Origin: a virus
Length of the DNA: 64,000 nucleotides
IMG/VR virus record: IMGVR_UViG_3300025545_000003
Coordinates: 1 to 64,000 of that record
Direction: 5' to 3' (one strand)
Below, in pieces: positions 1-64,000 of the stretch (positions are counted from its first letter, which is position 1; the number at the start of each line of letters is the position of its first letter). A program made the translations under genes and the position numbers. The notes under the pieces are model-generated. The model searched no databases and was not told the origin of the DNA. It saw only the letters and a list, made by a program, of their open reading frames with translations.

Positions 1-247
1 GGGTGGTACACAGGGAGGAGGGGGGGTGGGGGGAGGGGGATACCCCAAAACCGGTCGGTTAAGATTCTGTTCGGGGCCCCATGGCCCAAATAGCCATATT
101 GGACCTCCGTTGAAAATGGGGCTCTGAAACTGAAACCCCCCGCCCTCACTGTGCAAAGGGGGGCGCTCCCCCCATGGGGGAGGGGCCTCATCCTGGGAAA
201 TCATATATGAGCGGATCGTGGTGTGGGCTTTCCCTATGTGGTGTGGG

Positions 248-850
248 CTACCAGTTTTGGAGAACTGAAATCAAACGGTCCCTGTGTTTGAGGGCCACGG
301 CTTCGGCGTAGGGTGTGAGTGCGGGGAGGGTCTTGATGAAGGCTACGTTGTTCTCGAACTGGCGATGGGGCTCTACCCCGGCCTCTGCGGCAAGCCCTAC
401 CTGAAGGGCCAGTAGTTCGTCGTCGGTCATGAAGGCCATGTTCCAGACGTCGGCGTCTCGTAGCAGCTTGGCCATGCGTGGCAGAGCCTGAACCTCTGCT
501 TCGTCCATAGGGAACCTTGTTCCTCTGATACTGTGTGCGGCCATGGCCTTGTTGGCCTCTGCCGGTAGCAGATCAGTCGGTAGGGACATGACCTTGGTTG
601 CTGCCCTTTCTACGTTGGCGGTGTCGATGTCGGGGTCTCCGAATCCGCCGGGGTGTCGCCAGTCGTGGAACAGTCCTGCGAGCATGACGGTGGGGTTGTG
701 GTTCGTAGCTTGTCCTGCGAAGGCTGCTACCCGTAGGGCGTGCTGGATGTTGTGGTAAGGATTGGTGAGGCTGTCCCCGCCAGTTCGTAGGAACTCATGT
801 AGGGCCGGGGTCAACCCTGCACGGTCTAGGTTCTGGACGATGTGAAGCAT
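248..850 (-). CDS. HD-domain phosphohydrolase
   Basis: NPYHN..H, LFHD and LRDAD motifs. Start moved to ATG 850, which has a GGAGG RBS. Confidence 0.7.
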   Translation of the reverse strand: MLHIVQNLDRAGLTPALHEFLRTGGDSLTNPYHNIQHALRVAAFAGQATNHNPTVMLAGLFHDWRHPGGFGDPDIDTANVERAATKVMSLPTDLLPAEANKAMAAHSIRGTRFPMDEAEVQALPRMAKLLRDADVWNMAFMTDDELLALQVGLAAEAGVEPHRQFENNVAFIKTLPALTPYAEAVALKHRDRLISVLQNW

Positions 851-946
851 GACGGTCCTCCTGTCCTTCACTCTACCCCGTGAAACGGGCCGGGTAATTC
901 AGTACGCTACTCGGGTATAGAGTGTACCCAAGATGAGGAGGGCTGA

Positions 947-1216
947 GTGAATCCCAAGCTGGAACCTGTCTACACGTTAGGACCTGACTTTGCCGGACCC
1001 GGAGCACGGGACACCCGCCACATGGAGTACTTCACGGGCGAGCCCCCGAAGCACGAGTGCCCCAAGAAGAAGGAGGGGATCGAGACGGTAGAGGATTGCC
1101 TTGTGGCCTACAGGGAGGCTCACCTGTTCCCCTTCTCGAAGAAGAGGCACAAGCCGATCTGCCATAACTGTACTGAGGGTGCGAGGGTGCGGGCGGAGTT
1201 CGCTGAAGCAGACTAG
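947..1216 (+). CDS. hypothetical protein (Cys/His-rich)
   Basis: GAGGAGG RBS before the GTG; high GC3 codon usage. Confidence 0.55.
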   Translation: MNPKLEPVYTLGPDFAGPGARDTRHMEYFTGEPPKHECPKKKEGIETVEDCLVAYREAHLFPFSKKRHKPICHNCTEGARVRAEFAEAD

Positions 1217-1472
1217 ACGCCCTTCCTCATCAGGGAGTGTGAGTAGGTGGCCCCAAGTTGCTTCGCCAGCCCCACCGACATCCACTGTGTCTCCCCGTTG
1301 GGGAACTGCACCTGAACCTGCTTGAACTCGTCGATGCCGATGATGAGGGGCTTCTTCCGGTTGTCCCTGAGACTCCGAACCACGACACCTTGCTGGGCCT
1401 GGCTCCGGTAAACCTGTGCCTCACGGAGAGCGGTGTCCCGGATCTCACCGGCCTGCGCCAGAATCCGCTGCG

Positions 1473-1715
1473 TCAGATCATGTACCGACGGGGCCGGGGT
1501 ATCGGAGGGGGCGGAGCCGGACGGGCCGACTTGGGCCTCTGCTTCCCTGCGTCCGTGCGGATGCTCCCCGTGTCCCTGATGAGCTTGTCGAGGATGCTTG
1601 TCCGGGTCGGGTCACGGTCGTCCTTGACCTCGCCCTCTGTCTCCAGCTTCTCGGACTCAGTAGGCTTGTAGACCAGCTTGGGGACTACTGCTTTACGGAA
1701 CCAACTCACAACCAA
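1473..1715 (-). CDS. hypothetical protein
   Basis: overlaps the stop of the upstream gene; phage-like codon usage. Confidence 0.5.
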   Translation of the reverse strand: MVVSWFRKAVVPKLVYKPTESEKLETEGEVKDDRDPTRTSILDKLIRDTGSIRTDAGKQRPKSARPAPPPPIPRPRRYMI

Positions 1716-2161
1716 CCCAGACGTTCAGCCGTCCGGGTCAGGAGAGCGGCGAAGCCCTCGTCGTACCCGTACCGCTCTGCGTTGATCTTGATGCTGTTGG
1801 CCAGCCCCTTGCTGTCCGTGTGCCGTTCGCCCGCCGCCTTCCAGTCCGCCAGCATCTCGATCAGGTCGAGGAGGTCCATGCCGTGGATCCCGTTCTCGTG
1901 GAACTCAGGGTGGTGCCGGTTGTTGGCGTAGTGGTGATCGAGGGCGGGCTTCATGTGCTTCAGCGCTTCAGCGTAGGCGGGCGTCCCGTAGTCGAGGTGC
2001 TTGAGCCGGGGTGTGAACACGTCGAAGACGCTCTTCTCGGGTTCCACCAGCTTGGAGGCGTCGTGGTTCACAGCGGCGTCCATGATCTTGCCCATCACCG
2101 TCTGCATCAGTTCCATGACACGGATCTGGTGGGCTCTCGTAGCGTGCGTGCTGTCAGGCAT
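1706..2161 (-). CDS. DUF5662-like HD-related phage protein
   Basis: HDASK, HHY..NRHHPE and EMLADW motifs. Confidence 0.7.
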   Translation of the reverse strand: MPDSTHATRAHQIRVMELMQTVMGKIMDAAVNHDASKLVEPEKSVFDVFTPRLKHLDYGTPAYAEALKHMKPALDHHYANNRHHPEFHENGIHGMDLLDLIEMLADWKAAGERHTDSKGLANSIKINAERYGYDEGFAALLTRTAERLGWL

Positions 2162-2645
2162 CGTCGGTGTCCTTCTTCTCTTGGGGTGCTCGATCCAAGT
2201 TCACGGTCTCATCGTCGTTCCACCAGATGTGGAGATCGAAGCCGGGGTGCCACATGACGTGGACCCGCTTGATGGTGTCCTGTGCGATGAAGAGTTGTCG
2301 GGACATGACGACTCGTTGCCGGACGTGGATCCCGTTTTCATGTGGGGTGCAGTATACCTCCCCCTCGGGGGAGAGCACGTAGCCCTTCGGAGGGTAGTGC
2401 CCCATGTTGGTCCGCCCGGAGCAGATCCGTTCCACTACTCGGGTCGTGAGTTCCATGAAGGGAGTCCCCAGGGCAGAGGAAGCTGTCTCGGGCGGGTGGA
2501 CGCACTCCATCTCCAGAAAGACCCTCCAGTCCTCGACCCTGATCATCGCCTTGCCGTGTGTCCACGGGGCAACCCGCACCGGAGGTAGCTCCACCGCAGG
2601 GGGGTGGTCCTCCGGCGGCTTCTTCTTTTCCCAGAGAAATCCCAT
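2154..2645 (-). CDS. hypothetical protein
   Basis: AGGAGG RBS and a promoter motif upstream. Confidence 0.6.
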   Translation of the reverse strand: MGFLWEKKKPPEDHPPAVELPPVRVAPWTHGKAMIRVEDWRVFLEMECVHPPETASSALGTPFMELTTRVVERICSGRTNMGHYPPKGYVLSPEGEVYCTPHENGIHVRQRVVMSRQLFIAQDTIKRVHVMWHPGFDLHIWWNDDETVNLDRAPQEKKDTDDA

Positions 2646-2666
2646 CGAGCCTCCTGTCCTGCTTAC

Positions 2667-2694
2667 TCTACCCCGTGGACGGCTTAGCTAAGCC
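2667..2694 (-). promoter_or_regulatory. GGCTTAG-N13-GGGGTAGA putative phage promoter
   Basis: motif copy overlapping the + strand copy through the palindrome GGCTTAGCTAAGCC. Confidence 0.65.
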
Positions 2695-2708
2695 CGTTCT
2701 CGGGTAGA
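2681..2708 (+). promoter_or_regulatory. GGCTTAG-N13-CGGGTAGA putative phage promoter
   Basis: motif ends 7 nt before ATG 2715. Confidence 0.7.
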
Positions 2709-2714
2709 GGTTGT

Positions 2715-3884
2715 ATGAGTGGAACGTGGAAAAAGTGGACGGCGGAGGAAGACGCCATCATCAGGGACGCCGATGAGCGGGGGATCAAGACGGTCGCCCT
2801 GTTCAACGCTGGTGTCCTCCCAGGCCGGAGCAAGATCAACATCCAGAACCGCTTGGCCACGAAACGGCAACAGGCCCGTGGGGTTTGTCCCGTGTGCAGG
2901 GAGCACAAGGACTCAGCGGGCAAGCGATGCGCCGATTGCCGTCAGGCGGAGTGTGAGAAGCAGCGGAGGTGGGTGTCTGAGGGCCTTTGTGCGTCCTGCG
3001 GCAAGCCACGGGGCTCGTTGGCCTCCGCTACGAAGTGTGAGGCGTGTATCACCCGCATCAGGAAGATCAACCGGACGAAGCTCCAGAAGCAGCCCAAGAA
3101 GAAGTTCGCCAAGACGCCTCGGGCCGTACAAGGGCCCTTCTACTGGCCGGGAACCCGATCATGTAAGATGATCTCCCGCCATATCCCGCAAGGGGTCGGT
3201 GTCGTGGACTTATTCTCCGGTGCGGGCCGTTCTCTGCTGTGGGCCAAGCACGCAGGGCACCACATCCGGGCCTACAACGACATCCACCCGCTTCTGGCCC
3301 GCCTCGTACAGATCATGACGGTCAGAGGCTCCGACTGGCACCTCCTGCGGGAGCAGATGACCTACCTGCGCTCCATACAGGGCTTGCCGTTCGGGGTCTT
3401 CCAGCGGTGGTACAGAGACGCCCTCAAGGGTGACTTCGATCCAATTCTGGGAGCGGCCCTGTTCTACAGCATGGCCTCGTGCAAGTTCGAGCCTCCGTTC
3501 CGAGTGCCGGACAAGATCCCCCACGCCAACAACTACAGGCAGGCGTTCGGGCAGGTCGACATCCTCTGTGAGGACTACAAGGCCGTCATCGAGCAGTACG
3601 ATCATCCTGACACCCTGTTCCTCGCCGATCCACCGTGGCCGGGTGCCATGCAGTACGAGTTCAGCATGGACGGACGCCACCGGGGACTCGTGGAAGCCCT
3701 CGTGGGGTGCAAAGGCCAGTTCATCCTCGCCATGTCCTCGTCACAGGCCAGCCTTCTGGTGCTGCGAGGCGTCCCTTACATGTATTGGCACTACATCGGC
3801 CTCGGGAAAGAGATCGTAGCGTCCTCGTTCCCGATGGAATCCCCCCAGCTTGAGCCCTTCGACATCAACAACTATGGCGTTTGA
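2715..3884 (+). CDS. D12-class DNA adenine methyltransferase-like protein with N-terminal HTH/zinc-ribbon region
   Basis: DLFSGAG (motif I), YNDI and DPPW (motif IV); N-terminal KWTAEED and several CxxC pairs. Confidence 0.7.
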   Translation: MSGTWKKWTAEEDAIIRDADERGIKTVALFNAGVLPGRSKINIQNRLATKRQQARGVCPVCREHKDSAGKRCADCRQAECEKQRRWVSEGLCASCGKPRGSLASATKCEACITRIRKINRTKLQKQPKKKFAKTPRAVQGPFYWPGTRSCKMISRHIPQGVGVVDLFSGAGRSLLWAKHAGHHIRAYNDIHPLLARLVQIMTVRGSDWHLLREQMTYLRSIQGLPFGVFQRWYRDALKGDFDPILGAALFYSMASCKFEPPFRVPDKIPHANNYRQAFGQVDILCEDYKAVIEQYDHPDTLFLADPPWPGAMQYEFSMDGRHRGLVEALVGCKGQFILAMSSSQASLLVLRGVPYMYWHYIGLGKEIVASSFPMESPQLEPFDINNYGV

Positions 3885-4109
3885 ACGAAGGGCACCAGGC
3901 CCCTGACAGGAGCCCAAGGTCCGATGCCCTGAAGGTGGGACCCCAAGGTCGGGGCTAGCAAGGCGGGTTACTCAAGCGGCAGTATCGGGCGTCTATTCAG
4001 TCGGTGACTTGGTTGTACGCTCAGGAGGCACCACAAGGCGTCCGGTAGCTTGTGGGGTAGTGCGGGGGCGGCGTCGGCTGTCGTAGCGTCTGGGGGCATT
4101 GGGGGGCCT

Positions 4110-4538
4110 CTACGGGGGTGTATCTTGGACAGCGTCGAAGGGCAGGACCAGCCCCCAACAGTGGATGACGTGGGACCAGCCGTTATCGTCCATCGCCTTG
4201 GCCAGAACGATGTTGGCCACGCCGGGGACCAAGGTGTTCCCGTGATCCTTGATGTCGGTTCGGGCGTGGACAGTCCCTGCGTAGAAGTGGATGCCCTTGG
4301 AGTAGTTGAACCGGCCCGAGGTGCAGACCCGCTGGATGTCGTTCTCGTCCGTGGTGACGACCTCCACGACGTCGAAGAACCGAACGCCCATGGCGTCGGA
4401 CGGCGGGCCGGGGAACACGTTGGTGTCCCTGTCCTCGACCGACCGCACGGAGTAGTCGACCGTGCCGGGTTCGTGATCGTGCGGGTGCAGGAACTCAGCG
4501 TAGGTCATCATGATCGGGGTGGTGGCGATGACCGTCAT
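4110..4538 (-). CDS. hypothetical protein
   Basis: ORF in a chain of overlapping genes. Confidence 0.55.
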   Translation of the reverse strand: MTVIATTPIMMTYAEFLHPHDHEPGTVDYSVRSVEDRDTNVFPGPPSDAMGVRFFDVVEVVTTDENDIQRVCTSGRFNYSKGIHFYAGTVHARTDIKDHGNTLVPGVANIVLAKAMDDNGWSHVIHCWGLVLPFDAVQDTPP

Positions 4539-4801
4539 GGCTTGTAGACCCCGTAGGTACGAACCATCGCATTCTTGCTGTCCCGTTGCTCCGCTTCAGT
4601 CCACCCTGCGCCTTCGCACTTGGTCTTGACCCGCCAGCGGAACACCTGATCGATCTGCATGAAGTTGCAGGGATACCAACGCTCCTCTTCCATGGCGCAC
4701 AGCACGTCGTACACGCCGAAGGGTTCCCCCTTGTCGAACAGGAGCACGAGGTGCTTGTCGAACAAGGCGGAGGTGGCCGGATCGGGGCTACTTCGCATCA
4801 C
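4535..4801 (-). CDS. hypothetical protein
   Basis: ORF in a chain of overlapping genes. Confidence 0.55.
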   Translation of the reverse strand: MMRSSPDPATSALFDKHLVLLFDKGEPFGVYDVLCAMEEERWYPCNFMQIDQVFRWRVKTKCEGAGWTEAEQRDSKNAMVRTYGVYKP

Positions 4802-5399
4802 GGGCCTCCAGCAGCATGTTCATGAACAATGCTCCCTGCCCGATGGCGTCCTCGACGGCGAGGTGTGTGTGCGGGGGCGCACCCTTGAACCACCGCTTGG
4901 GCATCCGGCGCTTCGACGCCTGCCTGAACTCGCAGCCCATCCTGTCCATGGCCATCGTCTTGATGTCCAGCCCCTGAAATCCGAAGGGGGCGGGGAAGCC
5001 CACGAAGTTGACCGTGTACCAGTAGACGAACATGAAGTCGTAGGTCACCGGGTAGCCCACGATCACGGGTCGGGCGTTATCCACCCGGCAGATGTCGTTC
5101 ACCCACTGGATGAACTCTTCCATGACCGTCTTGGGGTCACCGGGGCTACGGGTCACGGCCTCCCACACGGCGGGGTCTTGCTTGGCCCACCACGCCATCG
5201 TGTCCGGGTCGGTCGTGGCTCCGGGCAACGGGGCGAGGTTCGCTTGGAACGTCCCTCGTACCTGTGGCCCTGCCTCCTCCCCGACCAAGTAGTGGTCCGG
5301 GTGGAACATGGCTGCGCCGATCTGGAGCATCGAGAAGGGGCCGGGGATCGGCCCGTCCGCCTCAACGTCGATGCTGATGTACATGGTGGACTTGCTCAT
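4788..5399 (-). CDS. DEDDh 3'-5' exoribonuclease (Rv2179c-like)
   Basis: ISIDVEADG, YDF and HLAVEDA motifs. Confidence 0.8.
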   Translation of the reverse strand: MSKSTMYISIDVEADGPIPGPFSMLQIGAAMFHPDHYLVGEEAGPQVRGTFQANLAPLPGATTDPDTMAWWAKQDPAVWEAVTRSPGDPKTVMEEFIQWVNDICRVDNARPVIVGYPVTYDFMFVYWYTVNFVGFPAPFGFQGLDIKTMAMDRMGCEFRQASKRRMPKRWFKGAPPHTHLAVEDAIGQGALFMNMLLEARDAK

Positions 5400-5629
5400 G
5401 GTGTCTCCGTAGGGCTCTCGTCCAGCCGGACAATCGACCCGTCCTCTACGTCGGACATCTCGAAGATGCCCTCGTACTCACGCCCGCCCTTCAGGATGGC
5501 CGTGTACCGGAAGTGGTCAGCCGGGTTCTCCCCGGTGACCTTGCAGTGCCAGCCCCAACGGTTGCGCCAGACCTCGTCCTTGACGGGGCGGGCAACGGTG
5601 ATCTCTTCAGCGGCAGCGGACTGGCTCAT
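5396..5629 (-). CDS. hypothetical protein
   Basis: AGGAG RBS; overlaps the next gene. Confidence 0.55.
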   Translation of the reverse strand: MSQSAAAEEITVARPVKDEVWRNRWGWHCKVTGENPADHFRYTAILKGGREYEGIFEMSDVEDGSIVRLDESPTETP

Positions 5630-5638
5630 TCGGACTCC

Positions 5639-5866
5639 TTACCAAAACCGGAATGATTGGGCGAACCTCATGGCACTTCCGAGGACACCCACAACGATCC
5701 CCACTATGAACAGCAACACCCCGAGGACCACGATGCTTTTCATGGAAGGGCAGACCGGGCATTGGCAAGCCACGGTTGCGGCTTCCGTTGCGGCAGGTAC
5801 GACCCGGTCTGTCAGGGTGGCTAGGAACATGGCTTCCTTGTCCGTCACAGTTGAGGGCGTTCCCAC
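5639..5866 (-). CDS. small membrane protein (start uncertain)
   Basis: hydrophobic C-terminal helix. Confidence 0.35.
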   Translation of the reverse strand: MGTPSTVTDKEAMFLATLTDRVVPAATEAATVACQCPVCPSMKSIVVLGVLLFIVGIVVGVLGSAMRFAQSFRFW

Positions 5867-5909
5867 CCGGCCCGGACGGAGGATCGGGCCGGGTGGTAGA
5901 CCCGTAGGG

Positions 5910-6911
5910 TCAGCCCCGGACGTCGAGGATCTTGCTGATCAGGGCGAGCTTGCCGCCGGGGATCTTCGAGGCCCCGACGATCTTGAGGTGGTTGGCGGCG
6001 TAGCCCCGGAGCGTGTCCAGCGGCAGCGTCTTCAACTCGTCCTTGCCCTGCGTGTCCATCTTCGGGTACTGCGCCGGGTCGACCTTCGCCTTGCCCGTGC
6101 TGCCCTTCCGCTTGCCGGTCGCCTTGGACTTCGGAGCCTTGTCACCGAGGCTCTTGGCACCCTTCTCGGGCACGTCGCCCTTCTTGACCGTGGTCGAGGG
6201 CATCACCTGCCCGGTGTGGTGGCCGACCACCTCGTACTTGCAGACCCGCATCTTCTGCTGCCTAGAGTCCTTCGGGATGCAGACGACGTGCTCCGGGTCG
6301 ATCCGGCAGATCACGATCTTGCTCGGGCTGCTGCCGAAGCTCTTGGCGTAGGCCAGCGCACCGACATGGTAGCCGTAGTGGCAGGCCACGTCCGGGTCGT
6401 CGCTGATCTTGTTGCGGGGCATCTCCAGCACGTTCCCCGGCTTGTTGCTGACCGTGCCCGTGTGGTGATCCGTCAGGTTGGACTTCACCGACTTGTAGGC
6501 GAGGAAGCAGCCGTCCTCCTCGATGGGGATGCCCTTGTGGGCGAGGAAGGGGTAAAGCTGCTGCACGGAGCGGAAGCTCGGGTTGCGCTGGAGGCGCTCG
6601 TAGAAGCGCATCAGCGGCTTCGGGCTCTCGCTGCGAGAGGCCATGGAGGCCATGCGGTCGGAGAGCGCCTGCGGGACAGGCTCGCCCTTGTAGTGGAGCT
6701 TGCCATTCACGTCGGTGAAGTCGCCGTCGTCCATCCAACCGGCGATGGCGCTCTCAACGGTCAGGAACTCGCCGAAGCGGTGGTACTCCTGCTTGGCGAT
6801 GACGCCCACGAGTCCAGCGTAGTTGGGGGTGCCCTTCTTGAAGGTCGACGGCTTGCCATCCACGATGATGGTCACCGACTCGTCGGTCAGGTTGAACTTG
6901 GGTGCGCTCAT
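5910..6911 (-). CDS. rIIB: rIIB-like protein
   Basis: NPS....QLY.FL, PI.EDG.FLAYK, MPR..ISDDP...C..G.HVG and KMRVCKYEV motifs; follows rIIA. Confidence 0.85.
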   Translation of the reverse strand: MSAPKFNLTDESVTIIVDGKPSTFKKGTPNYAGLVGVIAKQEYHRFGEFLTVESAIAGWMDDGDFTDVNGKLHYKGEPVPQALSDRMASMASRSESPKPLMRFYERLQRNPSFRSVQQLYPFLAHKGIPIEEDGCFLAYKSVKSNLTDHHTGTVSNKPGNVLEMPRNKISDDPDVACHYGYHVGALAYAKSFGSSPSKIVICRIDPEHVVCIPKDSRQQKMRVCKYEVVGHHTGQVMPSTTVKKGDVPEKGAKSLGDKAPKSKATGKRKGSTGKAKVDPAQYPKMDTQGKDELKTLPLDTLRGYAANHLKIVGASKIPGGKLALISKILDVRG

Positions 6912-6953
6912 GGTGTCCTCCGTTTACGTCCGTTCAGTCGTCCGTTCATGTTC

Positions 6954-6981
6954 TCAACCCGAAACCGGGAACGCCTAAGCC
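6954..6981 (-). promoter_or_regulatory. putative phage promoter (GGCTTAG-N13-CGGGTTGA)
   Basis: motif copy upstream of rIIB. Confidence 0.65.
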
Positions 6982-9164
6982 CCCTTCGGGAGCAGGGCGG
7001 CCAGTTTGGCGTCATCTACGAGCTTCACGTACTGGAACCAGTGGTCGGCGTCGTCGCCGCACAGGGAATGCAGGCCCTCGCCGCCTACGTCGAGCAACGG
7101 GTAGGTCTCCCGGATGTCCCGAACCGCCCACTCAGCGGCCACGCCCCGCTTCGTGCGGGTCAGCTTGTCCAACTCGGGCAGGCCCTCTAGGACGTAGCGG
7201 CGCAGCAAGCGCCGCTTGGACAGCTTGGTCAGGGCAAGCTGGCTCTTCCGCTGCATCGTGAAGACCCTCGTCACGGGGTGGTCGGCCCCAAGCTCGGTCT
7301 CCAGCCGCTCGTAGAACGCCTTGAGCAGTTCGGCCTTGTTGCGGAAGTACCGCCAATGCCAGTCGTCCCGCCCGAACACGTTGGCCCAACGCCGCTGGCC
7401 GAGGGCCTTGCGGTGGTCCGGGTTCTCCAACAGGCGGCGGAAGAACCCCTTCCTCCAGATGCGGTACTGCGTACCCTTGCAGTCCTCGGGGGTGACCTCC
7501 TTGCGGGCCGTGGTCTTGTAGCCGTAGATGTCCGGCAGCGTGACCCCGAAGATGTCCGCCATCGTCTTGTCTGCCTCGTAGGCAGAGAAGATGTGGAAGC
7601 CACGGGTGTCGTGCTCCGTCGTGAAGTGCGAGATGACCTCAAACACGTCATCGTCGGTCGGGACACGGGTGATGGTCTCCCAGTTATTGGACAGCGCTCC
7701 GTGTCGGTTCGTGCCCACCAGCTTGAAGCTGGTCACCCGGTGCTTGATGTTCTTCTCGATCTCGTTCTTGGGCGGCTCACGCCACTCCACGGAGGAGAGG
7801 TTCACAACGGGCACACCCGTCAGGTTCACCTTCTTGAACAGCAGGGCCAACTCAGCCCGCACGGCCTTCGGCTTGGCGGTCTTGTACGGACGGATGATGA
7901 AGCATTGGCGCTGCTGTTCCCACGAGAAGCGGTAGCCCTGAAGGTGCTTCTCGTCGTCGTCCCGGTAGTAGAAGGCCATCTTCGGATCCATGTCCATGTG
8001 GGACACGGCCTCCCGCCCGCTGGCAGTCAGGATGGTGAAGGTCTTGGGGGCCGGGTCTTCCTCGCCACCCTTCCAGAGGGTGATGGCCTTGCGGCAGAAG
8101 TCCTTGACGTCGGCGGCGAAGGGCAGCGTGCCACGCCCGCCCCATTGGCCTACGAGCGCCCAACCCTTCAGGCGCTTCTCCCAAGGAGACATGGTGTCGT
8201 CCCGTAGCACGTCCGTCAGGCGGTCGATGTACTCGTGCAGGACGGTGACGATCTTGTCGAAGATGATGCTGTTCGTGCCGGGGACGTCGTTCCCCTCTTC
8301 GTCCGTGGTGTCCTCTTCGTACTTGAGTTCCTCACGGCTGGCGCTGATCCTCACCTCACCGATGTTGAGGAACAGGCCGCCAGACAGGTGGCAGGCCATA
8401 TCCCACAGGTTGACCTCGGTCAGCTTCTCTTGGATCTGGTGGATGTCGATGCGGTAGGGGATACAGCCCATGACCGCCATCCACTGGCCCCTCGGGTCGG
8501 GGTTGTCTACAACGTAGCCGGTCTCGACCTCGGTGCGCCCGTTCGTGGGCAGGTCGATGTTGATGATGGGCTGCGGGTTGAAGTGGCGGAACAGGCGCTT
8601 CGCCGTGCTGTCGAAACGCCAGATGTCCGCCTCTTTGACGGGGATCTGAATCTCGATCCCCGTCTCGTCGGCGTTGCAGGGCTCTTCGTGGAGCCGCTGC
8701 ATCAGCCCGAGGTTGGACTTGTCCAGTGTGGCAACGTAGATGCGCTTCATCCCGCCGTGGTAGCTTACGACCGTGAAGGTGTCGGAGTAGGCGAATCCGC
8801 TCTTGCAGCCGATGCCCATCATGCCGACCTGATCGTCGGTGTCCCGCTTCGTGCTGTCTCCGTACTGAGTGTAGACGTGCAGCACGTCATCCTCGGACAG
8901 GCCGTTCCCGAAGTCCCGGATGTAAAGGTTGGGGTCGTCGGTCGTGGGCAGCGTTACCTTGATGGGCTGATCAGCCTTGCCCGCCGAACGGTGGGCGTCC
9001 CATCCGTTGCTGGCGTACTCACGAAGGACAGCAAGGATCCTGTCCGTGTACAGCGTGTCACGCAGGATCGTCATGATGTGAGAAGCGTTGGCCTTGGAGA
9101 TCCCGAACTGGGAGCTTGCCGCCACACCACCCGAACTCTGCGTCCTGTTCACCTGAACCTTCAT
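6975..9164 (-). CDS. rIIA: rIIA-like GHKL ATPase protein
   Basis: LYT..ILAVLREY.SN.WDAH, IRDFGNGL, G.MGIG.KS.FAY and SASREEL motifs. Confidence 0.85.
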   Translation of the reverse strand: MKVQVNRTQSSGGVAASSQFGISKANASHIMTILRDTLYTDRILAVLREYASNGWDAHRSAGKADQPIKVTLPTTDDPNLYIRDFGNGLSEDDVLHVYTQYGDSTKRDTDDQVGMMGIGCKSGFAYSDTFTVVSYHGGMKRIYVATLDKSNLGLMQRLHEEPCNADETGIEIQIPVKEADIWRFDSTAKRLFRHFNPQPIINIDLPTNGRTEVETGYVVDNPDPRGQWMAVMGCIPYRIDIHQIQEKLTEVNLWDMACHLSGGLFLNIGEVRISASREELKYEEDTTDEEGNDVPGTNSIIFDKIVTVLHEYIDRLTDVLRDDTMSPWEKRLKGWALVGQWGGRGTLPFAADVKDFCRKAITLWKGGEEDPAPKTFTILTASGREAVSHMDMDPKMAFYYRDDDEKHLQGYRFSWEQQRQCFIIRPYKTAKPKAVRAELALLFKKVNLTGVPVVNLSSVEWREPPKNEIEKNIKHRVTSFKLVGTNRHGALSNNWETITRVPTDDDVFEVISHFTTEHDTRGFHIFSAYEADKTMADIFGVTLPDIYGYKTTARKEVTPEDCKGTQYRIWRKGFFRRLLENPDHRKALGQRRWANVFGRDDWHWRYFRNKAELLKAFYERLETELGADHPVTRVFTMQRKSQLALTKLSKRRLLRRYVLEGLPELDKLTRTKRGVAAEWAVRDIRETYPLLDVGGEGLHSLCGDDADHWFQYVKLVDDAKLAALLPKGA

Positions 9165-9195
9165 CGAATGTCCTCCGTCATCGTCGTCCAGCCCT

Positions 9196-9223
9196 TCTAC
9201 ACAGGCTTGCGGGGGCCTAAGCC
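9196..9223 (-). promoter_or_regulatory. putative phage promoter (GGCTTAG-N13-TGTGTAGA)
   Basis: motif copy upstream of rIIA. Confidence 0.65.
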
Positions 9224-9367
9224 CACTTTGTCGACAACTGAGTACGCTTCGACCAACGTAATCACACGGCCTTCCCGTGCTTGTGTTGCCTGAAGAGTCA
9301 AGGCGAACAACCGCCTCCGTTTGATGGGATCACGCAGGATCGCTTTGAGGTCGACTCGTCGTTTCAT
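9197..9367 (-). CDS. small basic hypothetical protein (56 aa, MKRRVDLKAILRDP...), absent from the ORF track
   Basis: GGAGG RBS and its own promoter motif at 9389-9416. Confidence 0.6.
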   Translation of the reverse strand: MKRRVDLKAILRDPIKRRRLFALTLQATQAREGRVITLVEAYSVVDKVGLGPRKPV

Positions 9368-9388
9368 TGGGTTCCTCCGTCCGAACTC

Positions 9389-9416
9389 CCTACCCGAATG
9401 AAGCCATGGCTAAGCC
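9389..9416 (-). promoter_or_regulatory. putative phage promoter (GGCTTAG-N13-CGGGTAGG)
   Basis: motif copy. Confidence 0.6.
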
Positions 9417-9442
9417 TACATGCTGGAGAATGGCGGGCGGGG

Positions 9443-9470
9443 GGCTTAGCCCGTTCGGGTTTCGGGTAGA
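9443..9470 (+). promoter_or_regulatory. putative phage promoter (GGCTTAG-N13-CGGGTAGA)
   Basis: motif ends 7 nt before ATG 9477. Confidence 0.7.
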
Positions 9471-9476
9471 GGAGAC

Positions 9477-10013
9477 ATGGAAGATCTCTACGAAAAAGCC
9501 AGAGACCTCGCCGCCAAGGCGCACAAGGATCAGACATACTCGGGCGAACCCTACACCGTTCACCTCGATGAGGTAGAGGCGGTGCTGGTCGAGCACGGGT
9601 TCGATGACGAAGTGCTGCGTGCCTTGGCACAGCTACACGACATCATAGAGGACACCCCGCTGGACGAGGCGCTCCTCGCCAAGAAGTTCCAGTGGGAGAT
9701 CGGGCACGTCGTTCAGTTGCTGTCCGACGTGGACGGGCCGAGTCGACGTATCCGCAAGCGGCTGACCTACGCCAAGATGGTCCGGCTCATCTGTGAGTGG
9801 GAGGTAGACCCCGACGCCCACAAGATGTGGCTCGTGGAGCTTGCCGTGCTGGTCAAGCTGGCAGACCGGATCGCCAACCTGCGCCGGTCGCACGGCACCG
9901 ATCTGATGAAGATGTACCGTAAAGAACGGGACACGTTCTGGCTGGCCTACTACTCGCCTGAGATGAAGAAAGCGAGGGCTCTGTGGATTACCTACGAGTC
10001 CCTGTTCAAGTGA
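9477..10013 (+). CDS. RelA/SpoT-type HD hydrolase (small alarmone hydrolase/Mesh1-like)
   Basis: AH..Q...GEPY..H, LHDIIEDT and VKLADR.AN motifs. Confidence 0.8.
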   Translation: MEDLYEKARDLAAKAHKDQTYSGEPYTVHLDEVEAVLVEHGFDDEVLRALAQLHDIIEDTPLDEALLAKKFQWEIGHVVQLLSDVDGPSRRIRKRLTYAKMVRLICEWEVDPDAHKMWLVELAVLVKLADRIANLRRSHGTDLMKMYRKERDTFWLAYYSPEMKKARALWITYESLFK

Positions 10014-10014
10014 G

Positions 10015-10443
10015 GTGCCTGTGGGAAAAAACGGCATAAAGATCGACAACCCCGCCACCGTACAGCGGGACGCCGAACGGAAGCGTCTAGCCAAAGCGGA
10101 CGGGGATGTCCTTGTGACAGCTTTCGAGAAGCTGGAGAACGTCACCGCTTTCCTTCGTGGAGGGAAGGTGGTGCTGTTTCGGGGCGGCGTCTACATCGGC
10201 AGCGTGTGCTGGCGGGCGAAGCTCGGGTGGGAGCCTGTCTTCGTCCAGCCGCTCCTGCTGTCCCATCACGACATCGACTTGGCTGTGGCCGAGTTGGATC
10301 TGACCCTCAAGGCGCAAGGGAACGCCCACGAATCGTGGAAGGAGTTCCTGCGGAAGCGCACACACAAGGCGTGGAACCACTACGTCGGGATCTTGGCGGC
10401 CTACTGCGCCCGGATCTTCACCCCCTCGGAGGATGACGAATGA
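10015..10443 (+). CDS. hypothetical protein
   Basis: operon chain. Confidence 0.55.
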   Translation: MPVGKNGIKIDNPATVQRDAERKRLAKADGDVLVTAFEKLENVTAFLRGGKVVLFRGGVYIGSVCWRAKLGWEPVFVQPLLLSHHDIDLAVAELDLTLKAQGNAHESWKEFLRKRTHKAWNHYVGILAAYCARIFTPSEDDE

Positions 10444-10697
10444 GCGATACCCTCACCCCCAAGCCTTTCGGCGACTACACCAAGGGCGAACAGGACTTCA
10501 TCACGGAGCGGGCCAAGCAGCTTCTGACGATGTGGGCGGACCATCAACTCGTGTACGGCTCCATGCCGTCCGACGACGATTCCGGCTGGTGGCCTCTGTA
10601 CCTCCAGCGGGCGCAGAGCAAGGGCTGGGTCTCCGCTGACGGAACCCGTGTGCTGGCGCAGGGCTTCAAGACCGCTGCGGCGTTCTTGCGGAGGTAG
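10440..10697 (+). CDS. hypothetical protein
   Basis: ATGA overlap with the upstream gene. Confidence 0.6.
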   Translation: MSDTLTPKPFGDYTKGEQDFITERAKQLLTMWADHQLVYGSMPSDDDSGWWPLYLQRAQSKGWVSADGTRVLAQGFKTAAAFLRR

Positions 10698-10699
10698 CG

Positions 10700-11464
10700 A
10701 TGGGGATGATCGACGGCCCGACCCCACCGGACTACAGCGACCCCACCGACGTCCTGTACCGTTTCGCCACGTACCTGCGAACGCTGTCACACGTATCGGA
10801 CGGTGTCGCTGATCAGGTGGACAGGATCGCCACGGGCATCGATGAAGTCCACGGCAAGGCCCTCGACGTGTCCCAGACCCTCCCCGGAGGGGCAGGGCTC
10901 ACGATGATGATGCACCCGTGGGGAGAGCACCGTTGGAAGTTCGACTACCGCTACGTCAAGTACGACACGGAGAACTTCAGGAAGGTGAGGGTGCTCTGCG
11001 ACTGGTCCTGCATCGTGGACTACAAGCAGGGCATCCTCCAGCCGGAGATCGACATCACGATGCACGTCATCGTGCCTGAGCGGGCGGGCAAAGAGGTGGT
11101 CTACGGGTTGGACATCTCCCCCGGCTACAAGACCTATTTTGAGTTCAAGTACCGGCGACTCGGCGACGTGTTCCGGCTGATGGAAGTCCGGCAGGCTGAG
11201 AAGAGGATCGACCTGACCGAGATGTGGGCCGCCGTGGACAAGGGGGACAAGACACCCGTCAAGCCCTTTGAGATCCCGTGGCCCATCGTCGTCCACGACA
11301 CCATCCAGCAGCAGTACGCTGAAACCGCAGAGGACGGCACCGTCCGGCGGTACGGGGACTTCGAACTGACGTTCCCCGTAAACACCGATGATCCATTCAT
11401 GGAGACGGAGCACACGGTTGCCCACGTCCACTTCCCGATGGATCTCCGGCGGAACCCGGCTTAG
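10700..11464 (+). CDS. hypothetical protein
   Basis: GGAGG RBS; high GC3. Confidence 0.65.
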   Translation: MGMIDGPTPPDYSDPTDVLYRFATYLRTLSHVSDGVADQVDRIATGIDEVHGKALDVSQTLPGGAGLTMMMHPWGEHRWKFDYRYVKYDTENFRKVRVLCDWSCIVDYKQGILQPEIDITMHVIVPERAGKEVVYGLDISPGYKTYFEFKYRRLGDVFRLMEVRQAEKRIDLTEMWAAVDKGDKTPVKPFEIPWPIVVHDTIQQQYAETAEDGTVRRYGDFELTFPVNTDDPFMETEHTVAHVHFPMDLRRNPA

Positions 11465-11485
11465 CCCTTTCCGCCGTCGGGTAGA
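11458..11485 (+). promoter_or_regulatory. putative phage promoter
   Basis: GGCTTAG-N13-CGGGTAGA. Confidence 0.7.
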
Positions 11486-11506
11486 GAGCTTGAACAGGAG
11501 GACTCC

Positions 11507-13921
11507 ATGGCCATACATTTCCATACGCCCAGCGCACAGACGCTGAACAACCCCAAGGACAACAACCACTGGCGAAACCAGGACGCCGATGAGTTCCTGA
11601 AGGAGAAGGATCTGCCCGTCCCCGGCAAGGACGTGCCCGTCCAGTGGGTGCAGGTCAAGCTGGCCTCCAACATCAAGGTGGCCTTCTACGTGTGGGGCGA
11701 CCACATCTTCTACTGCGGCATGGATCAGACAGAGGAAGCCTACCGCTATGCGAACCACCAGTTCCGCTGGTGGTTCCGCAACGCCACGACCGACGAGGAG
11801 CTTTCGGACATCCCGATCAAGGTCGAGCCTGTGGGCGACGCCTACCAGTCCGACCCCATCGTCTGCTTCGACCCCAACGAGCGCCGGGGCGGCTACCGGG
11901 AAGTGCGGGACGAAGCCATCCCCTACGCCTTCCTCCGCATCAAGGTTTCGCTCGACGACGCCGTGCTCGGTGAGTTCGTGTCCCACTTCCACCAGCCCCA
12001 GACGGGCAAGGTGGAGATCGTGCCCGGTACGAACGACGTCGAGTTCACGTCCGAGTTCTTCGGGCTTCAGCGGAAGTGGCGGCGGACGCTCCAGTACACG
12101 TCGCACTCCACCCCGATCAAGATGAACCACTGGGAGCGCACTCAGCGGTTCAACACGTCGAGCACGAACCCGATCCGCACGATCCTGCTGGCCCTGTCCG
12201 GTGAGCAGTGTGACGCCGACGCCCTCTGGGATCGCTTCTTCGCCATCAACGGCATCGGCGGCCTGTTCAAGAAGGTGGACGACGCAGGCATCGCCTCCAT
12301 CCTCAAGAGGAAGGCGTACAAGGCCAACATCGAGCGCCTCCAGACGGAGGCCCCGCTGGAGTGGGACTTCTTCCGCTGGCTGATGAACGGCAAGACCAAG
12401 GAGAAGCAGCGGAACAACACCCTGCTCTCGGCCTTCGTACAGGCGGTCGGCGAGGACTACGACGCCCTCCTGTCCGGTATCCAAGCGGCCCGCCGTGGGA
12501 TGCGGTTCGGGAAGACCGACTCGGAGTTGTTCTCGGACTACCGGGAGCACAACGACATGCCGAACCTCTGGTTCCAAGCGAAGCGGGATGTGTGCCTGTC
12601 CCTGCCCGGTGCCTCCGACAAGGTGCAGGAGCAGGAGGCCAAGGCGGACTTCCGCAAGCGCAAGGGCTTCGGCAGTCAGGCCGACGGTCTCGGCGTCACG
12701 AAGGACAACTTCCCGAAGCTCCGCAAGGCCATCGAGGCCGGGGACATCCCCATCTCGGTGTTCAACCAGCCGGGTAAGGACGGCCAGCCGGTCAACCGGG
12801 AGTTCGGTCTGTGGGAGAAGGCCCTCAAGCGCAAGGGGTGGGCCGAGGTGATCTGTGAGATCGCCCGCACGGCCACTGAGCGCAAGAACTACGAACGGGA
12901 CATCACGCCGTTCCTGAACTTCCTGTTCCGCATCGAGGTGTACCTCAAGCGGCACACGAAGAAGAAGTGGACGGCGATGCCCCGCTTCGTGAAGAGCCAG
13001 TTCGAACTGGAGATGGACGACGAGAGCGACACGGGCACCGTCAAGAAGCGCTCGGCGTTCACCCCGGTGGCGGACAACGAGACCAACACGATCACCGTGC
13101 CCTACGTGGCGATGTCCGTGAGCGGCGTCCGCACCCAATGGTGCTACGCCCGCCACTACTACATCTTCGAGGAAGGCTTCACCGACCCCGAGTCCGAGGG
13201 CATCGTCGTGGACGAGTTGGAGAAGGGGCTCAACGGGCGGGACGACTACGGGCTCTGCTACTACACCCTGACGGGCACCGTCACGGCACGGGGCTACCCG
13301 ACCTTCCTGATCATCTTCGAGCGGCTGGAAGAGCGGCTGGTGCGTGGGCCGAAAGACCCGGACTGCCCCGCCTGCTTCCCCGAGAAGCACGGGGTCACGG
13401 ACAACCGTGGGGACATCGCCAAGAAGGGCTGCGCCTACCACTTCCCGAAGACCGAAGGCGGCACCCGTGTCCACTTCCACCGGGTTCGCCCGCAGCGCAG
13501 CAAGAACGGCGTCCAGACGCCCGCCTGCACCTTGATCCAAGCGTGCTACCAGTACATGGCCGGGAACATCCCCGCCTCGGACATCACGGCACAGCAGGGC
13601 GACCTGATCTTCATCCGGCACCCGAACGACCCCATCGCCGCCAAGGCCAAGGTCGAGGATCCCCGTGAGGGCAACGGGATGGAGTTCGAATCCCATCGCT
13701 TCGTGCCCCTCGTGGAGAACGGGGCACTGATGCGGCTGTTCGTGTCCAAGGCGAAGACGCCGAAGAACCGCCTCGGGTTCCTGCACGCCCCCAACGGGCT
13801 GGCCGTCAAGCACCCGGAGCATGACGACATCGACCGCCTCGAAGAGGGCTGGTGGGAGATCCGCCGCTGCAAGTCCTGGGAAGCCAACCCGCAGGCCATC
13901 TGGAGCCTGACCATCGACTAG
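11507..13921 (+). CDS. large hypothetical protein with C-terminal QGD...H...HPEH domain
   Basis: 804 aa; AGGAGG RBS; strong codon bias. Confidence 0.75.
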   Translation: MAIHFHTPSAQTLNNPKDNNHWRNQDADEFLKEKDLPVPGKDVPVQWVQVKLASNIKVAFYVWGDHIFYCGMDQTEEAYRYANHQFRWWFRNATTDEELSDIPIKVEPVGDAYQSDPIVCFDPNERRGGYREVRDEAIPYAFLRIKVSLDDAVLGEFVSHFHQPQTGKVEIVPGTNDVEFTSEFFGLQRKWRRTLQYTSHSTPIKMNHWERTQRFNTSSTNPIRTILLALSGEQCDADALWDRFFAINGIGGLFKKVDDAGIASILKRKAYKANIERLQTEAPLEWDFFRWLMNGKTKEKQRNNTLLSAFVQAVGEDYDALLSGIQAARRGMRFGKTDSELFSDYREHNDMPNLWFQAKRDVCLSLPGASDKVQEQEAKADFRKRKGFGSQADGLGVTKDNFPKLRKAIEAGDIPISVFNQPGKDGQPVNREFGLWEKALKRKGWAEVICEIARTATERKNYERDITPFLNFLFRIEVYLKRHTKKKWTAMPRFVKSQFELEMDDESDTGTVKKRSAFTPVADNETNTITVPYVAMSVSGVRTQWCYARHYYIFEEGFTDPESEGIVVDELEKGLNGRDDYGLCYYTLTGTVTARGYPTFLIIFERLEERLVRGPKDPDCPACFPEKHGVTDNRGDIAKKGCAYHFPKTEGGTRVHFHRVRPQRSKNGVQTPACTLIQACYQYMAGNIPASDITAQQGDLIFIRHPNDPIAAKAKVEDPREGNGMEFESHRFVPLVENGALMRLFVSKAKTPKNRLGFLHAPNGLAVKHPEHDDIDRLEEGWWEIRRCKSWEANPQAIWSLTID

Positions 13922-13932
13922 AGGGATCCTCT

Positions 13933-14280
13933 GTGACGGACGAGAAGATCAAAGAGGCCGCCGCCGAGTTGCTTGAGGCCATTCACTATGAGCGGGGCGG
14001 CTCCGAGATCAGCGGACTCCGTAACCCGGACCCCTTGGTCGAGATCTCGGCCTACAAGCCCTTCTACGCTGCCTGCGCCACGTTGCTCTCCCCTTACGAC
14101 CGCAGCTTCCGGGCCAAGGTTCTGGGGGAGGGGTTCGTGAGCTTGGAGGACGCCAAGGCGATCTGCTCCGCAGCGCACCCCTTCTACAAGAAAGCCATCG
14201 AGCGAGAGCCAGATCACTTCAAGGCGACCTACGGATTCATCCGTGGGGCATGGGACGACGACTGGATTGACGAGGACTGA
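13933..14280 (+). CDS. hypothetical protein
   Basis: GTG start after GAGGG. Confidence 0.55.
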   Translation: MTDEKIKEAAAELLEAIHYERGGSEISGLRNPDPLVEISAYKPFYAACATLLSPYDRSFRAKVLGEGFVSLEDAKAICSAAHPFYKKAIEREPDHFKATYGFIRGAWDDDWIDED

Positions 14281-14975
14281 TGTTCGACTGCACCACTGAG
14301 GACTACGACCGCCTCTATGCCCGCTGGCTGGCCCACCCTGGGGCCTTGCTTACGCACGGCGGCTACGTGGCCGGGGAGAAGCTCCTAGACCTCTGTGGCG
14401 GCTCTGGGGCGGTCTCACGGGAAGCCCTGCGGTGGAACCGGGACAAGGCCGATGCTAGCCAAACCCCAGACGTGACCCTCTTTGATCTCAACCCGAGGGC
14501 AGGGTGGGCCGAGGGGCCTTTCCGCCGAGGGCAGTTCCGTACCGTCCAAGGCAACGCCGAGGAAGTGGACACCCACTTCGCCCACGGCATCTTCGACCTC
14601 ATCGTCTGCCGACAGGCGGTCGCCTATTTTGACTACCGCAAGGCGTTCCCTGCCGTGGCCAAGCTGCTCCGTCCCGGTGGCCGGTTCGCCTTCAACTACT
14701 TCGTCCATCCGCTTGAGGGTGAGGTGAAGCGGTACTCGACGCACCTGTACCAGATGGAGGGTGTGAGGTTCGCCGAGGCCCACCTCTACCTCTGGGGCAA
14801 GGTCTACCACCTACAGGCGAGGCTGAACCGGGGGCCGGGGGTGGACTTCTCAGTGTTCCAGTACCACGACCCCGAAGACATGGCCGCCGTGTTGGCGGAC
14901 GCCGGGTTCGACCTCGCTATTCTCCGGGAGGGCCGCTCCTTGCGGTTCCTCTGCATCAAGAAGGAGACACCATGA
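14280..14975 (+). CDS. class I SAM-dependent methyltransferase
   Basis: LLDLCGGSG, FDLI and LRPGG motifs. Confidence 0.8.
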   Translation: MFDCTTEDYDRLYARWLAHPGALLTHGGYVAGEKLLDLCGGSGAVSREALRWNRDKADASQTPDVTLFDLNPRAGWAEGPFRRGQFRTVQGNAEEVDTHFAHGIFDLIVCRQAVAYFDYRKAFPAVAKLLRPGGRFAFNYFVHPLEGEVKRYSTHLYQMEGVRFAEAHLYLWGKVYHLQARLNRGPGVDFSVFQYHDPEDMAAVLADAGFDLAILREGRSLRFLCIKKETP

Positions 14976-15205
14976 CCGACCACGACGTAGAAATCCGCAA
15001 CCGTGAGCAGTGCCCCACCTGTGAGGGCCCTGCCGTAACAAGGTGCCGGTGCTTCATCGGCGACCGTACCTGTGCCAAGGGCCACAAGTGGTATGTGTGT
15101 CCTGTCCACGGAACCCGTATTCTGGGAGACGGGCACAGCAAGGCGGGCGCTACGGGCAAACCGTTCGAGTGCCTGTGCGTGAACCCGAAAGTGAGCATGT
15201 TATGA
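14972..15205 (+). CDS. small Cys-rich zinc-binding protein
   Basis: multiple Cys/His residues; AGGAG RBS. Confidence 0.55.
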   Translation: MTDHDVEIRNREQCPTCEGPAVTRCRCFIGDRTCAKGHKWYVCPVHGTRILGDGHSKAGATGKPFECLCVNPKVSML

Positions 15206-16425
15206 AGGTACTCGTCACCGCTGGGGCGGTCTACGGACGCCTCGACGACAACAAGCTCGTGGGCAACCGGGTGCGTGGAATCTGGGCCTGCAAGTTCGCA
15301 GGGCTCCTGTCCTCCAAGGGCATCGACGTCACCCTCCTCGTGCCGGACACGATGGGCAAGCTCCGCCAGATCGATGAGATGGTGGGCCACTGGCCCAGCC
15401 GGGGCTCGTGCATCAAGGGTGAGGACGCGGGGGAGTACGGTGGCCGGAACAAGGCCATCAAGGTCGTGTTCCAAGACGGCTACGACAGCTACCGGGATCA
15501 GTGTTGGGCGCTCGCCCCGGAGATGGACGCCGCCATCATGGCCGCCGCCGTCGTTAATTGGATCCCTGCGGAGCCCGTGACGGGCAAGATGAACACCAAG
15601 GGCTACGAGGCCGGTGACATCATCCAGATCCCGTTCGTGCTGGCCGAACGGGTCATCGACAAGATGCGGAAGCTCAACCCCAAGCTCACTCTCATCGGGT
15701 GCAAGATGCTCTCGGGGTCCGGGCAGGAAGAGTTGGTCGACACAGCCTACGAGGCTGTGCTGATCAGGAGCCGCTGCAACGTGGTCCTCGCCAACGACAT
15801 GCGGGCGGGCCTCCGCACGAAGTACCTCGTCTACCCTGACCGCAGCGTCCAGACCTACGACGACGACTTCGGTGGGCTGTTCGAGTCCCTGTACAACGTG
15901 ATCCTCGATGAGCATTACTGGACACGCAACGTCGAGGTGACCTCCGAGGGCCCCTCGTGGGCGGCACTGGACTCGGCCCGTGCGATCTTCGGGCGCATCG
16001 TGGAGAAGTACCGGGACCAGTTCAAGAGCCCGACCAATGCCTACACACGGGTGTTCGGTTCCTTGGCTGTCCCCATCGACGGTGCAGGCTGGCTTTGCTC
16101 CCCAAGGGAGAAGGACGGAGCCTTCACGGAGAACGACGCCGTCATCGTGCTGGACATCGACACGGACAAGCGCCGGGTCGATGTCGTGGGTGAGAAGAAG
16201 CGGGCCACATTGAACGCCCCGCTCCTGATCCGCACAGGGCGAAGCCACACGAAGGACGGACGGCGCATGCCTGTCCTGCACCTCCACCGTCCCCTCGCCG
16301 ACGTCCCCACCGTTCCTTACGGGCCGCCCGGAACCGTCCGTGACAACAACCGGGAGATCCCCGGCCCGGTGTTCAACGTCAAGGGCCACGGTTTCGTCAA
16401 AGTCCTCAACGACGAGGACTCCTGA
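15202..16425 (+). CDS. CoaB (phosphopantothenate-cysteine ligase)-like domain fused to a class II aldolase-like domain
   Basis: KVLVTAG, MAAAV, LIGCK and VVLAND in the N-terminal part; LHLH, PY.PPG and GHG in the C-terminal part. Confidence 0.65.
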   Translation: MKVLVTAGAVYGRLDDNKLVGNRVRGIWACKFAGLLSSKGIDVTLLVPDTMGKLRQIDEMVGHWPSRGSCIKGEDAGEYGGRNKAIKVVFQDGYDSYRDQCWALAPEMDAAIMAAAVVNWIPAEPVTGKMNTKGYEAGDIIQIPFVLAERVIDKMRKLNPKLTLIGCKMLSGSGQEELVDTAYEAVLIRSRCNVVLANDMRAGLRTKYLVYPDRSVQTYDDDFGGLFESLYNVILDEHYWTRNVEVTSEGPSWAALDSARAIFGRIVEKYRDQFKSPTNAYTRVFGSLAVPIDGAGWLCSPREKDGAFTENDAVIVLDIDTDKRRVDVVGEKKRATLNAPLLIRTGRSHTKDGRRMPVLHLHRPLADVPTVPYGPPGTVRDNNREIPGPVFNVKGHGFVKVLNDEDS

Positions 16426-16640
16426 TGATCGACCCGCAACCTCCCTTCTACGTCATCACCCTCGGACGGCGGTACGTCCGCTACCCCAACATCGCCATCG
16501 TCTGCAACAACCTCCCGCAAGCTGAGAAGTATGACACGGTGGACGAGGCCCGTGCCGCCCGTAACACCCTGATCCAACGCCTGCCCGAGAAGAACAAGAA
16601 GCCCATCCGTATTCTGAGGATCGCCGTCAAAGCCGTGTGA
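16425..16640 (+). CDS. hypothetical protein
   Basis: GAGGA RBS; TGATG overlap. Confidence 0.55.
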   Translation: MIDPQPPFYVITLGRRYVRYPNIAIVCNNLPQAEKYDTVDEARAARNTLIQRLPEKNKKPIRILRIAVKAV

Positions 16641-16668
16641 GGCTTAGCCCTCCACCTCCCTGTGTTGA
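16641..16668 (+). promoter_or_regulatory. putative phage promoter
   Basis: GGCTTAG-N13-TGTGTTGA upstream of pncB. Confidence 0.7.
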
Positions 16669-16684
16669 AGACGTGAGAAAGGGG

Positions 16685-16733
16685 TTGACTTAGTATCAGC
16701 CCGCTACTATGGTTCGTAGCAGGTTGCTACTAA
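16685..16733 (+). promoter_or_regulatory. sigma70-like promoter (TTGACT-N17-TATGGT) overlapped by two 21-bp palindromic operators
   Basis: TTAGTATCAGCCCGCTACTAT at 16690-16710 and TTCGTAGCAGGTTGCTACTAA at 16713-16733. Confidence 0.65.
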
Positions 16734-16753
16734 CCGCAACACGGGAGGGCCGG

Positions 16754-18280
16754 ATGGCCGAACGATACGAAGAGCGATTGGCCGAACTGATGATGGGCGG
16801 GTCGAGCAACCCCCTCATGACGGACGGCTACAAGTTCTCAATGGCCCAAGCGGGCTTCCCGATGCGTAGGGAGACCTTCTACAGCGGTTGCCGTAAGGGT
16901 GGCCCGCTGTATATCCCGTTCGATCTTGAGCGGGTCGTGCGTGCGTTCCTTCCCAAGCGCCTGCCGGACGGCAAGGAGCGGGGATTCCTCGACGCCCACG
17001 GTTACGGGATGACCCCTGCCATGGAGACGGCCCTTCTCGGGCACGTCGACATCCAGTGCGCCCCGGTGGGATCGTGGGTACTCCCCAAGGAGCCCCTGTT
17101 CACCGTGGACGGCCCCAGCTTCCTCGCCAGTTGGCTGGAGCCTCTCAGCATCATGCTCAACTTCCCCCTCCAGATCGCCACGGCGATAAAGACGGGGGAC
17201 ACCGAAGCCTTCCAGACCTACATCCCCTCCTGCTCGGACGAGGAGCGGATCGCCAACCTGATCGGCGAGTTGATGACCCCGGCCAACTCGGGCTGGACGT
17301 TCCTCACGGAGAACCCCGACCTCTACCAGTCCCTCGTGCGTGAGCGGGGCTTGGCGGTCATCGAGGCCCTCGGCGGGGACGCCCACAGGGCCTTCGAAGT
17401 TGGCATGCGTGCGGCAACCTGCATGCAGCAGCACCGTCTGGCGCTGGAAGCCCTGAAGGGCATCGGGATCTTCAACACGTCCAACGTGTACCTCGCTTGG
17501 CAACTCTACATGATCCCCGTGGGCACCACGGGTCACGAACACCAGATGCGGTGGAGCGCCGTGGACAATGGCGACGAGGCCGGGTTCAAGGCCATCCGGG
17601 ACATGCGCCGGGAGCCCCCGTCCTACCTGTTCGACACCATCGACCCCATGAAGGTCGGGATTCCCACGGCCCTCAAGGTCATGGCGGAAGACCCCTTCCG
17701 TCCCTGTTCGATGCGCTTCGACTCCGGGGATCAGGACGAGCAGCTTACCACCCTCATCATAGGGTGTACGTCGCAGAACGCCGACGGGCGTGACTACTTC
17801 TACCTGACGCCCAACACGATCTTCGAGGACGGCTACACCGCTGAGAAGACCACCGCCAACGAAGCCTACTGCGAGGATCTCGGGTGGCCCCGTAAGCGCC
17901 GCCTGTACGGCTACGGCGGCTACTGGGTCGGCATGTCCGAGATGAATCCCTTTGGCCGCAACAACGTGAGCGCCATCTTCAAGCTGGCGATGACGGGTGG
18001 CGTGGCAGTCAGGAAGCGTTCGGGCACACCGGGCAAGGACAGCCTCCCCGGCCAGCCCGTGATCTGGCGCAGGTGCATCGGCAACGAGAAGGGCACCTTC
18101 AGCCTGATCGGTCAGGCGGGTGAGCCTGTCCCGACCGGCTACTCACCCCTCGGGACGGTCGGCACCTACCTCTACACGAACACAACCGACGCCACCTCTG
18201 AGTTCTCAGAGGGCACCAAGGCTCTGATGCGGGACTGCGCCGCACAGTGGGCGCAGGCGACCGTAGAAGCGGAGGGCTGA
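16754..18280 (+). CDS. pncB: nicotinate phosphoribosyltransferase
   Basis: TDGYK, FEVGMR, GTTGHE, LFDT and RFDSGD motifs (NAPRT-type rather than NAMPT). Confidence 0.8.
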   Translation: MAERYEERLAELMMGGSSNPLMTDGYKFSMAQAGFPMRRETFYSGCRKGGPLYIPFDLERVVRAFLPKRLPDGKERGFLDAHGYGMTPAMETALLGHVDIQCAPVGSWVLPKEPLFTVDGPSFLASWLEPLSIMLNFPLQIATAIKTGDTEAFQTYIPSCSDEERIANLIGELMTPANSGWTFLTENPDLYQSLVRERGLAVIEALGGDAHRAFEVGMRAATCMQQHRLALEALKGIGIFNTSNVYLAWQLYMIPVGTTGHEHQMRWSAVDNGDEAGFKAIRDMRREPPSYLFDTIDPMKVGIPTALKVMAEDPFRPCSMRFDSGDQDEQLTTLIIGCTSQNADGRDYFYLTPNTIFEDGYTAEKTTANEAYCEDLGWPRKRRLYGYGGYWVGMSEMNPFGRNNVSAIFKLAMTGGVAVRKRSGTPGKDSLPGQPVIWRRCIGNEKGTFSLIGQAGEPVPTGYSPLGTVGTYLYTNTTDATSEFSEGTKALMRDCAAQWAQATVEAEG

Positions 18281-18281
18281 A

Positions 18282-18614
18282 ATGAAAGTGTTGGAAGCAG
18301 GCCGAAAGCAAAAGGGCTGGTCCCATGAGTTCCGTTGCACCGGAGACGGGAACGACGGCGGCGGGTGCGGGGCACTCTTACTTGTGGAGCAGGGAGACCT
18401 GTTCACCACGGCCAGCCACGCCCGTGACGAAACCACGACCTACAAGACCTTCCGCTGCTCCGAGTGCGGCGTGAACACCGACATCGAGAACGACGAGTCC
18501 GGCAAGCGCCTCGTGCCTCGCACCATCTCGGTGCCCGCAGGCGTCAAGCACAAGGACGGCGGGTACACGCACCCGGACGACCCCACGCTCCCCGACACAG
18601 GAGACCCCCGGTGA
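18282..18614 (+). CDS. zinc-ribbon protein, paralog 1
   Basis: C.G.GN.GGGC.ALLL and FRCSECG motifs. Confidence 0.65.
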   Translation: MKVLEAGRKQKGWSHEFRCTGDGNDGGGCGALLLVEQGDLFTTASHARDETTTYKTFRCSECGVNTDIENDESGKRLVPRTISVPAGVKHKDGGYTHPDDPTLPDTGDPR

Positions 18615-18928
18615 AGGTGCTGGAAGCAGGACGCAGGAACAAGGCATGGATCGCCGAGATGCGGTGCTCCGGCAACTGGAACGGGGGAAGAGGGTGTGAT
18701 GCGCTCCTTCTCATTGAGCCGGGTGACCTGTTCATCTCGAAGCACCACACACGTCCGAAGGATGTGTGCGCCACGTTCCGCTGTTCCGCATGTGGAGCGA
18801 ACACCGACATCGCCGTTTCCAGCGCCCTCAAAGGGACACTGCCCTTGGGCGTTGACCACAAGGACGGCGGCTGGACGCACCCCACAGACAACGAAGGACG
18901 GGCCGTCAAGCTCGTTGACGGGAGGTAA
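18611..18928 (+). CDS. zinc-ribbon protein, paralog 2
   Basis: GTG start; clearly similar to the preceding ORF. Confidence 0.65.
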   Translation: MKVLEAGRRNKAWIAEMRCSGNWNGGRGCDALLLIEPGDLFISKHHTRPKDVCATFRCSACGANTDIAVSSALKGTLPLGVDHKDGGWTHPTDNEGRAVKLVDGR

Positions 18929-18929
18929 C

Positions 18930-20003
18930 ATGAGCGTCCTCGACCCCATCGCCCTGTTCCACGACCGCTCTGCGGCCATCAAGGAGTACCACGAGGAAAC
19001 CGGCGTGCCCCGTGCGGAACTGGACATCTCGGGCGGCATCGACAGCGCCGTGATGGCCTGCCTCCTCAAGGAGGCCCTCGGGGCTGACAAGATCACGATG
19101 GTCCACAGCCGGTTCTCAACCAGCGGCGATCAGACGCAGCGGGCGCAGGGGCTGGCGGACGCCTTGGGCATCCCCATGATCGACTTCAACGGCGAGGCCA
19201 TGTTCAGTGCCCTCCTTGAATCCATGGAATACGCCATCGTGCAAGCCCATGGTGGGCAGATCTGGAGCAGCATCGAAAACCGGGTTGCCTCCGACCCCAC
19301 CATCCTCGGCAGCATCCGCTCCTGCCTGCGAGCGCCTATCGGGCGAGGCTTCAACCGCCTCCTCGGCAACGGCATCCGCCACGGCACGGGGAACGAGTGC
19401 GAAGACCGCTTCATCCGCTTCTACCAAAAGGGTGGCGACGGTGAAGTGGACACCAACCCGATGGCGATGCTCACGAAGACCGAGGTGTACCAGTTGGCTT
19501 TCGCCTGCGGCGAGGTGATGGGCGACGACGTCAAGAGCGCCCTCCGCCCGATCATCGCTGCCCTCCCCTCCCCCGACCTGTGGGGCACAGGGGACGGGCA
19601 CAGCGACGAGCAGGAGTTGCTGGACTGGCTCGGCGTCCCGTTCACTTACGGGCGGGTAGACCCCGACACCGGCAAGGTGCTGCGCTTCGGGACCATCGAG
19701 CGGGTGGCCCGGTTCCTCGACAGCCAGTGGGGAGCTTGCCCCGCCATCGAGACCCGTCTGTTCATAGACGACCTCTCGCAGGACGAGATGCGGCTGCTCG
19801 TAGAGCAGGCGGTGAAGAGCCCTTGCTTCAGGGGCTGCGCCGAGTTCACGACCAGCAACGACTTCCTCATGCTGCTCCGGGCGACCCGGCGGGTGGAACG
19901 CATCACCCGCCACAAGTCCAACCCGGTGATCGCAACCCTGGGAACCCGTGAGGCGCTCGTGTCGAGCGGCCTCCTTACGAACGACCTGACCTTGGAGGAC
20001 TGA
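18930..20003 (+). CDS. nadE: NH3-dependent NAD+ synthetase
   Basis: SGGIDSAV, GTGN..E, FY.K.GDG, L.KTEV and PSPDLW...SDE motifs. Confidence 0.88.
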   Translation: MSVLDPIALFHDRSAAIKEYHEETGVPRAELDISGGIDSAVMACLLKEALGADKITMVHSRFSTSGDQTQRAQGLADALGIPMIDFNGEAMFSALLESMEYAIVQAHGGQIWSSIENRVASDPTILGSIRSCLRAPIGRGFNRLLGNGIRHGTGNECEDRFIRFYQKGGDGEVDTNPMAMLTKTEVYQLAFACGEVMGDDVKSALRPIIAALPSPDLWGTGDGHSDEQELLDWLGVPFTYGRVDPDTGKVLRFGTIERVARFLDSQWGACPAIETRLFIDDLSQDEMRLLVEQAVKSPCFRGCAEFTTSNDFLMLLRATRRVERITRHKSNPVIATLGTREALVSSGLLTNDLTLED

Positions 20004-20005
20004 CC

Positions 20006-20851
20006 ATGAAGATCCATCTCCTGATCGTCGACCCGCAGAACGACTTCTGCGACCCCAAAGGGGCCCTGTGCGTGCCGGGAGCGGACGCCGACATGCAGCG
20101 CACGGCTGACATGATCCGCCGCATCGGCCCGAAGCTCGACGACATCCACGTCACCCTCGACTCGCACCAGATGGTGCAGATCGAGCGCCCCGCCTGGTGG
20201 AAGCACGTCACGACCGGCGACATGCCCGCCCCGTTCACCGTTCTCGGCCTGACCCCGGACAACCGGATCGTCGCCGTGGACATGAGCAGCGGCTCCCCCG
20301 TCCTGACGAACGACGAGTACACGACCTTCGCCCCGTCCCTGTACGACGATGCCCGCGCCTACCTGAAGGCCCTCTCCGACGGCGGACGCTACCCGCACGT
20401 CGTGTGGACGAACCACTGCGTGGTGGGCACTTGGGGCTGGGGCATCGTGCCTGACCTCGCCGACGCCCTGTGCAAGTGGGAAGTCAGCGAGAAGGCCCGC
20501 ATCAACTACGTCGTCAAGGGCAACAACCCGAACACGGAGCACTTCAGCGGCGTCCGTGCCGAGGTGCCCGACCCGAACGACCCCTCGACGCAGGTGAACA
20601 CCGGGCTCATCTCCACGCTGGAAGAGGCGGACATGATCGCCGTCACGGGCGAGGCCCTGTCCCACTGCGTGGCCAACACGGTGCGGGACATCGCCGACCT
20701 GTTCAGCGACCCGAAGTACGTGGAGAAGCTCGTCCTGCTGACGGACGCCTCCAGCAACGTCGGCGGCTTCGACTTCCTCGGGGACGCCTTCATGGCGGAC
20801 ATGCTCGCCAAGGGCATGAAGACCTCGACCACGGTCGACTTCCTCGCCTGA
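20006..20851 (+). CDS. pncA: nicotinamidase (isochorismatase family)
   Basis: IVDPQNDF, GAL.V.GA, TLDSH, W..HC and GEALSHCV motifs. Confidence 0.85.
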   Translation: MKIHLLIVDPQNDFCDPKGALCVPGADADMQRTADMIRRIGPKLDDIHVTLDSHQMVQIERPAWWKHVTTGDMPAPFTVLGLTPDNRIVAVDMSSGSPVLTNDEYTTFAPSLYDDARAYLKALSDGGRYPHVVWTNHCVVGTWGWGIVPDLADALCKWEVSEKARINYVVKGNNPNTEHFSGVRAEVPDPNDPSTQVNTGLISTLEEADMIAVTGEALSHCVANTVRDIADLFSDPKYVEKLVLLTDASSNVGGFDFLGDAFMADMLAKGMKTSTTVDFLA

Positions 20852-21039
20852 TGCCACGGCGGACGGAGAAGAAGGCTCGGCGGGAACGCCGGGAGGTGGC
20901 CCGTGTCCGGGCACTCGTCCTCGACCCAGGGAACGGGTGCCCGGACATTGAGCGGGCTGACGCCAAGGTACTGCTCGATGAGATAGACCGTCTGGCCGCA
21001 AGGCTGGACAGGGCAGACATACAGAGAACCGAATCCTGA
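20851..21039 (+). CDS. hypothetical protein
   Basis: TGATG overlap with pncA. Confidence 0.5.
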   Translation: MPRRTEKKARRERREVARVRALVLDPGNGCPDIERADAKVLLDEIDRLAARLDRADIQRTES

Positions 21040-21054
21040 AGGAGGAACTACATC

Positions 21055-21813
21055 ATGGCACGTTTGGGACAGACCGATGGCATGCAGGCCCACCAGATCG
21101 GTGGGACGACTTTCCAGTTCTCGGCGGCACGGATCGAGACCCTCGGGGCCAGCGAGTACACGCTCGTGGTCGTGGCGGTCGACGTGTCGTCCTCGCTCTA
21201 CGGGCACGGTGACGCCCTCGACAAGCTCCTCGGCACCATCGTCGAAGCCTGCCGCAAGAGCCCCCGTGCGGACAACATCATGCTGCGGGTGATCATGTTC
21301 AACCGCAGCATCAGCGAGTTCCACGGCTTCCGTCCGTTGCCCGACCTCAACCCGGCGGACTACAACGGTTCGTGCAACCCCTCCGGCACCACGGCGCTCT
21401 ACGACGCCGCCTACAGCGGCATCGAGTCCTGCCTCCAGTACGGCAAGGACCTCGTGGCGCAGGACTTCGACGTCAACGCCGCCGTGTTCGTCCTGACGGA
21501 CGGCATGGACAACGAGTCGAAGGTCACGCCCCGGATGATCAAGGACGCCCTCGACGGTGCCATGAAGTCCGAGGCGGTCGAGTCCATCATGCCCGTCCTG
21601 ATCGGCATCGGTGACGGGGCCTCCGACGACGTGTCCCAGTTGAGCGCCTACTTGGAGCGCTTCAAGACCGAGGCTGGCTTCCAGCAGTACGTCTTCGCCG
21701 GGACGGTCAACAGCGGCACGCTGGCGAAGGTCGCGGGCTTCGTGTCCAAGAGCGTCTCCAGCCAGAGCCAGAGCCTCGGCACGGGCGGCCCCAGCCAATC
21801 TCTTGCTTTTTAG
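21055..21813 (+). CDS. TerY-like vWA domain protein
   Basis: MIDAS DVSSS, GTTALYDA and LTDG motifs. Confidence 0.8.
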   Translation: MARLGQTDGMQAHQIGGTTFQFSAARIETLGASEYTLVVVAVDVSSSLYGHGDALDKLLGTIVEACRKSPRADNIMLRVIMFNRSISEFHGFRPLPDLNPADYNGSCNPSGTTALYDAAYSGIESCLQYGKDLVAQDFDVNAAVFVLTDGMDNESKVTPRMIKDALDGAMKSEAVESIMPVLIGIGDGASDDVSQLSAYLERFKTEAGFQQYVFAGTVNSGTLAKVAGFVSKSVSSQSQSLGTGGPSQSLAF

Positions 21814-21873
21814 TCTGTCCGGTGTTACGGGTACTTAGACACCAGAAGGGTGCAGTACCCGACCGGAGGACAG

Positions 21874-22626
21874 ATGGAAGGCAAGCGGGTCGGCAAGTGG
21901 ACAGTGATCGCACCGGCAGGGCACGACAAGCACAAGATGAGGTTGTGGCTCTGCCGGTGTGGTTGCGGTTATGAGAGGACGTTCGGGACATCCTACCTGA
22001 ATACAGGGCAACCGTCCGCATGCCCTGACTGCCGCAAGTCCCTGAGAGGAACGGCGGAACAGGAATTGAAGGATCAACTTCTCGGCCTAAAGGTGGGGAA
22101 GTACACCGTAACCAAGCTGGCAGGGTACAACAAGTACGGTGGACGGATGTGGCTTTGCCGGTGCGAGTGCGGGTTCGAGAGGACGTTCGGAACGGCATAT
22201 CTGTCAGGGAATGGAAAACGTAAGGCAACTCAATGCCCCGAGTGCTTGCACAAAGAAAGGGAACTGATGAACCGCACTGTGTCTGAGTTGCCAGATCGGT
22301 TCTGGTCCCGTCTAGTGGCACAAGCCGTCAGGCGTGGGATCTCTGTCACCCTTACACAAGAGGAAGCCCGAACCTTGTTCCAAGACCATGGGTGCAGATG
22401 TGCCCTGACAGGGGAACCCCTCTATTTCACACGGCTGCGGACAAACTACAGTCGGTACACGACGGCGTCTTTGGACAGGATCGATTCGGAAAAACCTTAT
22501 GAGAAAGGGAACGTTCAGTGGGTTCACAAGGACGTAAACATGATGAAGGGACGGCTTACGCAAGCCTCTTTCATGAGGTGGTGTGCCCTTGTGGCGGGCG
22601 GCCCCTCGCAGTCCCTCGCCTTCTAG
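21874..22626 (+). mobile_element. free-standing HNH homing endonuclease inserted at the 3' end of the vWA gene
   Basis: two WLCRC.CG repeats; SLDRID...Y..GNVQWVH..VN.MK; lower GC; duplicated GGPSQSLAF terminus. Confidence 0.8.
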
Positions 22627-22690
22627 GCCACCACCGATAGTGCGTAGGGCAACCGGGGAGGGGCCGTTGGGGGTTCTTATGCCCTTCCCC

Positions 22691-22718
22691 GGCTTAGCCC
22701 TTTTCACCACCGGGTAGA
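22691..22718 (+). promoter_or_regulatory. putative phage promoter
   Basis: GGCTTAG-N13-CGGGTAGA. Confidence 0.7.
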
Positions 22719-22752
22719 AGAAGCAGAACCAGATCTCGTGGAGCAACGTGGG

Positions 22753-23106
22753 ATGAGCAAACCCAAGACAGACTTTCTCGGCCAACCCTTCACGGAGGGC
22801 GGCTGGATTGCTGCCACGGGCAAGGGCAACAGCCACGCTGAGTACGGGATGATCCTCTACCAGATCACGGAGATCCTGCCGGACAAGCTGAAGGCACGAC
22901 GACTCCGGGTCTCCTACAAGGACCGCAAGCCATCGGTGACGGTCGGCAACGTCCGGGTCAGCAACCCGAACAAGTACATCGTGGTCCACCCCCCGGCACA
23001 GGTGACCGATCTGTTCCAGCGTGCCGTCGACAGCGTCCTCACGGATGCCGACTGCACCCTGATCGGGAAGTGGATCCACGGCATGGAGGAGGGTCTGTTC
23101 GCATGA
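22753..23106 (+). CDS. hypothetical protein
   Basis: ORF directly after a promoter motif. Confidence 0.6.
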   Translation: MSKPKTDFLGQPFTEGGWIAATGKGNSHAEYGMILYQITEILPDKLKARRLRVSYKDRKPSVTVGNVRVSNPNKYIVVHPPAQVTDLFQRAVDSVLTDADCTLIGKWIHGMEEGLFA

Positions 23107-23918
23107 ACGCTGATCACCATTTCGCCATCGGCAGCACCCACAAGGTCTGCGAGGACTACGCCCGCTCCGGGGAGACCCCCGGCGGCAGGCCCTACGCTGT
23201 GGTCGCCGACGGCTGCTCCTCCAGCCCGGACACGGACTTCGGTTCCCGGTTCCTCACCATGACAGCCATCGAGTGCCTGACCCTCTACGGGATGATCAAG
23301 CCTGAGTGGGTGGCGTGGCGCACGAAGGACCGAGTGTCCCTGCCCCTGCCCGTTCGCTGCCTAGACGCCACCCTGTTGACCCTGCTCGGCAACGACGATG
23401 AGATCTACGCCTCGGTGGCGGGAGACGGCGTTGTCGTAGCCAAGTACCGGGACGGCAAGGTCATGGTGCTAGACGTGGACTACAAGGGAGCCCCCGGCTA
23501 CCTGTCCTACCTGCTCGACCAGTCCCGGTTCGACCTCTACATCTCCGAAGGGTACGGCATCCGCACCGCCAAGGTGTACGTCGACGGCGTGGAGACAACG
23601 GTCATCGAGGACGGGTTCAAGATCACGACCCCGGACGAGTTCGAGACCGGGATGAACTTCAGCCTCGCCGAGTGCGAGATGGTCATGGTCTGCACCGACG
23701 GCGTCCACTCGTTCGTAGACGCCGACCACAACCCCGTGCCGATGCTCGACGTCGTCCAGCACCTCGTCAGTATCAAGAGCTACACGGGCGAGTTCCTTCA
23801 ACGCCGCCTCCGCCGGTTCCTGACCAAGACCTGCCCGAACCTCGGGTGGACTCACGGGGACGACCTCGGGGTGGCCGCCATTTACATCCCCGAACCGGAG
23901 GAGGCCCCCGATGCGTAA
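23103..23918 (+). CDS. PP2C-like protein phosphatase
   Basis: G..H..CED, VADGCSS, GDG, TDG and DD motifs. Confidence 0.85.
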   Translation: MNADHHFAIGSTHKVCEDYARSGETPGGRPYAVVADGCSSSPDTDFGSRFLTMTAIECLTLYGMIKPEWVAWRTKDRVSLPLPVRCLDATLLTLLGNDDEIYASVAGDGVVVAKYRDGKVMVLDVDYKGAPGYLSYLLDQSRFDLYISEGYGIRTAKVYVDGVETTVIEDGFKITTPDEFETGMNFSLAECEMVMVCTDGVHSFVDADHNPVPMLDVVQHLVSIKSYTGEFLQRRLRRFLTKTCPNLGWTHGDDLGVAAIYIPEPEEAPDA

Positions 23919-24168
23919 AGGCTGGACAGTCATCGAGTTGCTCGTCGTCCTCGCCATCATCGCCATCTGTGCGCTGGTGGTCGGCGTGTTCGTCCAACAT
24001 GGGTGTGAGCAGGACGCACAGAGATCCTTCTGCGTGGCGAAGGGTCACATCGGGGCACAGGAATCCATCATCGACTCCTTCAAGGAGGAGTTTCACTGCG
24101 TCACCCAAGAGGGGAAGCTCGACGGCCCCTATGCGTCGGGCGCTGCGCCCTGTGGCAAGAAGGACTGA
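23911..24168 (+). CDS. type IV pilin-like protein with prepilin cleavage/methylation signal
   Basis: MRKG|WTVIELLVVLAIIAI. Confidence 0.7.
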   Translation: MRKGWTVIELLVVLAIIAICALVVGVFVQHGCEQDAQRSFCVAKGHIGAQESIIDSFKEEFHCVTQEGKLDGPYASGAAPCGKKD

Positions 24169-24169
24169 C

Positions 24170-24475
24170 ATGAGCGACCTCGCCCCAGCAACTACCCAAC
24201 GGCCAGAGCCGTTTGTCGAGTACCACCGGGACCATCCCGAACTGGATACCACTGCGCTCCGTCGGTTCGTGACGAAGTGGCGAGAGATGGGCCACCCTGA
24301 GTTGGGGGAGGTTTGGCGAGATCCCGGTGGGGGCTGGATCCGATGGCTGTGGTTCAAGGACAACGATGGGATGCATCACTGCTTGTGGATTCCTAGCCTC
24401 GTTAACTCGAAACCTTCCCTGACAGACGACGAGACGAAGCTCCTCGTTTACTTGAGGGCAGGAGGATCTGCATGA
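24170..24475 (+). CDS. hypothetical protein
   Basis: AAGGA RBS; operon chain. Confidence 0.5.
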   Translation: MSDLAPATTQRPEPFVEYHRDHPELDTTALRRFVTKWREMGHPELGEVWRDPGGGWIRWLWFKDNDGMHHCLWIPSLVNSKPSLTDDETKLLVYLRAGGSA

Positions 24476-26154
24476 AAGTCTGGGTCAAGGGGCAGAACAG
24501 CCCGATCAGCCTTACGCAACGGGACTACGTCGGCGAGGGCGGTGAGGGGAAGATCCACGCCAAGGGCGGCATCGCCTACAAGACCTACCACGACCCGAAC
24601 AAGATGCTCCCCCACGGGAAGGTTCAAGCCCTACAGGCGATCCAAGATCCGAACGTGATCCGCCCGCAGGCCCTTCTCGAAGACCAGCAGGGCAAGCCCA
24701 TCGGTTACACGATGCGCTTCATCCCGGACGCTTGGGCCTTGTGCCAGTTGTTCCCCAAGGTGTTCCGTGACAGGAACAACCTTGACCACCCGATGATGCA
24801 GCGCCTTGTCCTGAAGCTCCAACACGTCATGAAGGGCGTCCACGTTGCAGGCGTCCTACTGGTCGACGCCAACGAGATGAACTTCCTCGTGTCCAAGGAC
24901 TTCGCCGAGATCTACGCCATCGACGCCGACAGCTACCAGACCCCCAACTACCCGGCCACGGCCATCATGCCGTCGGTCAGGGACTGGACGATTACGCCCC
25001 CGCACTGGACGGAGGGCTCTGACTGGTACGCCTTCGCCTGCGTGTCCTTCCAGATGTTCACCGGCATCCATCCGTTCAAGGGAAAACACCCGTCCATCAA
25101 GGGACTCGAAGAGCGCATGAAGGCCGGGATCTCCGTGTTCGACCCGAAGGTCAAGGTGCCCCGTGCGACCTATGACTTTGCTGTGATCCCGCAGGCTTAC
25201 AGGGACTGGTACGAGGCCGTGTTCCTGCACGGGCGCAGAGACGCTCCTCCGGGTGACTTCAACGTGGTGGCCATCATCGTCCCGACCGTCAAGGCGGTCA
25301 CGGGCACCGACCTCATCGAGGTGATCGAGTTGGGCCAGTACAGCGGCAACGTCACACGGTACTGGACGACCGGCACCAAGCGGGTCGTGCTGGCAGACAC
25401 CATGTGGGTCGACCGCCGTCAGGTAGGCAAGGCACCCCCGAAGCCCTCGGGTTTGGGTTTCAGCCGGGGCTACGTCCCGGTGCTGGTGGACTCCTCCACG
25501 GACGTCCCCACGCTGCACAACCTCCAAGACCAGACCACGATCCCCTTCAGCCTGAAGGCCGACGAGGTGTCCAGCTACGACGGGCGCATCTACATGAGGG
25601 CCGGGGGCAACCTGTTGGAGATCAAGCTGACGGACGCAGGGAACAAGGTGATCGCTTCTACGCAAGCGGTGGCCAACGTCCTGCCCAACGCTTCCCATCT
25701 GTACCCCGGCGTCCTCTTACAGGACATGCTCGGGTCGACCTTTGCGTCCCTCCTCATTCGTTCCGGGGCCTCACAACAGGTTCGGATCAAGGAGTTGGAT
25801 GAGTACCGTGTGCTGGATGCCAAGTACGACAGCGGCGTCCTCATGGCTGTGGGCGAGAAGAAGGGCCAGTTTGACCGGCTCGTGTTCCGCTTCGACGAGA
25901 CCTTCACCACCTACGACGTGAGGATCGTTGAGGACATCCAGCCGACTGGCCTCAACTTCGTGACCCTCGACTCCGGGGTCTGTGTCTGCCTGAACGAGGA
26001 CGACAAGCTCGAACTGTTCAGCCACCGCAAGGGTTCCAGCAAGGTCAAGGAGATCGAAGACCCCGCCATCAGCGGTGACATGCGACTTGGCAAGGAGGGC
26101 GGCGTGGTGTTGTTCTCCCGTGGCGACCGCCTGTACCGGATGAGGTTGAAGTAG
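24472..26154 (+). CDS. Ser/Thr protein kinase (YegI/TerY-P type)
   Basis: GEGGEG, AYK, D.N..NFLV, IDADSYQ, DWYAF and GIHPF motifs. Confidence 0.85.
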   Translation: MKVWVKGQNSPISLTQRDYVGEGGEGKIHAKGGIAYKTYHDPNKMLPHGKVQALQAIQDPNVIRPQALLEDQQGKPIGYTMRFIPDAWALCQLFPKVFRDRNNLDHPMMQRLVLKLQHVMKGVHVAGVLLVDANEMNFLVSKDFAEIYAIDADSYQTPNYPATAIMPSVRDWTITPPHWTEGSDWYAFACVSFQMFTGIHPFKGKHPSIKGLEERMKAGISVFDPKVKVPRATYDFAVIPQAYRDWYEAVFLHGRRDAPPGDFNVVAIIVPTVKAVTGTDLIEVIELGQYSGNVTRYWTTGTKRVVLADTMWVDRRQVGKAPPKPSGLGFSRGYVPVLVDSSTDVPTLHNLQDQTTIPFSLKADEVSSYDGRIYMRAGGNLLEIKLTDAGNKVIASTQAVANVLPNASHLYPGVLLQDMLGSTFASLLIRSGASQQVRIKELDEYRVLDAKYDSGVLMAVGEKKGQFDRLVFRFDETFTTYDVRIVEDIQPTGLNFVTLDSGVCVCLNEDDKLELFSHRKGSSKVKEIEDPAISGDMRLGKEGGVVLFSRGDRLYRMRLK

Positions 26155-26445
26155 ATGAACCCCCTCGTCATCAAACACATTGACTGCCCCGTGTGCCACG
26201 CCCCCAAGGGCCAGCCCTGCACCCGTGCGAACGGCTGTGGCATGCGGCTGGACGACTTCATGAGGGACGGCCCGCTAGAAGCCCGCCTCGACCTGCACAT
26301 CGACGACAGCATCGCCCTACCACAGCACAAGGACGAGCCTCCGCTGTGGGTGTCTCAAGGGGAGATCGAGGAGGCCAAGGCGTCCGGGCTGTGGGGTACT
26401 GTGGAAGCCCGTGTGAGGGATCGAATAGCCAAGGAACAAGAATGA
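26155..26445 (+). CDS. zinc-finger hypothetical protein
   Basis: CP.C.A..G.PC motif. Confidence 0.55.
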   Translation: MNPLVIKHIDCPVCHAPKGQPCTRANGCGMRLDDFMRDGPLEARLDLHIDDSIALPQHKDEPPLWVSQGEIEEAKASGLWGTVEARVRDRIAKEQE

Positions 26446-27014
26446 AGCAGAACGAACTGGTAGCCCTGATCGATATGGACGGAACCGTCGCTGACTTCGA
26501 CGGCCAGATGCAGCGGGATCTGGAGGCCATGCGGGGGCCGGACGAGGCCCCTTACGAGGCCCACCCCGGAAAGCACCCGAGGCACATCGAAGCCCGCATG
26601 CGGATCATCAAGCAGCGCCCCGGCTGGTGGCGGGAACTCCCGACCCTCCGGTTCGGGATGCGTATGATCTCCGCCCTGAAATCCCACGGGTTCACCCTCA
26701 ACGTCTTGACCAAGGGGCCGTTCCGCAACACCCCTGCATGGACGGAGAAGGTGGAGTGGTGCCGGGAGCACCTCCCCGGCGTGGCCGTGACGATCACGGA
26801 GGACAAGGGCCTCTCCTACGGCAAGGTGCTGATGGACGACTACCCGCCGTACATCGAGCGTTGGCTGGAGTGGCGGCCCCGTGGCCTCGTCATCATGCCC
26901 GACCAGAAGTGGAACAAGGACTTCACCCACCCCAACGTGATCCGGTGGGATGGCTCTACGGAAGCCCTCACTGAAATCACCACCCGCCTCAAGGCCATCG
27001 TGGAGGCCCCATGA
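26442..27014 (+). CDS. 5'(3')-deoxyribonucleotidase (HAD/NT5C family)
   Basis: DMDGTVAD, K.EW, LMDD and WN motifs. Confidence 0.8.
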   Translation: MKQNELVALIDMDGTVADFDGQMQRDLEAMRGPDEAPYEAHPGKHPRHIEARMRIIKQRPGWWRELPTLRFGMRMISALKSHGFTLNVLTKGPFRNTPAWTEKVEWCREHLPGVAVTITEDKGLSYGKVLMDDYPPYIERWLEWRPRGLVIMPDQKWNKDFTHPNVIRWDGSTEALTEITTRLKAIVEAP

Positions 27015-27781
27015 GAAACCTCGCCCCTCTCCAACAGCCCGACCAGAAGTGGGCGCTCTACGACAGGCATACCCACGACTTCGTGCGGCTCAACGCCCCC
27101 AGGAGCGTCGTTGAGACGGCGCTCAAAAGCCTCATGGGCATTTCCAGTGCCGCCGCAAGGGCAGAGGCCGACCGGGCCGACTTGCACGAGGACTGGTGGG
27201 CGGACGCAGTGGCTGACTCCGTCGAGGCCCACGGGCCAAGGGCGGCGGGCATCCTCGACACCCTCCTCGCTGACGGGCGGCATACCCACAACGAGATGGG
27301 CCTCATCGCACGCACCCAGACGGTTCACCTCTCCGTCAACGGCCCTGAGCCGGAGCCGATGAGGAACCCCTGCGCCGAGATCTCGTTGCAGCCCTGTGTC
27401 CTGGGTAGCAGGCACATCGCCATCCGTGAGATCCTGATGCCCAAGGACTTGAACCACCACGGGGTCGCCTTCGGCGGTTGGGTCCTGTCCAAGATCGATC
27501 TGGCCGGTGCGGTAGAAGCTAGACGGCATACGCAGCACGACGTCGTGACCCGGTTCATGAACGGGATCGAGTTCACCCACCCTGTGAAGGTGGGCGACCA
27601 GGTCACCTTCTACACGTCGCTGGTCTGTATCGGGAACACCTCCATCACCGTCAAGGTGGAGATCGAGGCCAGCAGGGACGGCAAGGACGCCCCCATCGCT
27701 GTCACAGCGGCGGAGATCGTCTACGTGACCGTCAAGCGGGACGCCACGGGCAACATCCACAAGGTGCCCGTCAAGGGGTAG
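27011..27781 (+). CDS. hotdog acyl-CoA thioesterase (YciA-like) with N-terminal extension
   Basis: MPKDLN.HG..FGGW.LS..D and GNTSI motifs. Confidence 0.75.
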   Translation: MRNLAPLQQPDQKWALYDRHTHDFVRLNAPRSVVETALKSLMGISSAAARAEADRADLHEDWWADAVADSVEAHGPRAAGILDTLLADGRHTHNEMGLIARTQTVHLSVNGPEPEPMRNPCAEISLQPCVLGSRHIAIREILMPKDLNHHGVAFGGWVLSKIDLAGAVEARRHTQHDVVTRFMNGIEFTHPVKVGDQVTFYTSLVCIGNTSITVKVEIEASRDGKDAPIAVTAAEIVYVTVKRDATGNIHKVPVKG

Positions 27782-27824
27782 CCCGACCGGGGACGCTGTT
27801 CGGGTAGAGTCCCCCGGAGGTGAC

Positions 27825-28868
27825 ATGGACTACATCGGCTCCAAGGCCAAGCTGCTCGACTGGATCTTCGGGCACGCCGAACGGCACATGCAGATTCTGG
27901 GGATTGATCCCGCCAAGTCTACGTTCTTGGACGCTTGCATGGGGACAGGTGCGGTCACGTTCAAGGCATTGATGACGTTCCAAAAGGTCATCGCCCTCGA
28001 CCTGCTTGCGTTCCCGGCTGTTCGGGTCAACGGCCTGACCACCCTGACAGAGGATGAGGCCCTCGAGAGTGCCACCCATCTGGAGTTGATCTCCGGGCTG
28101 GAGGGGATCGAGGGCTTCTTCTACCGTGAGTACTCACCCGCTGGAAACCGCATGTACCTCACAGAGGACAACGCCAAGCGGGTAGACGCCACCAGACAGT
28201 ACATTGAGAGCGTCAGGAGTCCCCGTGTGCGGGCTTACCTGCTCTACTGTGGGATAGAGGCCATGTCCCGTGTCCTCAACACAGCAGGGACGCAGGGGGC
28301 CTATCTGAAGCACTGGCAGGACAAGGCCCTGAATCCGTACTTCCCGAAGGACGAGATCCTCGTGGCCATGAGTGCCGACGTCACAGCGATGCAGGACGAC
28401 ATCCTCGTGTACCTTGACCATCCGGGCAGGGCACCGGAGGACGTGCTGTACATCGACCCGCCGTACAACAACCGCCAGTACGGCCCCAACTACCACCTCT
28501 ACGATACCTTCGTGATGAACGACAACCCGAGGGTCAAGGGCGTGACCGGGCTCCGCCCGTACCCCCGCTCCACGTTCAGCGGCAAGGCCGAGGACGTGGC
28601 CGACCTGATCCGGGCGATCATGAAGCGGACGACGGCCAAGCTCGTCCTCATCAGCTACAGTTCTGACGGGACACTCAGCCGGGATGAGATGGAGCAGTGC
28701 ATGCTGGAGGGGTTCCAGCACACCGAGATGGAGATCCAGGTCCGGGCCTACAAGCGGTACAAGGCAGACGCCTCCGATGATCGGACGTATTCTGACTCGC
28801 TTCTACGAGAGTACCTGTTCATCATCCGGCATCGCCCGGAGCAATCAGGGCTAAACGACCTCTGGTGA
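27825..28868 (+). CDS. D12-class N6-adenine DNA methyltransferase
   Basis: YIGSK, D.CMGTG.V, YIDPPY and SYS.DG motifs. Confidence 0.85.
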   Translation: MDYIGSKAKLLDWIFGHAERHMQILGIDPAKSTFLDACMGTGAVTFKALMTFQKVIALDLLAFPAVRVNGLTTLTEDEALESATHLELISGLEGIEGFFYREYSPAGNRMYLTEDNAKRVDATRQYIESVRSPRVRAYLLYCGIEAMSRVLNTAGTQGAYLKHWQDKALNPYFPKDEILVAMSADVTAMQDDILVYLDHPGRAPEDVLYIDPPYNNRQYGPNYHLYDTFVMNDNPRVKGVTGLRPYPRSTFSGKAEDVADLIRAIMKRTTAKLVLISYSSDGTLSRDEMEQCMLEGFQHTEMEIQVRAYKRYKADASDDRTYSDSLLREYLFIIRHRPEQSGLNDLW

Positions 28869-29683
28869 TCTCCATGAACCCCTATGAGGGAAAGGTCTGC
28901 CTCGTCACAGGTGCCACGTCAGGGAACGGACTGGCAGTAGCCAAGACCCTGCTCCGCAGGGGAGCCTCCAAGGTCTACACGCTGGGCCGCAACCACGCCA
29001 AGCTCTGGGAGTTGGAAGAGTGCGGCGGCACGTCCCTGTTCTGTGACTTCACGAACCAGGACTCCATCGACGAGGCCGCCGCTGCCGTTCTGGATGGGCC
29101 GCCGCTGGACTACCTGTTCCACCTGGCCGGGAATGCCCTCCACGGCCCCGCAGACGCCTACCAGCGGGGTTCCTTTGTCCGGTCGGACCTACTAGGCCCA
29201 CAGCACCTCATCGAGGGCTTGTTGGGCCACATGAACCCCGGAGCGTGCATGGGGATCGTGACGTCGGGGTCGGCGGCCTTGGGCTCGATCCCGACCCTGC
29301 GGTTCTACCAGAAGGTGAAAGCCGAGATGGTCCGTTGGTGGCACTGCCACCGTGCGGGCTGGCAGGCGAGGGGCATCTACAGCACCCTCATCTCCATGGG
29401 GGTCATCGCTACGGACATCTGGAACAGGACAGACGGCATCAGTCCCGTGACCCGTTACCTGATTCCCAAGGTCGTACCTGGTGCGAACCGTTGGGCGCAG
29501 CAGATTCTGGACGACGTGGCGCAGAGGAAGCTGGTGTCGTACCCAGGACGGTTCTCCAGCCTAGCACCCTTGGATCCGTGGTCGGGGTGCTACTACCCCA
29601 ACCCCATCCTCAAGGCGGCATTTACTGCCGCTGCCCGTGTCTGGACAGGCTTAGAGAGCCGTCAAGCTGTGTTGAAGAGATAG
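28865..29683 (+). CDS. short-chain dehydrogenase/reductase
   Basis: VTGATSGNG and YQKVK (YxxxK) motifs. Confidence 0.75.
   Translation: MISMNPYEGKVCLVTGATSGNGLAVAKTLLRRGASKVYTLGRNHAKLWELEECGGTSLFCDFTNQDSIDEAAAAVLDGPPLDYLFHLAGNALHGPADAYQRGSFVRSDLLGPQHLIEGLLGHMNPGACMGIVTSGSAALGSIPTLRFYQKVKAEMVRWWHCHRAGWQARGIYSTLISMGVIATDIWNRTDGISPVTRYLIPKVVPGANRWAQQILDDVAQRKLVSYPGRFSSLAPLDPWSGCYYPNPILKAAFTAAARVWTGLESRQAVLKR
29648..29675 (+). promoter_or_regulatory. putative phage promoter
   Basis: GGCTTAG-N13-TGTGTTGA upstream of nrtR. Confidence 0.65.
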
Positions 29684-29695
29684 AAGGAGGACCTG

Positions 29696-30574
29696 ATGAC
29701 TCGAAACAAACGTGCGGAACTACAGATCGCAGCCCGCCAGTTCATGCGGGTGTGCTCTCTGAAGGCCGCCGAAATGATCGGTGAGGACGGCAACACGGTC
29801 GAGGCCGGGATGCGGTATCACCAGCCCCCGCTCCCCGAGGGCTGCACGATGGGCGACCTGTTCGACCTGATGGACCACGCCCACGTCTACGAGTTCCCCA
29901 AGGTAGACCACACCACCGACGCCGTTGTGTTCGCCCTCGACATCGAGGAGCGCACCCTCAAGGTACTGCTCATCCGCCGTGGCCGTGAAGGAGAGCCCTT
30001 CTATGACCACTGGGCGCTACCGGGCGGCTTCATCAACGAGAACGAGCCTCTCCGTGAAACGGCGATGCGGGAACTGCTGGAAGAGACCGGCGTGGCCCTG
30101 TCCTACATGGAGCAGCTTGCCACCTTCAGCGATCCCGGACGTGACCCCCGAGGCCCGGTCATCTCGACCGCCTACATGGGCCTCGTCCGCCCCAAGGACG
30201 TGACCGTCAAGGCGGACGACGACGCCTCCGACGCCCGCTGGTTCGACGTGGGCGACCTTCCCGACATGGCCTTCGACCACAACAAGATCCTCGCAGAGGG
30301 CCTCAAGCGCCTGCGCTCCAAGCTCCGCTGGCAACCCGTTGGCCTCGGCCTGTTGGACGAGGAGTTCACCCTGACCGAGTTGCAGACCGTGTACGAGATT
30401 ATCCTCGGCCACCAACTCCACAAGGCCAGCTTCCGCCGCAAGGTGGAGAAGCTGGAGGTGCTCATCGACACCGGCAAGACCCGCAAGGCAGGCCACCGGC
30501 CCGCCAAGGTCTACCGCTTTGACACCCCCGCCTACCTCCAACTGGAGGGGCAGGGCATCGAGTTTGAGGTGTGA
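29696..30574 (+). CDS. nrtR: NrtR-family NUDIX-wHTH regulator / ADP-ribose hydrolase
   Basis: WALPGGF...E......RELLEETG, RDPRG and AFDH; C-terminal FTLTELQ..YE.I, FRRK and RPAK.Y. Confidence 0.82.
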   Translation: MTRNKRAELQIAARQFMRVCSLKAAEMIGEDGNTVEAGMRYHQPPLPEGCTMGDLFDLMDHAHVYEFPKVDHTTDAVVFALDIEERTLKVLLIRRGREGEPFYDHWALPGGFINENEPLRETAMRELLEETGVALSYMEQLATFSDPGRDPRGPVISTAYMGLVRPKDVTVKADDDASDARWFDVGDLPDMAFDHNKILAEGLKRLRSKLRWQPVGLGLLDEEFTLTELQTVYEIILGHQLHKASFRRKVEKLEVLIDTGKTRKAGHRPAKVYRFDTPAYLQLEGQGIEFEV

Positions 30575-30575
30575 C

Positions 30576-30815
30576 ATGGGAGACGTCTGCTACCAGCCTT
30601 CGGGCAGCACCAAGCCCGCCTGCGGCAACAAGGGCAACCAGACCACCTCGGACATGGGGCAGGCCACCTGTCCTGACTGCTACCGTGTGATGCGGGACGG
30701 CTACGACCGTACACAGCTACAGATGGTGGACTACCGGGAGTACGGGGCTTCTCCGCCCACGCCCAGTGAGCCAGAGCCCGAATGGAGCTTCTTCAACCTC
30801 GACACGGTGCATTAG
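30576..30815 (+). CDS. hypothetical protein
   Basis: GAGG RBS. Confidence 0.5.
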   Translation: MGDVCYQPSGSTKPACGNKGNQTTSDMGQATCPDCYRVMRDGYDRTQLQMVDYREYGASPPTPSEPEPEWSFFNLDTVH

Positions 30816-31085
30816 ATGACTGGACAGGCAGGAACACCCGACGGCCCTGAGTGCGTGTGCTTGAACTGTGAGAGAGGCGTGCTCAGCAAGGTGTTCCTCC
30901 ACGAGGAGCAGCAAGGGTTCGTCATCTTCGCCATGGAGGGGGAGACGGACGGCCTCATCGTCCAGCGTGACCCCCGTGACGGCAAGGCCAAGGTCATGAT
31001 CGGGCCGGTACGCATCGAGACGCCGCCTACCGTGACGGAAGACCCCGACTGCTACGAGATGGGCAGCTACGGAGGCACCGACTGA
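30816..31085 (+). CDS. hypothetical protein
   Basis: operon chain. Confidence 0.5.
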   Translation: MTGQAGTPDGPECVCLNCERGVLSKVFLHEEQQGFVIFAMEGETDGLIVQRDPRDGKAKVMIGPVRIETPPTVTEDPDCYEMGSYGGTD

Positions 31086-31657
31086 TGTGGCGCTACGGGA
31101 TCTTCGGGGGCGGCTTCAACCCGCCACACCTTGCCCATGTCATGACGGCGGCCTACGCCATCGCACAGCGCAACCTCGAGATCCTGTACGTCAGCCCCTG
31201 CGGCCACCACGCCTTCGCCAAGAACGACAAGCTGATCCCGTGGGAACACCGGGCCGAGATGTGCCGCAGGGCCTTCGAGGGCTTCGGAGGCACCGTCCGC
31301 ATCCCCAAGTGGGAGGAGAAGGGCGACTACACCTATACGGTCGATCTGCTCCGTGACGTAGCCCGCCACGGGGAACCCCACCTCATCATCGGATCGGACA
31401 ACTGGGATCTCCGCCACCAGTGGAAGGGGTGGGACGAGATCCTCGACATCCTTGGCGGGGAGGAGCGCATCCTCGTGGTCCCCCGTCCCGATACCAAGAT
31501 GGCCGAACAGTTGGGGTGGGCGATGCCCGACGTTTCATCCACCCGCCTCCGGGAATTGATCGCTGCGGGCAATACGGACGAGGTTCTTAAGTGGGTGCCC
31601 CCGTCTGTGGTCGCCTACATCAGACACCACGGTCTCTACGGACACACCACACGATAG
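31085..31657 (+). CDS. nadD: nicotinate-nucleotide adenylyltransferase
   Basis: GGGFNPPHLAH, YTVD, IGSD, WKGW and SST..R motifs. Confidence 0.88.
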   Translation: MWRYGIFGGGFNPPHLAHVMTAAYAIAQRNLEILYVSPCGHHAFAKNDKLIPWEHRAEMCRRAFEGFGGTVRIPKWEEKGDYTYTVDLLRDVARHGEPHLIIGSDNWDLRHQWKGWDEILDILGGEERILVVPRPDTKMAEQLGWAMPDVSSTRLRELIAAGNTDEVLKWVPPSVVAYIRHHGLYGHTTR

Positions 31658-31700
31658 ACCCCCGACATCACACCAGATCCAACTTTTCTTCCCCGAAGTG

Positions 31701-31728
31701 GGCTTAGGCCCCTTCGGTTTCGGGTTGA
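31701..31728 (+). promoter_or_regulatory. putative phage promoter
   Basis: GGCTTAG-N13-CGGGTTGA ahead of the tRNA array. Confidence 0.7.
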
Positions 31729-31845
31729 GTGAGGGCAACGGGGAAAGTTCCCCGGCCTGAGAAAAACCCTTGACAGGGCTTCAGGCTGCCGTTATTCCTT
31801 TGAGCAAGTGCCGCCGAATGATCGGCGAGCGGAGGTTTTGGTTCC

Positions 31846-32004
31846 ATGTTGATCACGACGAAAAACGAACGCAGAAAGCGTCAAGCGCACGGGGCAACCC
31901 TGGCGTCGAAGCGCGACTCTCTGTTCGCAGCAGTCGTGAATCACCAGCCTGCCCCCGCCGCCATTGAGGGTTGTGATGACCCGATGGGGGCACCCGGCGA
32001 GTAA
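31846..32004 (+). CDS. putative 52-aa leader peptide
   Basis: GGAGG RBS; TTGACA at 31770; followed by a terminator. Confidence 0.35.
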   Translation: MLITTKNERRKRQAHGATLASKRDSLFAAVVNHQPAPAAIEGCDDPMGAPGE

Positions 32005-32028
32005 CCAAGCTCCATAAGTGGACTGGTG

Positions 32029-32063
32029 AAAGCCGGGTAACCGAAAGGTTCCCCGGCTTTTTT
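32029..32063 (+). terminator. intrinsic terminator
   Basis: AAGCCGGG...GAAA...CCCGGCTT hairpin followed by a T-run. Confidence 0.75.
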
Positions 32064-32117
32064 GCTTCTTGGGCCTGAGTTGGAACGTAGGGCCTACCCG
32101 GTAGCACCGGGAGTTGC

Positions 32118-32137
32118 GGTCTTTGACAACTGAATAG
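32118..32137 (+). promoter_or_regulatory. rrn-type boxA antitermination element
   Basis: GGTCTTTGACAACTGAATAG resembles rrn boxA (TGCTCTTTAACA). Confidence 0.55.
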
Positions 32138-32290
32138 TACGTGAAAACGCACCAACGAGGGCAGGGCGGGTCTAGCCCACTCGTCCTGCCCTCATTTTCA
32201 TAATGAACCCGTGCCCCGGTGGGCACGGCCAATCCCCTAACGGGGCAAGGTCAAGCAGGCTCAACACCTGCCACGGGTTCCCATGTTCAT

Positions 32291-32367
32291 GGTGGACGTA
32301 GCTCAATAGGTAGAGCCCCGGGTTGTGATCCCGGTGGTTGCGGGTTCGAAGCCCGTCGTTCACCCCA
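32291..32367 (+). tRNA. tRNA-His(GTG)
   Basis: cloverleaf; G-1/C73; encoded CCA. Confidence 0.9.
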
Positions 32368-32535
32368 TGAGAGGGGCTAAGGTCTGGTGTCCCGCACGGA
32401 GACGTGCAAAGGCAGCGTCGTCTAGGGTAGGCCACCCAACGATGACGGCGTTGTACTAGACCACATTATTCCGGCGAAGCTCATCTGGTAGAGCGGGCGG
32501 TTGACAACCGAAGGGTCTTGCCTTACTTTGAGGGC

Positions 32536-32946
32536 ATGAACAAGAGCCCTAAAACTATCGGCGAGCGCAGTGAAGGCATGGTGCTGGCAGCCCTCTTGAG
32601 GGCGGGCAAGGTTGTGTTGCAACCCTTCGGGGACAACCAACGGTACGACCTTGTGGTGGATGAGGATGGGAAATTCATCCGGGTCCAGTGCAAGACCGCC
32701 CGCTTGAAGAACGGCGCTTTGGCCTTCGATACATGCTCCTCTCAAACCCATCGGGGGAAGGGGAAGCAAGATTACAGGGGGCAAGCGGACTTGTTTGGGG
32801 TCTATTCTCCTGACAGGGACGCCGTGTACCTTGTACCCGTTGAGGATGTCGGGGTTACCCAAGCCCGACTCAGGCTGTCCAAACCTCGTAATGGCCAATC
32901 CAAAGGCGTCCGCTTTGCGGCGGATTATCTTCTCGATCTGGGGTAG
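32536..32946 (+). CDS. PD-(D/E)XK endonuclease (group I intron-associated type)
   Basis: YDLVV and RVQCKT motifs; stop codon lies inside tRNA-Asn. Confidence 0.8.
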   Translation: MNKSPKTIGERSEGMVLAALLRAGKVVLQPFGDNQRYDLVVDEDGKFIRVQCKTARLKNGALAFDTCSSQTHRGKGKQDYRGQADLFGVYSPDRDAVYLVPVEDVGVTQARLRLSKPRNGQSKGVRFAADYLLDLG

Positions 32947-33009
32947 CTCAATAGGTAGAGCGCCGGTCTGTTAAATCGGTTGTTGAGGGTTCAAGTCCCT
33001 CCCCCAGAG
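32937..33009 (+). tRNA. tRNA-Asn(GTT)
   Basis: cloverleaf. Confidence 0.9.
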
Positions 33010-33056
33010 CTACAAGCTCCTCATGTTGTGGGTTCGAGTCCCACCGCCGGAGCTTG

Positions 33057-33938
33057 AAGGGCTGGCTGTTCCCTTTCGGGGGTTCAGTCTGTGACGGGCC
33101 GTATGGGGTCCGTAGGAAACATCGGAGCAATCCGGTGGAAGGGGAGTCCTTGTCACAGGCCCCCGCCAGTCACCTCTCGGGGTGGTTGGTCCGTCCATGC
33201 AAGCCGTAGGTAGCCCGGTCAGGGCGGGTCGTCCACCAAAGGCGGCTCTAGTCCCGAGTCTGGGGTTGGCCCCACCGACAGGTGGGTGAAGCATGGCCTG
33301 TCAGCGATGGCAGTCATGCGAAGGATAGGCGGGGACGCCTTGAGCCAACCAATCCAACTGGACGAAGGAGGATTCCCAAGCGGCAGTCGGTCAGTTTGAG
33401 GGGTGGGAGCCCTGAAGGCGGTCGGCATGTAGAGGGGCGAAGGGTGAAATCCCCGGAGTCCTGAAGACAGGGTAAAGCCCGCCGGGGCGAATACCAGAGG
33501 ACGTGTTGCATTCCCCTCCTCAAAAGGGAAGGGAACGACTGGCAGGGCACGCCCTTATGACATGCGAATTAGCTCAGTTGGTAGAGCGCATCCTTCGTAG
33601 GGATGAGGTCGTTGGTTCAAGTCCAACCCTTGCAAACAAAGGAAAGACCCTGCCGGTCTGTGTGGTAAGTGACCTAATCCCGTCCCCGCAAGGGAAGGCG
33701 GGCCGGTGAAGCCCCCAAGGTGGAGCCGGTTGGTGGGAAGCTGAAGCGTAGGGGCGGCCACCCCTGCCGGATGTGGAAAGCCGATGCAGCACAGGCGACG
33801 AGGGAAACGCCACCCTCCAACAAAGGCGGTCACGACTGGCTACCGGGGAGACCCGGTGGACACGGGGAGAACTTGGCGGGGGACCGTCAAGGTAATGCCC
33901 TGAGAGGCCGGTTATGAAAACGGGTAGTCTCACCGTTC
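33057..33938 (+). ncRNA. GOLLD-like large structured RNA with embedded tRNA
   Basis: about 880 nt without a credible ORF; many tetraloop hairpins; AAGGGC/GCCCTT closing helix; 3' AACGG-GTAGTCTCA-CCGTT. Confidence 0.5.
33563..33635 (+). tRNA. tRNA-Thr(CGT), imperfect acceptor stem
   Basis: D, anticodon and T arms intact; two acceptor mismatches. Confidence 0.6.
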
Positions 33939-33971
33939 CTCATTCTCCCCTCCCTTCGGGGCGGGGACTAT

Positions 33972-34048
33972 CGGAGAGTAGCGCAGCCTGGTAGCGCACC
34001 TGGTTCGGGACCAGGGGGTCGGGGGTTCGAATCCCCCCTCTCCGACCA
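33972..34048 (+). tRNA. tRNA-Pro(CGG)
   Basis: cloverleaf; CCA. Confidence 0.92.
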
Positions 34049-34080
34049 CGACAGAGACAGCCCGGAGAGACGGGCACCAT

Positions 34081-34154
34081 CGGGATGTGGCGCAGTCTGG
34101 CAGCGCACTTGGCTGGGGGCCAAGGGGCCGTCGGTTCGAATCCGACCATCCCGA
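34081..34154 (+). tRNA. tRNA-Pro(GGG)
   Basis: cloverleaf. Confidence 0.9.
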
Positions 34155-34162
34155 CTTTCAAT

Positions 34163-34233
34163 CCTGACCTAGCTCAATGGCAGAGCGCTCGGCTGTGGAC
34201 CGGGAGATTCGGGTTCAACTCCCGGGGTTAGGA
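34163..34233 (+). tRNA. tRNA with GTG anticodon (atypical His: no G-1, A73)
   Basis: cloverleaf. Confidence 0.7.
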
Positions 34234-34315
34234 CGGACAAGGGCTATGGGGTAGAGGCCGAAGTTGGACGAGGCACATTAGACTGGCTATACTCTCCTCA
34301 TTAGTAGGAGGTAGC

Positions 34316-34936
34316 ATGTACAAGGAAGCCACGAAGCAAGAGGCCCTCCGCCTTCGCCAACAGCAGCGCCTTTCCCTTCGAGAGATCCAAGCCCAAACAG
34401 GGGTCTCTAAAGGAACCCTCTCCAAGTGGTTGCAGGGGATGCCGTTAGACAGGGAAGAGGTGCGGGCAAAACTCCGCCTCAATGGAACCAGCAAGGGACG
34501 AGCAAAAGCTGACCGGGTTGAATCTGCCTTACACCGCCGTTTCGGTGTTCCCATGAACAGCCACTACAAGGCTAAGATTGCAGAAGCAGCGATCCTTCTT
34601 CGGGCTGGCTTGTTGGGGGTGGATACCTACCAGAGCCCCTTTGATGGAGACAAGGCCGACTGGGTGTTTGATGTGAAGGGACGCCTCCTTAAGGTGCAGG
34701 TGAAATGGGCGGCCACACCAGCCAAACATGGGGCACCACAAGTGAAAGTACGATGTGCCGGGGGCCGTTCTGGACTCCGGTGCTACACGGAGGGGGAATT
34801 CGACATTCTTGTAGGATATGACCTTTACACCGACACTGCCTATGTGTGGACGTGGGATGAGGTGAAGGATTTCACCAGCACTGTTTCCTGTTGGGATGAA
34901 GCAGAGGAACGCTGGGACAAGATCACGGTCTCATAG
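34316..34936 (+). CDS. HTH + PD-(D/E)XK endonuclease
   Basis: N-terminal SLREI..TGVSK.TLS.W; DWVF and KVQVK motifs; stop codon lies inside tRNA-Asp. Confidence 0.8.
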   Translation: MYKEATKQEALRLRQQQRLSLREIQAQTGVSKGTLSKWLQGMPLDREEVRAKLRLNGTSKGRAKADRVESALHRRFGVPMNSHYKAKIAEAAILLRAGLLGVDTYQSPFDGDKADWVFDVKGRLLKVQVKWAATPAKHGAPQVKVRCAGGRSGLRCYTEGEFDILVGYDLYTDTAYVWTWDEVKDFTSTVSCWDEAEERWDKITVS

Positions 34937-35001
34937 GGGAGTCAGGAGTCCCCACCTGCCTGTCACGCAGGAGATCCCGGGTTCAAATCCCGGTGGGACC
35001 G
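34927..35001 (+). tRNA. tRNA-Asp(GTC)
   Basis: cloverleaf. Confidence 0.88.
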
Positions 35002-35175
35002 CCGGAGGAAGTGGGTTCGAGTCCCATCTATCCCGCTAATCGCCGGGGGTGAAACCCGGAGGAACACAGTGGAAGCAGCAGGCTCCCCCTCGGGGGAGGC
35101 CGTGCAAGCGTAACTCCTGCCGTGGAAGCTGTGGAAAACCGGGCGAATCCCCACTTGGGACCTTGTGGACACGCA

Positions 35176-35243
35176 GGCTGGGTAGCTCCAATCGGCAGAG
35201 CGCTGGGCAACGCTTGCACGGCTTTGGGCCCAGAGGTAGGGGG
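35176..35243 (+). pseudogene. tRNA-like element with expanded anticodon loop
   Basis: D and T arms present; about 20-nt loop; weak acceptor stem. Confidence 0.5.
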
Positions 35244-35304
35244 TTCGAGTCCTTCCCTGGGTACACAAGAAGCGGGATGTCCAAGTTCCAACGGCGATTT
35301 TCAT

Positions 35305-35377
35305 GGGGGTGAGGTCTGCTGGGCGGACGCTGGCTTGTCAGGTCAGAACGGGGAGGGTTCGATTCCCTTCACTCCCG
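35305..35377 (+). tRNA. tRNA-Asp(GTC), atypical (A8)
   Basis: cloverleaf; G73. Confidence 0.7.
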
Positions 35378-35381
35378 CTTT

Positions 35382-35454
35382 GGGTCCGTAGTGTTAATGT
35401 AGCATCCCTGGCTCTTAACCAGGCGGGTGGCGGGTTCAAGTCCCCCCGGACTCA
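35382..35454 (+). tRNA. tRNA-Lys(CTT)
   Basis: cloverleaf with some mismatches. Confidence 0.7.
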
Positions 35455-35469
35455 CTGAAGTGTTTTCAT

Positions 35470-35542
35470 CCCTCCGTGGCGCAATTGGTAGCGCAAACGG
35501 CTCTTAACCGTGAGGTTGAAGGTTCGATTCCTTCCGGGGGGA
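35470..35542 (+). tRNA. tRNA-Lys(CTT)
   Basis: cloverleaf. Confidence 0.85.
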
Positions 35543-35560
35543 CTAGCGTTTGTACTTTGT

Positions 35561-35637
35561 GACCCCGTCGTCTAGTTGGCTAGGACACCAGACTCTCAAT
35601 CTGGAGATCGCCGGTTCAAACCCGGTCGGGGTTACCA
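35561..35637 (+). tRNA. tRNA-Glu(CTC)
   Basis: cloverleaf; CCA. Confidence 0.9.
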
Positions 35638-35638
35638 T

Positions 35639-35712
35639 CCTCCCGTAGCTCAGTAGGTAGAGCGGCGGCCCGATAAGCCGTGACAGCGAAGGTTCAATTC
35701 CTTTCGGGAGGA
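35639..35712 (+). tRNA. tRNA-Ile(GAT)
   Basis: cloverleaf; C33. Confidence 0.8.
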
Positions 35713-35739
35713 CTAGCAGAGGACTGTGGTGCTGGTTCA

Positions 35740-35813
35740 GCATAGATAGCTCAATTGGTTGAGCATCGGTCATTCAAACCGACGGTTACAGGTTCGATCC
35801 CTGTTCGTTTGCA
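35740..35813 (+). pseudogene. degenerate tRNA (TTC loop, poor acceptor stem)
   Basis: D, anticodon and T arms present; A33; broken acceptor stem. Confidence 0.5.
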
Positions 35814-35846
35814 ACAGCCCGACACCCGACCTTCCTCTGCTTCCCT

Positions 35847-35966
35847 CGAACAGTAGCTCAGTGTTGATGTACCCCCGCCAAGTTGCCGGTTGATGAAGCG
35901 GAAGGGCATCGATAGGGAGAGCGCCGGGACACTCGGAGGCCGCTGGTTCAAACCCAGCCTGTTCGA
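35847..35966 (+). ncRNA. tRNA-like RNA with a long hairpin inserted in the D-loop and no anticodon
   Basis: perfect acceptor, D and T stems; about 53-nt insert; 3-nt anticodon loop. Confidence 0.65.
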
Positions 35967-35970
35967 CTTT

Positions 35971-36042
35971 GCGGGCGTAGCTCAGTGGTAGAGCATCGGG
36001 TTGCCAATCCGAAGGTCGTGGGTTCGAATCCCATCGCCCGCT
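35971..36042 (+). tRNA. tRNA-Gly(GCC)
   Basis: cloverleaf. Confidence 0.92.
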
Positions 36043-36046
36043 CTAT

Positions 36047-36120
36047 GGTGTGGTCTTCTAATTGGCTAGGAAATCGGCCTTTCAAGCCGGGGAATGCGGG
36101 TTCGAATCCCGTCCACACTA
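36047..36120 (+). tRNA. tRNA-Glu(TTC)
   Basis: cloverleaf. Confidence 0.88.
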
Positions 36121-36293
36121 CAAGAAGTCCGGTAGCCACCGGACGCGGCCGGAGACACCCCCGGTCGTCAGTCAGGTTGGCATCTGACGAACAGGGTAGC
36201 CGATCCCCGGTAATGGGGCGTCGTCAGGGAGGCGAAAGTAGGGCAACCGAAGGACGGTCTGAAATACATCGTCCGGGTCTTACCCCTGATCAT

Positions 36294-36369
36294 GGGGCCT
36301 TAGCTCACTTGGGAGAGCGTCGGGATGGCATTCCGAAGGTAGCGGGTTCGATCCCCGCAGGCTCCACCA
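36294..36369 (+). tRNA. tRNA-Ala(GGC)
   Basis: cloverleaf; G3:U70; CCA. Confidence 0.92.
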
Positions 36370-36370
36370 G

Positions 36371-36398
36371 GGCTTAGTTGCAGATCTATCTGCGTTGA
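36371..36398 (+). promoter_or_regulatory. putative phage promoter
   Basis: GGCTTAG-N13-TGCGTTGA. Confidence 0.55.
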
Positions 36399-36472
36399 TG
36401 GGGCGTCGTCCAAAGGCAGGACCCTGGGTTTTGGTCCCAGTGATGAGGGTTCGAATCCTTCCGCCTCAGCCA
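36399..36472 (+). tRNA. tRNA-Gln(TTG)
   Basis: cloverleaf; CCA. Confidence 0.9.
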
Positions 36473-36486
36473 TTCAAGGAGGTGTC

Positions 36487-37287
36487 ATGAGCAAGATAGT
36501 AAAAGGCACCTCCCGGAGCGGTGTAGGAACTACGTTGGTGGTTCCGCAGCACCGGCTGGTGTTCGACATGGGGGCTCCCCTGGTGGAGTCCTTGGGCGTC
36601 CGTAAGGTGTTCATCACCCACGGGCACATGGATCACGCAGGGGCTCTGGTGTTCCACGCCAGCACACGGGGAATGATGGGAATGGGGCCGCCCCTGTTCC
36701 ACGTCCCGGCCTGGATGGAAGCCGACCTTCGGGTGATACTGAAGGCCGCCGCCCGCCTCAACGGTGGGGGAGTCCAGTTCGACATGGTCCCCATGGAAGC
36801 GGGCAAGAGTCACGATCTGGGAGGGCCTCGCAGAGTGGTGCCCTTCTACACCGACCACCGGCTACCGTGCCTCGGCTACAAGGTCTACCAGACCCGAAAC
36901 AAGCTCCGGGATGAGTTCATAGGACTTCCCGGAGAGGAGATCGGGCGGCTTCGGAAGGGTGGAACGGAAGTCACCCGTGAGGTAGAAGCCTTGGCACACA
37001 CGCACGTAGGGGACAGCCGGGTGACCGTGCTGGACAAACACCCCGAGGTGTTCCAGTCAGATGTGCTGGTGCTTGAGTGTACGTTCGTGGGCGACTACTC
37101 CTTGGAGGAAACGCACAAGCGGGGGCACACGCACCTGTCCGAACTGGCAGAGCGTGCGGAATTATTCAAGGACGTGAAGGCCGTTGTCCTGACACACTTC
37201 TCGATGCGACACAGCGAGAAGGAGGTCAAGGCGGAGGTCGCCAAGCTCCCCGAGTCCCTTCGGGACAAGATCCACCTCGTTTTCTAG
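36487..37287 (+). CDS. rnz: ribonuclease Z (tRNase Z, MBL fold)
   Basis: FDMG, ITHGHMDH, GDS, LECTF, GH.H and LTHFSMR motifs; located inside the tRNA array. Confidence 0.85.
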   Translation: MSKIVKGTSRSGVGTTLVVPQHRLVFDMGAPLVESLGVRKVFITHGHMDHAGALVFHASTRGMMGMGPPLFHVPAWMEADLRVILKAAARLNGGGVQFDMVPMEAGKSHDLGGPRRVVPFYTDHRLPCLGYKVYQTRNKLRDEFIGLPGEEIGRLRKGGTEVTREVEALAHTHVGDSRVTVLDKHPEVFQSDVLVLECTFVGDYSLEETHKRGHTHLSELAERAELFKDVKAVVLTHFSMRHSEKEVKAEVAKLPESLRDKIHLVF

Positions 37288-37371
37288 CCCCCTCTCGGGG
37301 GCATCATTGGGGCATAGCTCAATTGGTAGAGTACCGTTGAACTTTGTGCGCTTTACCCTTACACTAGAAGC

Positions 37372-37953
37372 ATGGGACGAAAGAGCCACATCTGGGACAC
37401 ACCCCCGGAACGCTTCCGCCAACTGGTACACACCCACACCACATGGAAAGGGCTCGCATTAGCCCTTGGGATGTCGATCTGTGGGGGGACATTCAAGACC
37501 ATCCGTAAAAGGATCCAGCAAGATGGGTTGGACGATCATCATTTGCGAGAGGGGGCCTCAAAACGAGGTGGCCTTTTGGCCGCTAAGAAACAGGAGCAGC
37601 CCCTTTCAGAGATCATGGTGAAAGATTCTTCCTACTCACGGTACCACCTAAAGGCCCGTCTACTGCGAGACAGGGTGTTGGAAAACAAGTGTGCCATGTG
37701 CGGTCTCGATCCTGTTTGGGAAGGAGATCCCCTCGTGATGGTTCTTGACCACATAAACGGGGAACCCCAAGACCACCGGGCAGGGAATCTGAGGTTGGTC
37801 TGCCCCAACTGCAACTCACAGCTTCCAACCTTTGCAGGTCGGAAAACGAAAAAGGGCGAGGTTCTTTGTGTGGACTGCGGGACACCCATCCACACAAGAA
37901 GTACCAGATGTCGTTCATGTAGCGGCAGGCATCGTTATTTTACTGGGGAGTAA
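37372..37953 (+). CDS. HNH endonuclease
   Basis: C..CG, LDHING...D.R..NLR.VCPNC; stop codon lies inside tRNA-Gln. Confidence 0.85.
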   Translation: MGRKSHIWDTPPERFRQLVHTHTTWKGLALALGMSICGGTFKTIRKRIQQDGLDDHHLREGASKRGGLLAAKKQEQPLSEIMVKDSSYSRYHLKARLLRDRVLENKCAMCGLDPVWEGDPLVMVLDHINGEPQDHRAGNLRLVCPNCNSQLPTFAGRKTKKGEVLCVDCGTPIHTRSTRCRSCSGRHRYFTGE

Positions 37954-38016
37954 CTCAACTGGCAGAGTGCCGTCCTCTGAAGGCGGATGTTGTGGGTTCG
38001 AGTCCCACCTCCCCAG
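37944..38016 (+). tRNA. tRNA-Gln(CTG)
   Basis: cloverleaf. Confidence 0.88.
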
Positions 38017-38087
38017 CCCATAGGTTGAAGGTTCAAGTCCTTCTGCCCCAGCTATGGCGGGACGCACAGGCAGTGCAGGCCGTCTAA

Positions 38088-38160
38088 CGCAGTGTAGCTC
38101 AACAGGTAGAGCGCTGGTCTCATAAGCCGGAGGTTCCCGGTTCAATTCCGGGCACTGCGA
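38088..38160 (+). tRNA. tRNA-Met(CAT), elongator-type
   Basis: cloverleaf; paired C1-G72. Confidence 0.85.
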
Positions 38161-38175
38161 CTACAGCGGTACTAG

Positions 38176-38249
38176 GGCGACGTAGCCAAGTTGGTTAAAG
38201 CACTGGTCTGCAAAACCAGAGATCCCCGGTTCGAATCCGGGCGTCGCCT
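38176..38249 (+). tRNA. tRNA-Cys(GCA)
   Basis: cloverleaf; U73. Confidence 0.88.
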
Positions 38250-38322
38250 CTTTTCGGACGGTAGCTCAGTGGTAGAGCTTCGGTAGCTCTCCTATCAGGA
38301 GTCTCATGGTAGGAGGTGGGCT

Positions 38323-38670
38323 GTGACAACCATCGTGAAATGTGAGCAGTGCGGCAGGGAGTACGTCCCGGACAGGAAAAAGGGACACCGTGGAACCCTT
38401 TGCAACTCTTGTGTGGTCAACACCAGGAGAGCAAGCGTAAAGGAAAAGGCAGTCTCCTACAAAGGAGGGGCGTGCGCCATCTGCGGTTACGACCGGTGTG
38501 CGAGAGCCTTGGGGTTCCACCATAAGGACCCTGCCAAGAAGGATTTTCCTCTTGGGGCCAACTACACGAGGTCGTGGGACAAACTGAAGGTGGAGTTGGA
38601 TAAGTGCATCCTCCTCTGCGCCAACTGTCACGCTGAAGTTCATGATGGGATGGTTGAACTCGGGGGGTAG
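38323..38670 (+). CDS. HNH endonuclease
   Basis: YKGG.C..CGY, FHH.DP and KC.LLCANCH motifs; stop codon lies inside tRNA-Ile. Confidence 0.85.
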   Translation: MTTIVKCEQCGREYVPDRKKGHRGTLCNSCVVNTRRASVKEKAVSYKGGACAICGYDRCARALGFHHKDPAKKDFPLGANYTRSWDKLKVELDKCILLCANCHAEVHDGMVELGG

Positions 38671-38733
38671 CTCAGTGGCTAGAGCGAACGGCTGATAACC
38701 GTTAGGGCGAGGGTTCGAGTCCCTCTCTCCCGA
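38661..38733 (+). tRNA. tRNA-Ile(GAT)
   Basis: cloverleaf. Confidence 0.88.
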
Positions 38734-38877
38734 CTTTTACTACCGTGGGGCCGGAGGTTCGAATCCTCCTCGTCCGACCAGTAGGGAAAGGTGGCGGTCT
38801 GAGAGCCTGCCGGGTTCTGCAAGGCCCAATGGTTCAACGTCTGTTGCAGCAGGCCCCGTGCGCCGCCCTGCGTTCAT

Positions 38878-38947
38878 GCCCTCGCCCGTGGATCGGGGCT
38901 TTGGTCTTCTAAACCGGAGGTCGAGGGTTCGATTCCTTCCGGGGGCG
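38878..38947 (+). tRNA. tRNA-Arg(TCT), truncated D-arm
   Basis: acceptor, anticodon and T arms intact; lacks the U8/A9 connector. Confidence 0.6.
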
Positions 38948-39006
38948 CTAGTTTGTCTATGGGCAGGGGATGGTAGAGTGGATCGACTCCACGAGGAGAT
39001 ACCGTC

Positions 39007-40179
39007 ATGGGCTACAACGTCCCCGAACCTTACGCCTCGCTCCTTGCCACGTACCCCGACGTAGCGAACGTCAAGTACGTGTCCCCACCGGATGCTAACC
39101 ATCTGGAGGGAACGGGGGACGGCTCATTGGTCAACCCGTACAGGGGCATCCAGACGGCCATCGATGCTTTTCCGCCCACAGAGATGCCTCCGCCTGACCC
39201 GGCGGACATGGGCCCAGAGGATCTGGTCAACCTGTTCCGGTTCATCGTCGTCAATTCGGGTGTGTACGACGAGAGCCCCATTATCACAGAGGCAGGGCTC
39301 TGGTCCTTTCAATCAGCAGGGCAGGTCCTGCTGATCTCCCCTGTGGCTTTCGCTTACCTGTGGGATCCTGAGCACGAGCCGCCCCCGTCCATTGACGACA
39401 TGCGGTTCTTCCACCTGAACCCGGATGAAACCAAGCTTGACGCTTGGGGCATGTTCATCTTGGACATTCAGCCCCTCTACGGTGCCCCGAAAGACAAGAT
39501 GATCGGCGGCATCGGCAGGAACGGCAGCACCGGGGGTCTGCAGATGTGGACCCTTATGGGCGGGATCGTCTACGAGGTGGAAGCACCCCTCGGTGGCTGG
39601 ACGCACACCCCGTCGCCGTCCATTAGCTTGAAAGATGTCTACGGCCTGGTACTCGTCCCTGGAGAGAACGGGGATTGGGAAGCCGACATCAACATCGACT
39701 GTGACCGAGTCTCGTTCAACTACTTCGAAGTCCTGGGGCTGGAGAAGTACGACGTCGAGATCCTCAACTCCGCCTTCAGTGGCCTTGAGCAGTACTCTGG
39801 ACCTGGTGCCCCTATCTACACGCAGACCTGCCGGTTCTGGGCCAGCAACTGCAACATCACGGGCGACGTGTTCGTGGCAGACGCCGACATCGTGTTCGAC
39901 CACGTTTCCATGAGCGGTGGAGACCTGATTTTCAGGACCTACTGGTCCATCCTGGACTGCAACCTGGACGTCAACGAGTGGGAACACACACAGTCCCCGT
40001 CGGGATCGGTCATCATCAACACCTACTTCGACGTGAACTCGTGGGGTGCGGCCCTTCCCCTGAACGCCCTGAACGTCTGCGCCACCACCTGTGCGATGAG
40101 CAGTTCGGCCCTGTCCAGCTTGCCCGTCCCACATAGCAACTACGCATCAGTCACGAACAGCGTCGTGATCCCCCCGTAA
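39007..40179 (+). CDS. hypothetical acidic protein with a GDGS..NPY..IQ.AID motif (possible beta-helix)
   Basis: GAGGAG RBS; motif typical of DUF1565-like N-termini. Confidence 0.6.
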   Translation: MGYNVPEPYASLLATYPDVANVKYVSPPDANHLEGTGDGSLVNPYRGIQTAIDAFPPTEMPPPDPADMGPEDLVNLFRFIVVNSGVYDESPIITEAGLWSFQSAGQVLLISPVAFAYLWDPEHEPPPSIDDMRFFHLNPDETKLDAWGMFILDIQPLYGAPKDKMIGGIGRNGSTGGLQMWTLMGGIVYEVEAPLGGWTHTPSPSISLKDVYGLVLVPGENGDWEADINIDCDRVSFNYFEVLGLEKYDVEILNSAFSGLEQYSGPGAPIYTQTCRFWASNCNITGDVFVADADIVFDHVSMSGGDLIFRTYWSILDCNLDVNEWEHTQSPSGSVIINTYFDVNSWGAALPLNALNVCATTCAMSSSALSSLPVPHSNYASVTNSVVIPP

Positions 40180-40182
40180 CCT

Positions 40183-40255
40183 GCCCCAGTAGCTCAGTGG
40201 ATAGAGCATCGGTCTCCTAAACCGAGGGCCGCAGGTTCGATTCCTGCTTGGGGCA
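40183..40255 (+). tRNA. tRNA-Arg(CCT)
   Basis: cloverleaf. Confidence 0.9.
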
Positions 40256-40333
40256 CTCCCTTCAACAGCACCGCAACAAGGAGAACACCATGGTACTTCG
40301 TCTCAAACAGCCGCCGACCCCCATTCGTTTACT

Positions 40334-40409
40334 GGGCCGGTAGCTCAACTGGATAGTCAGCAAGCGGCTTTTAACCGCTAGGTTCCGGGTTCAAGTCCCG
40401 GTCGGCCCA
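40334..40409 (+). tRNA. tRNA-Lys(TTT)
   Basis: cloverleaf. Confidence 0.88.
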
Positions 40410-40414
40410 CTATT

Positions 40415-40488
40415 GCGGACGTAGCCAAGAGGTAAGGCATCGGGCTTCCACCCCGTGAGCGCCGGTTCGATTCCGGTCGTCCGCTCCA
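40415..40488 (+). tRNA. tRNA-Gly(TCC)
   Basis: cloverleaf; CCA. Confidence 0.88.
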
Positions 40489-40495
40489 CCAACAG

Positions 40496-40523
40496 GGCTT
40501 AGGTAGTTCCTCTATTGCGTAGA
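40496..40523 (+). promoter_or_regulatory. putative phage promoter
   Basis: GGCTTAG-N13-TGCGTAGA. Confidence 0.6.
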
Positions 40524-40897
40524 CACCCATGGGTAGGATGTCAGCCTCGGTGAAGCTGGGTACGCAGTGGAGGGGCACAAAACGACGCCTGCACCGCCCG
40601 TGAGATAGGCCCAAACGGGGAACCGTCAACCGGGGAGGGGGTGGAAGTCCTCTTGACCCGCCCGGAAGGGTCCTGCGTTGAGCCGTCATCTTGAGGGCGG
40701 CCTTGAAGGGCAGCGTAGGTACACCCCCTGAAGGACGCCCTTTGGCTGGTGCTTGGACTGGCCCCTGTGGATGAGGGTTTGTATCAACCAAGCTGGAAGC
40801 GGAGTACTCGTCCCCATTGTTGAATCCCACCTTCGGGTGCGGTACTGGACGAGCCGGAAGTACCCCATGGCACGGCGTACTTCCGGCTGTGGGCGTG
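40524..40897 (+). ncRNA. candidate structured ncRNA (about 370 nt)
   Basis: own promoter motif; no credible ORF; paired ends; perfect AGCCGGAAGTAC/GTACTTCCGGCT hairpin. Confidence 0.4.
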
Positions 40898-40898
40898 A

Positions 40899-40970
40899 GG
40901 GCGTATAACTCAGCGGAAGAGTGCCGTCTTGACAAGGCGGAAGTCCCTGGTTCAATCCCAGGTACGCCCA
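40899..40970 (+). tRNA. tRNA-Val(GAC)
   Basis: cloverleaf. Confidence 0.9.
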
Positions 40971-40987
40971 CTGAATCGGAGGGCTAG

Positions 40988-41173
40988 GTGACGAACAAGG
41001 ACAAGTGGTTCGCAACCTGTATGGTGTTGATGCTTGTGACAGGCTTCGGTCTTGTGGGGCTTGGCCTCGACTCAACGCTGGCATCGATCTTTGAGGTGGC
41101 CGCAGCCGCCATCTGGCTCTTTGGAGTTCCGAAAGTCAGCCGTAGAGCACACCAGTACATCTACGGCAGGTAG
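40988..41173 (+). CDS. small two-helix membrane protein
   Basis: GGAGG RBS; hydrophobic segments. Confidence 0.55.
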   Translation: MTNKDKWFATCMVLMLVTGFGLVGLGLDSTLASIFEVAAAAIWLFGVPKVSRRAHQYIYGR

Positions 41174-41179
41174 TTTTGG

Positions 41180-41251
41180 CGCGGGGTAGGGAAGTGGCAT
41201 CCTCCTTGGCTCATAACCAAGGGATCGGCGGTTCAAGTCCGCCCCCCGCAA
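41180..41251 (+). tRNA. tRNA-fMet-like (CAT)
   Basis: C1:A72 mismatch; CGCGGGG acceptor. Confidence 0.8.
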
Positions 41252-41398
41252 CCTCTCGGGCAATCTGACTCGGCCCGTAAGCCCGCCCCACGTCCCCGTC
41301 AGGGTGACGAGCACCCGAAAGGGTAGGGCAACAGGAGCAGACCGTGGGAAGACGCTTTGTACAGCGTCGGAATGCGTCCCGGAGGGACGCCCCACCGT

Positions 41399-41470
41399 GC
41401 GGGTGTAGTTCAGGGGTAGAACGTCAGCTTCCCAAGCTGGATGTCGTGGGTTCGAATCCCATCACCCGCT
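41399..41470 (+). tRNA. tRNA-Gly(CCC)
   Basis: cloverleaf. Confidence 0.9.
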
Positions 41471-41474
41471 CTAT

Positions 41475-41547
41475 GGGGCCTTAGCTCACTTGGGAGAGCG
41501 CCGCTTTTGCAAGGCGGAGGTAGCCGGTTCGATCCCGGCAGGCTCCA
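41475..41547 (+). tRNA. tRNA-Ala(TGC)
   Basis: cloverleaf; G3:U70. Confidence 0.92.
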
Positions 41548-41550
41548 CTA

Positions 41551-41605
41551 TGGGGAGGGCGGGGTGGTCAGGCCCGAAAGGGAGCAGCCATCCTGACCCT
41601 ACCCA
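41551..41605 (+). ncRNA. ffs: minimal SRP (4.5S)-like RNA, helix 8/domain IV
   Basis: GG-TCAGG-CCC-GAAA-GGG-AGCAG-CC symmetric-loop signature on a long hairpin. Confidence 0.7.
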
Positions 41606-41608
41606 CCA

Positions 41609-41636
41609 GGCTTAGCCTCCCGTTCACCTGTGTTGA
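41609..41636 (+). promoter_or_regulatory. putative phage promoter
   Basis: GGCTTAG-N13-TGTGTTGA. Confidence 0.7.
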
Positions 41637-41659
41637 AGAGGTGGACGACGGAGGACGAC

Positions 41660-42106
41660 ATGAGCGTTACATTTTGGTGCCCCGAAGCTCCCCGAGAGGC
41701 CATCGAGACCCCTTGCTGGGGCGAGTGCGACGAAACCTGCCCCATGTGTCACGGCACCAACGTGACCACGGAACAGGTCAGCCCGCACGAGATGAACCTC
41801 GCCAACGCCAACGCCTACAACATCCTCCTCGCCTTGGGTGTCCAGAGTGACGAATCCATGTGCGGCGGGTGGGAGACCCCCGAGGACATCCGCACCATCA
41901 GGGCGGCGATCCTCAAGGCCCGCAACGTGACAGGCCGCAGGGAAGGGGCACACCGAGACGCCGAATCCTACGGCGGGCCGGGAACTGGAACCTGCCGGGT
42001 CGTTTCGCAGGGCTACACCGACGAGCAGGTACTCGACCGGCTGACCCGGTTGGACAAGCTCCTCGCCTACGCTTTGGAGAACAGTCACCGGGTGGTTTGG
42101 GGATGA
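41660..42106 (+). CDS. hypothetical protein
   Basis: GGAGG RBS; follows a promoter motif. Confidence 0.6.
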   Translation: MSVTFWCPEAPREAIETPCWGECDETCPMCHGTNVTTEQVSPHEMNLANANAYNILLALGVQSDESMCGGWETPEDIRTIRAAILKARNVTGRREGAHRDAESYGGPGTGTCRVVSQGYTDEQVLDRLTRLDKLLAYALENSHRVVWG

Positions 42107-42681
42107 GTGCTCACCGTGAGCGTGTGAAAATGCTCAAGCGGGTCAACGCCCACCAGCAAGTCAACGACCCCTTCTGGTTGTCCGGCTACACCGACGGAAG
42201 CCACCATCCCGACACAGGGAAGGGCGGCGTGGGCCTGTGGGTACGGGACAACGAGACCCGAATCCTCAAGGCTATACCGACCCCTCCGTGGGCTGTGAAC
42301 TCCAACCTCGTGGAACTGTTCGGGGTCTGCGCCGCCATTGAGACGGCCCTGACGGAACTCACACAGGAAGCCAACATCCTCGTCATCAAGACGGACAGCC
42401 AGAGCACGGCCAACTGGTTCGGCTGGCAGGGCAACAAGTCCGTACCGAAGCAGCCTGAAGCCCTCGAGATGATGCAGCACGTCCTAGAGCTTGCCACCGA
42501 CCGCCGAGTGAAGGTGGTCGTCAAGTGGGTGAAGGGACACCAAGGCACGGGCAGCGTCGTGGGCTACTTGAACAACCGGGTCGACAAGATGGCCCGTGAT
42601 GCACGACTGAAAGGTGTACCCTCTCGCTGGTCCTGCCGGGTCAACGAGGAACGCAAGCAAGGGCCTGTAGCTCAACGGTAG
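42103..42681 (+). CDS. rnhA: RNase HI-like protein
   Basis: YTDGS, N..EL, TDSQ, KWVKGH and N..VD motifs. Confidence 0.8.
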   Translation: MSAHRERVKMLKRVNAHQQVNDPFWLSGYTDGSHHPDTGKGGVGLWVRDNETRILKAIPTPPWAVNSNLVELFGVCAAIETALTELTQEANILVIKTDSQSTANWFGWQGNKSVPKQPEALEMMQHVLELATDRRVKVVVKWVKGHQGTGSVVGYLNNRVDKMARDARLKGVPSRWSCRVNEERKQGPVAQR

Positions 42682-42733
42682 AGCCTCCCGCTCATAACGG
42701 GACGGTCGACGGGTTCGACTCCCTCCGGGCCCA
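42661..42733 (+). tRNA. tRNA(CAT), probably Ile2
   Basis: cloverleaf with GGGCCTG acceptor; overlaps the rnhA 3' end. Confidence 0.8.
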
Positions 42734-42783
42734 CTAGCCCCTAAACAGCAAGCAGCAGGGTAGGATAAGGCAGGAGGTGCCTC

Positions 42784-43023
42784 ATGCCGGATCTACCCTA
42801 CGTGATGCTCACTGGACTCATCCTCATGCTGGTCGGTGTTCCCCTCTGGATGTACCGCTCAGAGAAGAAGAAGGTGGAGGCCGGGTGTTGCGGGAAGCCG
42901 TGGATCTCCTACTGCCGTGACTCACAGGGCGGCATCGGCTTGAACTGTCAGGAGTGCGACAACGGCACTTGGGTATCCTACTACCGCAAGGGCTTCGTTG
43001 AGGGCGAACAGCAACCATTCTAG
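42784..43023 (+). CDS. small membrane-anchored protein
   Basis: AGGAGG RBS; N-terminal TM helix. Confidence 0.55.
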   Translation: MPDLPYVMLTGLILMLVGVPLWMYRSEKKKVEAGCCGKPWISYCRDSQGGIGLNCQECDNGTWVSYYRKGFVEGEQQPF

Positions 43024-43093
43024 GCTCGTAGCTCAGTGGGAGAGCGCCTGCTTCACACGCAGGAAGTCCCCGGTTCAAAACCGGGCGGGCCTA
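43022..43093 (+). tRNA. tRNA-Val(CAC)
   Basis: cloverleaf. Confidence 0.88.
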
Positions 43094-43111
43094 CTTTGAA
43101 GGAGGGCTAAC

Positions 43112-43639
43112 ATGGAAAGCACACGCAGAGGGTTCCTTGCAGGAGCCGCTGGAGTCACAGGTTGGCTCCTGTTCGGCAAGGGTGCCGAAGCCGCAGCGAA
43201 GGCCGAGGGCAACCGTGTCCTGCGGGAGTTCGATGAGGACGTTGAGGGGTTTCCGCATCACGTCATCGAGATGCAGTTGACCTACGACAACCCGATGCTC
43301 CAGTTCGACGTGCCACTGCCGGACTCGGACTTCGATGGCCTACAGATCAGCATCCCAAGGCGTCAGACGGTGGGCCGCCACACGGCGACGGAGCTTGTGG
43401 ACTACCACAAGCGGAGCCAACCCGACGGTGACATCTGGGGGATCATCCGCCAGCGTGTACCCCAGATGGCACAGGCGAGGGTGAAGAATCCCGCCTACGG
43501 CGACCACAAGATGCACATCGCCACGGTGGTGTGCCACTGCCCGAGCGGGATCGAGGTGGGCATGACGGTGTTGCCCGTAGGCGTGACCGTCGAGGACATG
43601 CACCTGACCATCCCGGCAACGCTGTTGCCGCAGTCCTGA
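43112..43639 (+). CDS. hypothetical protein with Tat signal peptide
   Basis: TRRGFL twin-arginine motif, hydrophobic region and AEA site. Confidence 0.65.
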   Translation: MESTRRGFLAGAAGVTGWLLFGKGAEAAAKAEGNRVLREFDEDVEGFPHHVIEMQLTYDNPMLQFDVPLPDSDFDGLQISIPRRQTVGRHTATELVDYHKRSQPDGDIWGIIRQRVPQMAQARVKNPAYGDHKMHIATVVCHCPSGIEVGMTVLPVGVTVEDMHLTIPATLLPQS

Positions 43640-43657
43640 CAACGCACAAGGCTCCAA

Positions 43658-43733
43658 GGGCGAGTAGCGCAGTGGAAGTAGCACCGGCTTTACAAGCCGT
43701 AGGTCGTGGGTTCAATCCCCACCTCGCCCACCA
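43658..43733 (+). tRNA. tRNA-Val(TAC)
   Basis: cloverleaf; CCA. Confidence 0.8.
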
Positions 43734-43737
43734 TTCA

Positions 43738-43765
43738 GGCTTAGCCGGACGCCCGTCCGTGTAGA
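43738..43765 (+). promoter_or_regulatory. putative phage promoter
   Basis: GGCTTAG-N13-CGTGTAGA; ATG at 43773. Confidence 0.7.
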
Positions 43766-43772
43766 GAACCTC

Positions 43773-44078
43773 ATGAAGCAGGAAACCCAAGAGTGCCCCC
43801 TGTGCCACCGTGACTGCCCACAGGCGATCATGACGGAGCACCACTTGAAGACCCGCAGGGTGGACAAGGACGACACGGCGATGCTGTGCCGGGAGTGCCA
43901 CAAGACGGTACACGGGCTCTTTGACAACAAGGAACTACGGGACTCGTCCAGAGGGCTGGACACGGTCGAGGGGCTGCTTGCAGACCCCTTGATCCGAAAG
44001 GCCCTCTCCCACATCAGGAAGCTCCCGCCCGGTCAGTTCATGCGGATGTATCGGGCCGGACGCCGCAAGAAGCGCTAG
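43773..44078 (+). CDS. small HNH-domain protein
   Basis: CPLC, EHH and LCRECH..VH motifs. Confidence 0.7.
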   Translation: MKQETQECPLCHRDCPQAIMTEHHLKTRRVDKDDTAMLCRECHKTVHGLFDNKELRDSSRGLDTVEGLLADPLIRKALSHIRKLPPGQFMRMYRAGRRKKR

Positions 44079-44094
44079 ACACCAATCCAAACAT

Positions 44095-44168
44095 GCCCCG
44101 GTAGCTCAGTGGATTAGAGCACACCCCTGCGGAGGGTGGGGTCGGAGGTTCGAATCCTCTCCGGGGTA
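44095..44168 (+). tRNA. tRNA-Arg(GCG)
   Basis: cloverleaf. Confidence 0.88.
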
Positions 44169-44228
44169 CTTGTGCGCCCGTAGCTTTATGGTTTCTCCTC
44201 CGGTATTATCCGGGCAACAGGAGGAACC

Positions 44229-44741
44229 ATGCCAACCTGCAAGAAATGTGGTGTCTCATTCCCCAACAGGATAACGGTTGAGGGGGGCAGGCGAAACATC
44301 TCCAGACGGAAATTCTGCCTGACATGTTCCCCTTGGGGGTCTCGAAACCGAAAAGACCTGAGTGCCCCCTCGATTACCAGCGGAGTGAAAACCTGCCCTC
44401 GGTGTGGGGACGTGAAGGAACTCACTGAGTTCTACACCAGACGGAGAGGTAAGGAGTCCGAGCCTTCCTCCTACTGTAAGGCATGCGCCGCAGAGGAAGC
44501 ACGGGGACGTATGCGGGCATTGAAAGCCCGTTGCGTTGAGTACAAGGGAGGCGGGTGCCGGGTTTGTGGGTACTCGAAAAGCCTCGCTGCGTTGGATTTC
44601 CATCACAGGGATCCCAAGGAGAAAGGTTACGGGATTTCGCAGATCCGAGGTTGGAAATTCGAACGGGTAAAGGAAGAATTAGATAAATGTGACCTTCTGT
44701 GTCGGAATTGCCACTCAGAGGTTCATGACGAGGCCCTGTAA
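44229..44741 (+). CDS. HNH endonuclease with zinc fingers
   Basis: YKGG.C..CGY, FHH.DP and KC.LLC.NCH motifs; stop codon lies inside tRNA-Arg. Confidence 0.85.
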   Translation: MPTCKKCGVSFPNRITVEGGRRNISRRKFCLTCSPWGSRNRKDLSAPSITSGVKTCPRCGDVKELTEFYTRRRGKESEPSSYCKACAAEEARGRMRALKARCVEYKGGGCRVCGYSKSLAALDFHHRDPKEKGYGISQIRGWKFERVKEELDKCDLLCRNCHSEVHDEAL

Positions 44742-44804
44742 CCCAGTGGATAGGGTGCCTGACTTCGAATCAGGTTGTCGCAGGTTCGAGTCCTGCCAGG
44801 GCCA
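44732..44804 (+). tRNA. tRNA-Arg(TCG)
   Basis: cloverleaf. Confidence 0.88.
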
Positions 44805-44841
44805 TCAGGTTGGGAGTTCGAATCTCCCCGGGCGTTCTTTT

Positions 44842-44918
44842 CAGGGGGTAGCTCAGTCTGGCAGAGTCCCGGCCTTGGACGCCGGTTGTCGCGGGTTCGA
44901 ATCCCGCCTCCCTGACCA
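44842..44918 (+). tRNA. tRNA-Pro(TGG)
   Basis: cloverleaf; CCA. Confidence 0.92.
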
Positions 44919-45018
44919 GCCGTAGGAAAAGCGTTGATCACGTATTGTTCAGATAGGAGTATGAGGGGGAGTGCCATGACCGGCATGTCGTAATCAACAA
45001 CCCTCCGAGGAGGCGGAG

Positions 45019-45564
45019 ATGGAAACCTTGGTTTTGAGTCAGAGTTACACGCCGATAAGCCGAGTCCCGTGGCAGAAGGCCATCACATGGGTCGTGCTGG
45101 ATCGTGCCGAAGTCGTAGAAGAGTACGACGAGGCCCAGATCCGCTCCGCCTACAAGGTCTTCCCGATGCCGTCGGTTATCCGTCTGCTCCACAACGTGAC
45201 TGGCTTGTTCCGCAAGGGTGCGAAGTTCAACCGCAAGAACGTATGGCTCCGTGACAAGGGGAAGTGCCAGTACTGCGGGACCAAGGTCTCCATGTCTGAC
45301 TTCACGTTCGACCACGTCGTGCCCCAGTCCAAGGGCGGGCGCACCAAGTGGGAGAACATCGTCGTGGCCTGCTACAAGTGCAACCAGCGGAAGGGTGACC
45401 TCACCTTGGAGAAGGCACGGATGCGCCTGCGTGTCCCGCCGGTAAAGCCGAGGTCGCTGCCCGGTATGGCGTTCCCGACGTTGACGTGGGGAGACAAGAT
45501 GCCGGAGACGTGGAAGGACTACCTCGGCTCCTACAGCTACTGGAACCAGTCCCTCAAGGAATGA
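45019..45564 (+). CDS. HNH endonuclease (McrA-like family)
   Basis: PSVIRL, RD...CQYCG and DHVVP..GG...W.N.V.AC..CN motifs. Confidence 0.88.
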   Translation: METLVLSQSYTPISRVPWQKAITWVVLDRAEVVEEYDEAQIRSAYKVFPMPSVIRLLHNVTGLFRKGAKFNRKNVWLRDKGKCQYCGTKVSMSDFTFDHVVPQSKGGRTKWENIVVACYKCNQRKGDLTLEKARMRLRVPPVKPRSLPGMAFPTLTWGDKMPETWKDYLGSYSYWNQSLKE

Positions 45565-45569
45565 CCTGG

Positions 45570-45602
45570 CCGGGGTCGGATTCGTCCGACCCCGGTTTCT
45601 TT
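45570..45602 (+). terminator. intrinsic terminator
   Basis: 11-bp stem with TTCG loop and T-rich tail. Confidence 0.7.
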
Positions 45603-45616
45603 CCTCTACTACCATC

Positions 45617-45644
45617 GGCTTAGCCGCCCTACTTCTAGGGTAGA
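45617..45644 (+). promoter_or_regulatory. putative phage promoter
   Basis: GGCTTAG-N13-AGGGTAGA. Confidence 0.65.
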
Positions 45645-45664
45645 GTCCCATGAGGAGGTGCTGC

Positions 45665-46240
45665 ATGGCCGGACACGATCAACTAGAACTCGACGTCGCC
45701 TATCACGGCGGACAGATCATCAACCTGACCCCCGACGCTGATTGGGTTTCTCTTCGCAAGATCGAGATCCCCTCCAAGAACATCGGATACGACTACGCCC
45801 ACGAGGAGAAGTCCCGTGGACACATCATCGCCGTGCTCCCCTTCAGGGTGTCCTACGTGAGTGGGAACCGTGAGTATCTCATCCGCTCCGAAGTGATCCC
45901 GCCGTGGGGCCTCGCTCCGCAAACGTGTGCCGTCACAGGCTCATGGGACAAGGAAGGCGAAACCTTCGATGAGGTAGCCGTTCGGGAGATGCTGGAGGAG
46001 ACCGGGTTCACCGTGACCCTCGGCGAACTGATCGACTTGGGAACCTGCCGGGGCACCAAGGCGCTGGACACCGTCTACCACCTCTACGCCGTGGACACGT
46101 CCGGGAAGATCCCGGAGGAACCGACAGGTGATGGTTCAGAGATGGAAGCCCTCGCCGGGATGCTTTGGGTAGAGTCGTTGGTGGACGTGGAGGATCCCCT
46201 GGTCCCCACGATGTTCCTTCGTCTTCAGTCCAAGGGGTAG
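45665..46240 (+). CDS. NUDIX hydrolase
   Basis: G.....E......VREMLEETGF NUDIX box. Confidence 0.78.
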   Translation: MAGHDQLELDVAYHGGQIINLTPDADWVSLRKIEIPSKNIGYDYAHEEKSRGHIIAVLPFRVSYVSGNREYLIRSEVIPPWGLAPQTCAVTGSWDKEGETFDEVAVREMLEETGFTVTLGELIDLGTCRGTKALDTVYHLYAVDTSGKIPEEPTGDGSEMEALAGMLWVESLVDVEDPLVPTMFLRLQSKG

Positions 46241-46243
46241 CGG

Positions 46244-46870
46244 ATGGCTCACAAGATCAAGCCCACAGATATCACCCTCGCCCACAGACGCCCTCCAACG
46301 TGGAAGGGCTGGATCCCAACCTTCACCGGAGACGGGTTCAACGTCCTGAAACCCGAGGTAGACCAGATCCGATTGGAGGACCTGGCCCACGGCCTCGCCT
46401 TCAAGTTCCGGTACGCTGGACAGACGACGCCCGTGACGGTCGCCGAGCACTCCATCATGGTTTCAAGGGTGATCGGGATTCTGTGGCCCGAGTCCAAAGA
46501 GATGGCGGGCGGCCTACTCCATGACTCCTGCCAAGCGTACCTGCACGACATCCAGAGTCCCGTCCGGCGATACGCCCGCATGGATCTCCCCCACGGAGAG
46601 AGCATCCCGTGGGACAAGCTAGAGGCCAAGGTCAACGGGATCATCGCCAAGGCGTTGGGGCTGGAGCCCCGATTCTGGGCCACCGCTACGGTGAAGGCTG
46701 CGAACCTGCTGGCAGTAGTGATCGAACGCAGGGACTGTGCGGTCCTCTCAAGGCAGACCCGCAAGGGCCTCCCCAAGCTGCCGGAGGAGATCGACCACCT
46801 GCATCTGTCCTACTTGTCGCCGGAGGATGCACAGGAAGCGTTCTTGGCCGAGTACAGCAGCCTGACCTAG
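46244..46870 (+). CDS. HD phosphohydrolase (YfdR/YfbR-like)
   Basis: EDLAHGL...RYAG, VAEHS and LLHD motifs. Confidence 0.75.
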   Translation: MAHKIKPTDITLAHRRPPTWKGWIPTFTGDGFNVLKPEVDQIRLEDLAHGLAFKFRYAGQTTPVTVAEHSIMVSRVIGILWPESKEMAGGLLHDSCQAYLHDIQSPVRRYARMDLPHGESIPWDKLEAKVNGIIAKALGLEPRFWATATVKAANLLAVVIERRDCAVLSRQTRKGLPKLPEEIDHLHLSYLSPEDAQEAFLAEYSSLT

Positions 46871-47079
46871 TCCTCTTCCTCTGCCACGTCGACGGTGATC
46901 TCCTTCTCAGGGACCAACTCCAACAGGTCTTCCGCAATATCGCCGATCAGGTCAGCGTTCTCTGCCAGTTGTACCCGCTGAACCACGACGGTCTCTTCCG
47001 TCCCTGCGGTAGCGGCCTTCAACAAGGCCGAGAACTCTTTGAGGAGTGAGATCCTCTTGGCAAGCGCACGCTGGTTCAT
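46867..47079 (-). CDS. hypothetical protein
   Basis: operon chain. Confidence 0.5.
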   Translation of the reverse strand: MNQRALAKRISLLKEFSALLKAATAGTEETVVVQRVQLAENADLIGDIAEDLLELVPEKEITVDVAEEED

Positions 47080-47534
47080 GGTTCCCCCGTAATGGCTCTG
47101 CACGCCGCCCTGAGTGCCCCCTGGAGCGTTTGCTCTGCGATGTGGGCATCGTCGGGCAGGAACGGCCCCTTGCAGCCCCAGCAGTCATTCTCGGGGCAAT
47201 CAGGGTCCGTGTAGAACACAGGCTCGAGACTGAAGGCGTTGGCGTTGTCCAACAGGGCCTCTGCGTCGTTCGCCTCTACGAACAGGTCGGCGTAGGACTG
47301 GAGGAGCGTGGCCTTCAGGACAGGGTCCATGGTGAAGCCCGTCTCACAACACCCCGTGCGGAGGATGCCGAGGCGGCTGTCCCCGTTGTGCTTGCCGTGG
47401 ATGTAGGAGTGCCGAGTGCAACGACCCCACAGGGCGTGCAGGGACGGGAACTCTCCCCGCTTGCACAGGCCGCAGTGAGGCTTGATCTGGTAGCCTACAT
47501 CCCGAAGGGTCTGGAACTTCATCTCGTCGGGCAT
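47076..47534 (-). CDS. hypothetical Cys-rich protein
   Basis: GAGGAG RBS. Confidence 0.55.
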   Translation of the reverse strand: MPDEMKFQTLRDVGYQIKPHCGLCKRGEFPSLHALWGRCTRHSYIHGKHNGDSRLGILRTGCCETGFTMDPVLKATLLQSYADLFVEANDAEALLDNANAFSLEPVFYTDPDCPENDCWGCKGPFLPDDAHIAEQTLQGALRAACRAITGEP

Positions 47535-47544
47535 GTTCTCCTCC

Positions 47545-48030
47545 TCAGTACAGGGCGAGCACCACGATAGGCCAGAGGAAGGCCAGATGCCATAGTTGGT
47601 CAATGACCAGCACGAGGGACGGGCGGAACAGGAGCGGGGTCGTGATGAATTCATAGTTGGGGAATATGTCGGTCGGGACTTGGACATCAGTGCCCGTGAA
47701 GCTGCCGTCGTCCTCCGGTATCCGCATCGAAGTCATGCGGCGGAGGTACTTCGCCCACAGGAACACCACGAGGTAGGTGTCCCCGATGAAGTGGCTGACG
47801 TACAGGAGCAGGAAGCCCAACACCATCTCCCACGACTCCAGCCCGTACAGGTAGAAAGCCGGGATGAACATCACGGAGTAAATCAGGCAGTGGAGCGCCA
47901 GAATCCCGAACTTGTGGGACTTGGCCTCCGCCATCTTCTCGGTCTGGGTCAGCCAGTCGGCCACGAAATGCCAGAACACGAGGGGGACGAACAGGCCACC
48001 CGCTAGTGCGATGGTTTCAAGGGTGATCAT
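47545..48030 (-). CDS. DUF3307-like membrane protein
   Basis: HFVADW.TQ, H..IY, SHF..D and DQ.WH motifs. Confidence 0.75.
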   Translation of the reverse strand: MITLETIALAGGLFVPLVFWHFVADWLTQTEKMAEAKSHKFGILALHCLIYSVMFIPAFYLYGLESWEMVLGFLLLYVSHFIGDTYLVVFLWAKYLRRMTSMRIPEDDGSFTGTDVQVPTDIFPNYEFITTPLLFRPSLVLVIDQLWHLAFLWPIVVLALY

Positions 48031-48371
48031 GGTTTCTCCCTTGGGTGTTCCTCAACGACCACCCCGATGACAGACCCGCAGTAGGATGAGAACACACGCT
48101 TGACGTCGCCGTTCCCGAACTGCATCAGGCCGTCCTTCAGGAAGATGGCAGGGCCCTGGTAGTGGGTGTCTTGGACGTAGCAGACGGAGGATTGCTCGAA
48201 CCAGTCTACCCGAGGGTGGCTGGCGAACCGGACACGCAGGGTCTCCCCGGTGTTCGGGTGTTGGATAGTGGCCCACACATCCTCATCTGCCCGGAGCGCT
48301 CGTACCTTGTCCTGCGGCAGGGGGAAACACTGAGGTTTCTTGTGTCTCTTGTCGTGTCCGGGTTTGGGCAT
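48027..48371 (-). CDS. hypothetical protein
   Basis: operon chain. Confidence 0.5.
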   Translation of the reverse strand: MPKPGHDKRHKKPQCFPLPQDKVRALRADEDVWATIQHPNTGETLRVRFASHPRVDWFEQSSVCYVQDTHYQGPAIFLKDGLMQFGNGDVKRVFSSYCGSVIGVVVEEHPREKP

Positions 48372-48372
48372 G

Positions 48373-49101
48373 TCAGCCTCGTAGCTTGGCGAGGATGCCT
48401 GGTAGGTCACTCATGGGTCGGAAAGAGGGCTTCCCCATGCGGTGAGCCATGTAGTTGCAGCCGGGGTGGATCGGATTCGGCCCCACGGCAGGCTTGTCGT
48501 CCACGAACTGCCCCGTCCACCCGCACTTGGTGCAGATGTACACGTCCAGGTCGGGACAGGCCAACAGGTCGCCCCTGTGGATGAAGTTCTCCGGGGTCTC
48601 TCCGTTCTCGAACAGCTTGGTCGCTGCCAGCACGGCCCAAGCCTTGTCGCTGGAGTGGATCTCCCCGTAGAAGGTCAGGAGGACGTCGGGCCGCACGACC
48701 TTCGAACCGTCAGGCAACTCCAGCGTGGGGTAGTCCCCGACGAAGAAGTCGATGGTCAGGCGGTACTCCGGGTGCTTCTTGTCGTCCACGACCCGCTCGT
48801 ACCGGCGGAAGTCCTCTGCGCTGGGCAGGCGGTCGTACTTCGTATTGACCTTCTTGTACCCCAGGACGCTCAGGAGGCCCATGACGGTGCCTACTGCCTC
48901 CTTCGGGCAGTGTATGTCCACGTCCTTGTGATCGTGGGCGTGCTTGCGTTCAGCGTGGCCTGGGGGCGAGAGCAGGTGCCAAGCCCAACCGCCAGAGAAC
49001 ACGACGAAGGGCTTGAGAGGTTCCATGTCCGTTGCATAGGCGTCGATCTTGTACTGGTGCCAGCACTCGCCGTACCGCTCAGGGTTGTGTGGATCAGCCA
49101 T
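48373..49101 (-). CDS. nucleotidyltransferase-fold protein
   Basis: SGGWA...H.DVD and IDFF motifs. Confidence 0.6.
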   Translation of the reverse strand: MADPHNPERYGECWHQYKIDAYATDMEPLKPFVVFSGGWAWHLLSPPGHAERKHAHDHKDVDIHCPKEAVGTVMGLLSVLGYKKVNTKYDRLPSAEDFRRYERVVDDKKHPEYRLTIDFFVGDYPTLELPDGSKVVRPDVLLTFYGEIHSSDKAWAVLAATKLFENGETPENFIHRGDLLACPDLDVYICTKCGWTGQFVDDKPAVGPNPIHPGCNYMAHRMGKPSFRPMSDLPGILAKLRG

Positions 49102-49104
49102 CTG

Positions 49105-49365
49105 TCAATCCTTATCAAACATGCGGTCGAGCGACCGGCTCATTGAATCCAAGGACTTCGACATCTCCGCCATGGACTCGTCGAACGCTGCGAGGGCCTT
49201 CTTGCCCTCCGGGCTCTCCGGGTCGATGTCCTTGCCGTTGACACGCAGGACAGTCACCTCGCCGTTCTCTCGAACGACCTTGGTGGAGGTGGACTCGAAA
49301 ACCTCCCGGTCGATGGGGTTTATGACCCTCTTCAGGCGGCGGAAGGCTCGTCCAAGGGCACTCAT
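49105..49365 (-). CDS. hypothetical protein
   Basis: operon chain. Confidence 0.5.
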   Translation of the reverse strand: MSALGRAFRRLKRVINPIDREVFESTSTKVVRENGEVTVLRVNGKDIDPESPEGKKALAAFDESMAEMSKSLDSMSRSLDRMFDKD

Positions 49366-50297
49366 TTCAGGGCATCTCCGATCTCTTCCCAAAGGCCGTC
49401 GTCGTCCATCGAGGTGCCCGAAAGGGCGTCCCTCGTGTCCGAGATGACCTCAAGGTCGTCAATGACGGACACGTCTACGAGGTTGTCCACCGTGGTGTCG
49501 AGCAGCTTGCTGGACACGTCGGCCATACCCGCCGACCGAACCTGCTGGTTCACCTTCTCGATGTGGTGGGCGATGCCTTCGGCCTGTGCCACGGCCAGCC
49601 CCTCACGGCGTTCCAGCTTGGGGATCGACTCCACCTTGGACTTCAGGGTACGGAGGCGCTCGCTGATCACGATCCGGGTGCTGGGGTCGGCCTCTGCGGC
49701 CTGTTCCCGTAGACGCCCGAACTCCGTCCGCAGGCTGTCCTTGTCCATACGGAGGAGGGCGGCCTTGGCATCCTTGGCCGTGTTGTGCAGGGCCAGCCAG
49801 TTGTTGATCATCTCGTCCAGCTTCCTGATCTGGCTGGTGGAGATCGAACTCTTGCGAACGTCATGCAGCTTGCGGAGTTCGTGGACGACCTCGCACATCC
49901 GCAGGAACGTCCGCTTGTGCTCCATCGTGCTGTCTTGGTTACGGACTCGCCGGTAACCGCTGTCCGGGTTCAGGTCTAGCTGGTGCCATGCCACGTCTAC
50001 ACCGAACACGGCACCGAGGAACCCAAGGGATTGATCAGGCTCCAACCCCCACAGGGAGCGGAGGTAGTACCAGCGCTGCTCATCCACGTCCTCGGTCTTG
50101 GCGGTCACCGTGAGGAACCGCTGGACGAGGGCTAGGTCGGGAAGGATCCACAGGAAGGCGACCTCAATCCCGAGCACCACGAACAACCCCGTCATGCCAC
50201 CCGAGGCGAGTCCGATGACAATGCCTCCTGCGAGGAATGACAGGTTGAGCCAATGCGTCAGGAAGGCCATCCGGTAGTTGGGGGTTTTATCGGACAC
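49362..50297 (-). CDS. membrane-anchored coiled-coil protein
   Basis: two N-terminal TM helices and a helical C-terminus. Confidence 0.65.
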   Translation of the reverse strand: MSDKTPNYRMAFLTHWLNLSFLAGGIVIGLASGGMTGLFVVLGIEVAFLWILPDLALVQRFLTVTAKTEDVDEQRWYYLRSLWGLEPDQSLGFLGAVFGVDVAWHQLDLNPDSGYRRVRNQDSTMEHKRTFLRMCEVVHELRKLHDVRKSSISTSQIRKLDEMINNWLALHNTAKDAKAALLRMDKDSLRTEFGRLREQAAEADPSTRIVISERLRTLKSKVESIPKLERREGLAVAQAEGIAHHIEKVNQQVRSAGMADVSSKLLDTTVDNLVDVSVIDDLEVISDTRDALSGTSMDDDGLWEEIGDALK

Positions 50298-50306
50298 GGG
50301 GGCCTC

Positions 50307-51338
50307 CTAAACGCTGATGGTCAACTCACCGCCACTGTCAGAAGCCTCTGAGGCGTCACTGATCAGGTGCAGGATCTTGGCTTCCAGACCGGCATACTCC
50401 GGCGTGTGCTTCCAGTCCTCCGGCCTGTTCGCAGGCAGTCGGATGTCGCCAGCGATGGTAGCCGGTCGGGTGGAGAGCACGATGATGCGGTCGGCCAGAT
50501 CGAGGGCACGGCGCACGTTGTGCGTCACGAACAGGATAAGGCAGGGGTACTTGTCCCGCAAGCGCACGATGATCTCTTGCATCGCCTTGCTGGACGTCGG
50601 GTCGAGGGCGCTGAACGGCTCGTCCATGCACAGGATCTTGGGCTCAACGACCAGCGAGGTAGCGAGGCTACACCGCTGCTTCATCCCACCCGAAAGCTGA
50701 TGCGGGAACTGGTGAAGGGAGTCACCCAACCCGACCTCTTTCAGCAGGGTGATGGCCTTGGCCTCGATCTCCTTGTAGGGATCCGAACACGGGATCTTCA
50801 GGCGGGTGGCCTCAAAGCGGTCACCGATGGCCGCTACGAAGTCCTGCGCCACCTCCCAGGGCCAACGGGGCCGGGGGCCGAACAGGAACGGCTTGAAGGA
50901 GAGCATGACGTTGCCCAACACGGACAGCCACGGGACCAGCACAGGGCTCTGGAACACCGTGACGACGTCGTCGTGCGGGGTCAGCACGGCCTCTCCGTTG
51001 ATGCAGCACTCGCCCACCGTCGGCATCCGAATGCCTCTGGGGTGCATGCCGGACACCATCCGCAGGAGGGTGGACTTGCCGCAGCCGGACGGCCCGAGGA
51101 TGGCGATGGTCTGGTTGCCCTCCACCGTGAAGGTGATGTCCTTGACCACCTCGACCAGTTCGCCGTCGTTCCTGAAGGTCTGCCCGCAGCCCTTGAAGTC
51201 CAGCTTCAGGTCGCTGCCCTTGGCCGCCACGGGGGCGGGAACGGGAGCCGGGGTAGCCGCCACAGGGGCAGCGGGTGCGGCGAAAGCCTCGTCGATGGAG
51301 ACGTGTCCGTCTCCGGTGTTGTCCGCTGTGCCGCTCAT
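50307..51338 (-). CDS. ABC transporter ATP-binding protein (NitT/TauT family)
   Basis: GPSGCGKS, LSGGMKQR, MDEPFSALD and VTH motifs. Confidence 0.9.
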   Translation of the reverse strand: MSGTADNTGDGHVSIDEAFAAPAAPVAATPAPVPAPVAAKGSDLKLDFKGCGQTFRNDGELVEVVKDITFTVEGNQTIAILGPSGCGKSTLLRMVSGMHPRGIRMPTVGECCINGEAVLTPHDDVVTVFQSPVLVPWLSVLGNVMLSFKPFLFGPRPRWPWEVAQDFVAAIGDRFEATRLKIPCSDPYKEIEAKAITLLKEVGLGDSLHQFPHQLSGGMKQRCSLATSLVVEPKILCMDEPFSALDPTSSKAMQEIIVRLRDKYPCLILFVTHNVRRALDLADRIIVLSTRPATIAGDIRLPANRPEDWKHTPEYAGLEAKILHLISDASEASDSGGELTISV

Positions 51339-52213
51339 GCTTCGCTCCCTTGGTTCAACATCGGGACGACCTTCTTGATGACCCGGAACAGGTAGTCGGA
51401 AAGCACCCCGAGGATCAGGATAATGAGGATCGCAGCGTAGACCCTCGGTGTATTTTGGAACCGCTGTGCGTTGGCTTCCATAGCCCCGAGGCCGGTGGTG
51501 ACGTTCATCACCTCCGCTGCTACGAGGTACGTCCACGCTACGCCCGTACACAGGCGGATGCCGTCCCACAGACGGGGCAGCGCTGACGGCAGGACGTAGT
51601 ACCAGAGCGTTCCCATGGGGCGGAACCCCATGTCGACCGCCTTGTCGATGATCAGGGGCGGCACGTTCCTCACGGCGTCAAACGCCGCAGGGATAATGAA
51701 CACGATGGTGCCGAAGGCGAGGAAGCTGATCTTCATCTGCTCCTCGATCCCGTAGATCAGGATGAACAGCGGGGCGAAGGCCATGATCGGGGCGTTCCGC
51801 ATGGGCATCACGAGGGCCTGTAGCAGACTCTCAAACCACCCGAAGGCCCCCATGAAGATCCCGATGGGGATCCCGAACAGGCACGCCCAAAACAACGCCA
51901 AGAAGATGCGCTTCAAGCTGAAGCCCGCCCCTTGGATTGCGCTGGAGTGGACGAAGGTGTCCCACCCCGGCTGGATGTCCCGCCATTCGCCCTTGGTCCC
52001 CTCCACGAGTGTCTGCGGGGGTGCGTCCACGAACGCTTCCGCCAGCGCCCCGAAGGTTGCCTTGGGGGAAGGGAGGAAGTTGGGATTCACCAGTTCAAGC
52101 TTGGTCACGGCTACCCATGCCAGCAGGAACAGGACAAGCCCCGCGACCGGGAGCACATAGCGCATGCTCCCGGTCGTAGGCGTGCAGATGTACTTCGCAG
52201 AGTGGGCCGACAT
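51335..52213 (-). CDS. ABC transporter permease (NitT/TauT family)
   Basis: TM helices; LPSP, VLPSALP and W..LVAAE...GLG motifs. Confidence 0.88.
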   Translation of the reverse strand: MSAHSAKYICTPTTGSMRYVLPVAGLVLFLLAWVAVTKLELVNPNFLPSPKATFGALAEAFVDAPPQTLVEGTKGEWRDIQPGWDTFVHSSAIQGAGFSLKRIFLALFWACLFGIPIGIFMGAFGWFESLLQALVMPMRNAPIMAFAPLFILIYGIEEQMKISFLAFGTIVFIIPAAFDAVRNVPPLIIDKAVDMGFRPMGTLWYYVLPSALPRLWDGIRLCTGVAWTYLVAAEVMNVTTGLGAMEANAQRFQNTPRVYAAILIILILGVLSDYLFRVIKKVVPMLNQGSEA

Positions 52214-52223
52214 GATCGCCCTC

Positions 52224-53909
52224 CTAGTTGGCCGAAACGAACAGGATCTCGGTGCGGCGGTTCCGTGAACGGCAGTCGGGGGTCTTCAGGTCGCAGAGCG
52301 GGTTGTCCTCGCCGTTGCCCTGTGCCGCAATACGGGCCGGGTCGATGCCCTGCGAGATCAGGTAGTCAACGACCGCCTGCGCCCGCTTGCCCGAGAGGGT
52401 CTTGTTGCCGCTGTCACTGCCCACGTCGTCGGTGTTGCCCTCGACACGGATGCTCATGGCCGTCGCCAGCATCAACTGCGGCAACACCTGACGCTTCAGG
52501 ATCGAGCGGGACTGCGTGTCGATGGCGTAGGCACCCGTGTCGAAGTGGATGCTCACCGGCTTGACCAGCTTGGGTGCCGCCGTCTTGGCGACCTGCGGGT
52601 TGTAGACCGGCTTCGCCGCTGCCACGGGAACCGCTGCCACACCGGACGAGGCGGCGACCTGCTGGCGTCGGGCCATCTCAGCGTCGTACAGGGGCTTCAC
52701 GATGGCTGCGGTACGCAGACCGTGGGCGCTGAAGCGCTGCGAGAGGACCGGGGTGCCGTCAGGCTCCGTGTACTCCGACCAGATGCTGTCCGCCTGCTTG
52801 TAGACCGTGTCGAAGAGGGGCGCAGTCCCGCCGAGGCCGAAGAAGGACGTGTTGTCGCCGAGATCGTTCCAGCGGACCCAGTTGAGCGCCTTGAGGGTGC
52901 CCTCGTACTTGAGTTCGTCACGGAAACGGGGCACGACCGTCGAGATCAGGCGGGCCGCTGCGGGCTTGTCCGCCGTACCTAGCTTGGCACCTTCCATGAA
53001 GATCTTCGCCACCTTGCGGGCGATCTCGGGCTGCTGCTGGAGGAAGTCCTTCTTACCGAGCAGCACGTCGGCGACCAGCGTGTCGGCGTCCTTGGTGCTG
53101 AACACACGGTGGGCACCGGGGCGGCACTCAAGGGCGAGCGTCACGTCAGGCTCCCACAGGCATGCCACGTCGACCTGCTTCTGACAGAACAGGTTGCGCC
53201 CGAACTCCCATGAGTCCATCGAGAACTTGGTCTGCTGGCGAAGCTGCCGCACTTCCTGCGGGTTCAGGTCGCTGTTGTTGATCCAGAACTCGTAGACCGT
53301 GTGGTCGGGGCTGAACTTCATCATGGCTGCGCCACGGCTGGCCAGCAGATCACGGGGCGTCTTCACGTTGGCCGCTGCCACACAGGCGTCACCGCCACGG
53401 GACCAGTCGATCTGGACGAACGCCTGCGCTTCGACGCCGGAGCGTGCGTAACCGGGCATGTTCAGGGGCATCTCGTCGACCACCTGCCAAGTGAAGTCGA
53501 CCTCGCCGGACTGGAGGGCAGCGTTCTTCTTGTCCGGCTCCTCGATGAAGACGAACTCAAGCTGGATCCCCTCCTTGGCACAGATGGAACCCGGCTGCGT
53601 CGTCAGGCCGCCGCAGGCGATGATGCCCGCCATGTGACCGGGCCACTGCGACAGGGCCACCTTGTAGTGGGTCTTGGGCTGGACGCCGGTCGGCTTGATC
53701 GCCGCAGGGGCCTGGACACCCGCCACCGCACCGGGGGTCGTCGTGGGGGTCACAGCCGCAGGCTGCGTCGTGGTGGCGGTCGCCGTCGCCGGAGCGGTGG
53801 CGGTCGCCGTCTCGGTCGTGGACTCGTGGAAGAACCCGAAGTACGCACCCGCCGCCGCTCCCGCGACGACTAGGACGAGCAGGATCTTTCCCATCGGCTT
53901 GAGCTTCAT
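52224..53909 (-). CDS. ABC substrate-binding protein (SsuA/NMT1-like) with C-terminal OmpA-like peptidoglycan-binding domain
   Basis: N-terminal TM; DWSRGGD; EGNTD..G....N..LS..RA and NRRTE motifs. Confidence 0.85.
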   Translation of the reverse strand: MKLKPMGKILLVLVVAGAAAGAYFGFFHESTTETATATAPATATATTTQPAAVTPTTTPGAVAGVQAPAAIKPTGVQPKTHYKVALSQWPGHMAGIIACGGLTTQPGSICAKEGIQLEFVFIEEPDKKNAALQSGEVDFTWQVVDEMPLNMPGYARSGVEAQAFVQIDWSRGGDACVAAANVKTPRDLLASRGAAMMKFSPDHTVYEFWINNSDLNPQEVRQLRQQTKFSMDSWEFGRNLFCQKQVDVACLWEPDVTLALECRPGAHRVFSTKDADTLVADVLLGKKDFLQQQPEIARKVAKIFMEGAKLGTADKPAAARLISTVVPRFRDELKYEGTLKALNWVRWNDLGDNTSFFGLGGTAPLFDTVYKQADSIWSEYTEPDGTPVLSQRFSAHGLRTAAIVKPLYDAEMARRQQVAASSGVAAVPVAAAKPVYNPQVAKTAAPKLVKPVSIHFDTGAYAIDTQSRSILKRQVLPQLMLATAMSIRVEGNTDDVGSDSGNKTLSGKRAQAVVDYLISQGIDPARIAAQGNGEDNPLCDLKTPDCRSRNRRTEILFVSAN

Positions 53910-53975
53910 CTCGAACCTCCCTTGCGAATTGTCTGTCTCACCGTACCGGGGTCATTCCCGGCAGGCACCTTCGGC

Positions 53976-54692
53976 CTAGCCCTTCTGCTGGCCGAAGAAA
54001 GTCACGAGCTTGGTGTAACGGACGCCTTCCTTGGCCGCTGCGGCCTTGGCATCCTCGCCACGCTTGGTCACCGCTGCCGCCCTGTCCTTGGCCGAAACCT
54101 GAGACTCGGAGATGTCCTGCATCACCTGCTCACGTTCGGACTGGAGGGCGGCGATCTGCGCCTCAAGCGCCTTGATGCGGTCATCGCTGCTGGTCTTCAG
54201 GCCCTCGAACTGGCTCTGGATCGCCGTACAGCGGGTGGCTACGTCCTTGTCGATGAAGGATCCGTACTGGCGCAGGACGTTGACACGCTTCTCAGCGTCC
54301 GCCTTGACCGTGGGCTCGTCCCATGCGTCGTCGGCGGCGTCCATCGCCCGGATCATGGCGAGGCGCTGCGGTTCGGGGAACTGTGCGAGGTTGTCCAGCA
54401 GGGTGAGGACGGTGTGGGCCGAGTTCGCCCCGGTGCCTACCTTGCCTGCGGCGAAGACCTCGTCGAGCGTCCAGTCCAACGCTGTCCGCTTGGGGGCCGG
54501 AGGCGCTGCCGGGGCGGCGGGTGCCGCCTCTACGGGTGCCGTTGGGGTAGCCGTGAAGGCTGCCAGCGGGTCATCGGACACCGCAGGAGCGGCGACCTCG
54601 GTCACGTCGGTCGCATCGTCGGGGGTCTCTTCCGTGTCGTAGTCCACGAACATGGACAGGAACCCGCCCTTCTTTTTCTCTTCACCGGCCAT
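53976..54692 (-). CDS. coiled-coil hypothetical protein
   Basis: AGGAGG RBS; first gene of the ABC operon. Confidence 0.65.
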   Translation of the reverse strand: MAGEEKKKGGFLSMFVDYDTEETPDDATDVTEVAAPAVSDDPLAAFTATPTAPVEAAPAAPAAPPAPKRTALDWTLDEVFAAGKVGTGANSAHTVLTLLDNLAQFPEPQRLAMIRAMDAADDAWDEPTVKADAEKRVNVLRQYGSFIDKDVATRCTAIQSQFEGLKTSSDDRIKALEAQIAALQSEREQVMQDISESQVSAKDRAAAVTKRGEDAKAAAAKEGVRYTKLVTFFGQQKG

Positions 54693-54715
54693 CAGGCACC
54701 TCCTCTTGCTCTATC

Positions 54716-54743
54716 TCTACCCGAACCACGAAAGGGCTAAGCC
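54716..54743 (-). promoter_or_regulatory. putative phage promoter
   Basis: GGCTTAG-N13-CGGGTAGA. Confidence 0.7.
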
Positions 54744-54752
54744 CCCCGAGGG

Positions 54753-55754
54753 TCAGGCATCTTCACTTTTGTCTTCATCAGGGGTGCTCTCGTGCCACCC
54801 CATGACATACCCACACGTCTTGCAGAACCCGTCCCCGTCGTCCTCACAGGCCGAGATCCAGTCCCCATTCATGGCATCATCGTTCTCGAAGGAGCCCTCG
54901 CACTTCTCGGGGGCCTCTGCCCTCTCGGTGCCGTCGTCGTGGTAGAAGAACCGGACGAGGCGGGCGAGTTCCATCAGAGCCGTTTCCCAGTCCGGGCCGC
55001 CACAGTCGAGGCGGATGTCGTGACAGGACTGCCAGCGGTTGTACTTGTTCCACCCCTCCTCCGGGATCATCTCGTTGTCGTCCTCGGAGCGGTCGTACCA
55101 GCCTCCGGCTTCGACCCAGACACGGGACGCATTGTTGCGGGGGTCGTCCACGCCGTCGGAAAGCTCGTCGTGGATGCGCTCCGCCAGCGGGTCGACGTGG
55201 TGGAAGGTGGTCTCAACGGACTCGTAGAACCCGCCGCCGATCCGGTGTACCTCGTCCTGCCAGTCCGGGCCGTCGAACAGCATGGGGACGGCCTTGAGCA
55301 CGCCCTCCGAGTCCGGCTCCGCCGAAACGACCTTGTGGCCGGACTTGTCGACGTCCCCGATCTCAATGGGGTCCCCGAAGTAGCTGCCTCCCTCGGGCGG
55401 GCAGCGCATCTCGACAGGGTACGTCCACAGGGGGTGCTCCATCAGCCACTCGACCTCTGCCTTGCGGAGAGGGGCGTCCACGGGGAGCGGGGGAGCCGTC
55501 CGGTGGAACGGGAGTTCCTTGAACTGGAGGTGGGACAGGATGGTCTTCGCCAGACGTTCGGCGTCGTCCGACCGGAGGCCGAACCCCCGAACGGACTCGT
55601 CGAAGGACACCATGACGGAGCCCAACGCAGGGTTCCATCCAATGGTCAGGTTGAACTGTTGCGGGGCGGCCTGTTTCGGAGCGCCGCCCATCTCAGGGAA
55701 CAGGGTGATGATCTTGCCGTTCCCGTTCCCGTTCCCGTTACCCTTGTCCGTCAT
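54753..55754 (-). CDS. hypothetical protein
   Basis: GGAG RBS; codon bias. Confidence 0.6.
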   Translation of the reverse strand: MTDKGNGNGNGNGKIITLFPEMGGAPKQAAPQQFNLTIGWNPALGSVMVSFDESVRGFGLRSDDAERLAKTILSHLQFKELPFHRTAPPLPVDAPLRKAEVEWLMEHPLWTYPVEMRCPPEGGSYFGDPIEIGDVDKSGHKVVSAEPDSEGVLKAVPMLFDGPDWQDEVHRIGGGFYESVETTFHHVDPLAERIHDELSDGVDDPRNNASRVWVEAGGWYDRSEDDNEMIPEEGWNKYNRWQSCHDIRLDCGGPDWETALMELARLVRFFYHDDGTERAEAPEKCEGSFENDDAMNGDWISACEDDGDGFCKTCGYVMGWHESTPDEDKSEDA

Positions 55755-55755
55755 G

Positions 55756-56016
55756 CTAGTCTCCGTTTCGGATCCATCTCAGGAGCCGGGGTTCCACTAA
55801 ACGCCACCAGAGGGTCATGGCTACGATACCGAACAGGATGCCTCGGGCGTAATAGTACCGGGCCTCAAGGTTCTCGGACGCCATGTTGGTGTTCATGGTG
55901 ATCTCGATCCCGGCCTCCGCACCAGCCATGAAGCCGGTGACGATCATGGCCAGCACCACACCGCACACAACTAGCCCGAACAGACAGGCGCAGGCCGTCC
56001 TTTGGAGTTTCGTCAT
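55756..56016 (-). CDS. small membrane protein
   Basis: two hydrophobic segments. Confidence 0.55.
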   Translation of the reverse strand: MTKLQRTACACLFGLVVCGVVLAMIVTGFMAGAEAGIEITMNTNMASENLEARYYYARGILFGIVAMTLWWRLVEPRLLRWIRNGD

Positions 56017-56019
56017 CCG

Positions 56020-56220
56020 TCACCTCTGCTTGAAGGCTCTGCCCTTACCGCACAGGAACAGGAAGGTGTCCCCGTCCCGTTCTTGGATCATCAGGTCGAA
56101 GTGCAGAGCCAACTCCTCGATCTCGTGGTACTCAAAGCTCACGTACCCCTCACGGGGCGGAGCCTTCGGGTGGCCCTTCACCTCGGGCCACATCACGACT
56201 TTCAGACTGATGTCGTTCAT
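56020..56220 (-). CDS. hypothetical protein
   Basis: TAATG overlap with rtcB. Confidence 0.5.
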   Translation of the reverse strand: MNDISLKVVMWPEVKGHPKAPPREGYVSFEYHEIEELALHFDLMIQERDGDTFLFLCGKGRAFKQR

Positions 56221-57632
56221 TACTCCAGCCCCTTGAGGTTGGCGACCGGGAACAGGCGCAGGGTCATCTTGGCGATGCCCTCGTCCTCCAACACCCGGAG
56301 CACAGCGTTGAGATCCTTGTAGGCGTGGCCGCACTCGTCCAGCGGCGTCCGCTCCGAGTTCATGACGATGCCCTCGACGATGGTTCCGTCCGCGCAGACG
56401 ACACGGGCGTCCCGCATCTCCTCGTCGATCTCATCGTGGATTGCCCGAAGCTCACGCTTGGCCTCCCCACGTCCCATGAGCCGTCCGGCCCCGTGGTTGA
56501 CGGAGCAGCCCGTCTTCCTCGTCCCGGAGAGCGGGAACAGGATCGCAGCCCCGTCCTTCATGGAACCGGGGATCAAGCACGGGTGGCCCGTCTCAGCCCA
56601 CTTCGTGCGGGCGAGATCCGGGTGTCCAGCCGGGAAGGCACGGGTCGCCCCCTTGCGGTGAACGAAGCCCTCCGTCAGCGAACCGTCCGGCAGGTAGATG
56701 CGCTCCTGCTGGATCAGGTTGTGGCTGATCTCGTACAGGGTCTCAGACTCAGCCCCTCCGAACACCGTCGCCGTGGCGTCCGCCAGCCCTCTGGCTATGA
56801 CGTGCCTGTTGGCGATGGCGTAGTTGGCCGCCGAGTTGTGGTGCGCCCAATACTCCTTCCCGAGATCCTCGTCCATGCGGAGGTAGGACTCCTCCCGTCG
56901 CTTGGACTGGAGGCACCGCAATCGGGCACCCTCGTAGAAGTAGTGGTTGGCCGTGTGCCACCCGTACCCACGGGAGCCGCAGTGCAGCATCAGCCAGACA
57001 GAGGAGTCCGTCGGGTCTACCTGCATCTCGATGAAGTGGTTCCCACCACCGAGGGATCCCATCTGCGGGACGGCCTTCGGCCACGCCCGGTCGATGCGGT
57101 TGGCCTTGAAGTGCGCCGTGTCCACACGCATGAAGACACGCTCGCACTCGTCCGCCGTGACACCCACCGGCTCTCCGCCGTGGGCAAGCATCTCCTGCAC
57201 GTCCGTCCACCCGTAGGTCGGCATCTTGACCGGACGGTGCGAACCGAGGCCCGTGGCTACACGCTCCTCAACCGCATGAATCCACTCCAGCCGCTTGGCC
57301 GGATCGACGATGTCCGCCGCCTTGAGGCTCGTCTTCATGTAGAGGACGCCGCACGAGATGTCGTAGCCGGAGCCTGACTGGACCAGCGTGTCGTCGGTCA
57401 CGATGACGCTGCCGATGGGAACCCCGAACCCGAAGTGGGTGTCCGGCATCAGGAAGGCGTGAGTCACACCCTTGTAGGATGCGGCCTGTACAGCCTGTGC
57501 CCAGAGCCCCTCTTCGGTGGCCTCCCATAGTTCCTTGGTGAGGAAAGCTGTGACGTCGCACCGCATCCCGGCCCGTGCGGGCAGGACACAGCAGTTGTCA
57601 GTCAGCCAGTGGATGTCGTACTTGTGAGACAT
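56220..57632 (-). CDS. rtcB: RtcB RNA ligase
   Basis: MPD.H.G.G.PIG, DISCG, GGGNHF.E, HCGSRG, HRKGA, PGSM and HGAGR motifs. Confidence 0.93.
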   Translation of the reverse strand: MSHKYDIHWLTDNCCVLPARAGMRCDVTAFLTKELWEATEEGLWAQAVQAASYKGVTHAFLMPDTHFGFGVPIGSVIVTDDTLVQSGSGYDISCGVLYMKTSLKAADIVDPAKRLEWIHAVEERVATGLGSHRPVKMPTYGWTDVQEMLAHGGEPVGVTADECERVFMRVDTAHFKANRIDRAWPKAVPQMGSLGGGNHFIEMQVDPTDSSVWLMLHCGSRGYGWHTANHYFYEGARLRCLQSKRREESYLRMDEDLGKEYWAHHNSAANYAIANRHVIARGLADATATVFGGAESETLYEISHNLIQQERIYLPDGSLTEGFVHRKGATRAFPAGHPDLARTKWAETGHPCLIPGSMKDGAAILFPLSGTRKTGCSVNHGAGRLMGRGEAKRELRAIHDEIDEEMRDARVVCADGTIVEGIVMNSERTPLDECGHAYKDLNAVLRVLEDEGIAKMTLRLFPVANLKGLE

Positions 57633-57650
57633 GAGTCCCTCCTCGGGTCA

Positions 57651-57678
57651 TCTACACGGAAGCGGAGGGCACTAAGCC
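57651..57678 (-). promoter_or_regulatory. putative phage promoter
   Basis: GGCTTAG-N13-CGTGTAGA upstream of rtcB. Confidence 0.7.
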
Positions 57679-57681
57679 CGC

Positions 57682-58692
57682 TCAGGGCTCGACAGGCAAG
57701 AACTCAAGGGCAGCGAGGAGGTATTCGATCAGCTTGTCACGGCCCCATGCGTGGATCGTCATGGACTTGGCGTGGTCTTCGGGGCCCTGCCAGCGACCAC
57801 TGGATTCGTAGGTCACCTTGTCCCGCTTCCCGAGATCCCGGAGGTGGTCCACGGCGAACAGGCGTTCCGACTTCATGGACAGGCTGATTACCCGCTTGCG
57901 GGGGCCGACCGTGAACTCGGTCTCGGCGTAGACGAACGTGTACCACGGCTCCGACTTCGTGCTGTCCCCGTAGTACTGGTTGGGGATCACGGTGGGTTCG
58001 AAGGTGCGGCCCGACTTGTCCTGCACCTCCTTGAACACCCCGGCCCAGAACTCGTCGTGGTTGCGGCGGATCGGGTCAATGATCTCTTCGGTGCGGGCCT
58101 CTTCTCGGGGGACGTGCTTCCAGCCGCCCTCCGTCCCGAGGTAGACACGGAAGATCATTTCCGGCCAGAGCGGCGGGTTCTCGGGGGCGAGGAGCGTCCG
58201 GGGGTTGTACTGGACGTACCCGGCACGGAACGCTTCGATCAGGGCCTTGCCGTCCACGGGGAGGCGGTTCCCCTCGTCGTCCTCGTACCACTCGCCCACC
58301 AGCTTGTGGTCGTCGTTGTACTCGGACTTGTAGTGGTAGCCCTTGGCCGGGTCGAGGCCGAATGTCCCAGCGATGGCGTCGGCGTCTTCGTTCTCCTTGG
58401 CCTTCTTGAGGGGCATCCAGCCGTCCATCTCGTAGGCACGGGAAGCGGTGGCCAGCTTGGTGTTGAACCAATCGAACACCGGCTGGAGGAACGTCTCGGT
58501 AAAGTCGTCGGGGACGCCCTTCGGACCATCCGGGAAGATGGAGAACGTGCTGTAGCCGTTGTTGCTGATCTCCAAGGCACGGAGGCCGCAGGGGCAGAAG
58601 TGATGGGCCGAGTAACCGGCTCCCATCGTGCAGCCACCTTGTCGCCACTCGTTGCGGCCACAGGTGCAGTTGGGGAGTACTCGTTCAGTCAT
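57682..58692 (-). CDS. hypothetical protein
   Basis: GGAGGAG RBS. Confidence 0.6.
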   Translation of the reverse strand: MTERVLPNCTCGRNEWRQGGCTMGAGYSAHHFCPCGLRALEISNNGYSTFSIFPDGPKGVPDDFTETFLQPVFDWFNTKLATASRAYEMDGWMPLKKAKENEDADAIAGTFGLDPAKGYHYKSEYNDDHKLVGEWYEDDEGNRLPVDGKALIEAFRAGYVQYNPRTLLAPENPPLWPEMIFRVYLGTEGGWKHVPREEARTEEIIDPIRRNHDEFWAGVFKEVQDKSGRTFEPTVIPNQYYGDSTKSEPWYTFVYAETEFTVGPRKRVISLSMKSERLFAVDHLRDLGKRDKVTYESSGRWQGPEDHAKSMTIHAWGRDKLIEYLLAALEFLPVEP

Positions 58693-58713
58693 GGGCTCCT
58701 CCTATTCAGGGAT

Positions 58714-58741
58714 CCCACACGGAACAGGAAGGGGCTAAGCC
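58714..58741 (-). promoter_or_regulatory. putative phage promoter (degenerate second box)
   Basis: GGCTTAG-N13-CGTGTGGG. Confidence 0.5.
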
Positions 58742-58748
58742 GGATCCG

Positions 58749-59234
58749 CTACTTGAAGTACACCCGAGGGGTGCCCTCTTTCACGTCCACCGCTTCAAGG
58801 ACGGCATCCCGCTTGGCTTGATCAGCCCCGGCGACACGGGTAGCGAGGGTATCACGGGCCTTGTAGGTCACGACCGTGTCGAAGAAGCGGTCGAAGTCAT
58901 CTCCCAGAATCCCCTTCAAGCCGTCCATGTCGGCGTCCTTGCGAACGACCGTGTTGGGCTTGGGGATCGAGACCGTACAGCGGGAGCCGTCGTTCCCATC
59001 GAAGTGCTCTGCGCCGGGATCTCCCGCACGGGCCTGTACGGCCAGTTCACGCAGCTTGCCCTTGATGGGTTCCAAGGCTTCCCCGGCCTCTTTGGAGATG
59101 CCCGCCAGCTTGTGCCCCAAGGCCACAGCCTCCTCGTCCGGCATGGCGGTGAGGAGGCTGGGCAGGGCACGGCGGAGGTCTTCGATGGTACGGATAACCG
59201 TGATCAGGTCGGCAGTTTTCGGCGTGGGCATCAA
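58749..59234 (-). CDS. hypothetical protein
   Basis: operon chain. Confidence 0.6.
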   Translation of the reverse strand: MMPTPKTADLITVIRTIEDLRRALPSLLTAMPDEEAVALGHKLAGISKEAGEALEPIKGKLRELAVQARAGDPGAEHFDGNDGSRCTVSIPKPNTVVRKDADMDGLKGILGDDFDRFFDTVVTYKARDTLATRVAGADQAKRDAVLEAVDVKEGTPRVYFK

Positions 59235-60073
59235 TCTTCCTCGTAGCAGTGAACGTGGTAGATGCCGGGTGGGCCTTGTGACGCATTCGCCGAGCGAATC
59301 CAGACAGCATCCTCACCCTTCGACACCACGTTACCGCACTTCTTGCAGATGGCCTTCTGCTGACAGGTGATTCGTTGCGTTTCACCCGACATGCTCGTGG
59401 CACCACTCGTCGCCGGTCGGGCGGCGGGCTTTGAGGGCTTCACGGCAGGCCCCACGACGGTCGAGGGCTGTACCTGCTTGGCGGCAGCGGCGTCGATGTC
59501 CTCTTTGGCCAACAGGGTGGACAGCCGGGACAGGTGAGCCGCCATGGCGTTGAGGCAGCGGTTCTTCACCGCACAGTCGGTGCATACGTCCGACTTGTCC
59601 GAGTACGCCCCGTAACAGGGCGTCTGCTCGATGGCCAGCCCCCGAATGTAGGCGTCGTCGTGGTAATCGTTGCCCTCGTCGTGTCCGGGGGACACCGGCA
59701 AGGGCATCGAGGCTACCTGAGTTTTGTCACCGTCCACGCTGTCCTCCGAGGACTTGGCATCCCGTAGGGACTGTGCCTTGATTACTCCATCCGGGGTCAG
59801 CTTCCACGTACCCCGGCCTTCACGGGCGGCCCAACCCTCTGCGATGAGGGTCTTGAACGCCGCCTGCATCCAACGCACGGTGCTGAAAGCGTTGACCCCT
59901 GCGGGCTTTCCGAACTGGTCGATGGTGATGCCCATGTCCACACAGGTCGGATCGTAGGTGGCCTCGCTTTGGACGGGGACGTCCGGCTTGAACCCGGAGA
60001 GCTTCCCCAGAGTCAGGAGCAGCGGGCTAACGAAGCTCTTGGCGCTAACGGTGTGCTTGGGTGTGCCTCTCAT
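59231..60073 (-). CDS. hypothetical protein (possible wHTH N-terminus, C-terminal zinc finger)
   Basis: RGTWKLT; CKKCG...G...W...HVHC. Confidence 0.55.
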   Translation of the reverse strand: MRGTPKHTVSAKSFVSPLLLTLGKLSGFKPDVPVQSEATYDPTCVDMGITIDQFGKPAGVNAFSTVRWMQAAFKTLIAEGWAAREGRGTWKLTPDGVIKAQSLRDAKSSEDSVDGDKTQVASMPLPVSPGHDEGNDYHDDAYIRGLAIEQTPCYGAYSDKSDVCTDCAVKNRCLNAMAAHLSRLSTLLAKEDIDAAAAKQVQPSTVVGPAVKPSKPAARPATSGATSMSGETQRITCQQKAICKKCGNVVSKGEDAVWIRSANASQGPPGIYHVHCYEED

Positions 60074-60074
60074 C

Positions 60075-61313
60075 CTATCGGCCCCCCTTGAACCCGCCGA
60101 CAGTGGATCCCGGAGGAGCCTTGCCAACGTCCAGCATGGAGATGTGGGGATCCATGATCTTGATCGCCGATTCCCGGTTCTCCTCGTCGGGTAGCCGGTC
60201 GAGCCACGAACGGGAGGCCAGCTTCAACAGGTTCTTCGGCACCTTGGCAGAGCCGTTGCACTCCAGCATGTCCTCTGCGTGCATCAGGATCGAGCACAGG
60301 CCACGGTGGGAGAACTCGCCGTACAGTTCGCCGTCGAGGATGGCCTCACGGAGCGACTTCGTCACCTTGCCCATCTTCTCGAACAGGGTGTCTCCGACCC
60401 GCTGTGCCAGCACCGGGAACTTGGCCCGGACAATGGACTCCTCGTCCCGCCAGTCCATCCAGCGGAACTGGAAGACCTTCTCAAAGCGGTCGAGCAGGGA
60501 GGCGTCGATGGGGTTGGCCGAGATCATACGCCCACGTTCGTCGCCCGAACCCGCCGTGTTGCCTGTAGCGGCGACCAGCGTGCCGGGGAGTACCGGGTAG
60601 ACCTTGCCAGCGGGGCCGTCGATGCGGCCTTGGATGGAGTCCGTGATGAGGCGGAGGTGTTCGGCCTGTTCCCGGTCGGCCCGGTCGAAGTCAGTGACCA
60701 GCATCATGTAAGGGATGCGTCGTCCGGTAGGGGTGACGAACCCGTCACGCAGGGCCTTGAGGGCCTCGCCCTCTTCCCAATGCGTGCCCGCCTCTGTGAA
60801 CCCACGGCTGAAGAACCACGCCTCGATGTCCGTGCCCGGTTTCACCTGCCGGATCATCGCCGGGGTGCGGGTCAGGTTGCTCCAAGCGTGGAACAGGGCG
60901 TCCTTCCCGCTACCGGGAAGCCCCCACACGTAGATCGACCGCTTGAAGAACAGGGACACGACAGCGTGCTCCACGTCCTCCCCGAGCAGTCCGTACCGGG
61001 GGATCCGGTAATGGTCCGGCATGGGGAGGCAGTTTTCCACTGGCACGTCCACGTTAACCGGGAACTCGATCCGCCCAAACTTCACCTTCAGGGAGGTGGG
61101 CTTGGGCGGGTGCGCCCGCTTGCGGGGGTTCACAGTCTGCTGGAAGCGGGCATGGAGCCGCTGGCTGACGGTGCCCGCATCCGGGTACGTGTCGAGGTAC
61201 TTTGATGCTGTCATGCCGTGGGCTTCCAAGAGGTGGTCCCCCAGGAAGTCCTGCTCTACGTGACCGCAGATCCGGCACTTGAGCCCATCAGGCTTGGTCT
61301 TGCTATCCGTCAC
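60075..61313 (-). CDS. MoxR/CobS-like AAA+ ATPase with N-terminal zinc finger
   Basis: GLPGSGK, atypical Walker B (LVTDFD), ATGN and DASLLDRF motifs. Confidence 0.8.
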   Translation of the reverse strand: MTDSKTKPDGLKCRICGHVEQDFLGDHLLEAHGMTASKYLDTYPDAGTVSQRLHARFQQTVNPRKRAHPPKPTSLKVKFGRIEFPVNVDVPVENCLPMPDHYRIPRYGLLGEDVEHAVVSLFFKRSIYVWGLPGSGKDALFHAWSNLTRTPAMIRQVKPGTDIEAWFFSRGFTEAGTHWEEGEALKALRDGFVTPTGRRIPYMMLVTDFDRADREQAEHLRLITDSIQGRIDGPAGKVYPVLPGTLVAATGNTAGSGDERGRMISANPIDASLLDRFEKVFQFRWMDWRDEESIVRAKFPVLAQRVGDTLFEKMGKVTKSLREAILDGELYGEFSHRGLCSILMHAEDMLECNGSAKVPKNLLKLASRSWLDRLPDEENRESAIKIMDPHISMLDVGKAPPGSTVGGFKGGR

Positions 61314-61355
61314 TTGCCCCTCTCGGTGAGTAGGGTTTCTCGTCCGTCTGCCCCT

Positions 61356-61383
61356 TCTACCCGTTGCCCCCTTTCGCTAAGCC
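61356..61383 (-). promoter_or_regulatory. putative phage promoter
   Basis: GGCTTAG-N13-CGGGTAGA. Confidence 0.7.
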
Positions 61384-61395
61384 CCCCGAAGCGTG

Positions 61396-61423
61396 GGCTT
61401 AGGCTTTTCTCGTTCCGGGTAGA
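61396..61423 (+). promoter_or_regulatory. putative phage promoter
   Basis: GGCTTAG-N13-CGGGTAGA. Confidence 0.7.
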
Positions 61424-61461
61424 ATGGTCACCGGGTGGTAACTTGCGCCCCGTGAGGTGAC

Positions 61462-64000
61462 ATGGCCAAGCCAGCAGCGAAACAGGAACTCACCCCCGTT
61501 GTAAGGGGAGACCGCTACCGACGAACCCACAGGGCCTCCGTGATCGGTGTCCTGGGCCGTCAGGCTCCTCCCGTTCTCAGCCGGGGATCCATGTTCTACA
61601 ACCTTGACCGCTGGACTGCACGGGCGCTCGTGTCCGAGATGTGCCAGTGGGCCGGGAAGAACAGGGGCTGCACCCCCACAGCGAAGGACGTAGCCGACTG
61701 GGTCTCCAAGGCCAACAACATGACCGCCCCGGAGCGGTGCATCGTCATTGCCAACACACCCGACAAGCTGCCCCTCAAGGTAGCCCTTGGCCTGACCGGC
61801 GGGGCGTACCACGAGGCGTTCCACACGAAGTACTCCTGCCGCAGACCACTACAGGTGAAGGAGTGCGTGAACTTCATCCTGCCCCGTTGGGCGCTGGTGA
61901 AGGACTGGAGTGGGCTCCACAAGGCCCTCCAAGAGTGGAACAACATCATCGAGGACATACGCATCGAGCGCCGGGGCCGTGAGGACTACGAGGGTTCGCA
62001 CACGAAGCTGGCCGACTTGCAGGACTTCATCCTCGACAAGGAGGCCGCAGGCGTCGAACAGGTGCGCTCCCACGGGGGCAAGCCGGGAGCCTTGTCTGTG
62101 ATCGTCCGGGCGTTCCGTGACGTGGGTCTTGGGTACAACACCGAGCGCCAGCGTGAAGCCTTCGCCGAGTACAAGACGGACAACCCGGATGCCGTCGACC
62201 TTGTGATGACCGGCCCGCTGACCCCGATGCTTCAGGACACCATCGATCTGTCCGCCAAGGACGATCTCGGGTGCATCCGACTGGCGATGGACGTCGTTGC
62301 CAAGATCGGGGAGTTGGGCGGTATGGACGAGTCCGACGACAAGGCCCAGGACGGGCAGCACGGCGACGGGATGCAAACGTGCCCCGGTTGTGGCGCACCC
62401 GCCTCCAAGATCGTTGTACGGCCCCTCTCAGACGGCAAGGGAGGCAAGGTTCGGGGCAAGGGCCTCGCTACCTGCACGGCCTGTGGCCATCAGGAAGAGG
62501 TCGACGTCAAGAAGAAGTCTGCCGCCGATAAGGCCAAGGACAAGAAGGACAAGCAGGCGGGCAAGAAGTCCGCACCCGGCCCCAAGTTCGAAGGCTTCGA
62601 CGAGGACGACTTCGACGATGAAGGCGACGGTGGGGGCGAAGGTGAGGCCGGTGACGGTCAGGGTGGCTCCGGTTCGTCCGGTGGCAAGTCTGACGGGGAC
62701 GAGGACGGCGACGGTTCGTCCGGCTCCGGTGGAGACGAAGACGGCGATGACGACGGGGACGGCTCCGGGTCTGGGAAAGACGGCGATGAGGGTGACGAAG
62801 ACGGCGACGGTTCCAAGGACGGCAGCGACAAGGATGGCGATGCTGCCGGTGGCGATGGTGGTGACGGAGACGGGGACGGGGACGACGAGGGCAAGGACGG
62901 CAAGGCCGGACAGGGAGCCAATCAGGGAAGCGCCAGCCAGCACCAAGGCATCGACCAGCCGGACATAGGCCCGGACGGGAGCGACCAGTCGGGCGGGGCC
63001 GGGGGGCACCACCACGCCCAAGGCCCCCACGCAGGCAACGATCACAAGTGGGAGGACGTCGCCGAGCAGGCGTTGAACGACGCACAGTCCGGCAAGGACA
63101 CCCACGCCCTCGACAACAACAAGGCGCTGGAGAATGCGGTCAACGCTGCCGAGGACAAGGAAGACTCGGACACGGAGACCGGCGAGGCCCCGTGGAAGCC
63201 CTACAATCCGGGCCTCGATGAAGCGCTGCTGGTTCCTCATTCGGGCCGGGGCCGGGAACACGACATGGCCGAAGCCACGAAGCTGGTCAAGTCCGTTACG
63301 TCCGAGTCCGCCTACACGAGAGCCCGCCTGCGGAACATCGTCCGGGCACTGGAGATGACCAGCACTGTTCATGGCGTACAGCACGGGCGCAACCTGTCCA
63401 CCCGCTACCTCGTGGACTCCAAGGCGTGCCTGCGGGGCGGGGAGATGCCGAAGCGTCCCTACTACCGCAAGGGCTTGCAGACGGACATGTCGATGGCGGC
63501 AGCGGTTGTCGTGGACGAGTCCGGTTCGATGAGCGGGTGGCTGGCCGACGCCGCCCGGATCATGATCGCCATCACGGAGCCTCTGGACGCCCTCAACTGC
63601 CCGACACTGGCCTTGGGATTCAGGGACGGGCGTCGGGGAGGGCGGTACAACGACTACCGGACTGACCCGGACGAGGACGTCAAGAACCGCCTGTACCACC
63701 GCCATGAGGGCGTCATCTACGACATCTTCAAGCAGTGGCACGAAGGATTCCGCACCGTGAAGTGGCGCTTCGCCAACACGAGGGCCACTGGCGGCACCCC
63801 GATGTCCGACGGGATCCAGTACGCCCTCAACGCCATCTCCCTGCGGAGCGAAGCTCACCGCTTCGTGTTCGTAGTCACGGACGGTTGCCCCAACTACGGG
63901 CACGAGGCCGTGATCAAGCGGCAGATCCGCCTCGCCAAGCAGGCCAACATCCACGTCGTCGGGGTTGGGATGGGCTACGGAGCCAAGTACGTCGAGGCCC
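61462..64000 (+). CDS. CobT-like metallopeptidase-vWA protein (3' truncated, absent from the ORF track)
   Basis: HEAFH and NIIEDIRIE; acidic D/G-rich linker; DESGSM, GGTP and VTDG motifs. Confidence 0.8.
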   Translation, partial: MAKPAAKQELTPVVRGDRYRRTHRASVIGVLGRQAPPVLSRGSMFYNLDRWTARALVSEMCQWAGKNRGCTPTAKDVADWVSKANNMTAPERCIVIANTPDKLPLKVALGLTGGAYHEAFHTKYSCRRPLQVKECVNFILPRWALVKDWSGLHKALQEWNNIIEDIRIERRGREDYEGSHTKLADLQDFILDKEAAGVEQVRSHGGKPGALSVIVRAFRDVGLGYNTERQREAFAEYKTDNPDAVDLVMTGPLTPMLQDTIDLSAKDDLGCIRLAMDVVAKIGELGGMDESDDKAQDGQHGDGMQTCPGCGAPASKIVVRPLSDGKGGKVRGKGLATCTACGHQEEVDVKKKSAADKAKDKKDKQAGKKSAPGPKFEGFDEDDFDDEGDGGGEGEAGDGQGGSGSSGGKSDGDEDGDGSSGSGGDEDGDDDGDGSGSGKDGDEGDEDGDGSKDGSDKDGDAAGGDGGDGDGDGDDEGKDGKAGQGANQGSASQHQGIDQPDIGPDGSDQSGGAGGHHHAQGPHAGNDHKWEDVAEQALNDAQSGKDTHALDNNKALENAVNAAEDKEDSDTETGEAPWKPYNPGLDEALLVPHSGRGREHDMAEATKLVKSVTSESAYTRARLRNIVRALEMTSTVHGVQHGRNLSTRYLVDSKACLRGGEMPKRPYYRKGLQTDMSMAAAVVVDESGSMSGWLADAARIMIAITEPLDALNCPTLALGFRDGRRGGRYNDYRTDPDEDVKNRLYHRHEGVIYDIFKQWHEGFRTVKWRFANTRATGGTPMSDGIQYALNAISLRSEAHRFVFVVTDGCPNYGHEAVIKRQIRLAKQANIHVVGVGMGYGAKYVEA

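Follow-up and report, generated by a model that had tools for sequence, protein, structure and literature searches.

Organization of the tRNA gene cluster

The window, that is, the whole stretch of DNA analysed (64,000 nt), is part of a 106.8-kb phage genome. Six nested cassettes are found in this genome, five of them in the tRNA gene cluster of the window and the sixth outside it. At all five sites in the window, the 5' piece of a tRNA (the outer tRNA) is followed by a nuclease ORF, a complete tRNA (the inner tRNA), and the 3' piece of the outer tRNA. The parts of the cassettes are listed below.

Cassette 1
32470–32510, plus strand: outer 5' half with acceptor strand TCCGGCG, D arm and 5' strand of the anticodon stem, then TTG(ACAACCG)
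32536–32946, plus strand: nuclease of 136 aa, PD-(D/E)XK, I-Ssp6803I family; stop codon TAG at inner tRNA positions 8–10
32937–33009, plus strand: inner tRNA-Asn(GTT), called by ARAGORN; 70.6 bits with the Rfam tRNA model
33023–33052, plus strand: outer 3' half with variable loop ATGTT, T arm, acceptor strand CGCCGGA and discriminator G

Cassette 2
34248–34285, plus strand: outer 5' half with acceptor strand GGGGTAG, class II-like D arm and stem strand TTAGA, followed by a loop that breaks off after CTG
34316–34936, plus strand: nuclease of 206 aa with an HTH domain and a PD-(D/E)XK domain; stop codon at inner tRNA positions 8–10
34927–35001, plus strand: inner tRNA-Asp(GTC), ARAGORN and Rfam
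35004–35035, plus strand: outer 3' half with T arm, acceptor strand CTATCCC and discriminator G

Cassette 3
37308–37338, plus strand: outer 5' half with acceptor strand TGGGGCA, D arm and stem strand CCGTT, resembling a Gln tRNA
37372–37953, plus strand: nuclease of 193 aa, HNH subfamily A; stop codon TAA at inner tRNA positions 8–10
37944–38016, plus strand: inner tRNA-Gln(CTG), ARAGORN and Rfam
38022–38051, plus strand: outer 3' half with T arm, acceptor strand TGCCCCA and discriminator G

Cassette 4
38255–38286, plus strand: outer 5' half with acceptor strand CGGACGG, D arm and stem strand TCGGT, then AG
38323–38670, plus strand: nuclease of 115 aa, HNH subfamily B; stop codon TAG at inner tRNA positions 8–10
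38661–38733, plus strand: inner tRNA-Ile(GAT), ARAGORN and Rfam
38740–38780, plus strand: outer 3' half with CT and the 3' strand of the anticodon stem (ACCG), T arm, acceptor strand TCGTCCG, discriminator A and CCA

Cassette 5
44174–44185, plus strand: outer 5' remnant of only about 12 nt (GCGCCCG TAGCT), beginning 5 nt past tRNA-Arg(gcg)
44229–44741, plus strand: nuclease of 170 aa, HNH subfamily B; stop codon TAA at inner tRNA positions 8–10
44732–44804, plus strand: inner tRNA-Arg(TCG), ARAGORN and Rfam
44805–44836, plus strand: outer 3' half with T arm, acceptor strand CGGGCGT and discriminator T

Sixth cassette
71616/70930, minus strand: HNH subfamily A nuclease with an inner tRNA-Leu(UAG)

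The five-fold architecture had been noticed in a preliminary description of the window, and ARAGORN, Rfam, and a T-arm scan bear it out at every site. In the scan, T arms lying outside called tRNAs on both strands of the 106.8-kb genome were used as seeds, and the 7 nt following each of them were required to pair with an upstream 7-mer preceding a D arm. The pairs obtained in the window (32470/33051, 34248/35034, 37308/38050, 38255/38776, and 44174/44835) are exactly the five described previously, and one further pair, 71616/70930 on the minus strand, marks the sixth cassette. Those orphan T arms outside the six pairs that were inspected individually belong to complete tRNA genes or tRNA-like genes missed by ARAGORN; the remaining ones lack a 5' partner carrying a canonical D arm. 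The outer halves re-pair as acceptor stems: in a 6 × 6 matrix of halves, 7/7 pairing is reached by cognate halves only, with values of 1–6 for non-cognate halves, and the probability of 7/7 pairing by chance is 0.0004–0.003 per position. The 5' half of cassette 1, for example, pairs 7/7 only with 33045–33051. The first base pair and discriminator, which were said to match between outer and inner tRNA in the first four cassettes, do so.

The breaks in all six outer tRNAs fall between tRNA positions of about 12 and 44, mostly in the anticodon arm. In the two PD-(D/E)XK cassettes, the break follows U33-G34, close to the dyad of the anticodon arm, which is a pseudo-palindrome. The insert of cassette 4 starts with AGCT directly after position 31, as it does in a related locus (L053). 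In the window cassettes, only 20–45 nt separate the outer 5' half from the ORF, and the nuclease stop codon coincides with inner tRNA positions 8–10 in five of five.

Families of the cassette nucleases

By sequence comparison, the nucleases are assigned to three families: relatives of I-Ssp6803I (n = 2) and HNH enzymes in two subfamilies (n = 4). The earlier statement that two unrelated folds share the layout stands; the three HNH ORFs of the window, previously treated as one group, fall into the two subfamilies. The ORFs of cassettes 1 and 2 match PF11645 with 126.9 and 44.9 bits, respectively (cut-off 26.1), and the latter also matches HTH_23 (27.3 bits). Both align with the I-Ssp6803I structure (PDB 2OST; E 1.1e-7 for cassette 1 and 9.1e-5 for cassette 2), and the D...(E/Q)xK core is kept in this alignment as YDLV and VQxK.

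Membership in the HNH group was accepted for a Pfam match above the cut-off or for homology to a protein having one, and it is provided by the sixth cassette and cassette 3. The ORF of the sixth cassette matches PF01844 with 30.3 bits, above the cut-off of 21.4, and is 34% identical (E 3e-23) to that of cassette 3, whose own HNH_3 match of 20.4 bits lies below the cut-off. In subfamily B, the ORF of cassette 5 reaches 18.2 bits with PF01844, below the cut-off of 21.4, and that of cassette 4 has no Pfam match. These two ORFs are 40% identical (E 3e-24) and both contain an HH...N...CxxCH motif; homologues of the cassette 4 nuclease occur in 413 phage records, in many of which they are annotated as HNH endonucleases. 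A free-standing GIY-YIG gene is also present in this genome.

Absence of an intron and state of the outer tRNAs

The layout had been described as intron-less, and a search with Rfam agrees: no group I intron or other ribozyme was found at E ≤ 1 in positions 31000–46500. An I-Ssp6803I-type arrangement, in which a group I intron would encode the nucleases of cassettes 1 and 2, is not seen. The same holds for a group I intron in the anticodon loop, since there is no ribozyme match, cassettes 2, 3, and 5 lack part of the outer anticodon arm, and cassette 4 lacks its loop.

In cassettes 2, 3, and 5, the outer anticodon stem has no 3' strand and the anticodon itself is absent or cut short; in cassette 1, this strand is at best decayed. 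Cassette 4 retains both strands of the stem, with the loop gone. When the halves were joined in silico, no full-length tRNA was called for cassettes 2 and 5, and cassettes 3 and 4 gave non-canonical loops only. An outer tRNA can be rebuilt only for cassette 1 (with a GAC reading) and for the sixth cassette. Split tRNA genes or BHB-intron tRNA genes of the archaeal type were rejected because the joined halves mostly do not give a full cloverleaf with an anticodon.

Identity of the outer tRNAs

It had been proposed that each element replaces its target with a tRNA of the same isotype. This is read directly in one case, the sixth cassette, in which almost the whole outer tRNA is retained, the break lies at positions 32–34, and the loop CTTAGAA still identifies a tRNA-Leu(UAG) like the inner one. 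Its entire outer acceptor stem is the same as that of the resident tRNA-Leu(gag). For the Gln and Ile cassettes, a shared isotype is likely. The Asn and Asp cassettes are ambiguous: the outer 5' half of cassette 1 has an Asn-like body and a loop reading TTGACAA (GAC), and that of cassette 2 has a class II, Tyr-like D arm, its best 5' match in the genome being tRNA-Tyr at 72559–72644, but the discriminator of this outer tRNA is G73. For the Arg cassette, the shared isotype is only hinted at. Its outer acceptor is identical at 6/7 positions to that of the genome's tRNA-Arg(ccg), with discriminator T in both; the 5' remnant amounts to only about 12 nt.

The inner Asn-gtt, Gln-ctg, Arg-tcg, and Leu-tag genes are the sole copies of their anticodons in the genome, and the inner tRNA-Asn(GTT) is its only Asn tRNA. 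Asp-gtc and Ile-gat each have a second, free copy elsewhere, so no replacement was needed at cassettes 2 and 4.

Related units in other phages

Nuclease and tRNA are conserved as a linked unit in other phages, often with the same isotype (Asn, Ile, Leu). Among the IMG/VR relatives of the cassette 1 ORF, tRNA-Asn lies downstream in 10 of 18 and upstream in two more. The tRNA partner of HNH-B relatives is tRNA-Ile (L053 and phage Felix O1), and that of HNH-A relatives is tRNA-Leu(UAG) (phages mistaenkt and EFDG1). The same nest recurs in two unrelated contigs: L010, where a relative of the cassette 1 ORF sits in a full nest, and L053. The stop codon also falls on tRNA positions 8–10 in the relatives L001, L003, L006, L051, and L053, and on position 9 in L007. 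HEG-linked and free tRNA-Asn genes do not differ consistently in the anticodon arm in any way that could account for immunity. No relatives of the phage itself were found in IMG/VR or in metagenome contigs; a protein identical to its RNase Z-like protein occurs in other contigs.

Enterococcus phages offer three alleles of one site. In EfV12-phi1, the tRNA-Leu(UAG) gene is intact and 85 nt long. In EFDG1, the first 34 nt (through U33) and the last 27 nt of the same gene are unchanged, and between them, just before the anticodon, lies a 572-bp insert carrying a homologue of the Leu-linked HNH nuclease; the insert is absent from EfV12-phi1 and Bop. The two genes thus form a filled-versus-intact allele pair, with an apparent in-place interruption of a resident gene. 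The "inner" tRNA of EFDG1 borrows the target's own 3' third, consisting of the T arm and the 3' acceptor strand. Bop represents a third allele, with the inner tRNA alone and no nuclease; hence, which tRNA is resident and which is imported can differ from case to case. The Enterococcus layout is unlike that of the window and allows more than one order of events.

Proposed mechanism and alternative explanations

The cassettes are probably selfish, intron-less homing elements, each pairing a gene for a site-specific DNA endonuclease with a complete, spare tRNA gene, and each would have entered a resident phage tRNA gene by being copied into its anticodon region. During co-infection, the nuclease would cut the uninterrupted allele of the tRNA gene in or beside the anticodon arm. 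Repair of the break would be templated by the cassette-bearing genome, with both pieces of the former tRNA gene acting as homology arms, and would copy in the nuclease gene together with its tRNA. Having no ribozyme and a mostly incomplete anticodon arm, the interrupted gene would then be dead, and the cassette's own tRNA would supply the working tRNA; therefore, invasion would cost little.

This explanation starts from the anatomy of the cassettes, the families of their nucleases, the lack of an intron, the association of every nuclease clade with a tRNA in other phages, and the filled and intact Enterococcus alleles. It further supposes specific cleavage, immunity of the inner tRNA gene, and an outer tRNA that is always of the inner isotype. 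As regards cleavage of the uninterrupted gene at the anticodon, the one observation that speaks for it in the PD-(D/E)XK cassettes is the position of the insert after U33-G34. Counted against the homing explanation were the unsettled outer isotype in cassettes 1, 2, and 5, the free second copies of Asp-gtc and Ile-gat, the lack of a shared anticodon-arm change in HEG-linked tRNA-Asn genes, the Pfam HNH scores below the cut-off for three ORFs, the Enterococcus layout together with the Bop allele, and the failure to find a relative of the phage in IMG/VR or metagenome contigs.

An unlikely alternative is that the nested modules were acquired ready-made by recombination in the tRNA array, the outer halves being arms carried along from earlier hosts. 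The cassettes would still be homing elements, but no resident gene would have been broken in this phage. Such an origin would fit the outer halves of cassettes 1, 2, 4, and 5, which are unlike the tRNAs that the phage otherwise encodes for the inner isotype, the solitary inner tRNA of Bop, and the still perfect pairing of every outer stem, which suggests recent arrival. However, the full match of the sixth outer acceptor stem to the resident tRNA-Leu(gag) and the 6/7 match of cassette 5 to the resident tRNA-Arg(ccg) speak against it, and EFDG1 compared with EfV12-phi1 represents an interruption in place.

It is highly improbable that the outer tRNAs are still functional, whether through removal of the insert as a protein-dependent intron or through rejoining of the halves by the phage's RtcB ligase. 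The phage does have an RtcB ligase gene (56220–57632, minus strand), cassette 4 keeps both strands of the anticodon stem, and the sixth cassette keeps almost a whole tRNA, but no ribozyme was found and cassettes 1–5 have damaged anticodon arms. Moreover, RtcB does not join the ends left by RNase P and RNase Z cutting, and excision of the inner tRNA by these two enzymes would leave ends unfit for it. Coincidence, meaning that tRNA genes of a dense array decayed and were duplicated in the ordinary way and that nuclease genes merely happen to lie between the pieces as free-standing genes, which are common in phage tRNA clusters (SegB (PMC2330249), Felix O1, My1, and the GIY-YIG gene of this genome), is a highly improbable account of an order repeated six times, pairing between cognate flanks only, breaks confined to the anticodon region, and recurrence of the nest in the unrelated contigs L010 and L053.

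Comparison with known homing systems

No published description of the nested nuclease and tRNA layout was found in the literature. I-Ssp6803I, a homing enzyme encoded in the group I intron of the Synechocystis tRNA-fMet gene (PDB 2OST), recognizes a 23-bp pseudo-palindrome (PMC1995217, PMC3384342). The nucleases of cassettes 1 and 2 share its protein family (PF11645), and its gene, like theirs, sits in the anticodon region of a tRNA gene. The anticodon arm offers an oligomeric enzyme a natural pseudo-palindrome. In contrast, the cassettes have no group I intron, the broken tRNA is not restored by splicing, and a second, complete tRNA gene accompanies the nuclease. SegB of phage T4 cuts inside tRNA genes and spreads itself along with neighbouring tRNA genes (PMC2330249). 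Like the cassette nucleases, it is encoded among the tRNA genes of a phage cluster and in the same direction as they are; however, it is a GIY-YIG enzyme that sits between genes and recognizes the T arm (PMC2330249), whereas the cassettes place the nuclease and tRNA as a unit inside the presumed target at the anticodon arm and leave both halves as flanks. In fractured genes (PMC2677866), a free-standing homing endonuclease gene divides a protein gene, and split inteins make good the break. There, too, a nuclease gene interrupts another gene with no intron involved, and a separate device restores the function, but the rescue is protein trans-splicing, while in the cassettes it is a spare gene copy and the halves are abandoned.

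There is a somewhat better than even chance that unrelated nuclease folds, PD-(D/E)XK and two HNH lines, converged on one route into RNA genes, namely anticodon insertion with a whole or partial replacement tRNA, which would make the cassettes a splicing-free counterpart of mobile introns. The cassettes would then be a leading cause of change in the tRNA sets of phages, up to the lasting remodelling of a tRNA. The Enterococcus series would illustrate such remodelling, with a class II tRNA-Leu, an interrupted gene, and finally a short-arm tRNA that remains.

The units of cultured phages, namely HNH/tRNA-Ile in Felix O1, PD-(D/E)XK/tRNA-Ile in My1, and HNH/tRNA-Leu in mistaenkt and EFDG1, are annotated, and no interpretation of them was found in the literature. 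Most differ from the cassettes in having no outer halves, and EFDG1 has the 5' half only. They resemble the cassettes in their nucleases, which are 31–50% identical, in an ORF that ends at or inside the tRNA, and in the match of isotype for Ile and Leu.

Nested Architecture of the Cassettes

In each cassette, the 5' half of an outer tRNA is followed by a nuclease open reading frame (ORF), a complete inner tRNA and the 3' half of the outer tRNA. Both strands of the genome were scanned for T arms outside called tRNAs, and a partner was accepted when a 7-mer up to 3 kb upstream paired 7/7 with the seven bases following the T arm and was accompanied by a D arm. This independent scan recovered the five pairs of the preliminary description with identical coordinates, and direct reading of each site agreed with that description. 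A sixth pair emerged on the minus strand outside the window, with its 5' half at 71616 and its T arm at 70953-70930. The inner tRNA-Leu(tag) of this cassette occupies genome positions 71059-70979 (minus strand). In a 6x6 matrix of half pairings, 7/7 was reached in cognate pairs only, with values of 1-6 for non-cognate pairs; the chance of 7/7 pairing per position is 0.0004-0.003. Because complete pairing is restricted to cognate halves, and canonical D arms follow, the halves are genuine remnants of tRNAs. The agreement between outer and inner tRNAs in the first base pair and discriminator, noted earlier for cassettes 1-4, holds there and also in the sixth. The nested layout is confirmed. Other orphan T arms, when read through, were part of complete genes for tRNAs or tRNA-like RNAs that ARAGORN had not called; two examples from the second tRNA cluster are Trp(cca) and an additional Tyr-like gene. 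For the remaining orphan T arms, the whole-genome scan of both strands gave no upstream 5' half bearing a canonical D arm.

Nucleases

The two unrelated folds said to share this layout are indeed present, namely PD-(D/E)XK and HNH, and the enzymes are split into three families.

Nucleases of the six cassettes
32536-32946, cassette 1: PD-(D/E)XK, PF11645, 126.9 bits (cut-off 26.1); PDB 2OST, E 1e-7
34316-34936, cassette 2: HTH and PD-(D/E)XK, PF11645, 44.9 bits; PDB 2OST, E 9e-5
37372-37953, cassette 3: HNH subfamily A, 34% identity to cassette 6; HNH_3, 20.4 bits, under the cut-off
38323-38670, cassette 4: HNH subfamily B, 40% identity to cassette 5; without a Pfam match
44229-44741, cassette 5: HNH subfamily B; PF01844, 18.2 bits, under the cut-off of 21.4
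71563-71054, minus strand, cassette 6 (outside the window): HNH subfamily A; PF01844, 30.3 bits, over the cut-off

The motif HH...N...CxxCH is present in the nucleases of cassettes 4 and 5. The PDB entry 2OST bears the title 'Putative endonuclease' and is taken here to be the structure of I-Ssp6803I. This protein, from the Synechocystis tRNA-fMet intron, is a tetrameric homing enzyme with a 23-bp pseudo-palindrome as its binding site (PMC1995217, PMC3384342). The fold and the kind of target are alike, but the I-Ssp6803I system includes a ribozyme.

Absence of an Intron and the Junction of ORF and tRNA

The proposal that the layout is intron-less was borne out. An Rfam search of positions 31000-46500 at E<=1 returned tRNAs, one GOLLD RNA and noise only, and the 5' half is separated from each ORF by just 20-45 nt, ribosome-binding site included. 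At the other end, the ORF stop codon is formed by inner tRNA positions 8-10 (U8-A9-G10 or U8-A9-A10) in all five window cassettes, a placement expected with a probability of ~(1/3)^5 for random frames. The stop codon of the sixth cassette is formed by inner tRNA positions 4-6. The same join is found in the cassette relatives L001, L003, L006, L051 and L053, and one base later (position 9) in L007. Since the stop codon lies within the tRNA, the nuclease gene and the tRNA constitute one transcription unit without a spacer. RNase P cleavage at the 5' end of the inner tRNA would leave the nuclease mRNA without its stop codon, and this loss may hold nuclease expression low.

Identity of the Interrupted tRNAs

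The preliminary description held that each element destroys its target tRNA and supplies a diverged isoacceptor. Outer halves were typed by nearest neighbour among 279 phage tRNAs, an approach that was decisive for the sixth cassette (Leu) only and suggestive for cassette 3 (Gln).

Inner and outer tRNAs of the six cassettes
Cassette 1, inner Asn(GTT): outer ambiguous; Asn-like body, U1-A72, G73 and variable loop, as against TTGACAA after the stem
Cassette 2, inner Asp(GTC): outer ambiguous; class II-like D arm and stem nearest phage tRNA-Tyr, discriminator G as in Asp
Cassette 3, inner Gln(CTG): outer probably Gln; U1-A72, G73, with Gln tRNAs as best 5' matches
Cassette 4, inner Ile(GAT): outer plausibly Ile; C1-G72, A73, a combination shared by both Ile tRNAs of this phage and by the nested Ile cassette of the relative L053
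Cassette 5, inner Arg(TCG): Arg hinted for the outer; acceptor 6/7 identical and discriminator T shared with tRNA-Arg(ccg)
Cassette 6, inner Leu(UAG): outer Leu(UAG), read directly from the retained loop CTTAGAA

Isoacceptor replacement can therefore be read in one case (Leu) and is likely in two (Gln, Ile); Asn and Asp remain ambiguous, and Arg is hinted. In the sixth cassette, retention of the loop CTTAGAA identifies the outer gene as tRNA-Leu(UAG), with the same anticodon as the inner one, and the resident tRNA-Leu(gag) (70026-70113) has exactly the acceptor stem of this outer gene. The outer halves of L001 and L010, two relatives of cassette 1, read as Asn. The halves of cassette 1 itself, joined at 41/42, give a perfect 73-nt cloverleaf with anticodon GAC. 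Joining halves at every possible junction, followed by tRNA calling, proved too permissive for typing outer tRNAs. In this clean 41/42 insertion reading, the outer anticodon arm (32497-32510 and 33021-33022) is GGCGG-TTGACAA-CCGTC; the resident tRNA-Val(gac) (40899-40971, CCGTC-TTGACAA-GGCGG) has this arm with the two stem strands exchanged, which may be chance.

The inner Asn-gtt, Gln-ctg, Arg-tcg and Leu-tag genes are the sole copies of their anticodons in the genome, and Asp-gtc and Ile-gat each have a second, free copy. A comparison of tRNA-Asn genes linked to a homing endonuclease gene with free ones gave no common difference that would account for a presumed immunity of the inner tRNA.

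Position of the Breaks

In cassettes 1 and 2, which encode the PD-(D/E)XK enzymes, the outer tRNA is retained through U33-G34 and diverges after it. This break lies near the dyad of the anticodon arm, the cut point expected of an oligomeric enzyme acting on a pseudo-palindrome. In the HNH-A group, the sixth cassette is broken at positions 32-34, its 3' flank retaining the CTTAGAA loop and the stem's 3' strand, and cassette 3 is broken after position 31. In the HNH-B group, cassette 4 retains both anticodon-stem strands, 2 bp longer, with the loop replaced; its insert starts with AGCT immediately past position 31, as does that of the related nested locus L053. About 12 nt are left on the 5' side of cassette 5.

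Relatives of the Cassettes in Other Phages

Among 18 IMG/VR loci encoding relatives of the cassette 1 nuclease (38-66% identity), tRNA-Asn(gtt) lies directly downstream in 10 and directly upstream in 2. One of these relatives, L010, is a complete nest with both anticodon-stem strands retained, and another, L001, has a 5' half reading ...CTGT. Downstream of cassette 2 nuclease relatives lie tRNA-Gly(gcc) and tRNA-Val(gac), with G34 in these too. HNH-B relatives occur in 413 cultured-phage records; the ORF of Felix O1 extends into tRNA-Ile, and in L053 an HNH gene and tRNA-Ile(tat) lie between cognate tRNA halves. HNH-A relatives adjoin tRNA-Leu(UAG) in Escherichia phage mistaenkt and Enterococcus phage EFDG1. 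These linkages in the relatives of the cassette 1, HNH-B and HNH-A nucleases indicate that nuclease clades and tRNA isotypes move as a pair among distant phages. The comparison of Kuttervirus PM10 with GG32 yielded only a free-standing nuclease adjoining tRNA-Asn, without a nest, and the HNH of cassette 3 has no relative among IMG/VR viral contigs.

The expectation that relatives lacking the insert carry an intact tRNA of the same isotype was upheld in another phage group. The phages compared, EfV12-phi1, EFDG1 and Bop, are Schiekviruses of Enterococcus. EfV12-phi1 carries an intact class II tRNA-Leu(UAG) of 85 nt. In EFDG1, the first 34 nt (through U33) and the last 27 nt, comprising T arm, acceptor and discriminator, are unchanged, and 24 nt are replaced by 572 bp that include an HNH gene and nucleotides 1-47 of a new tRNA, which is completed by the T arm and acceptor strand of the old gene. 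In Bop, where the flanks are ~98% identical, the new short-arm tRNA-Leu(UAG) stands alone, without a nuclease. These alleles show a tRNA gene interrupted, immediately 5' of its anticodon, by a homologous cassette that carries the same isotype and anticodon. They also show that the design can vary by supplying a partial instead of a complete spare tRNA, and that nuclease loss can leave a permanently remodelled tRNA. Through the cassette, a long-arm tRNA-Leu was apparently turned into a short-arm tRNA-Leu. Because nuclease loss can remodel a tRNA in this way, the order of events must be argued for each genome and not assumed.

For the phage itself, searches with a 390-aa ORF and the RNase Z-like ORF found no relatives in viral or metagenome contigs, and megablast of the tRNA cluster against cultured phages gave tRNA-sized matches only. 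Exact-pattern searches for intact outer tRNAs gave 0 matches for cassettes 1 and 2 in genome contigs, for cassette 4 in metagenome contigs and for L053 in viral contigs.

Comparison with Known Systems

The closest described systems, besides I-Ssp6803I, are T4 SegB and fractured genes repaired by split inteins (PMC2677866). T4 SegB, a free-standing nuclease, cleaves tRNA genes and promotes the spread of adjacent tRNAs; unlike the cassettes, it sits between genes and targets the T arm (PMC2330249). Full-text literature searches found no description of a nuclease and tRNA cassette nested in a tRNA gene.

To our knowledge, homing endonucleases in essential genes are thought to persist only by means of self-splicing introns or inteins, or else between genes. 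The cassettes would represent a third survival route, in which the gene is broken and a spare is supplied. The interpretation given in the preliminary description is partly supported, and the homing mechanism is judged reasonably likely. If confirmed, it would account for the frequent joins of nuclease and tRNA genes in phage tRNA clusters, offer a mechanism for fast gain, loss and remodelling of phage tRNAs, explain the origin of many 'pseudo-tRNA' fragments in phage annotations, and provide a set of natural nucleases directed at tRNA-gene sequences. With six copies from three nuclease families, a single genome constitutes a compact test bed, and direct homing tests are possible in EFDG1, EfV12-phi1 and Bop, which are cultured strains.

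Genomic Setting

The virus record comprises 106,830 bp at 61.7% G+C, of which the window covers the first 64 kb. ARAGORN called 52 tRNA genes in two clusters, and a tmRNA (67424-67789), over the whole record. A GroEL gene is present. Structural genes were not recognised in the record, which is consequently probably part of a larger phage genome.

Genes for RNA processing and additional homing-type nucleases
36487-37287, plus strand: metallo-beta-lactamase-fold ORF, RNase Z-like, inside the tRNA cluster; relatives named ribonuclease Z by JGI
56220-57632, minus strand: RtcB-type tRNA ligase gene, phrog_1075 match, E 7e-69
71697-72332: free-standing GIY-YIG/NUMOD3 nuclease gene in the second tRNA cluster
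93720-96893 (9720-12893 of segment L020), plus strand: ribonucleotide reductase gene with an intein holding a LAGLIDADG domain

The genome is rich in homing-type nucleases, and the LAGLIDADG intein is a fourth such family within it. A phage RNase Z would fit, since an encoded CCA is missing from most tRNAs here; the RNase Z-like protein is 100% identical on 9 public contigs, the longest of 148 kb, and another relative shares 67%. The RtcB ligase probably repairs cleaved tRNAs. Its use as a means of rejoining outer tRNA halves was considered and discarded.

The second tRNA cluster (69800-74400, minus strand; 5800-10400 of segment L019) contains the sixth nested cassette, as well as a QueF-like ORF with a tRNA-Phe gene on either side. 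Positions 16709-20003 (plus strand) contain ORFs similar to nicotinamide phosphoribosyltransferase and NAD synthetase; such NAD salvage genes are frequent in large phages. An RNase H-like ORF at 41860-42681 (plus strand; PF00075, 54.9 bits) extends 21 nt into tRNA-Met (42661-42734). Just after tRNA-Ala, positions 41537-41624 (plus strand) match the bacterial small SRP RNA at 33.6 bits, which falls short of the gathering score (40).

Directly downstream of cassette 1, a GOLLD RNA at 33496-33936 (plus strand) passes the gathering score of 150 with 154.4 bits, and tRNA-Thr(cgt) (33563-33635) is nested within it; the structured, ORF-poor stretch 33053-33950 may belong entirely to this RNA. A tRNA at 35740-35813 (plus strand; Rfam, 46.9 bits), uncalled by ARAGORN, has a poorly pairing acceptor stem and an anticodon loop of seemingly 8 nt that includes TCA, and may be opal-suppressor-like or of a frameshift type. 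Two tRNA-like genes with extra sequence and without an ORF are located at 35176-35263 and 35847-35967 (plus strand). One has a loop of ~17 nt instead of the anticodon loop, and the other has C1-G72, A73 and ~45 nt inserted in the D loop; both may represent aberrant tRNAs or the traces left by cassettes since lost.

Follow-up and report, generated by a model that had tools for sequence, protein, structure and literature searches.

Homing nuclease genes in a phage tRNA array end on positions 8-10 of the adjoining tRNA, probably as a by-product of tight packing

We analyzed a 64,000-nucleotide stretch (the window; IMGVR_UViG_3300025545_000003:1-64000) from the 106.8-kb genome of a marine phage. 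ARAGORN called 34 plus-strand tRNAs in its tRNA array, with spacers of often just 1-4 nt, and every ORF-to-tRNA junction of the genome falls within -20 to +21 nt. A print-out of the junctions showed that five nuclease ORFs end on positions 8-10 of the next same-strand tRNA, with TAG as the stop codon in three cases and TAA in two. The ORFs, stops, and inner tRNAs (all ARAGORN calls) are as follows.

32518..32946, plus strand: PD-(D/E)XK (PDDEXK_5, I-Ssp6803I-like) nuclease ORF, 142 aa (PF11645 E 7e-37; PDB 2ost_A)
32944-46, plus strand: its TAG stop, tRNA-Asn positions 8-10
32937..33010, plus strand: intact inner tRNA-Asn(GTT), first 10 nt common to the nuclease ORF
34316..34936, plus strand: HTH + PDDEXK_5 nuclease ORF, 206 aa (PF11645 E 1.5e-11)
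34934-36, plus strand: its TAG stop, tRNA-Asp positions 8-10
34927..35003, plus strand: inner tRNA-Asp(GTC)
37372..37953, plus strand: HNH nuclease ORF, 193 aa (phrog_10822 E 4e-40)
37951-53, plus strand: its TAA stop, tRNA-Gln positions 8-10
37944..38020, plus strand: inner tRNA-Gln(CTG), start by geometry (ARAGORN start 37943)
38323..38670, plus strand: short HNH nuclease ORF, 115 aa, GTG start (phrog_2255 E 1e-28)
38668-70, plus strand: its TAG stop, tRNA-Ile positions 8-10
38661..38734, plus strand: inner tRNA-Ile(GAT)
44229..44741, plus strand: HNH nuclease ORF, 170 aa (phrog_2255 E 2e-51)
44739-41, plus strand: its TAA stop, tRNA-Arg positions 8-10
44732..44804, plus strand: inner tRNA-Arg(TCG)

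These shared stops had been noticed in the initial annotation, and the ARAGORN calls, the ORF list, and the junctions agree with it. For tRNA-Gln, standard geometry (a 7-bp stem TGGGGAG/CTCCCCA, U8, A9, and a D-stem from position 10) gives a start at 37944, with U1-A72 and G73. We therefore used this start instead of 37943, which keeps the TAA on positions 8-10, where it had originally been placed. The stop is TAA in tRNA-Gln and in tRNA-Arg(TCG) because both have an A10-U25 pair. In all five cases, the CDS lies upstream in the same orientation and its stop falls inside a valid tRNA gene, as in a CDS-tRNA overlap.

Profile searches identified two I-Ssp6803I-like PD-(D/E)XK and three HNH nucleases, bearing out the earlier view that all five ORFs encode nucleases. 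The PF11645 scores were 126.9 bits (32518-32943) and 44.9 bits (34316-34933), above the curated cut-off of 26.1. The protein encoded at 32518..32946 matched 2ost_A (PDB 2OST; E 1.1e-7), which we take to be I-Ssp6803I. In a 19-sequence PDDEXK_5 alignment, D39, D44, and Q57 do not vary, and E19 and K59 are almost invariant. The three HNH ORFs were assigned by their matches to PHROG HNH families (E values above); their Pfam HNH matches score under the respective cut-offs. Paralogous nucleases of this genome share 34-40% identity or less and have tails of unequal length, and the position-8 stop is convergent across the nuclease families. The genes lie between or beside tRNA genes and outside any intron, and are thus free-standing in the sense used for SegB; since the ORF takes up nearly the whole insert, there is no space for a group I ribozyme.

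Each of the five nuclease and tRNA units is nested in an older, destroyed tRNA gene, whose two halves flank the unit.

32470..32502, plus strand: 5' remnant of an older Asn-like tRNA (positions 1 to ~33), acceptor strand pairing with the 3' remnant
33028..33052, plus strand: 3' remnant of the same Asn-like tRNA (T arm, acceptor strand, discriminator)
34248..34256, plus strand: short 5' remnant of the Asp cassette (acceptor GGGGTAG + 2 nt), pairing with 35011-35034
35011..35034, plus strand: 3' tRNA remnant after tRNA-Asp (T arm, acceptor strand)
37308..37336, plus strand: 5' remnant of an older Gln-like tRNA (acceptor TGGGGCA, D arm)
38027..38051, plus strand: 3' remnant of the older Gln-like tRNA (T arm, TGCCCCA-G)
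38255..38278, plus strand: 5' remnant of the older tRNA of the Ile cassette (CGGACGG, D arm)
38753..38776, plus strand: 3' remnant of the older tRNA of the Ile cassette (T arm, TCGTCCG)
44174..44185, plus strand: 5' remnant of an older Arg-like tRNA (GCGCCCG-TAGCT)
44812..44835, plus strand: 3' remnant of the older Arg-like tRNA (T arm, CGGGCGT)

In the Asn cassette, the break in the older tRNA falls within the anticodon loop. This break, and the pairing of nuclease clades with the tRNA isotypes Asn, Thr(GGT), and Lys(TTT) in relatives, point to putative cleavage of tRNA genes, and the five ORFs may encode active homing endonucleases with such targets. No close phage relative of this genome was found, and the contigs of related populations lacked the length to show empty sites.

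The same genome contains three more CDS-tRNA overlaps. A sixth HNH gene has its TGA stop at positions 4-6 of tRNA-Leu(tag), a tRNA with TGG at positions 8-10. A QueF-like gene uses the TAG at positions 8-10 of tRNA-Phe. The third case, which is not a homing nuclease, served for comparison.

41860..42681, plus strand: RNase H-like ORF, 273 aa

Reading into tRNA-Met (42661-42734) in another frame, this ORF terminates at a TAG at positions 19-21. Overlaps thus involve 8/52 tRNAs in this genome. All six homing nucleases end at most 10 nt into their tRNA, for which the relatives' frequencies predict a probability of ~0.004, and overlap was found for 6/6 homing nucleases versus 2/7 non-nuclease genes beside tRNAs (Fisher p = 0.02). 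Because of these two results, a lineage-specific pressure beyond a frame lottery is likely.

The pattern recurs in other phages. We compared stop positions in 79 distinct contexts of the PD-(D/E)XK (PDDEXK_5) family, in 43 of which the stop lies within -9 to +44 nt of a tRNA on the same strand. Among these 43, the ORF has its own stop upstream, at -9 to 0, in 19 and stops at tRNA position 8 in 16 (37%); the remaining eight stops lie at 3, 13, 13, 19, 37, 38, 43, and 44. The initial annotation had named random stop positions in homologous cassettes as evidence against its regulatory reading, and this distribution agrees with that outcome in part. The closest relatives (L068 and L069, 84% identity) have their own TGA upstream of the tRNA, at -6. 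The natural protein end of the family is ...DYE[LIF], to which position-8 ORFs add just 2-4 residues, coded by the spacer and the acceptor strand. The position-8 state is labile: it is scattered on the nuclease tree, itself poorly resolved, and requires 14 changes for 17 rows. It is not nuclease-specific: besides the QueF-like gene, an MBL-fold hydrolase in one relative (L049) ends on positions 8-10 of tRNA-Ile.

Frame statistics, which like the junction statistics ignore shared ancestry, were then considered. The probability that five of five junctions share this frame is (1/3)^5 = 0.004 for random frames and 0.007 at the relatives' frequency, and the pattern in this genome therefore exceeds chance, although it was picked post hoc. 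Among the relatives, the position-8 share equals the random-frame expectation (p = 0.35). ORFs with their own stop are spread evenly over the three frames (8/19 in the 8-10 frame, p = 0.28), and a bias to this frame is confined to ORFs that read into the tRNA (16/24, p = 9e-4), indicating selection against long read-in. In addition, tRNAs that end an ORF of at least 100 aa are enriched for TAA, i.e., for A10-U25 (6/36 versus 9/246, p = 0.006; 3/24, p = 0.08, with verified genes only). Such an enrichment is not expected if the shared stop is purely a by-product, and it hints at adaptation of the tRNA to a terminator role.

Compact mitochondrial genomes offer one comparison. According to what is reportedly the tRNA punctuation model of Ojala et al. 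(1981), coding regions there abut or overlap tRNA genes, as they do here. In mitochondria, tRNA excision sets the 3' end of the upstream mRNA, and mRNAs ending in T or TA gain a complete stop by polyadenylation. In the phage, in contrast, a full TAG or TAA lies inside the tRNA, and processing would lose rather than create the stop. The complete triplets at positions 8-10 rule out punctuation of the mitochondrial type.

In bacteria, CDS-t(m)RNA overlaps were predicted to yield non-stop mRNAs, for example, smpB-ssrA in Carsonella and FtsW-tRNA-Ile in Helicobacter (Hudson, Lau & Williams 2014, PMC4131195). The phage cases resemble this class in that a same-strand CDS enters the 5' part of a t(m)RNA, so that maturation should sever the stop and produce a tmRNA substrate; this consequence is thus already known as a proposal for bacteria. 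They differ in frequency, since upstream-CDS overlaps in bacteria number 250 per 115,660 t(m)RNAs (~0.2%; PMC4131195) and those of the phage are ~70-fold commoner, and in that mobile nuclease genes and one precise triplet, 8-10, are involved. T4 SegB (PMC2330249) is a precedent: this GIY-YIG homing endonuclease, encoded by a free-standing gene within the tRNA gene cluster of T4, cleaves the tRNA genes of related phages and thereby promotes inheritance of the tRNA region to which it belongs; no shared stop is described in the passage considered. The phage genes are likewise free-standing amid tRNA genes but belong to the PD-(D/E)XK and HNH types, are flush with a replacement tRNA, and are nested in a split tRNA. 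I-Ssp6803I is the PD-(D/E)XK homing endonuclease of the Synechocystis tRNA-fMet group I intron (PMC1995217). It shares the PF11645 fold family (2ost_A match, E 1e-7) and the tRNA gene association, and the anticodon-loop break in the Asn cassette counts as a further similarity, but I-Ssp6803I lies inside a self-splicing intron, unlike the intron-less genes here, which stand 5' of a whole tRNA.

We consider it probable that nuclease genes are packed flush with tRNA genes, that their own stops are often lost, and that U8-A9-R10 serves as the first harmless in-frame stop. The shared stop thus seems to have arisen as a by-product of packing and not as a switch dedicated to control. The five free-standing homing endonuclease genes, set in a very compact phage tRNA array, each sit flush with an intact tRNA gene at its 5' end, with the natural C-terminus a few nt from tRNA position 1. 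Since such a gene has no stop of its own, translation would continue to the first in-frame stop, which in tRNA genes is U8-A9-R10 (TAG or TAA), a triplet that is almost invariant. With the junction in the 8-10 frame, the cost would be 2-4 extra unconserved residues, which would be tolerated; junctions in the other two frames have an own stop just upstream or, rarely, read in for 13-44 nt. Two causes may act together: tight linkage, which would keep the nuclease with the tRNA copy travelling alongside, and general compaction with purifying selection against deeper read-in. Tight linkage is presumably what selection acts on, and the non-stop message after RNase P processing would be an unavoidable side effect. 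The genetic linkage of nuclease and tRNA suggested in the initial annotation is borne out physically: the last 2-3 codons of each ORF are the acceptor strand, so that recombination cannot separate the two genes, and the clade-isotype pairing of the relatives was counted as further support.

Alternatively, the overlap itself may be selected as a shield, making the nuclease inseparable from a needed tRNA and precluding clean deletion without tRNA damage. The nuclease-specific excess of overlaps in this genome and the conserved nuclease-isotype pairing are consistent with this, as are the split tRNAs, since nesting requires nuclease and replacement tRNA to move together. However, a 0-9-nt spacer with an own stop links the genes practically as well and is as common in relatives (19 versus 16), nesting also occurs with own stops (in relatives L106, L144, and L014), and an overlap gives no protection from inactivating point mutations. 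We regard such a shield as unlikely.

The initial annotation proposed that the arrangement could down-regulate a toxic nuclease through stop removal by RNase P and tmRNA tagging. In this model, later ribosomes would stall, and host or phage tmRNA would tag the nuclease for degradation, leaving little untagged enzyme per transcript. The first step is logically sound, since an RNase P cut at -1/+1 must take off the stop and leave a non-stop message, a deduction from what is established about RNase P and trans-translation that was also published for bacterial overlaps (PMC4131195). The phage also encodes a tmRNA (Rfam RF00023, 121.5 bits; tag ANETLPMQAAA), and its homing nucleases exceed non-nuclease genes in overlap. 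But the closest relatives retain an own stop, the position-8 share of the family is that of random frames, the state is scattered on the tree, and nontoxic enzymes (QueF and the MBL-fold hydrolase) have the same stop. Furthermore, phage tmRNA is equally frequent in relatives with and without the position-8 state (2/5 versus 2/5), and the TAA enrichment, if real, points to selection favoring efficient termination, not its loss. Nothing in this analysis shows selection for the RNase P, non-stop, or tmRNA consequence, and selected dosage control is, in our judgment, quite improbable. We give a similarly low chance to a variant in which this lineage exploits the overlap as a dosage governor: pioneer ribosomes would stop at U8-A9-R10 before the tRNA is complete, RNase P would then turn every message into a non-stop one, the phage's own tmRNA would clear stalled ribosomes and surplus nuclease, and position 10 would drift to A (TAA), sharpening the first termination.

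Finally, five junctions in one frame by luck, under no selection, would fit a pattern spotted post hoc and a family-wide share indistinguishable from 1/3, but the five-of-five probability and the frame bias of read-in ORFs, because of which at least purifying selection must act, make mere coincidence very unlikely.

Tight packing thus remains our preferred explanation, and the numbers given here document a recurrent anatomy for the sampled PD-(D/E)XK family and the HNH genes of this genome, in which nuclease genes of phage tRNA arrays stand flush with a tRNA gene and U8-A9-R10 is the stop of about one third of tRNA-adjoining PD-(D/E)XK genes. The arrangement is relevant to genome annotation, where such ORFs can easily be cut short or overlooked if tRNA calls mask them, and to the question of how selfish nuclease-tRNA cassettes travel through tRNA arrays. 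With overlaps so much more frequent than in bacteria, these cassettes are a convenient natural system for asking whether tRNA maturation generates non-stop messages and what role phage tmRNA may have.

The virus record comprises 106,830 bp with 62% G+C, of which the window covers the first 64 kb, and DNA nearly identical to that of the phage is present in seawater metagenomes of 17 studies. The 52 tRNA genes of the record are grouped in two arrays, and there is one tmRNA gene. In the plus-strand array (32292-44918), spacing of 1-4 nt between tRNA genes is frequent. According to the initial annotation, five ORFs in this array use positions 8-10 (U8-A9-R10) of the adjoining tRNA as their stop codon. 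Comparison of the tRNA calls with the ORF list showed an exact coincidence in 5/5 cases:

32518-32946, plus strand: ORF with stop TAG, shared with tRNA-Asn
34316-34936, plus strand: ORF with stop TAG, shared with tRNA-Asp
37372-37953, plus strand: ORF with stop TAA, shared with tRNA-Gln
38323-38670, plus strand: ORF with stop TAG, shared with tRNA-Ile
44229-44741, plus strand: ORF with stop TAA, shared with tRNA-Arg

The start of tRNA-Gln was called one base early by ARAGORN. In the standard cloverleaf, position 1 is 37944 (U1-A72, G73, U8, A9, A10-U25), and the TAA therefore occupies positions 8-10. The assignment of all five ORFs to nucleases was also confirmed, with two PD-(D/E)XK proteins (PF11645) and three HNH proteins (phrog_10822, phrog_2255). 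The first PF11645 protein (32518-32946) matches PDB 2ost_A (E 1e-7), which we take to be I-Ssp6803I. This enzyme is the endonuclease of a Synechocystis tRNA-fMet intron (PMC1995217). Since paralogues among the five are 34-40% identical or less and their tails are unequal in length, the five junctions are independent.

Each of the five nuclease-tRNA units is flanked by the halves of an older, split tRNA. In a scripted search that required a T arm behind the inner tRNA and, ahead of the ORF, an acceptor strand pairing fully, such a pair was detected in 5/5 cassettes; in the older Asn-like tRNA, the break lies in the anticodon loop.

A three-frame scan over all 52 tRNAs for upstream ORFs ending inside added three overlaps (L001 coordinates count from the end of the window):

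genome 70979-71620 (L001:6979-7620), minus strand: sixth HNH cassette, TGA stop at positions 4-6 of the inner tRNA-Leu(tag)
genome 72651-73237 (L001:8651-9237), minus strand: QueF-like gene, TAG stop at positions 8-10 of the downstream tRNA-Phe
41860-42681, in the plus-strand array: RNase H-like gene, TAG stop at positions 19-21 of tRNA-Met

The tRNA-Leu(tag) has TGG at positions 8-10, and thus no stop is available there. Its cassette, in the second array, shows the same nesting within a split Leu-like tRNA (GCGACCG... / ...CGGTCGC). The QueF-like gene is placed between two tRNA-Phe(GAA) genes, with no split-tRNA remnant present. The remaining tRNA-adjoining genes have their stops 0-20 nt upstream. 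Overlap with a tRNA was found for 6/6 nucleases versus 2/7 other genes of this genome (p = 0.02). The shared stop is more general than first stated.

Scans for promoters and terminators yielded no more sites than in shuffled sequence. They detected one promoter-like site (34265-34293), and neither a promoter nor a terminator site between any ORF and its tRNA. When the 13-kb array was compared with 50,697 phage records by megablast, the matches were confined to single tRNAs and no relative was detected. Assembled contigs from two metatranscriptome and two metagenome runs were compared with 32000-45200; cross-matching from foreign tRNAs was heavy, and the contigs yielded neither RNA ends nor empty-site alleles. 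Region 33078-33937 (tRNA-Thr and two small ORFs) is represented by a near-identical contig of ~850 nt in each of the two metatranscriptome runs (depth 22-26; RNA and carried-over DNA are not separable from contigs). The tRNA-Arg(TCT) called by ARAGORN at 38882-38948 is unusually short (67 nt, anticodon at position 27); it may lack the D arm or else be a remnant.

For comparison, relatives of the PF11645 family (PDDEXK_5) were gathered from viral and metagenome contigs, and each stop was placed relative to the nearest same-strand tRNA. This family was mainly used because related-locus searches returned no relative for the HNH protein 37372-37950 and two only for the HTH-PDDEXK protein (ORF 34316-34936). 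Most phrog_2255 HNH relatives lie away from tRNAs, and the few adjoining ones stop at -7, 13 or 46. In 43/79 distinct PDDEXK_5 contexts, the stop had a tRNA at a distance between -9 and +44 nt, mainly Asn(GTT), followed by Thr(GGT) and Lys(TTT). The coincidence seen in the window was reproduced in part of these homologous cassettes: the stop starts at position 8 in 16/43, but at -9 to 0 in 19/43 and elsewhere in 8/43 (positions 3, 13, 13, 19, 37, 38, 43 and 44). The natural C terminus of the family is ...DYE[LIF], to which position-8 ORFs add 2-4 unconserved residues encoded by the spacer and the acceptor strand. The closest relatives (L068 and L069, 84% identity) terminate on a TGA of their own, which precedes the tRNA at relative position -6.

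On a quick, poorly resolved PDDEXK_5 tree (45/76 inner branches open), the position-8 state requires 14 changes for 17 rows. On the same tree the tRNA isotype follows the nuclease clade, with Thr(GGT) in loci L076/L079/L091, Lys(TTT) in L125/L144/L131 and Asn(GTT) in the clade of the window, which suggests that nuclease target specificity may co-evolve with the partner tRNA. Among 39 relatives examined for it, four or five show the nested split-tRNA build; one of these stops at position 8, and the others have own stops or deeper read-in. In L083, L019, L139, L141 and L138, the nuclease stop is immediately followed by the 3' half of a tRNA (T arm and acceptor), and an intact inner tRNA is missing; in these cases the nuclease has inserted into a tRNA gene with no replacement copy.

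Further ORFs with position-8 ends came to light in a general scan of the fetched loci. On L049, an unrelated 436-kb viral contig, an MBL-fold hydrolase gene (L049:5415-6279) ends on TAA at positions 8-10 of tRNA-Ile, and an HTH-PDDEXK homologue has its stop at positions 8-10 of tRNA-Gly. The hydrolase weakly matches the anti-Pycsar Apyc1 family (17 bits, below cut-off), and an MBL-fold hydrolase gene likewise lies within the tRNA array of the phage (36487-37287). Thus, the position-8 ending is not specific to nucleases, as shown by QueF here and the MBL-fold hydrolase in L049.

The best explanation, which we consider probable, is tight packing of nuclease and tRNA genes with U8-A9-R10 as the default stop. 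Nuclease-to-tRNA junctions would arise in random frames, own stop codons would often be lost, deeper read-in of 13-44 nt into the tRNA would be selected against, and a stop at 8-10 would be nearly cost-free. The frame pattern is as expected from such random junctions, frequent own-stop loss and selection against read-in. The position-8 share (16/43) is statistically indistinguishable from one third (p = 0.35), and own-stop ORFs are spread evenly over the three frames (8/19 in the 8-10 frame, p = 0.28), whereas among ORFs running into the tRNA the frame that stops at position 8 is over-represented (16/24, p = 9e-4). This genome lies above the family baseline: 5/5 at position 8 has a probability of 0.004-0.007, and 6/6 nucleases ending within the first 10 nt of the tRNA a probability of about 0.004.

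Alternatively, the shared stop could be kept for control of the nuclease by RNase P and tmRNA. By established biology, RNase P cleavage at -1/+1 necessarily takes off the stop together with the two and a third codons before it, and later ribosomes on the cut message would need rescue. The phage encodes a tmRNA outside the window:

genome 67424-67789 (L001:3424-3789), minus strand: tmRNA, full-length match to Rfam RF00023 (121.5 bits), tag ANETLPMQAAA

Nevertheless, we regard such control as unlikely, and the claim that the arrangement down-regulates a toxic nuclease was not borne out. The position-8 state is labile, is common to harmless enzymes and occurs in PDDEXK_5 at chance frequency. A tmRNA is present in 4/10 large viral contigs carrying PDDEXK_5-tRNA cassettes, namely in 2/5 relatives with the position-8 state and 2/5 without (n = 5 + 5, too small to say more). 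In addition, an mRNA whose stop precedes the tRNA by a few nucleotides would be equally deprived of 3' protection on processing, and after ArfA/ArfB-type rescue the released protein would be short of unconserved tail residues only. A suppressor tRNA reading TAG is ruled out, the CTA anticodon being absent among the 52 tRNAs.

Mitochondrial tRNA punctuation is a known relative of the arrangement. Others are SegB, an endonuclease in the T4 tRNA cluster (PMC2330249), and bacterial CDS-t(m)RNA overlaps (PMC4131195). Our literature search retrieved neither a publication reporting that phage nuclease genes stop at tRNA positions 8-10 nor a description of phage HNH genes ending within the acceptor stem. 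In this phage, an upstream gene extends into 8/52 tRNAs (15%), compared with ~0.2% of t(m)RNAs across 2,031 bacterial genomes (PMC4131195); such overlap is far commoner in the phage. Over all fetched loci and the genome (519 distinct tRNA contexts), TAA (A10-U25) at positions 8-10 was counted in 6/36 tRNAs ending an ORF of at least 100 aa versus 9/246 lacking such an ORF (Fisher test, p = 0.006), and in 3/24 when restricted to verified genes (p = 0.08). This is a weak hint that the tRNA has adapted to a terminator role. The TAA excess, if real, suggests selection for good termination.
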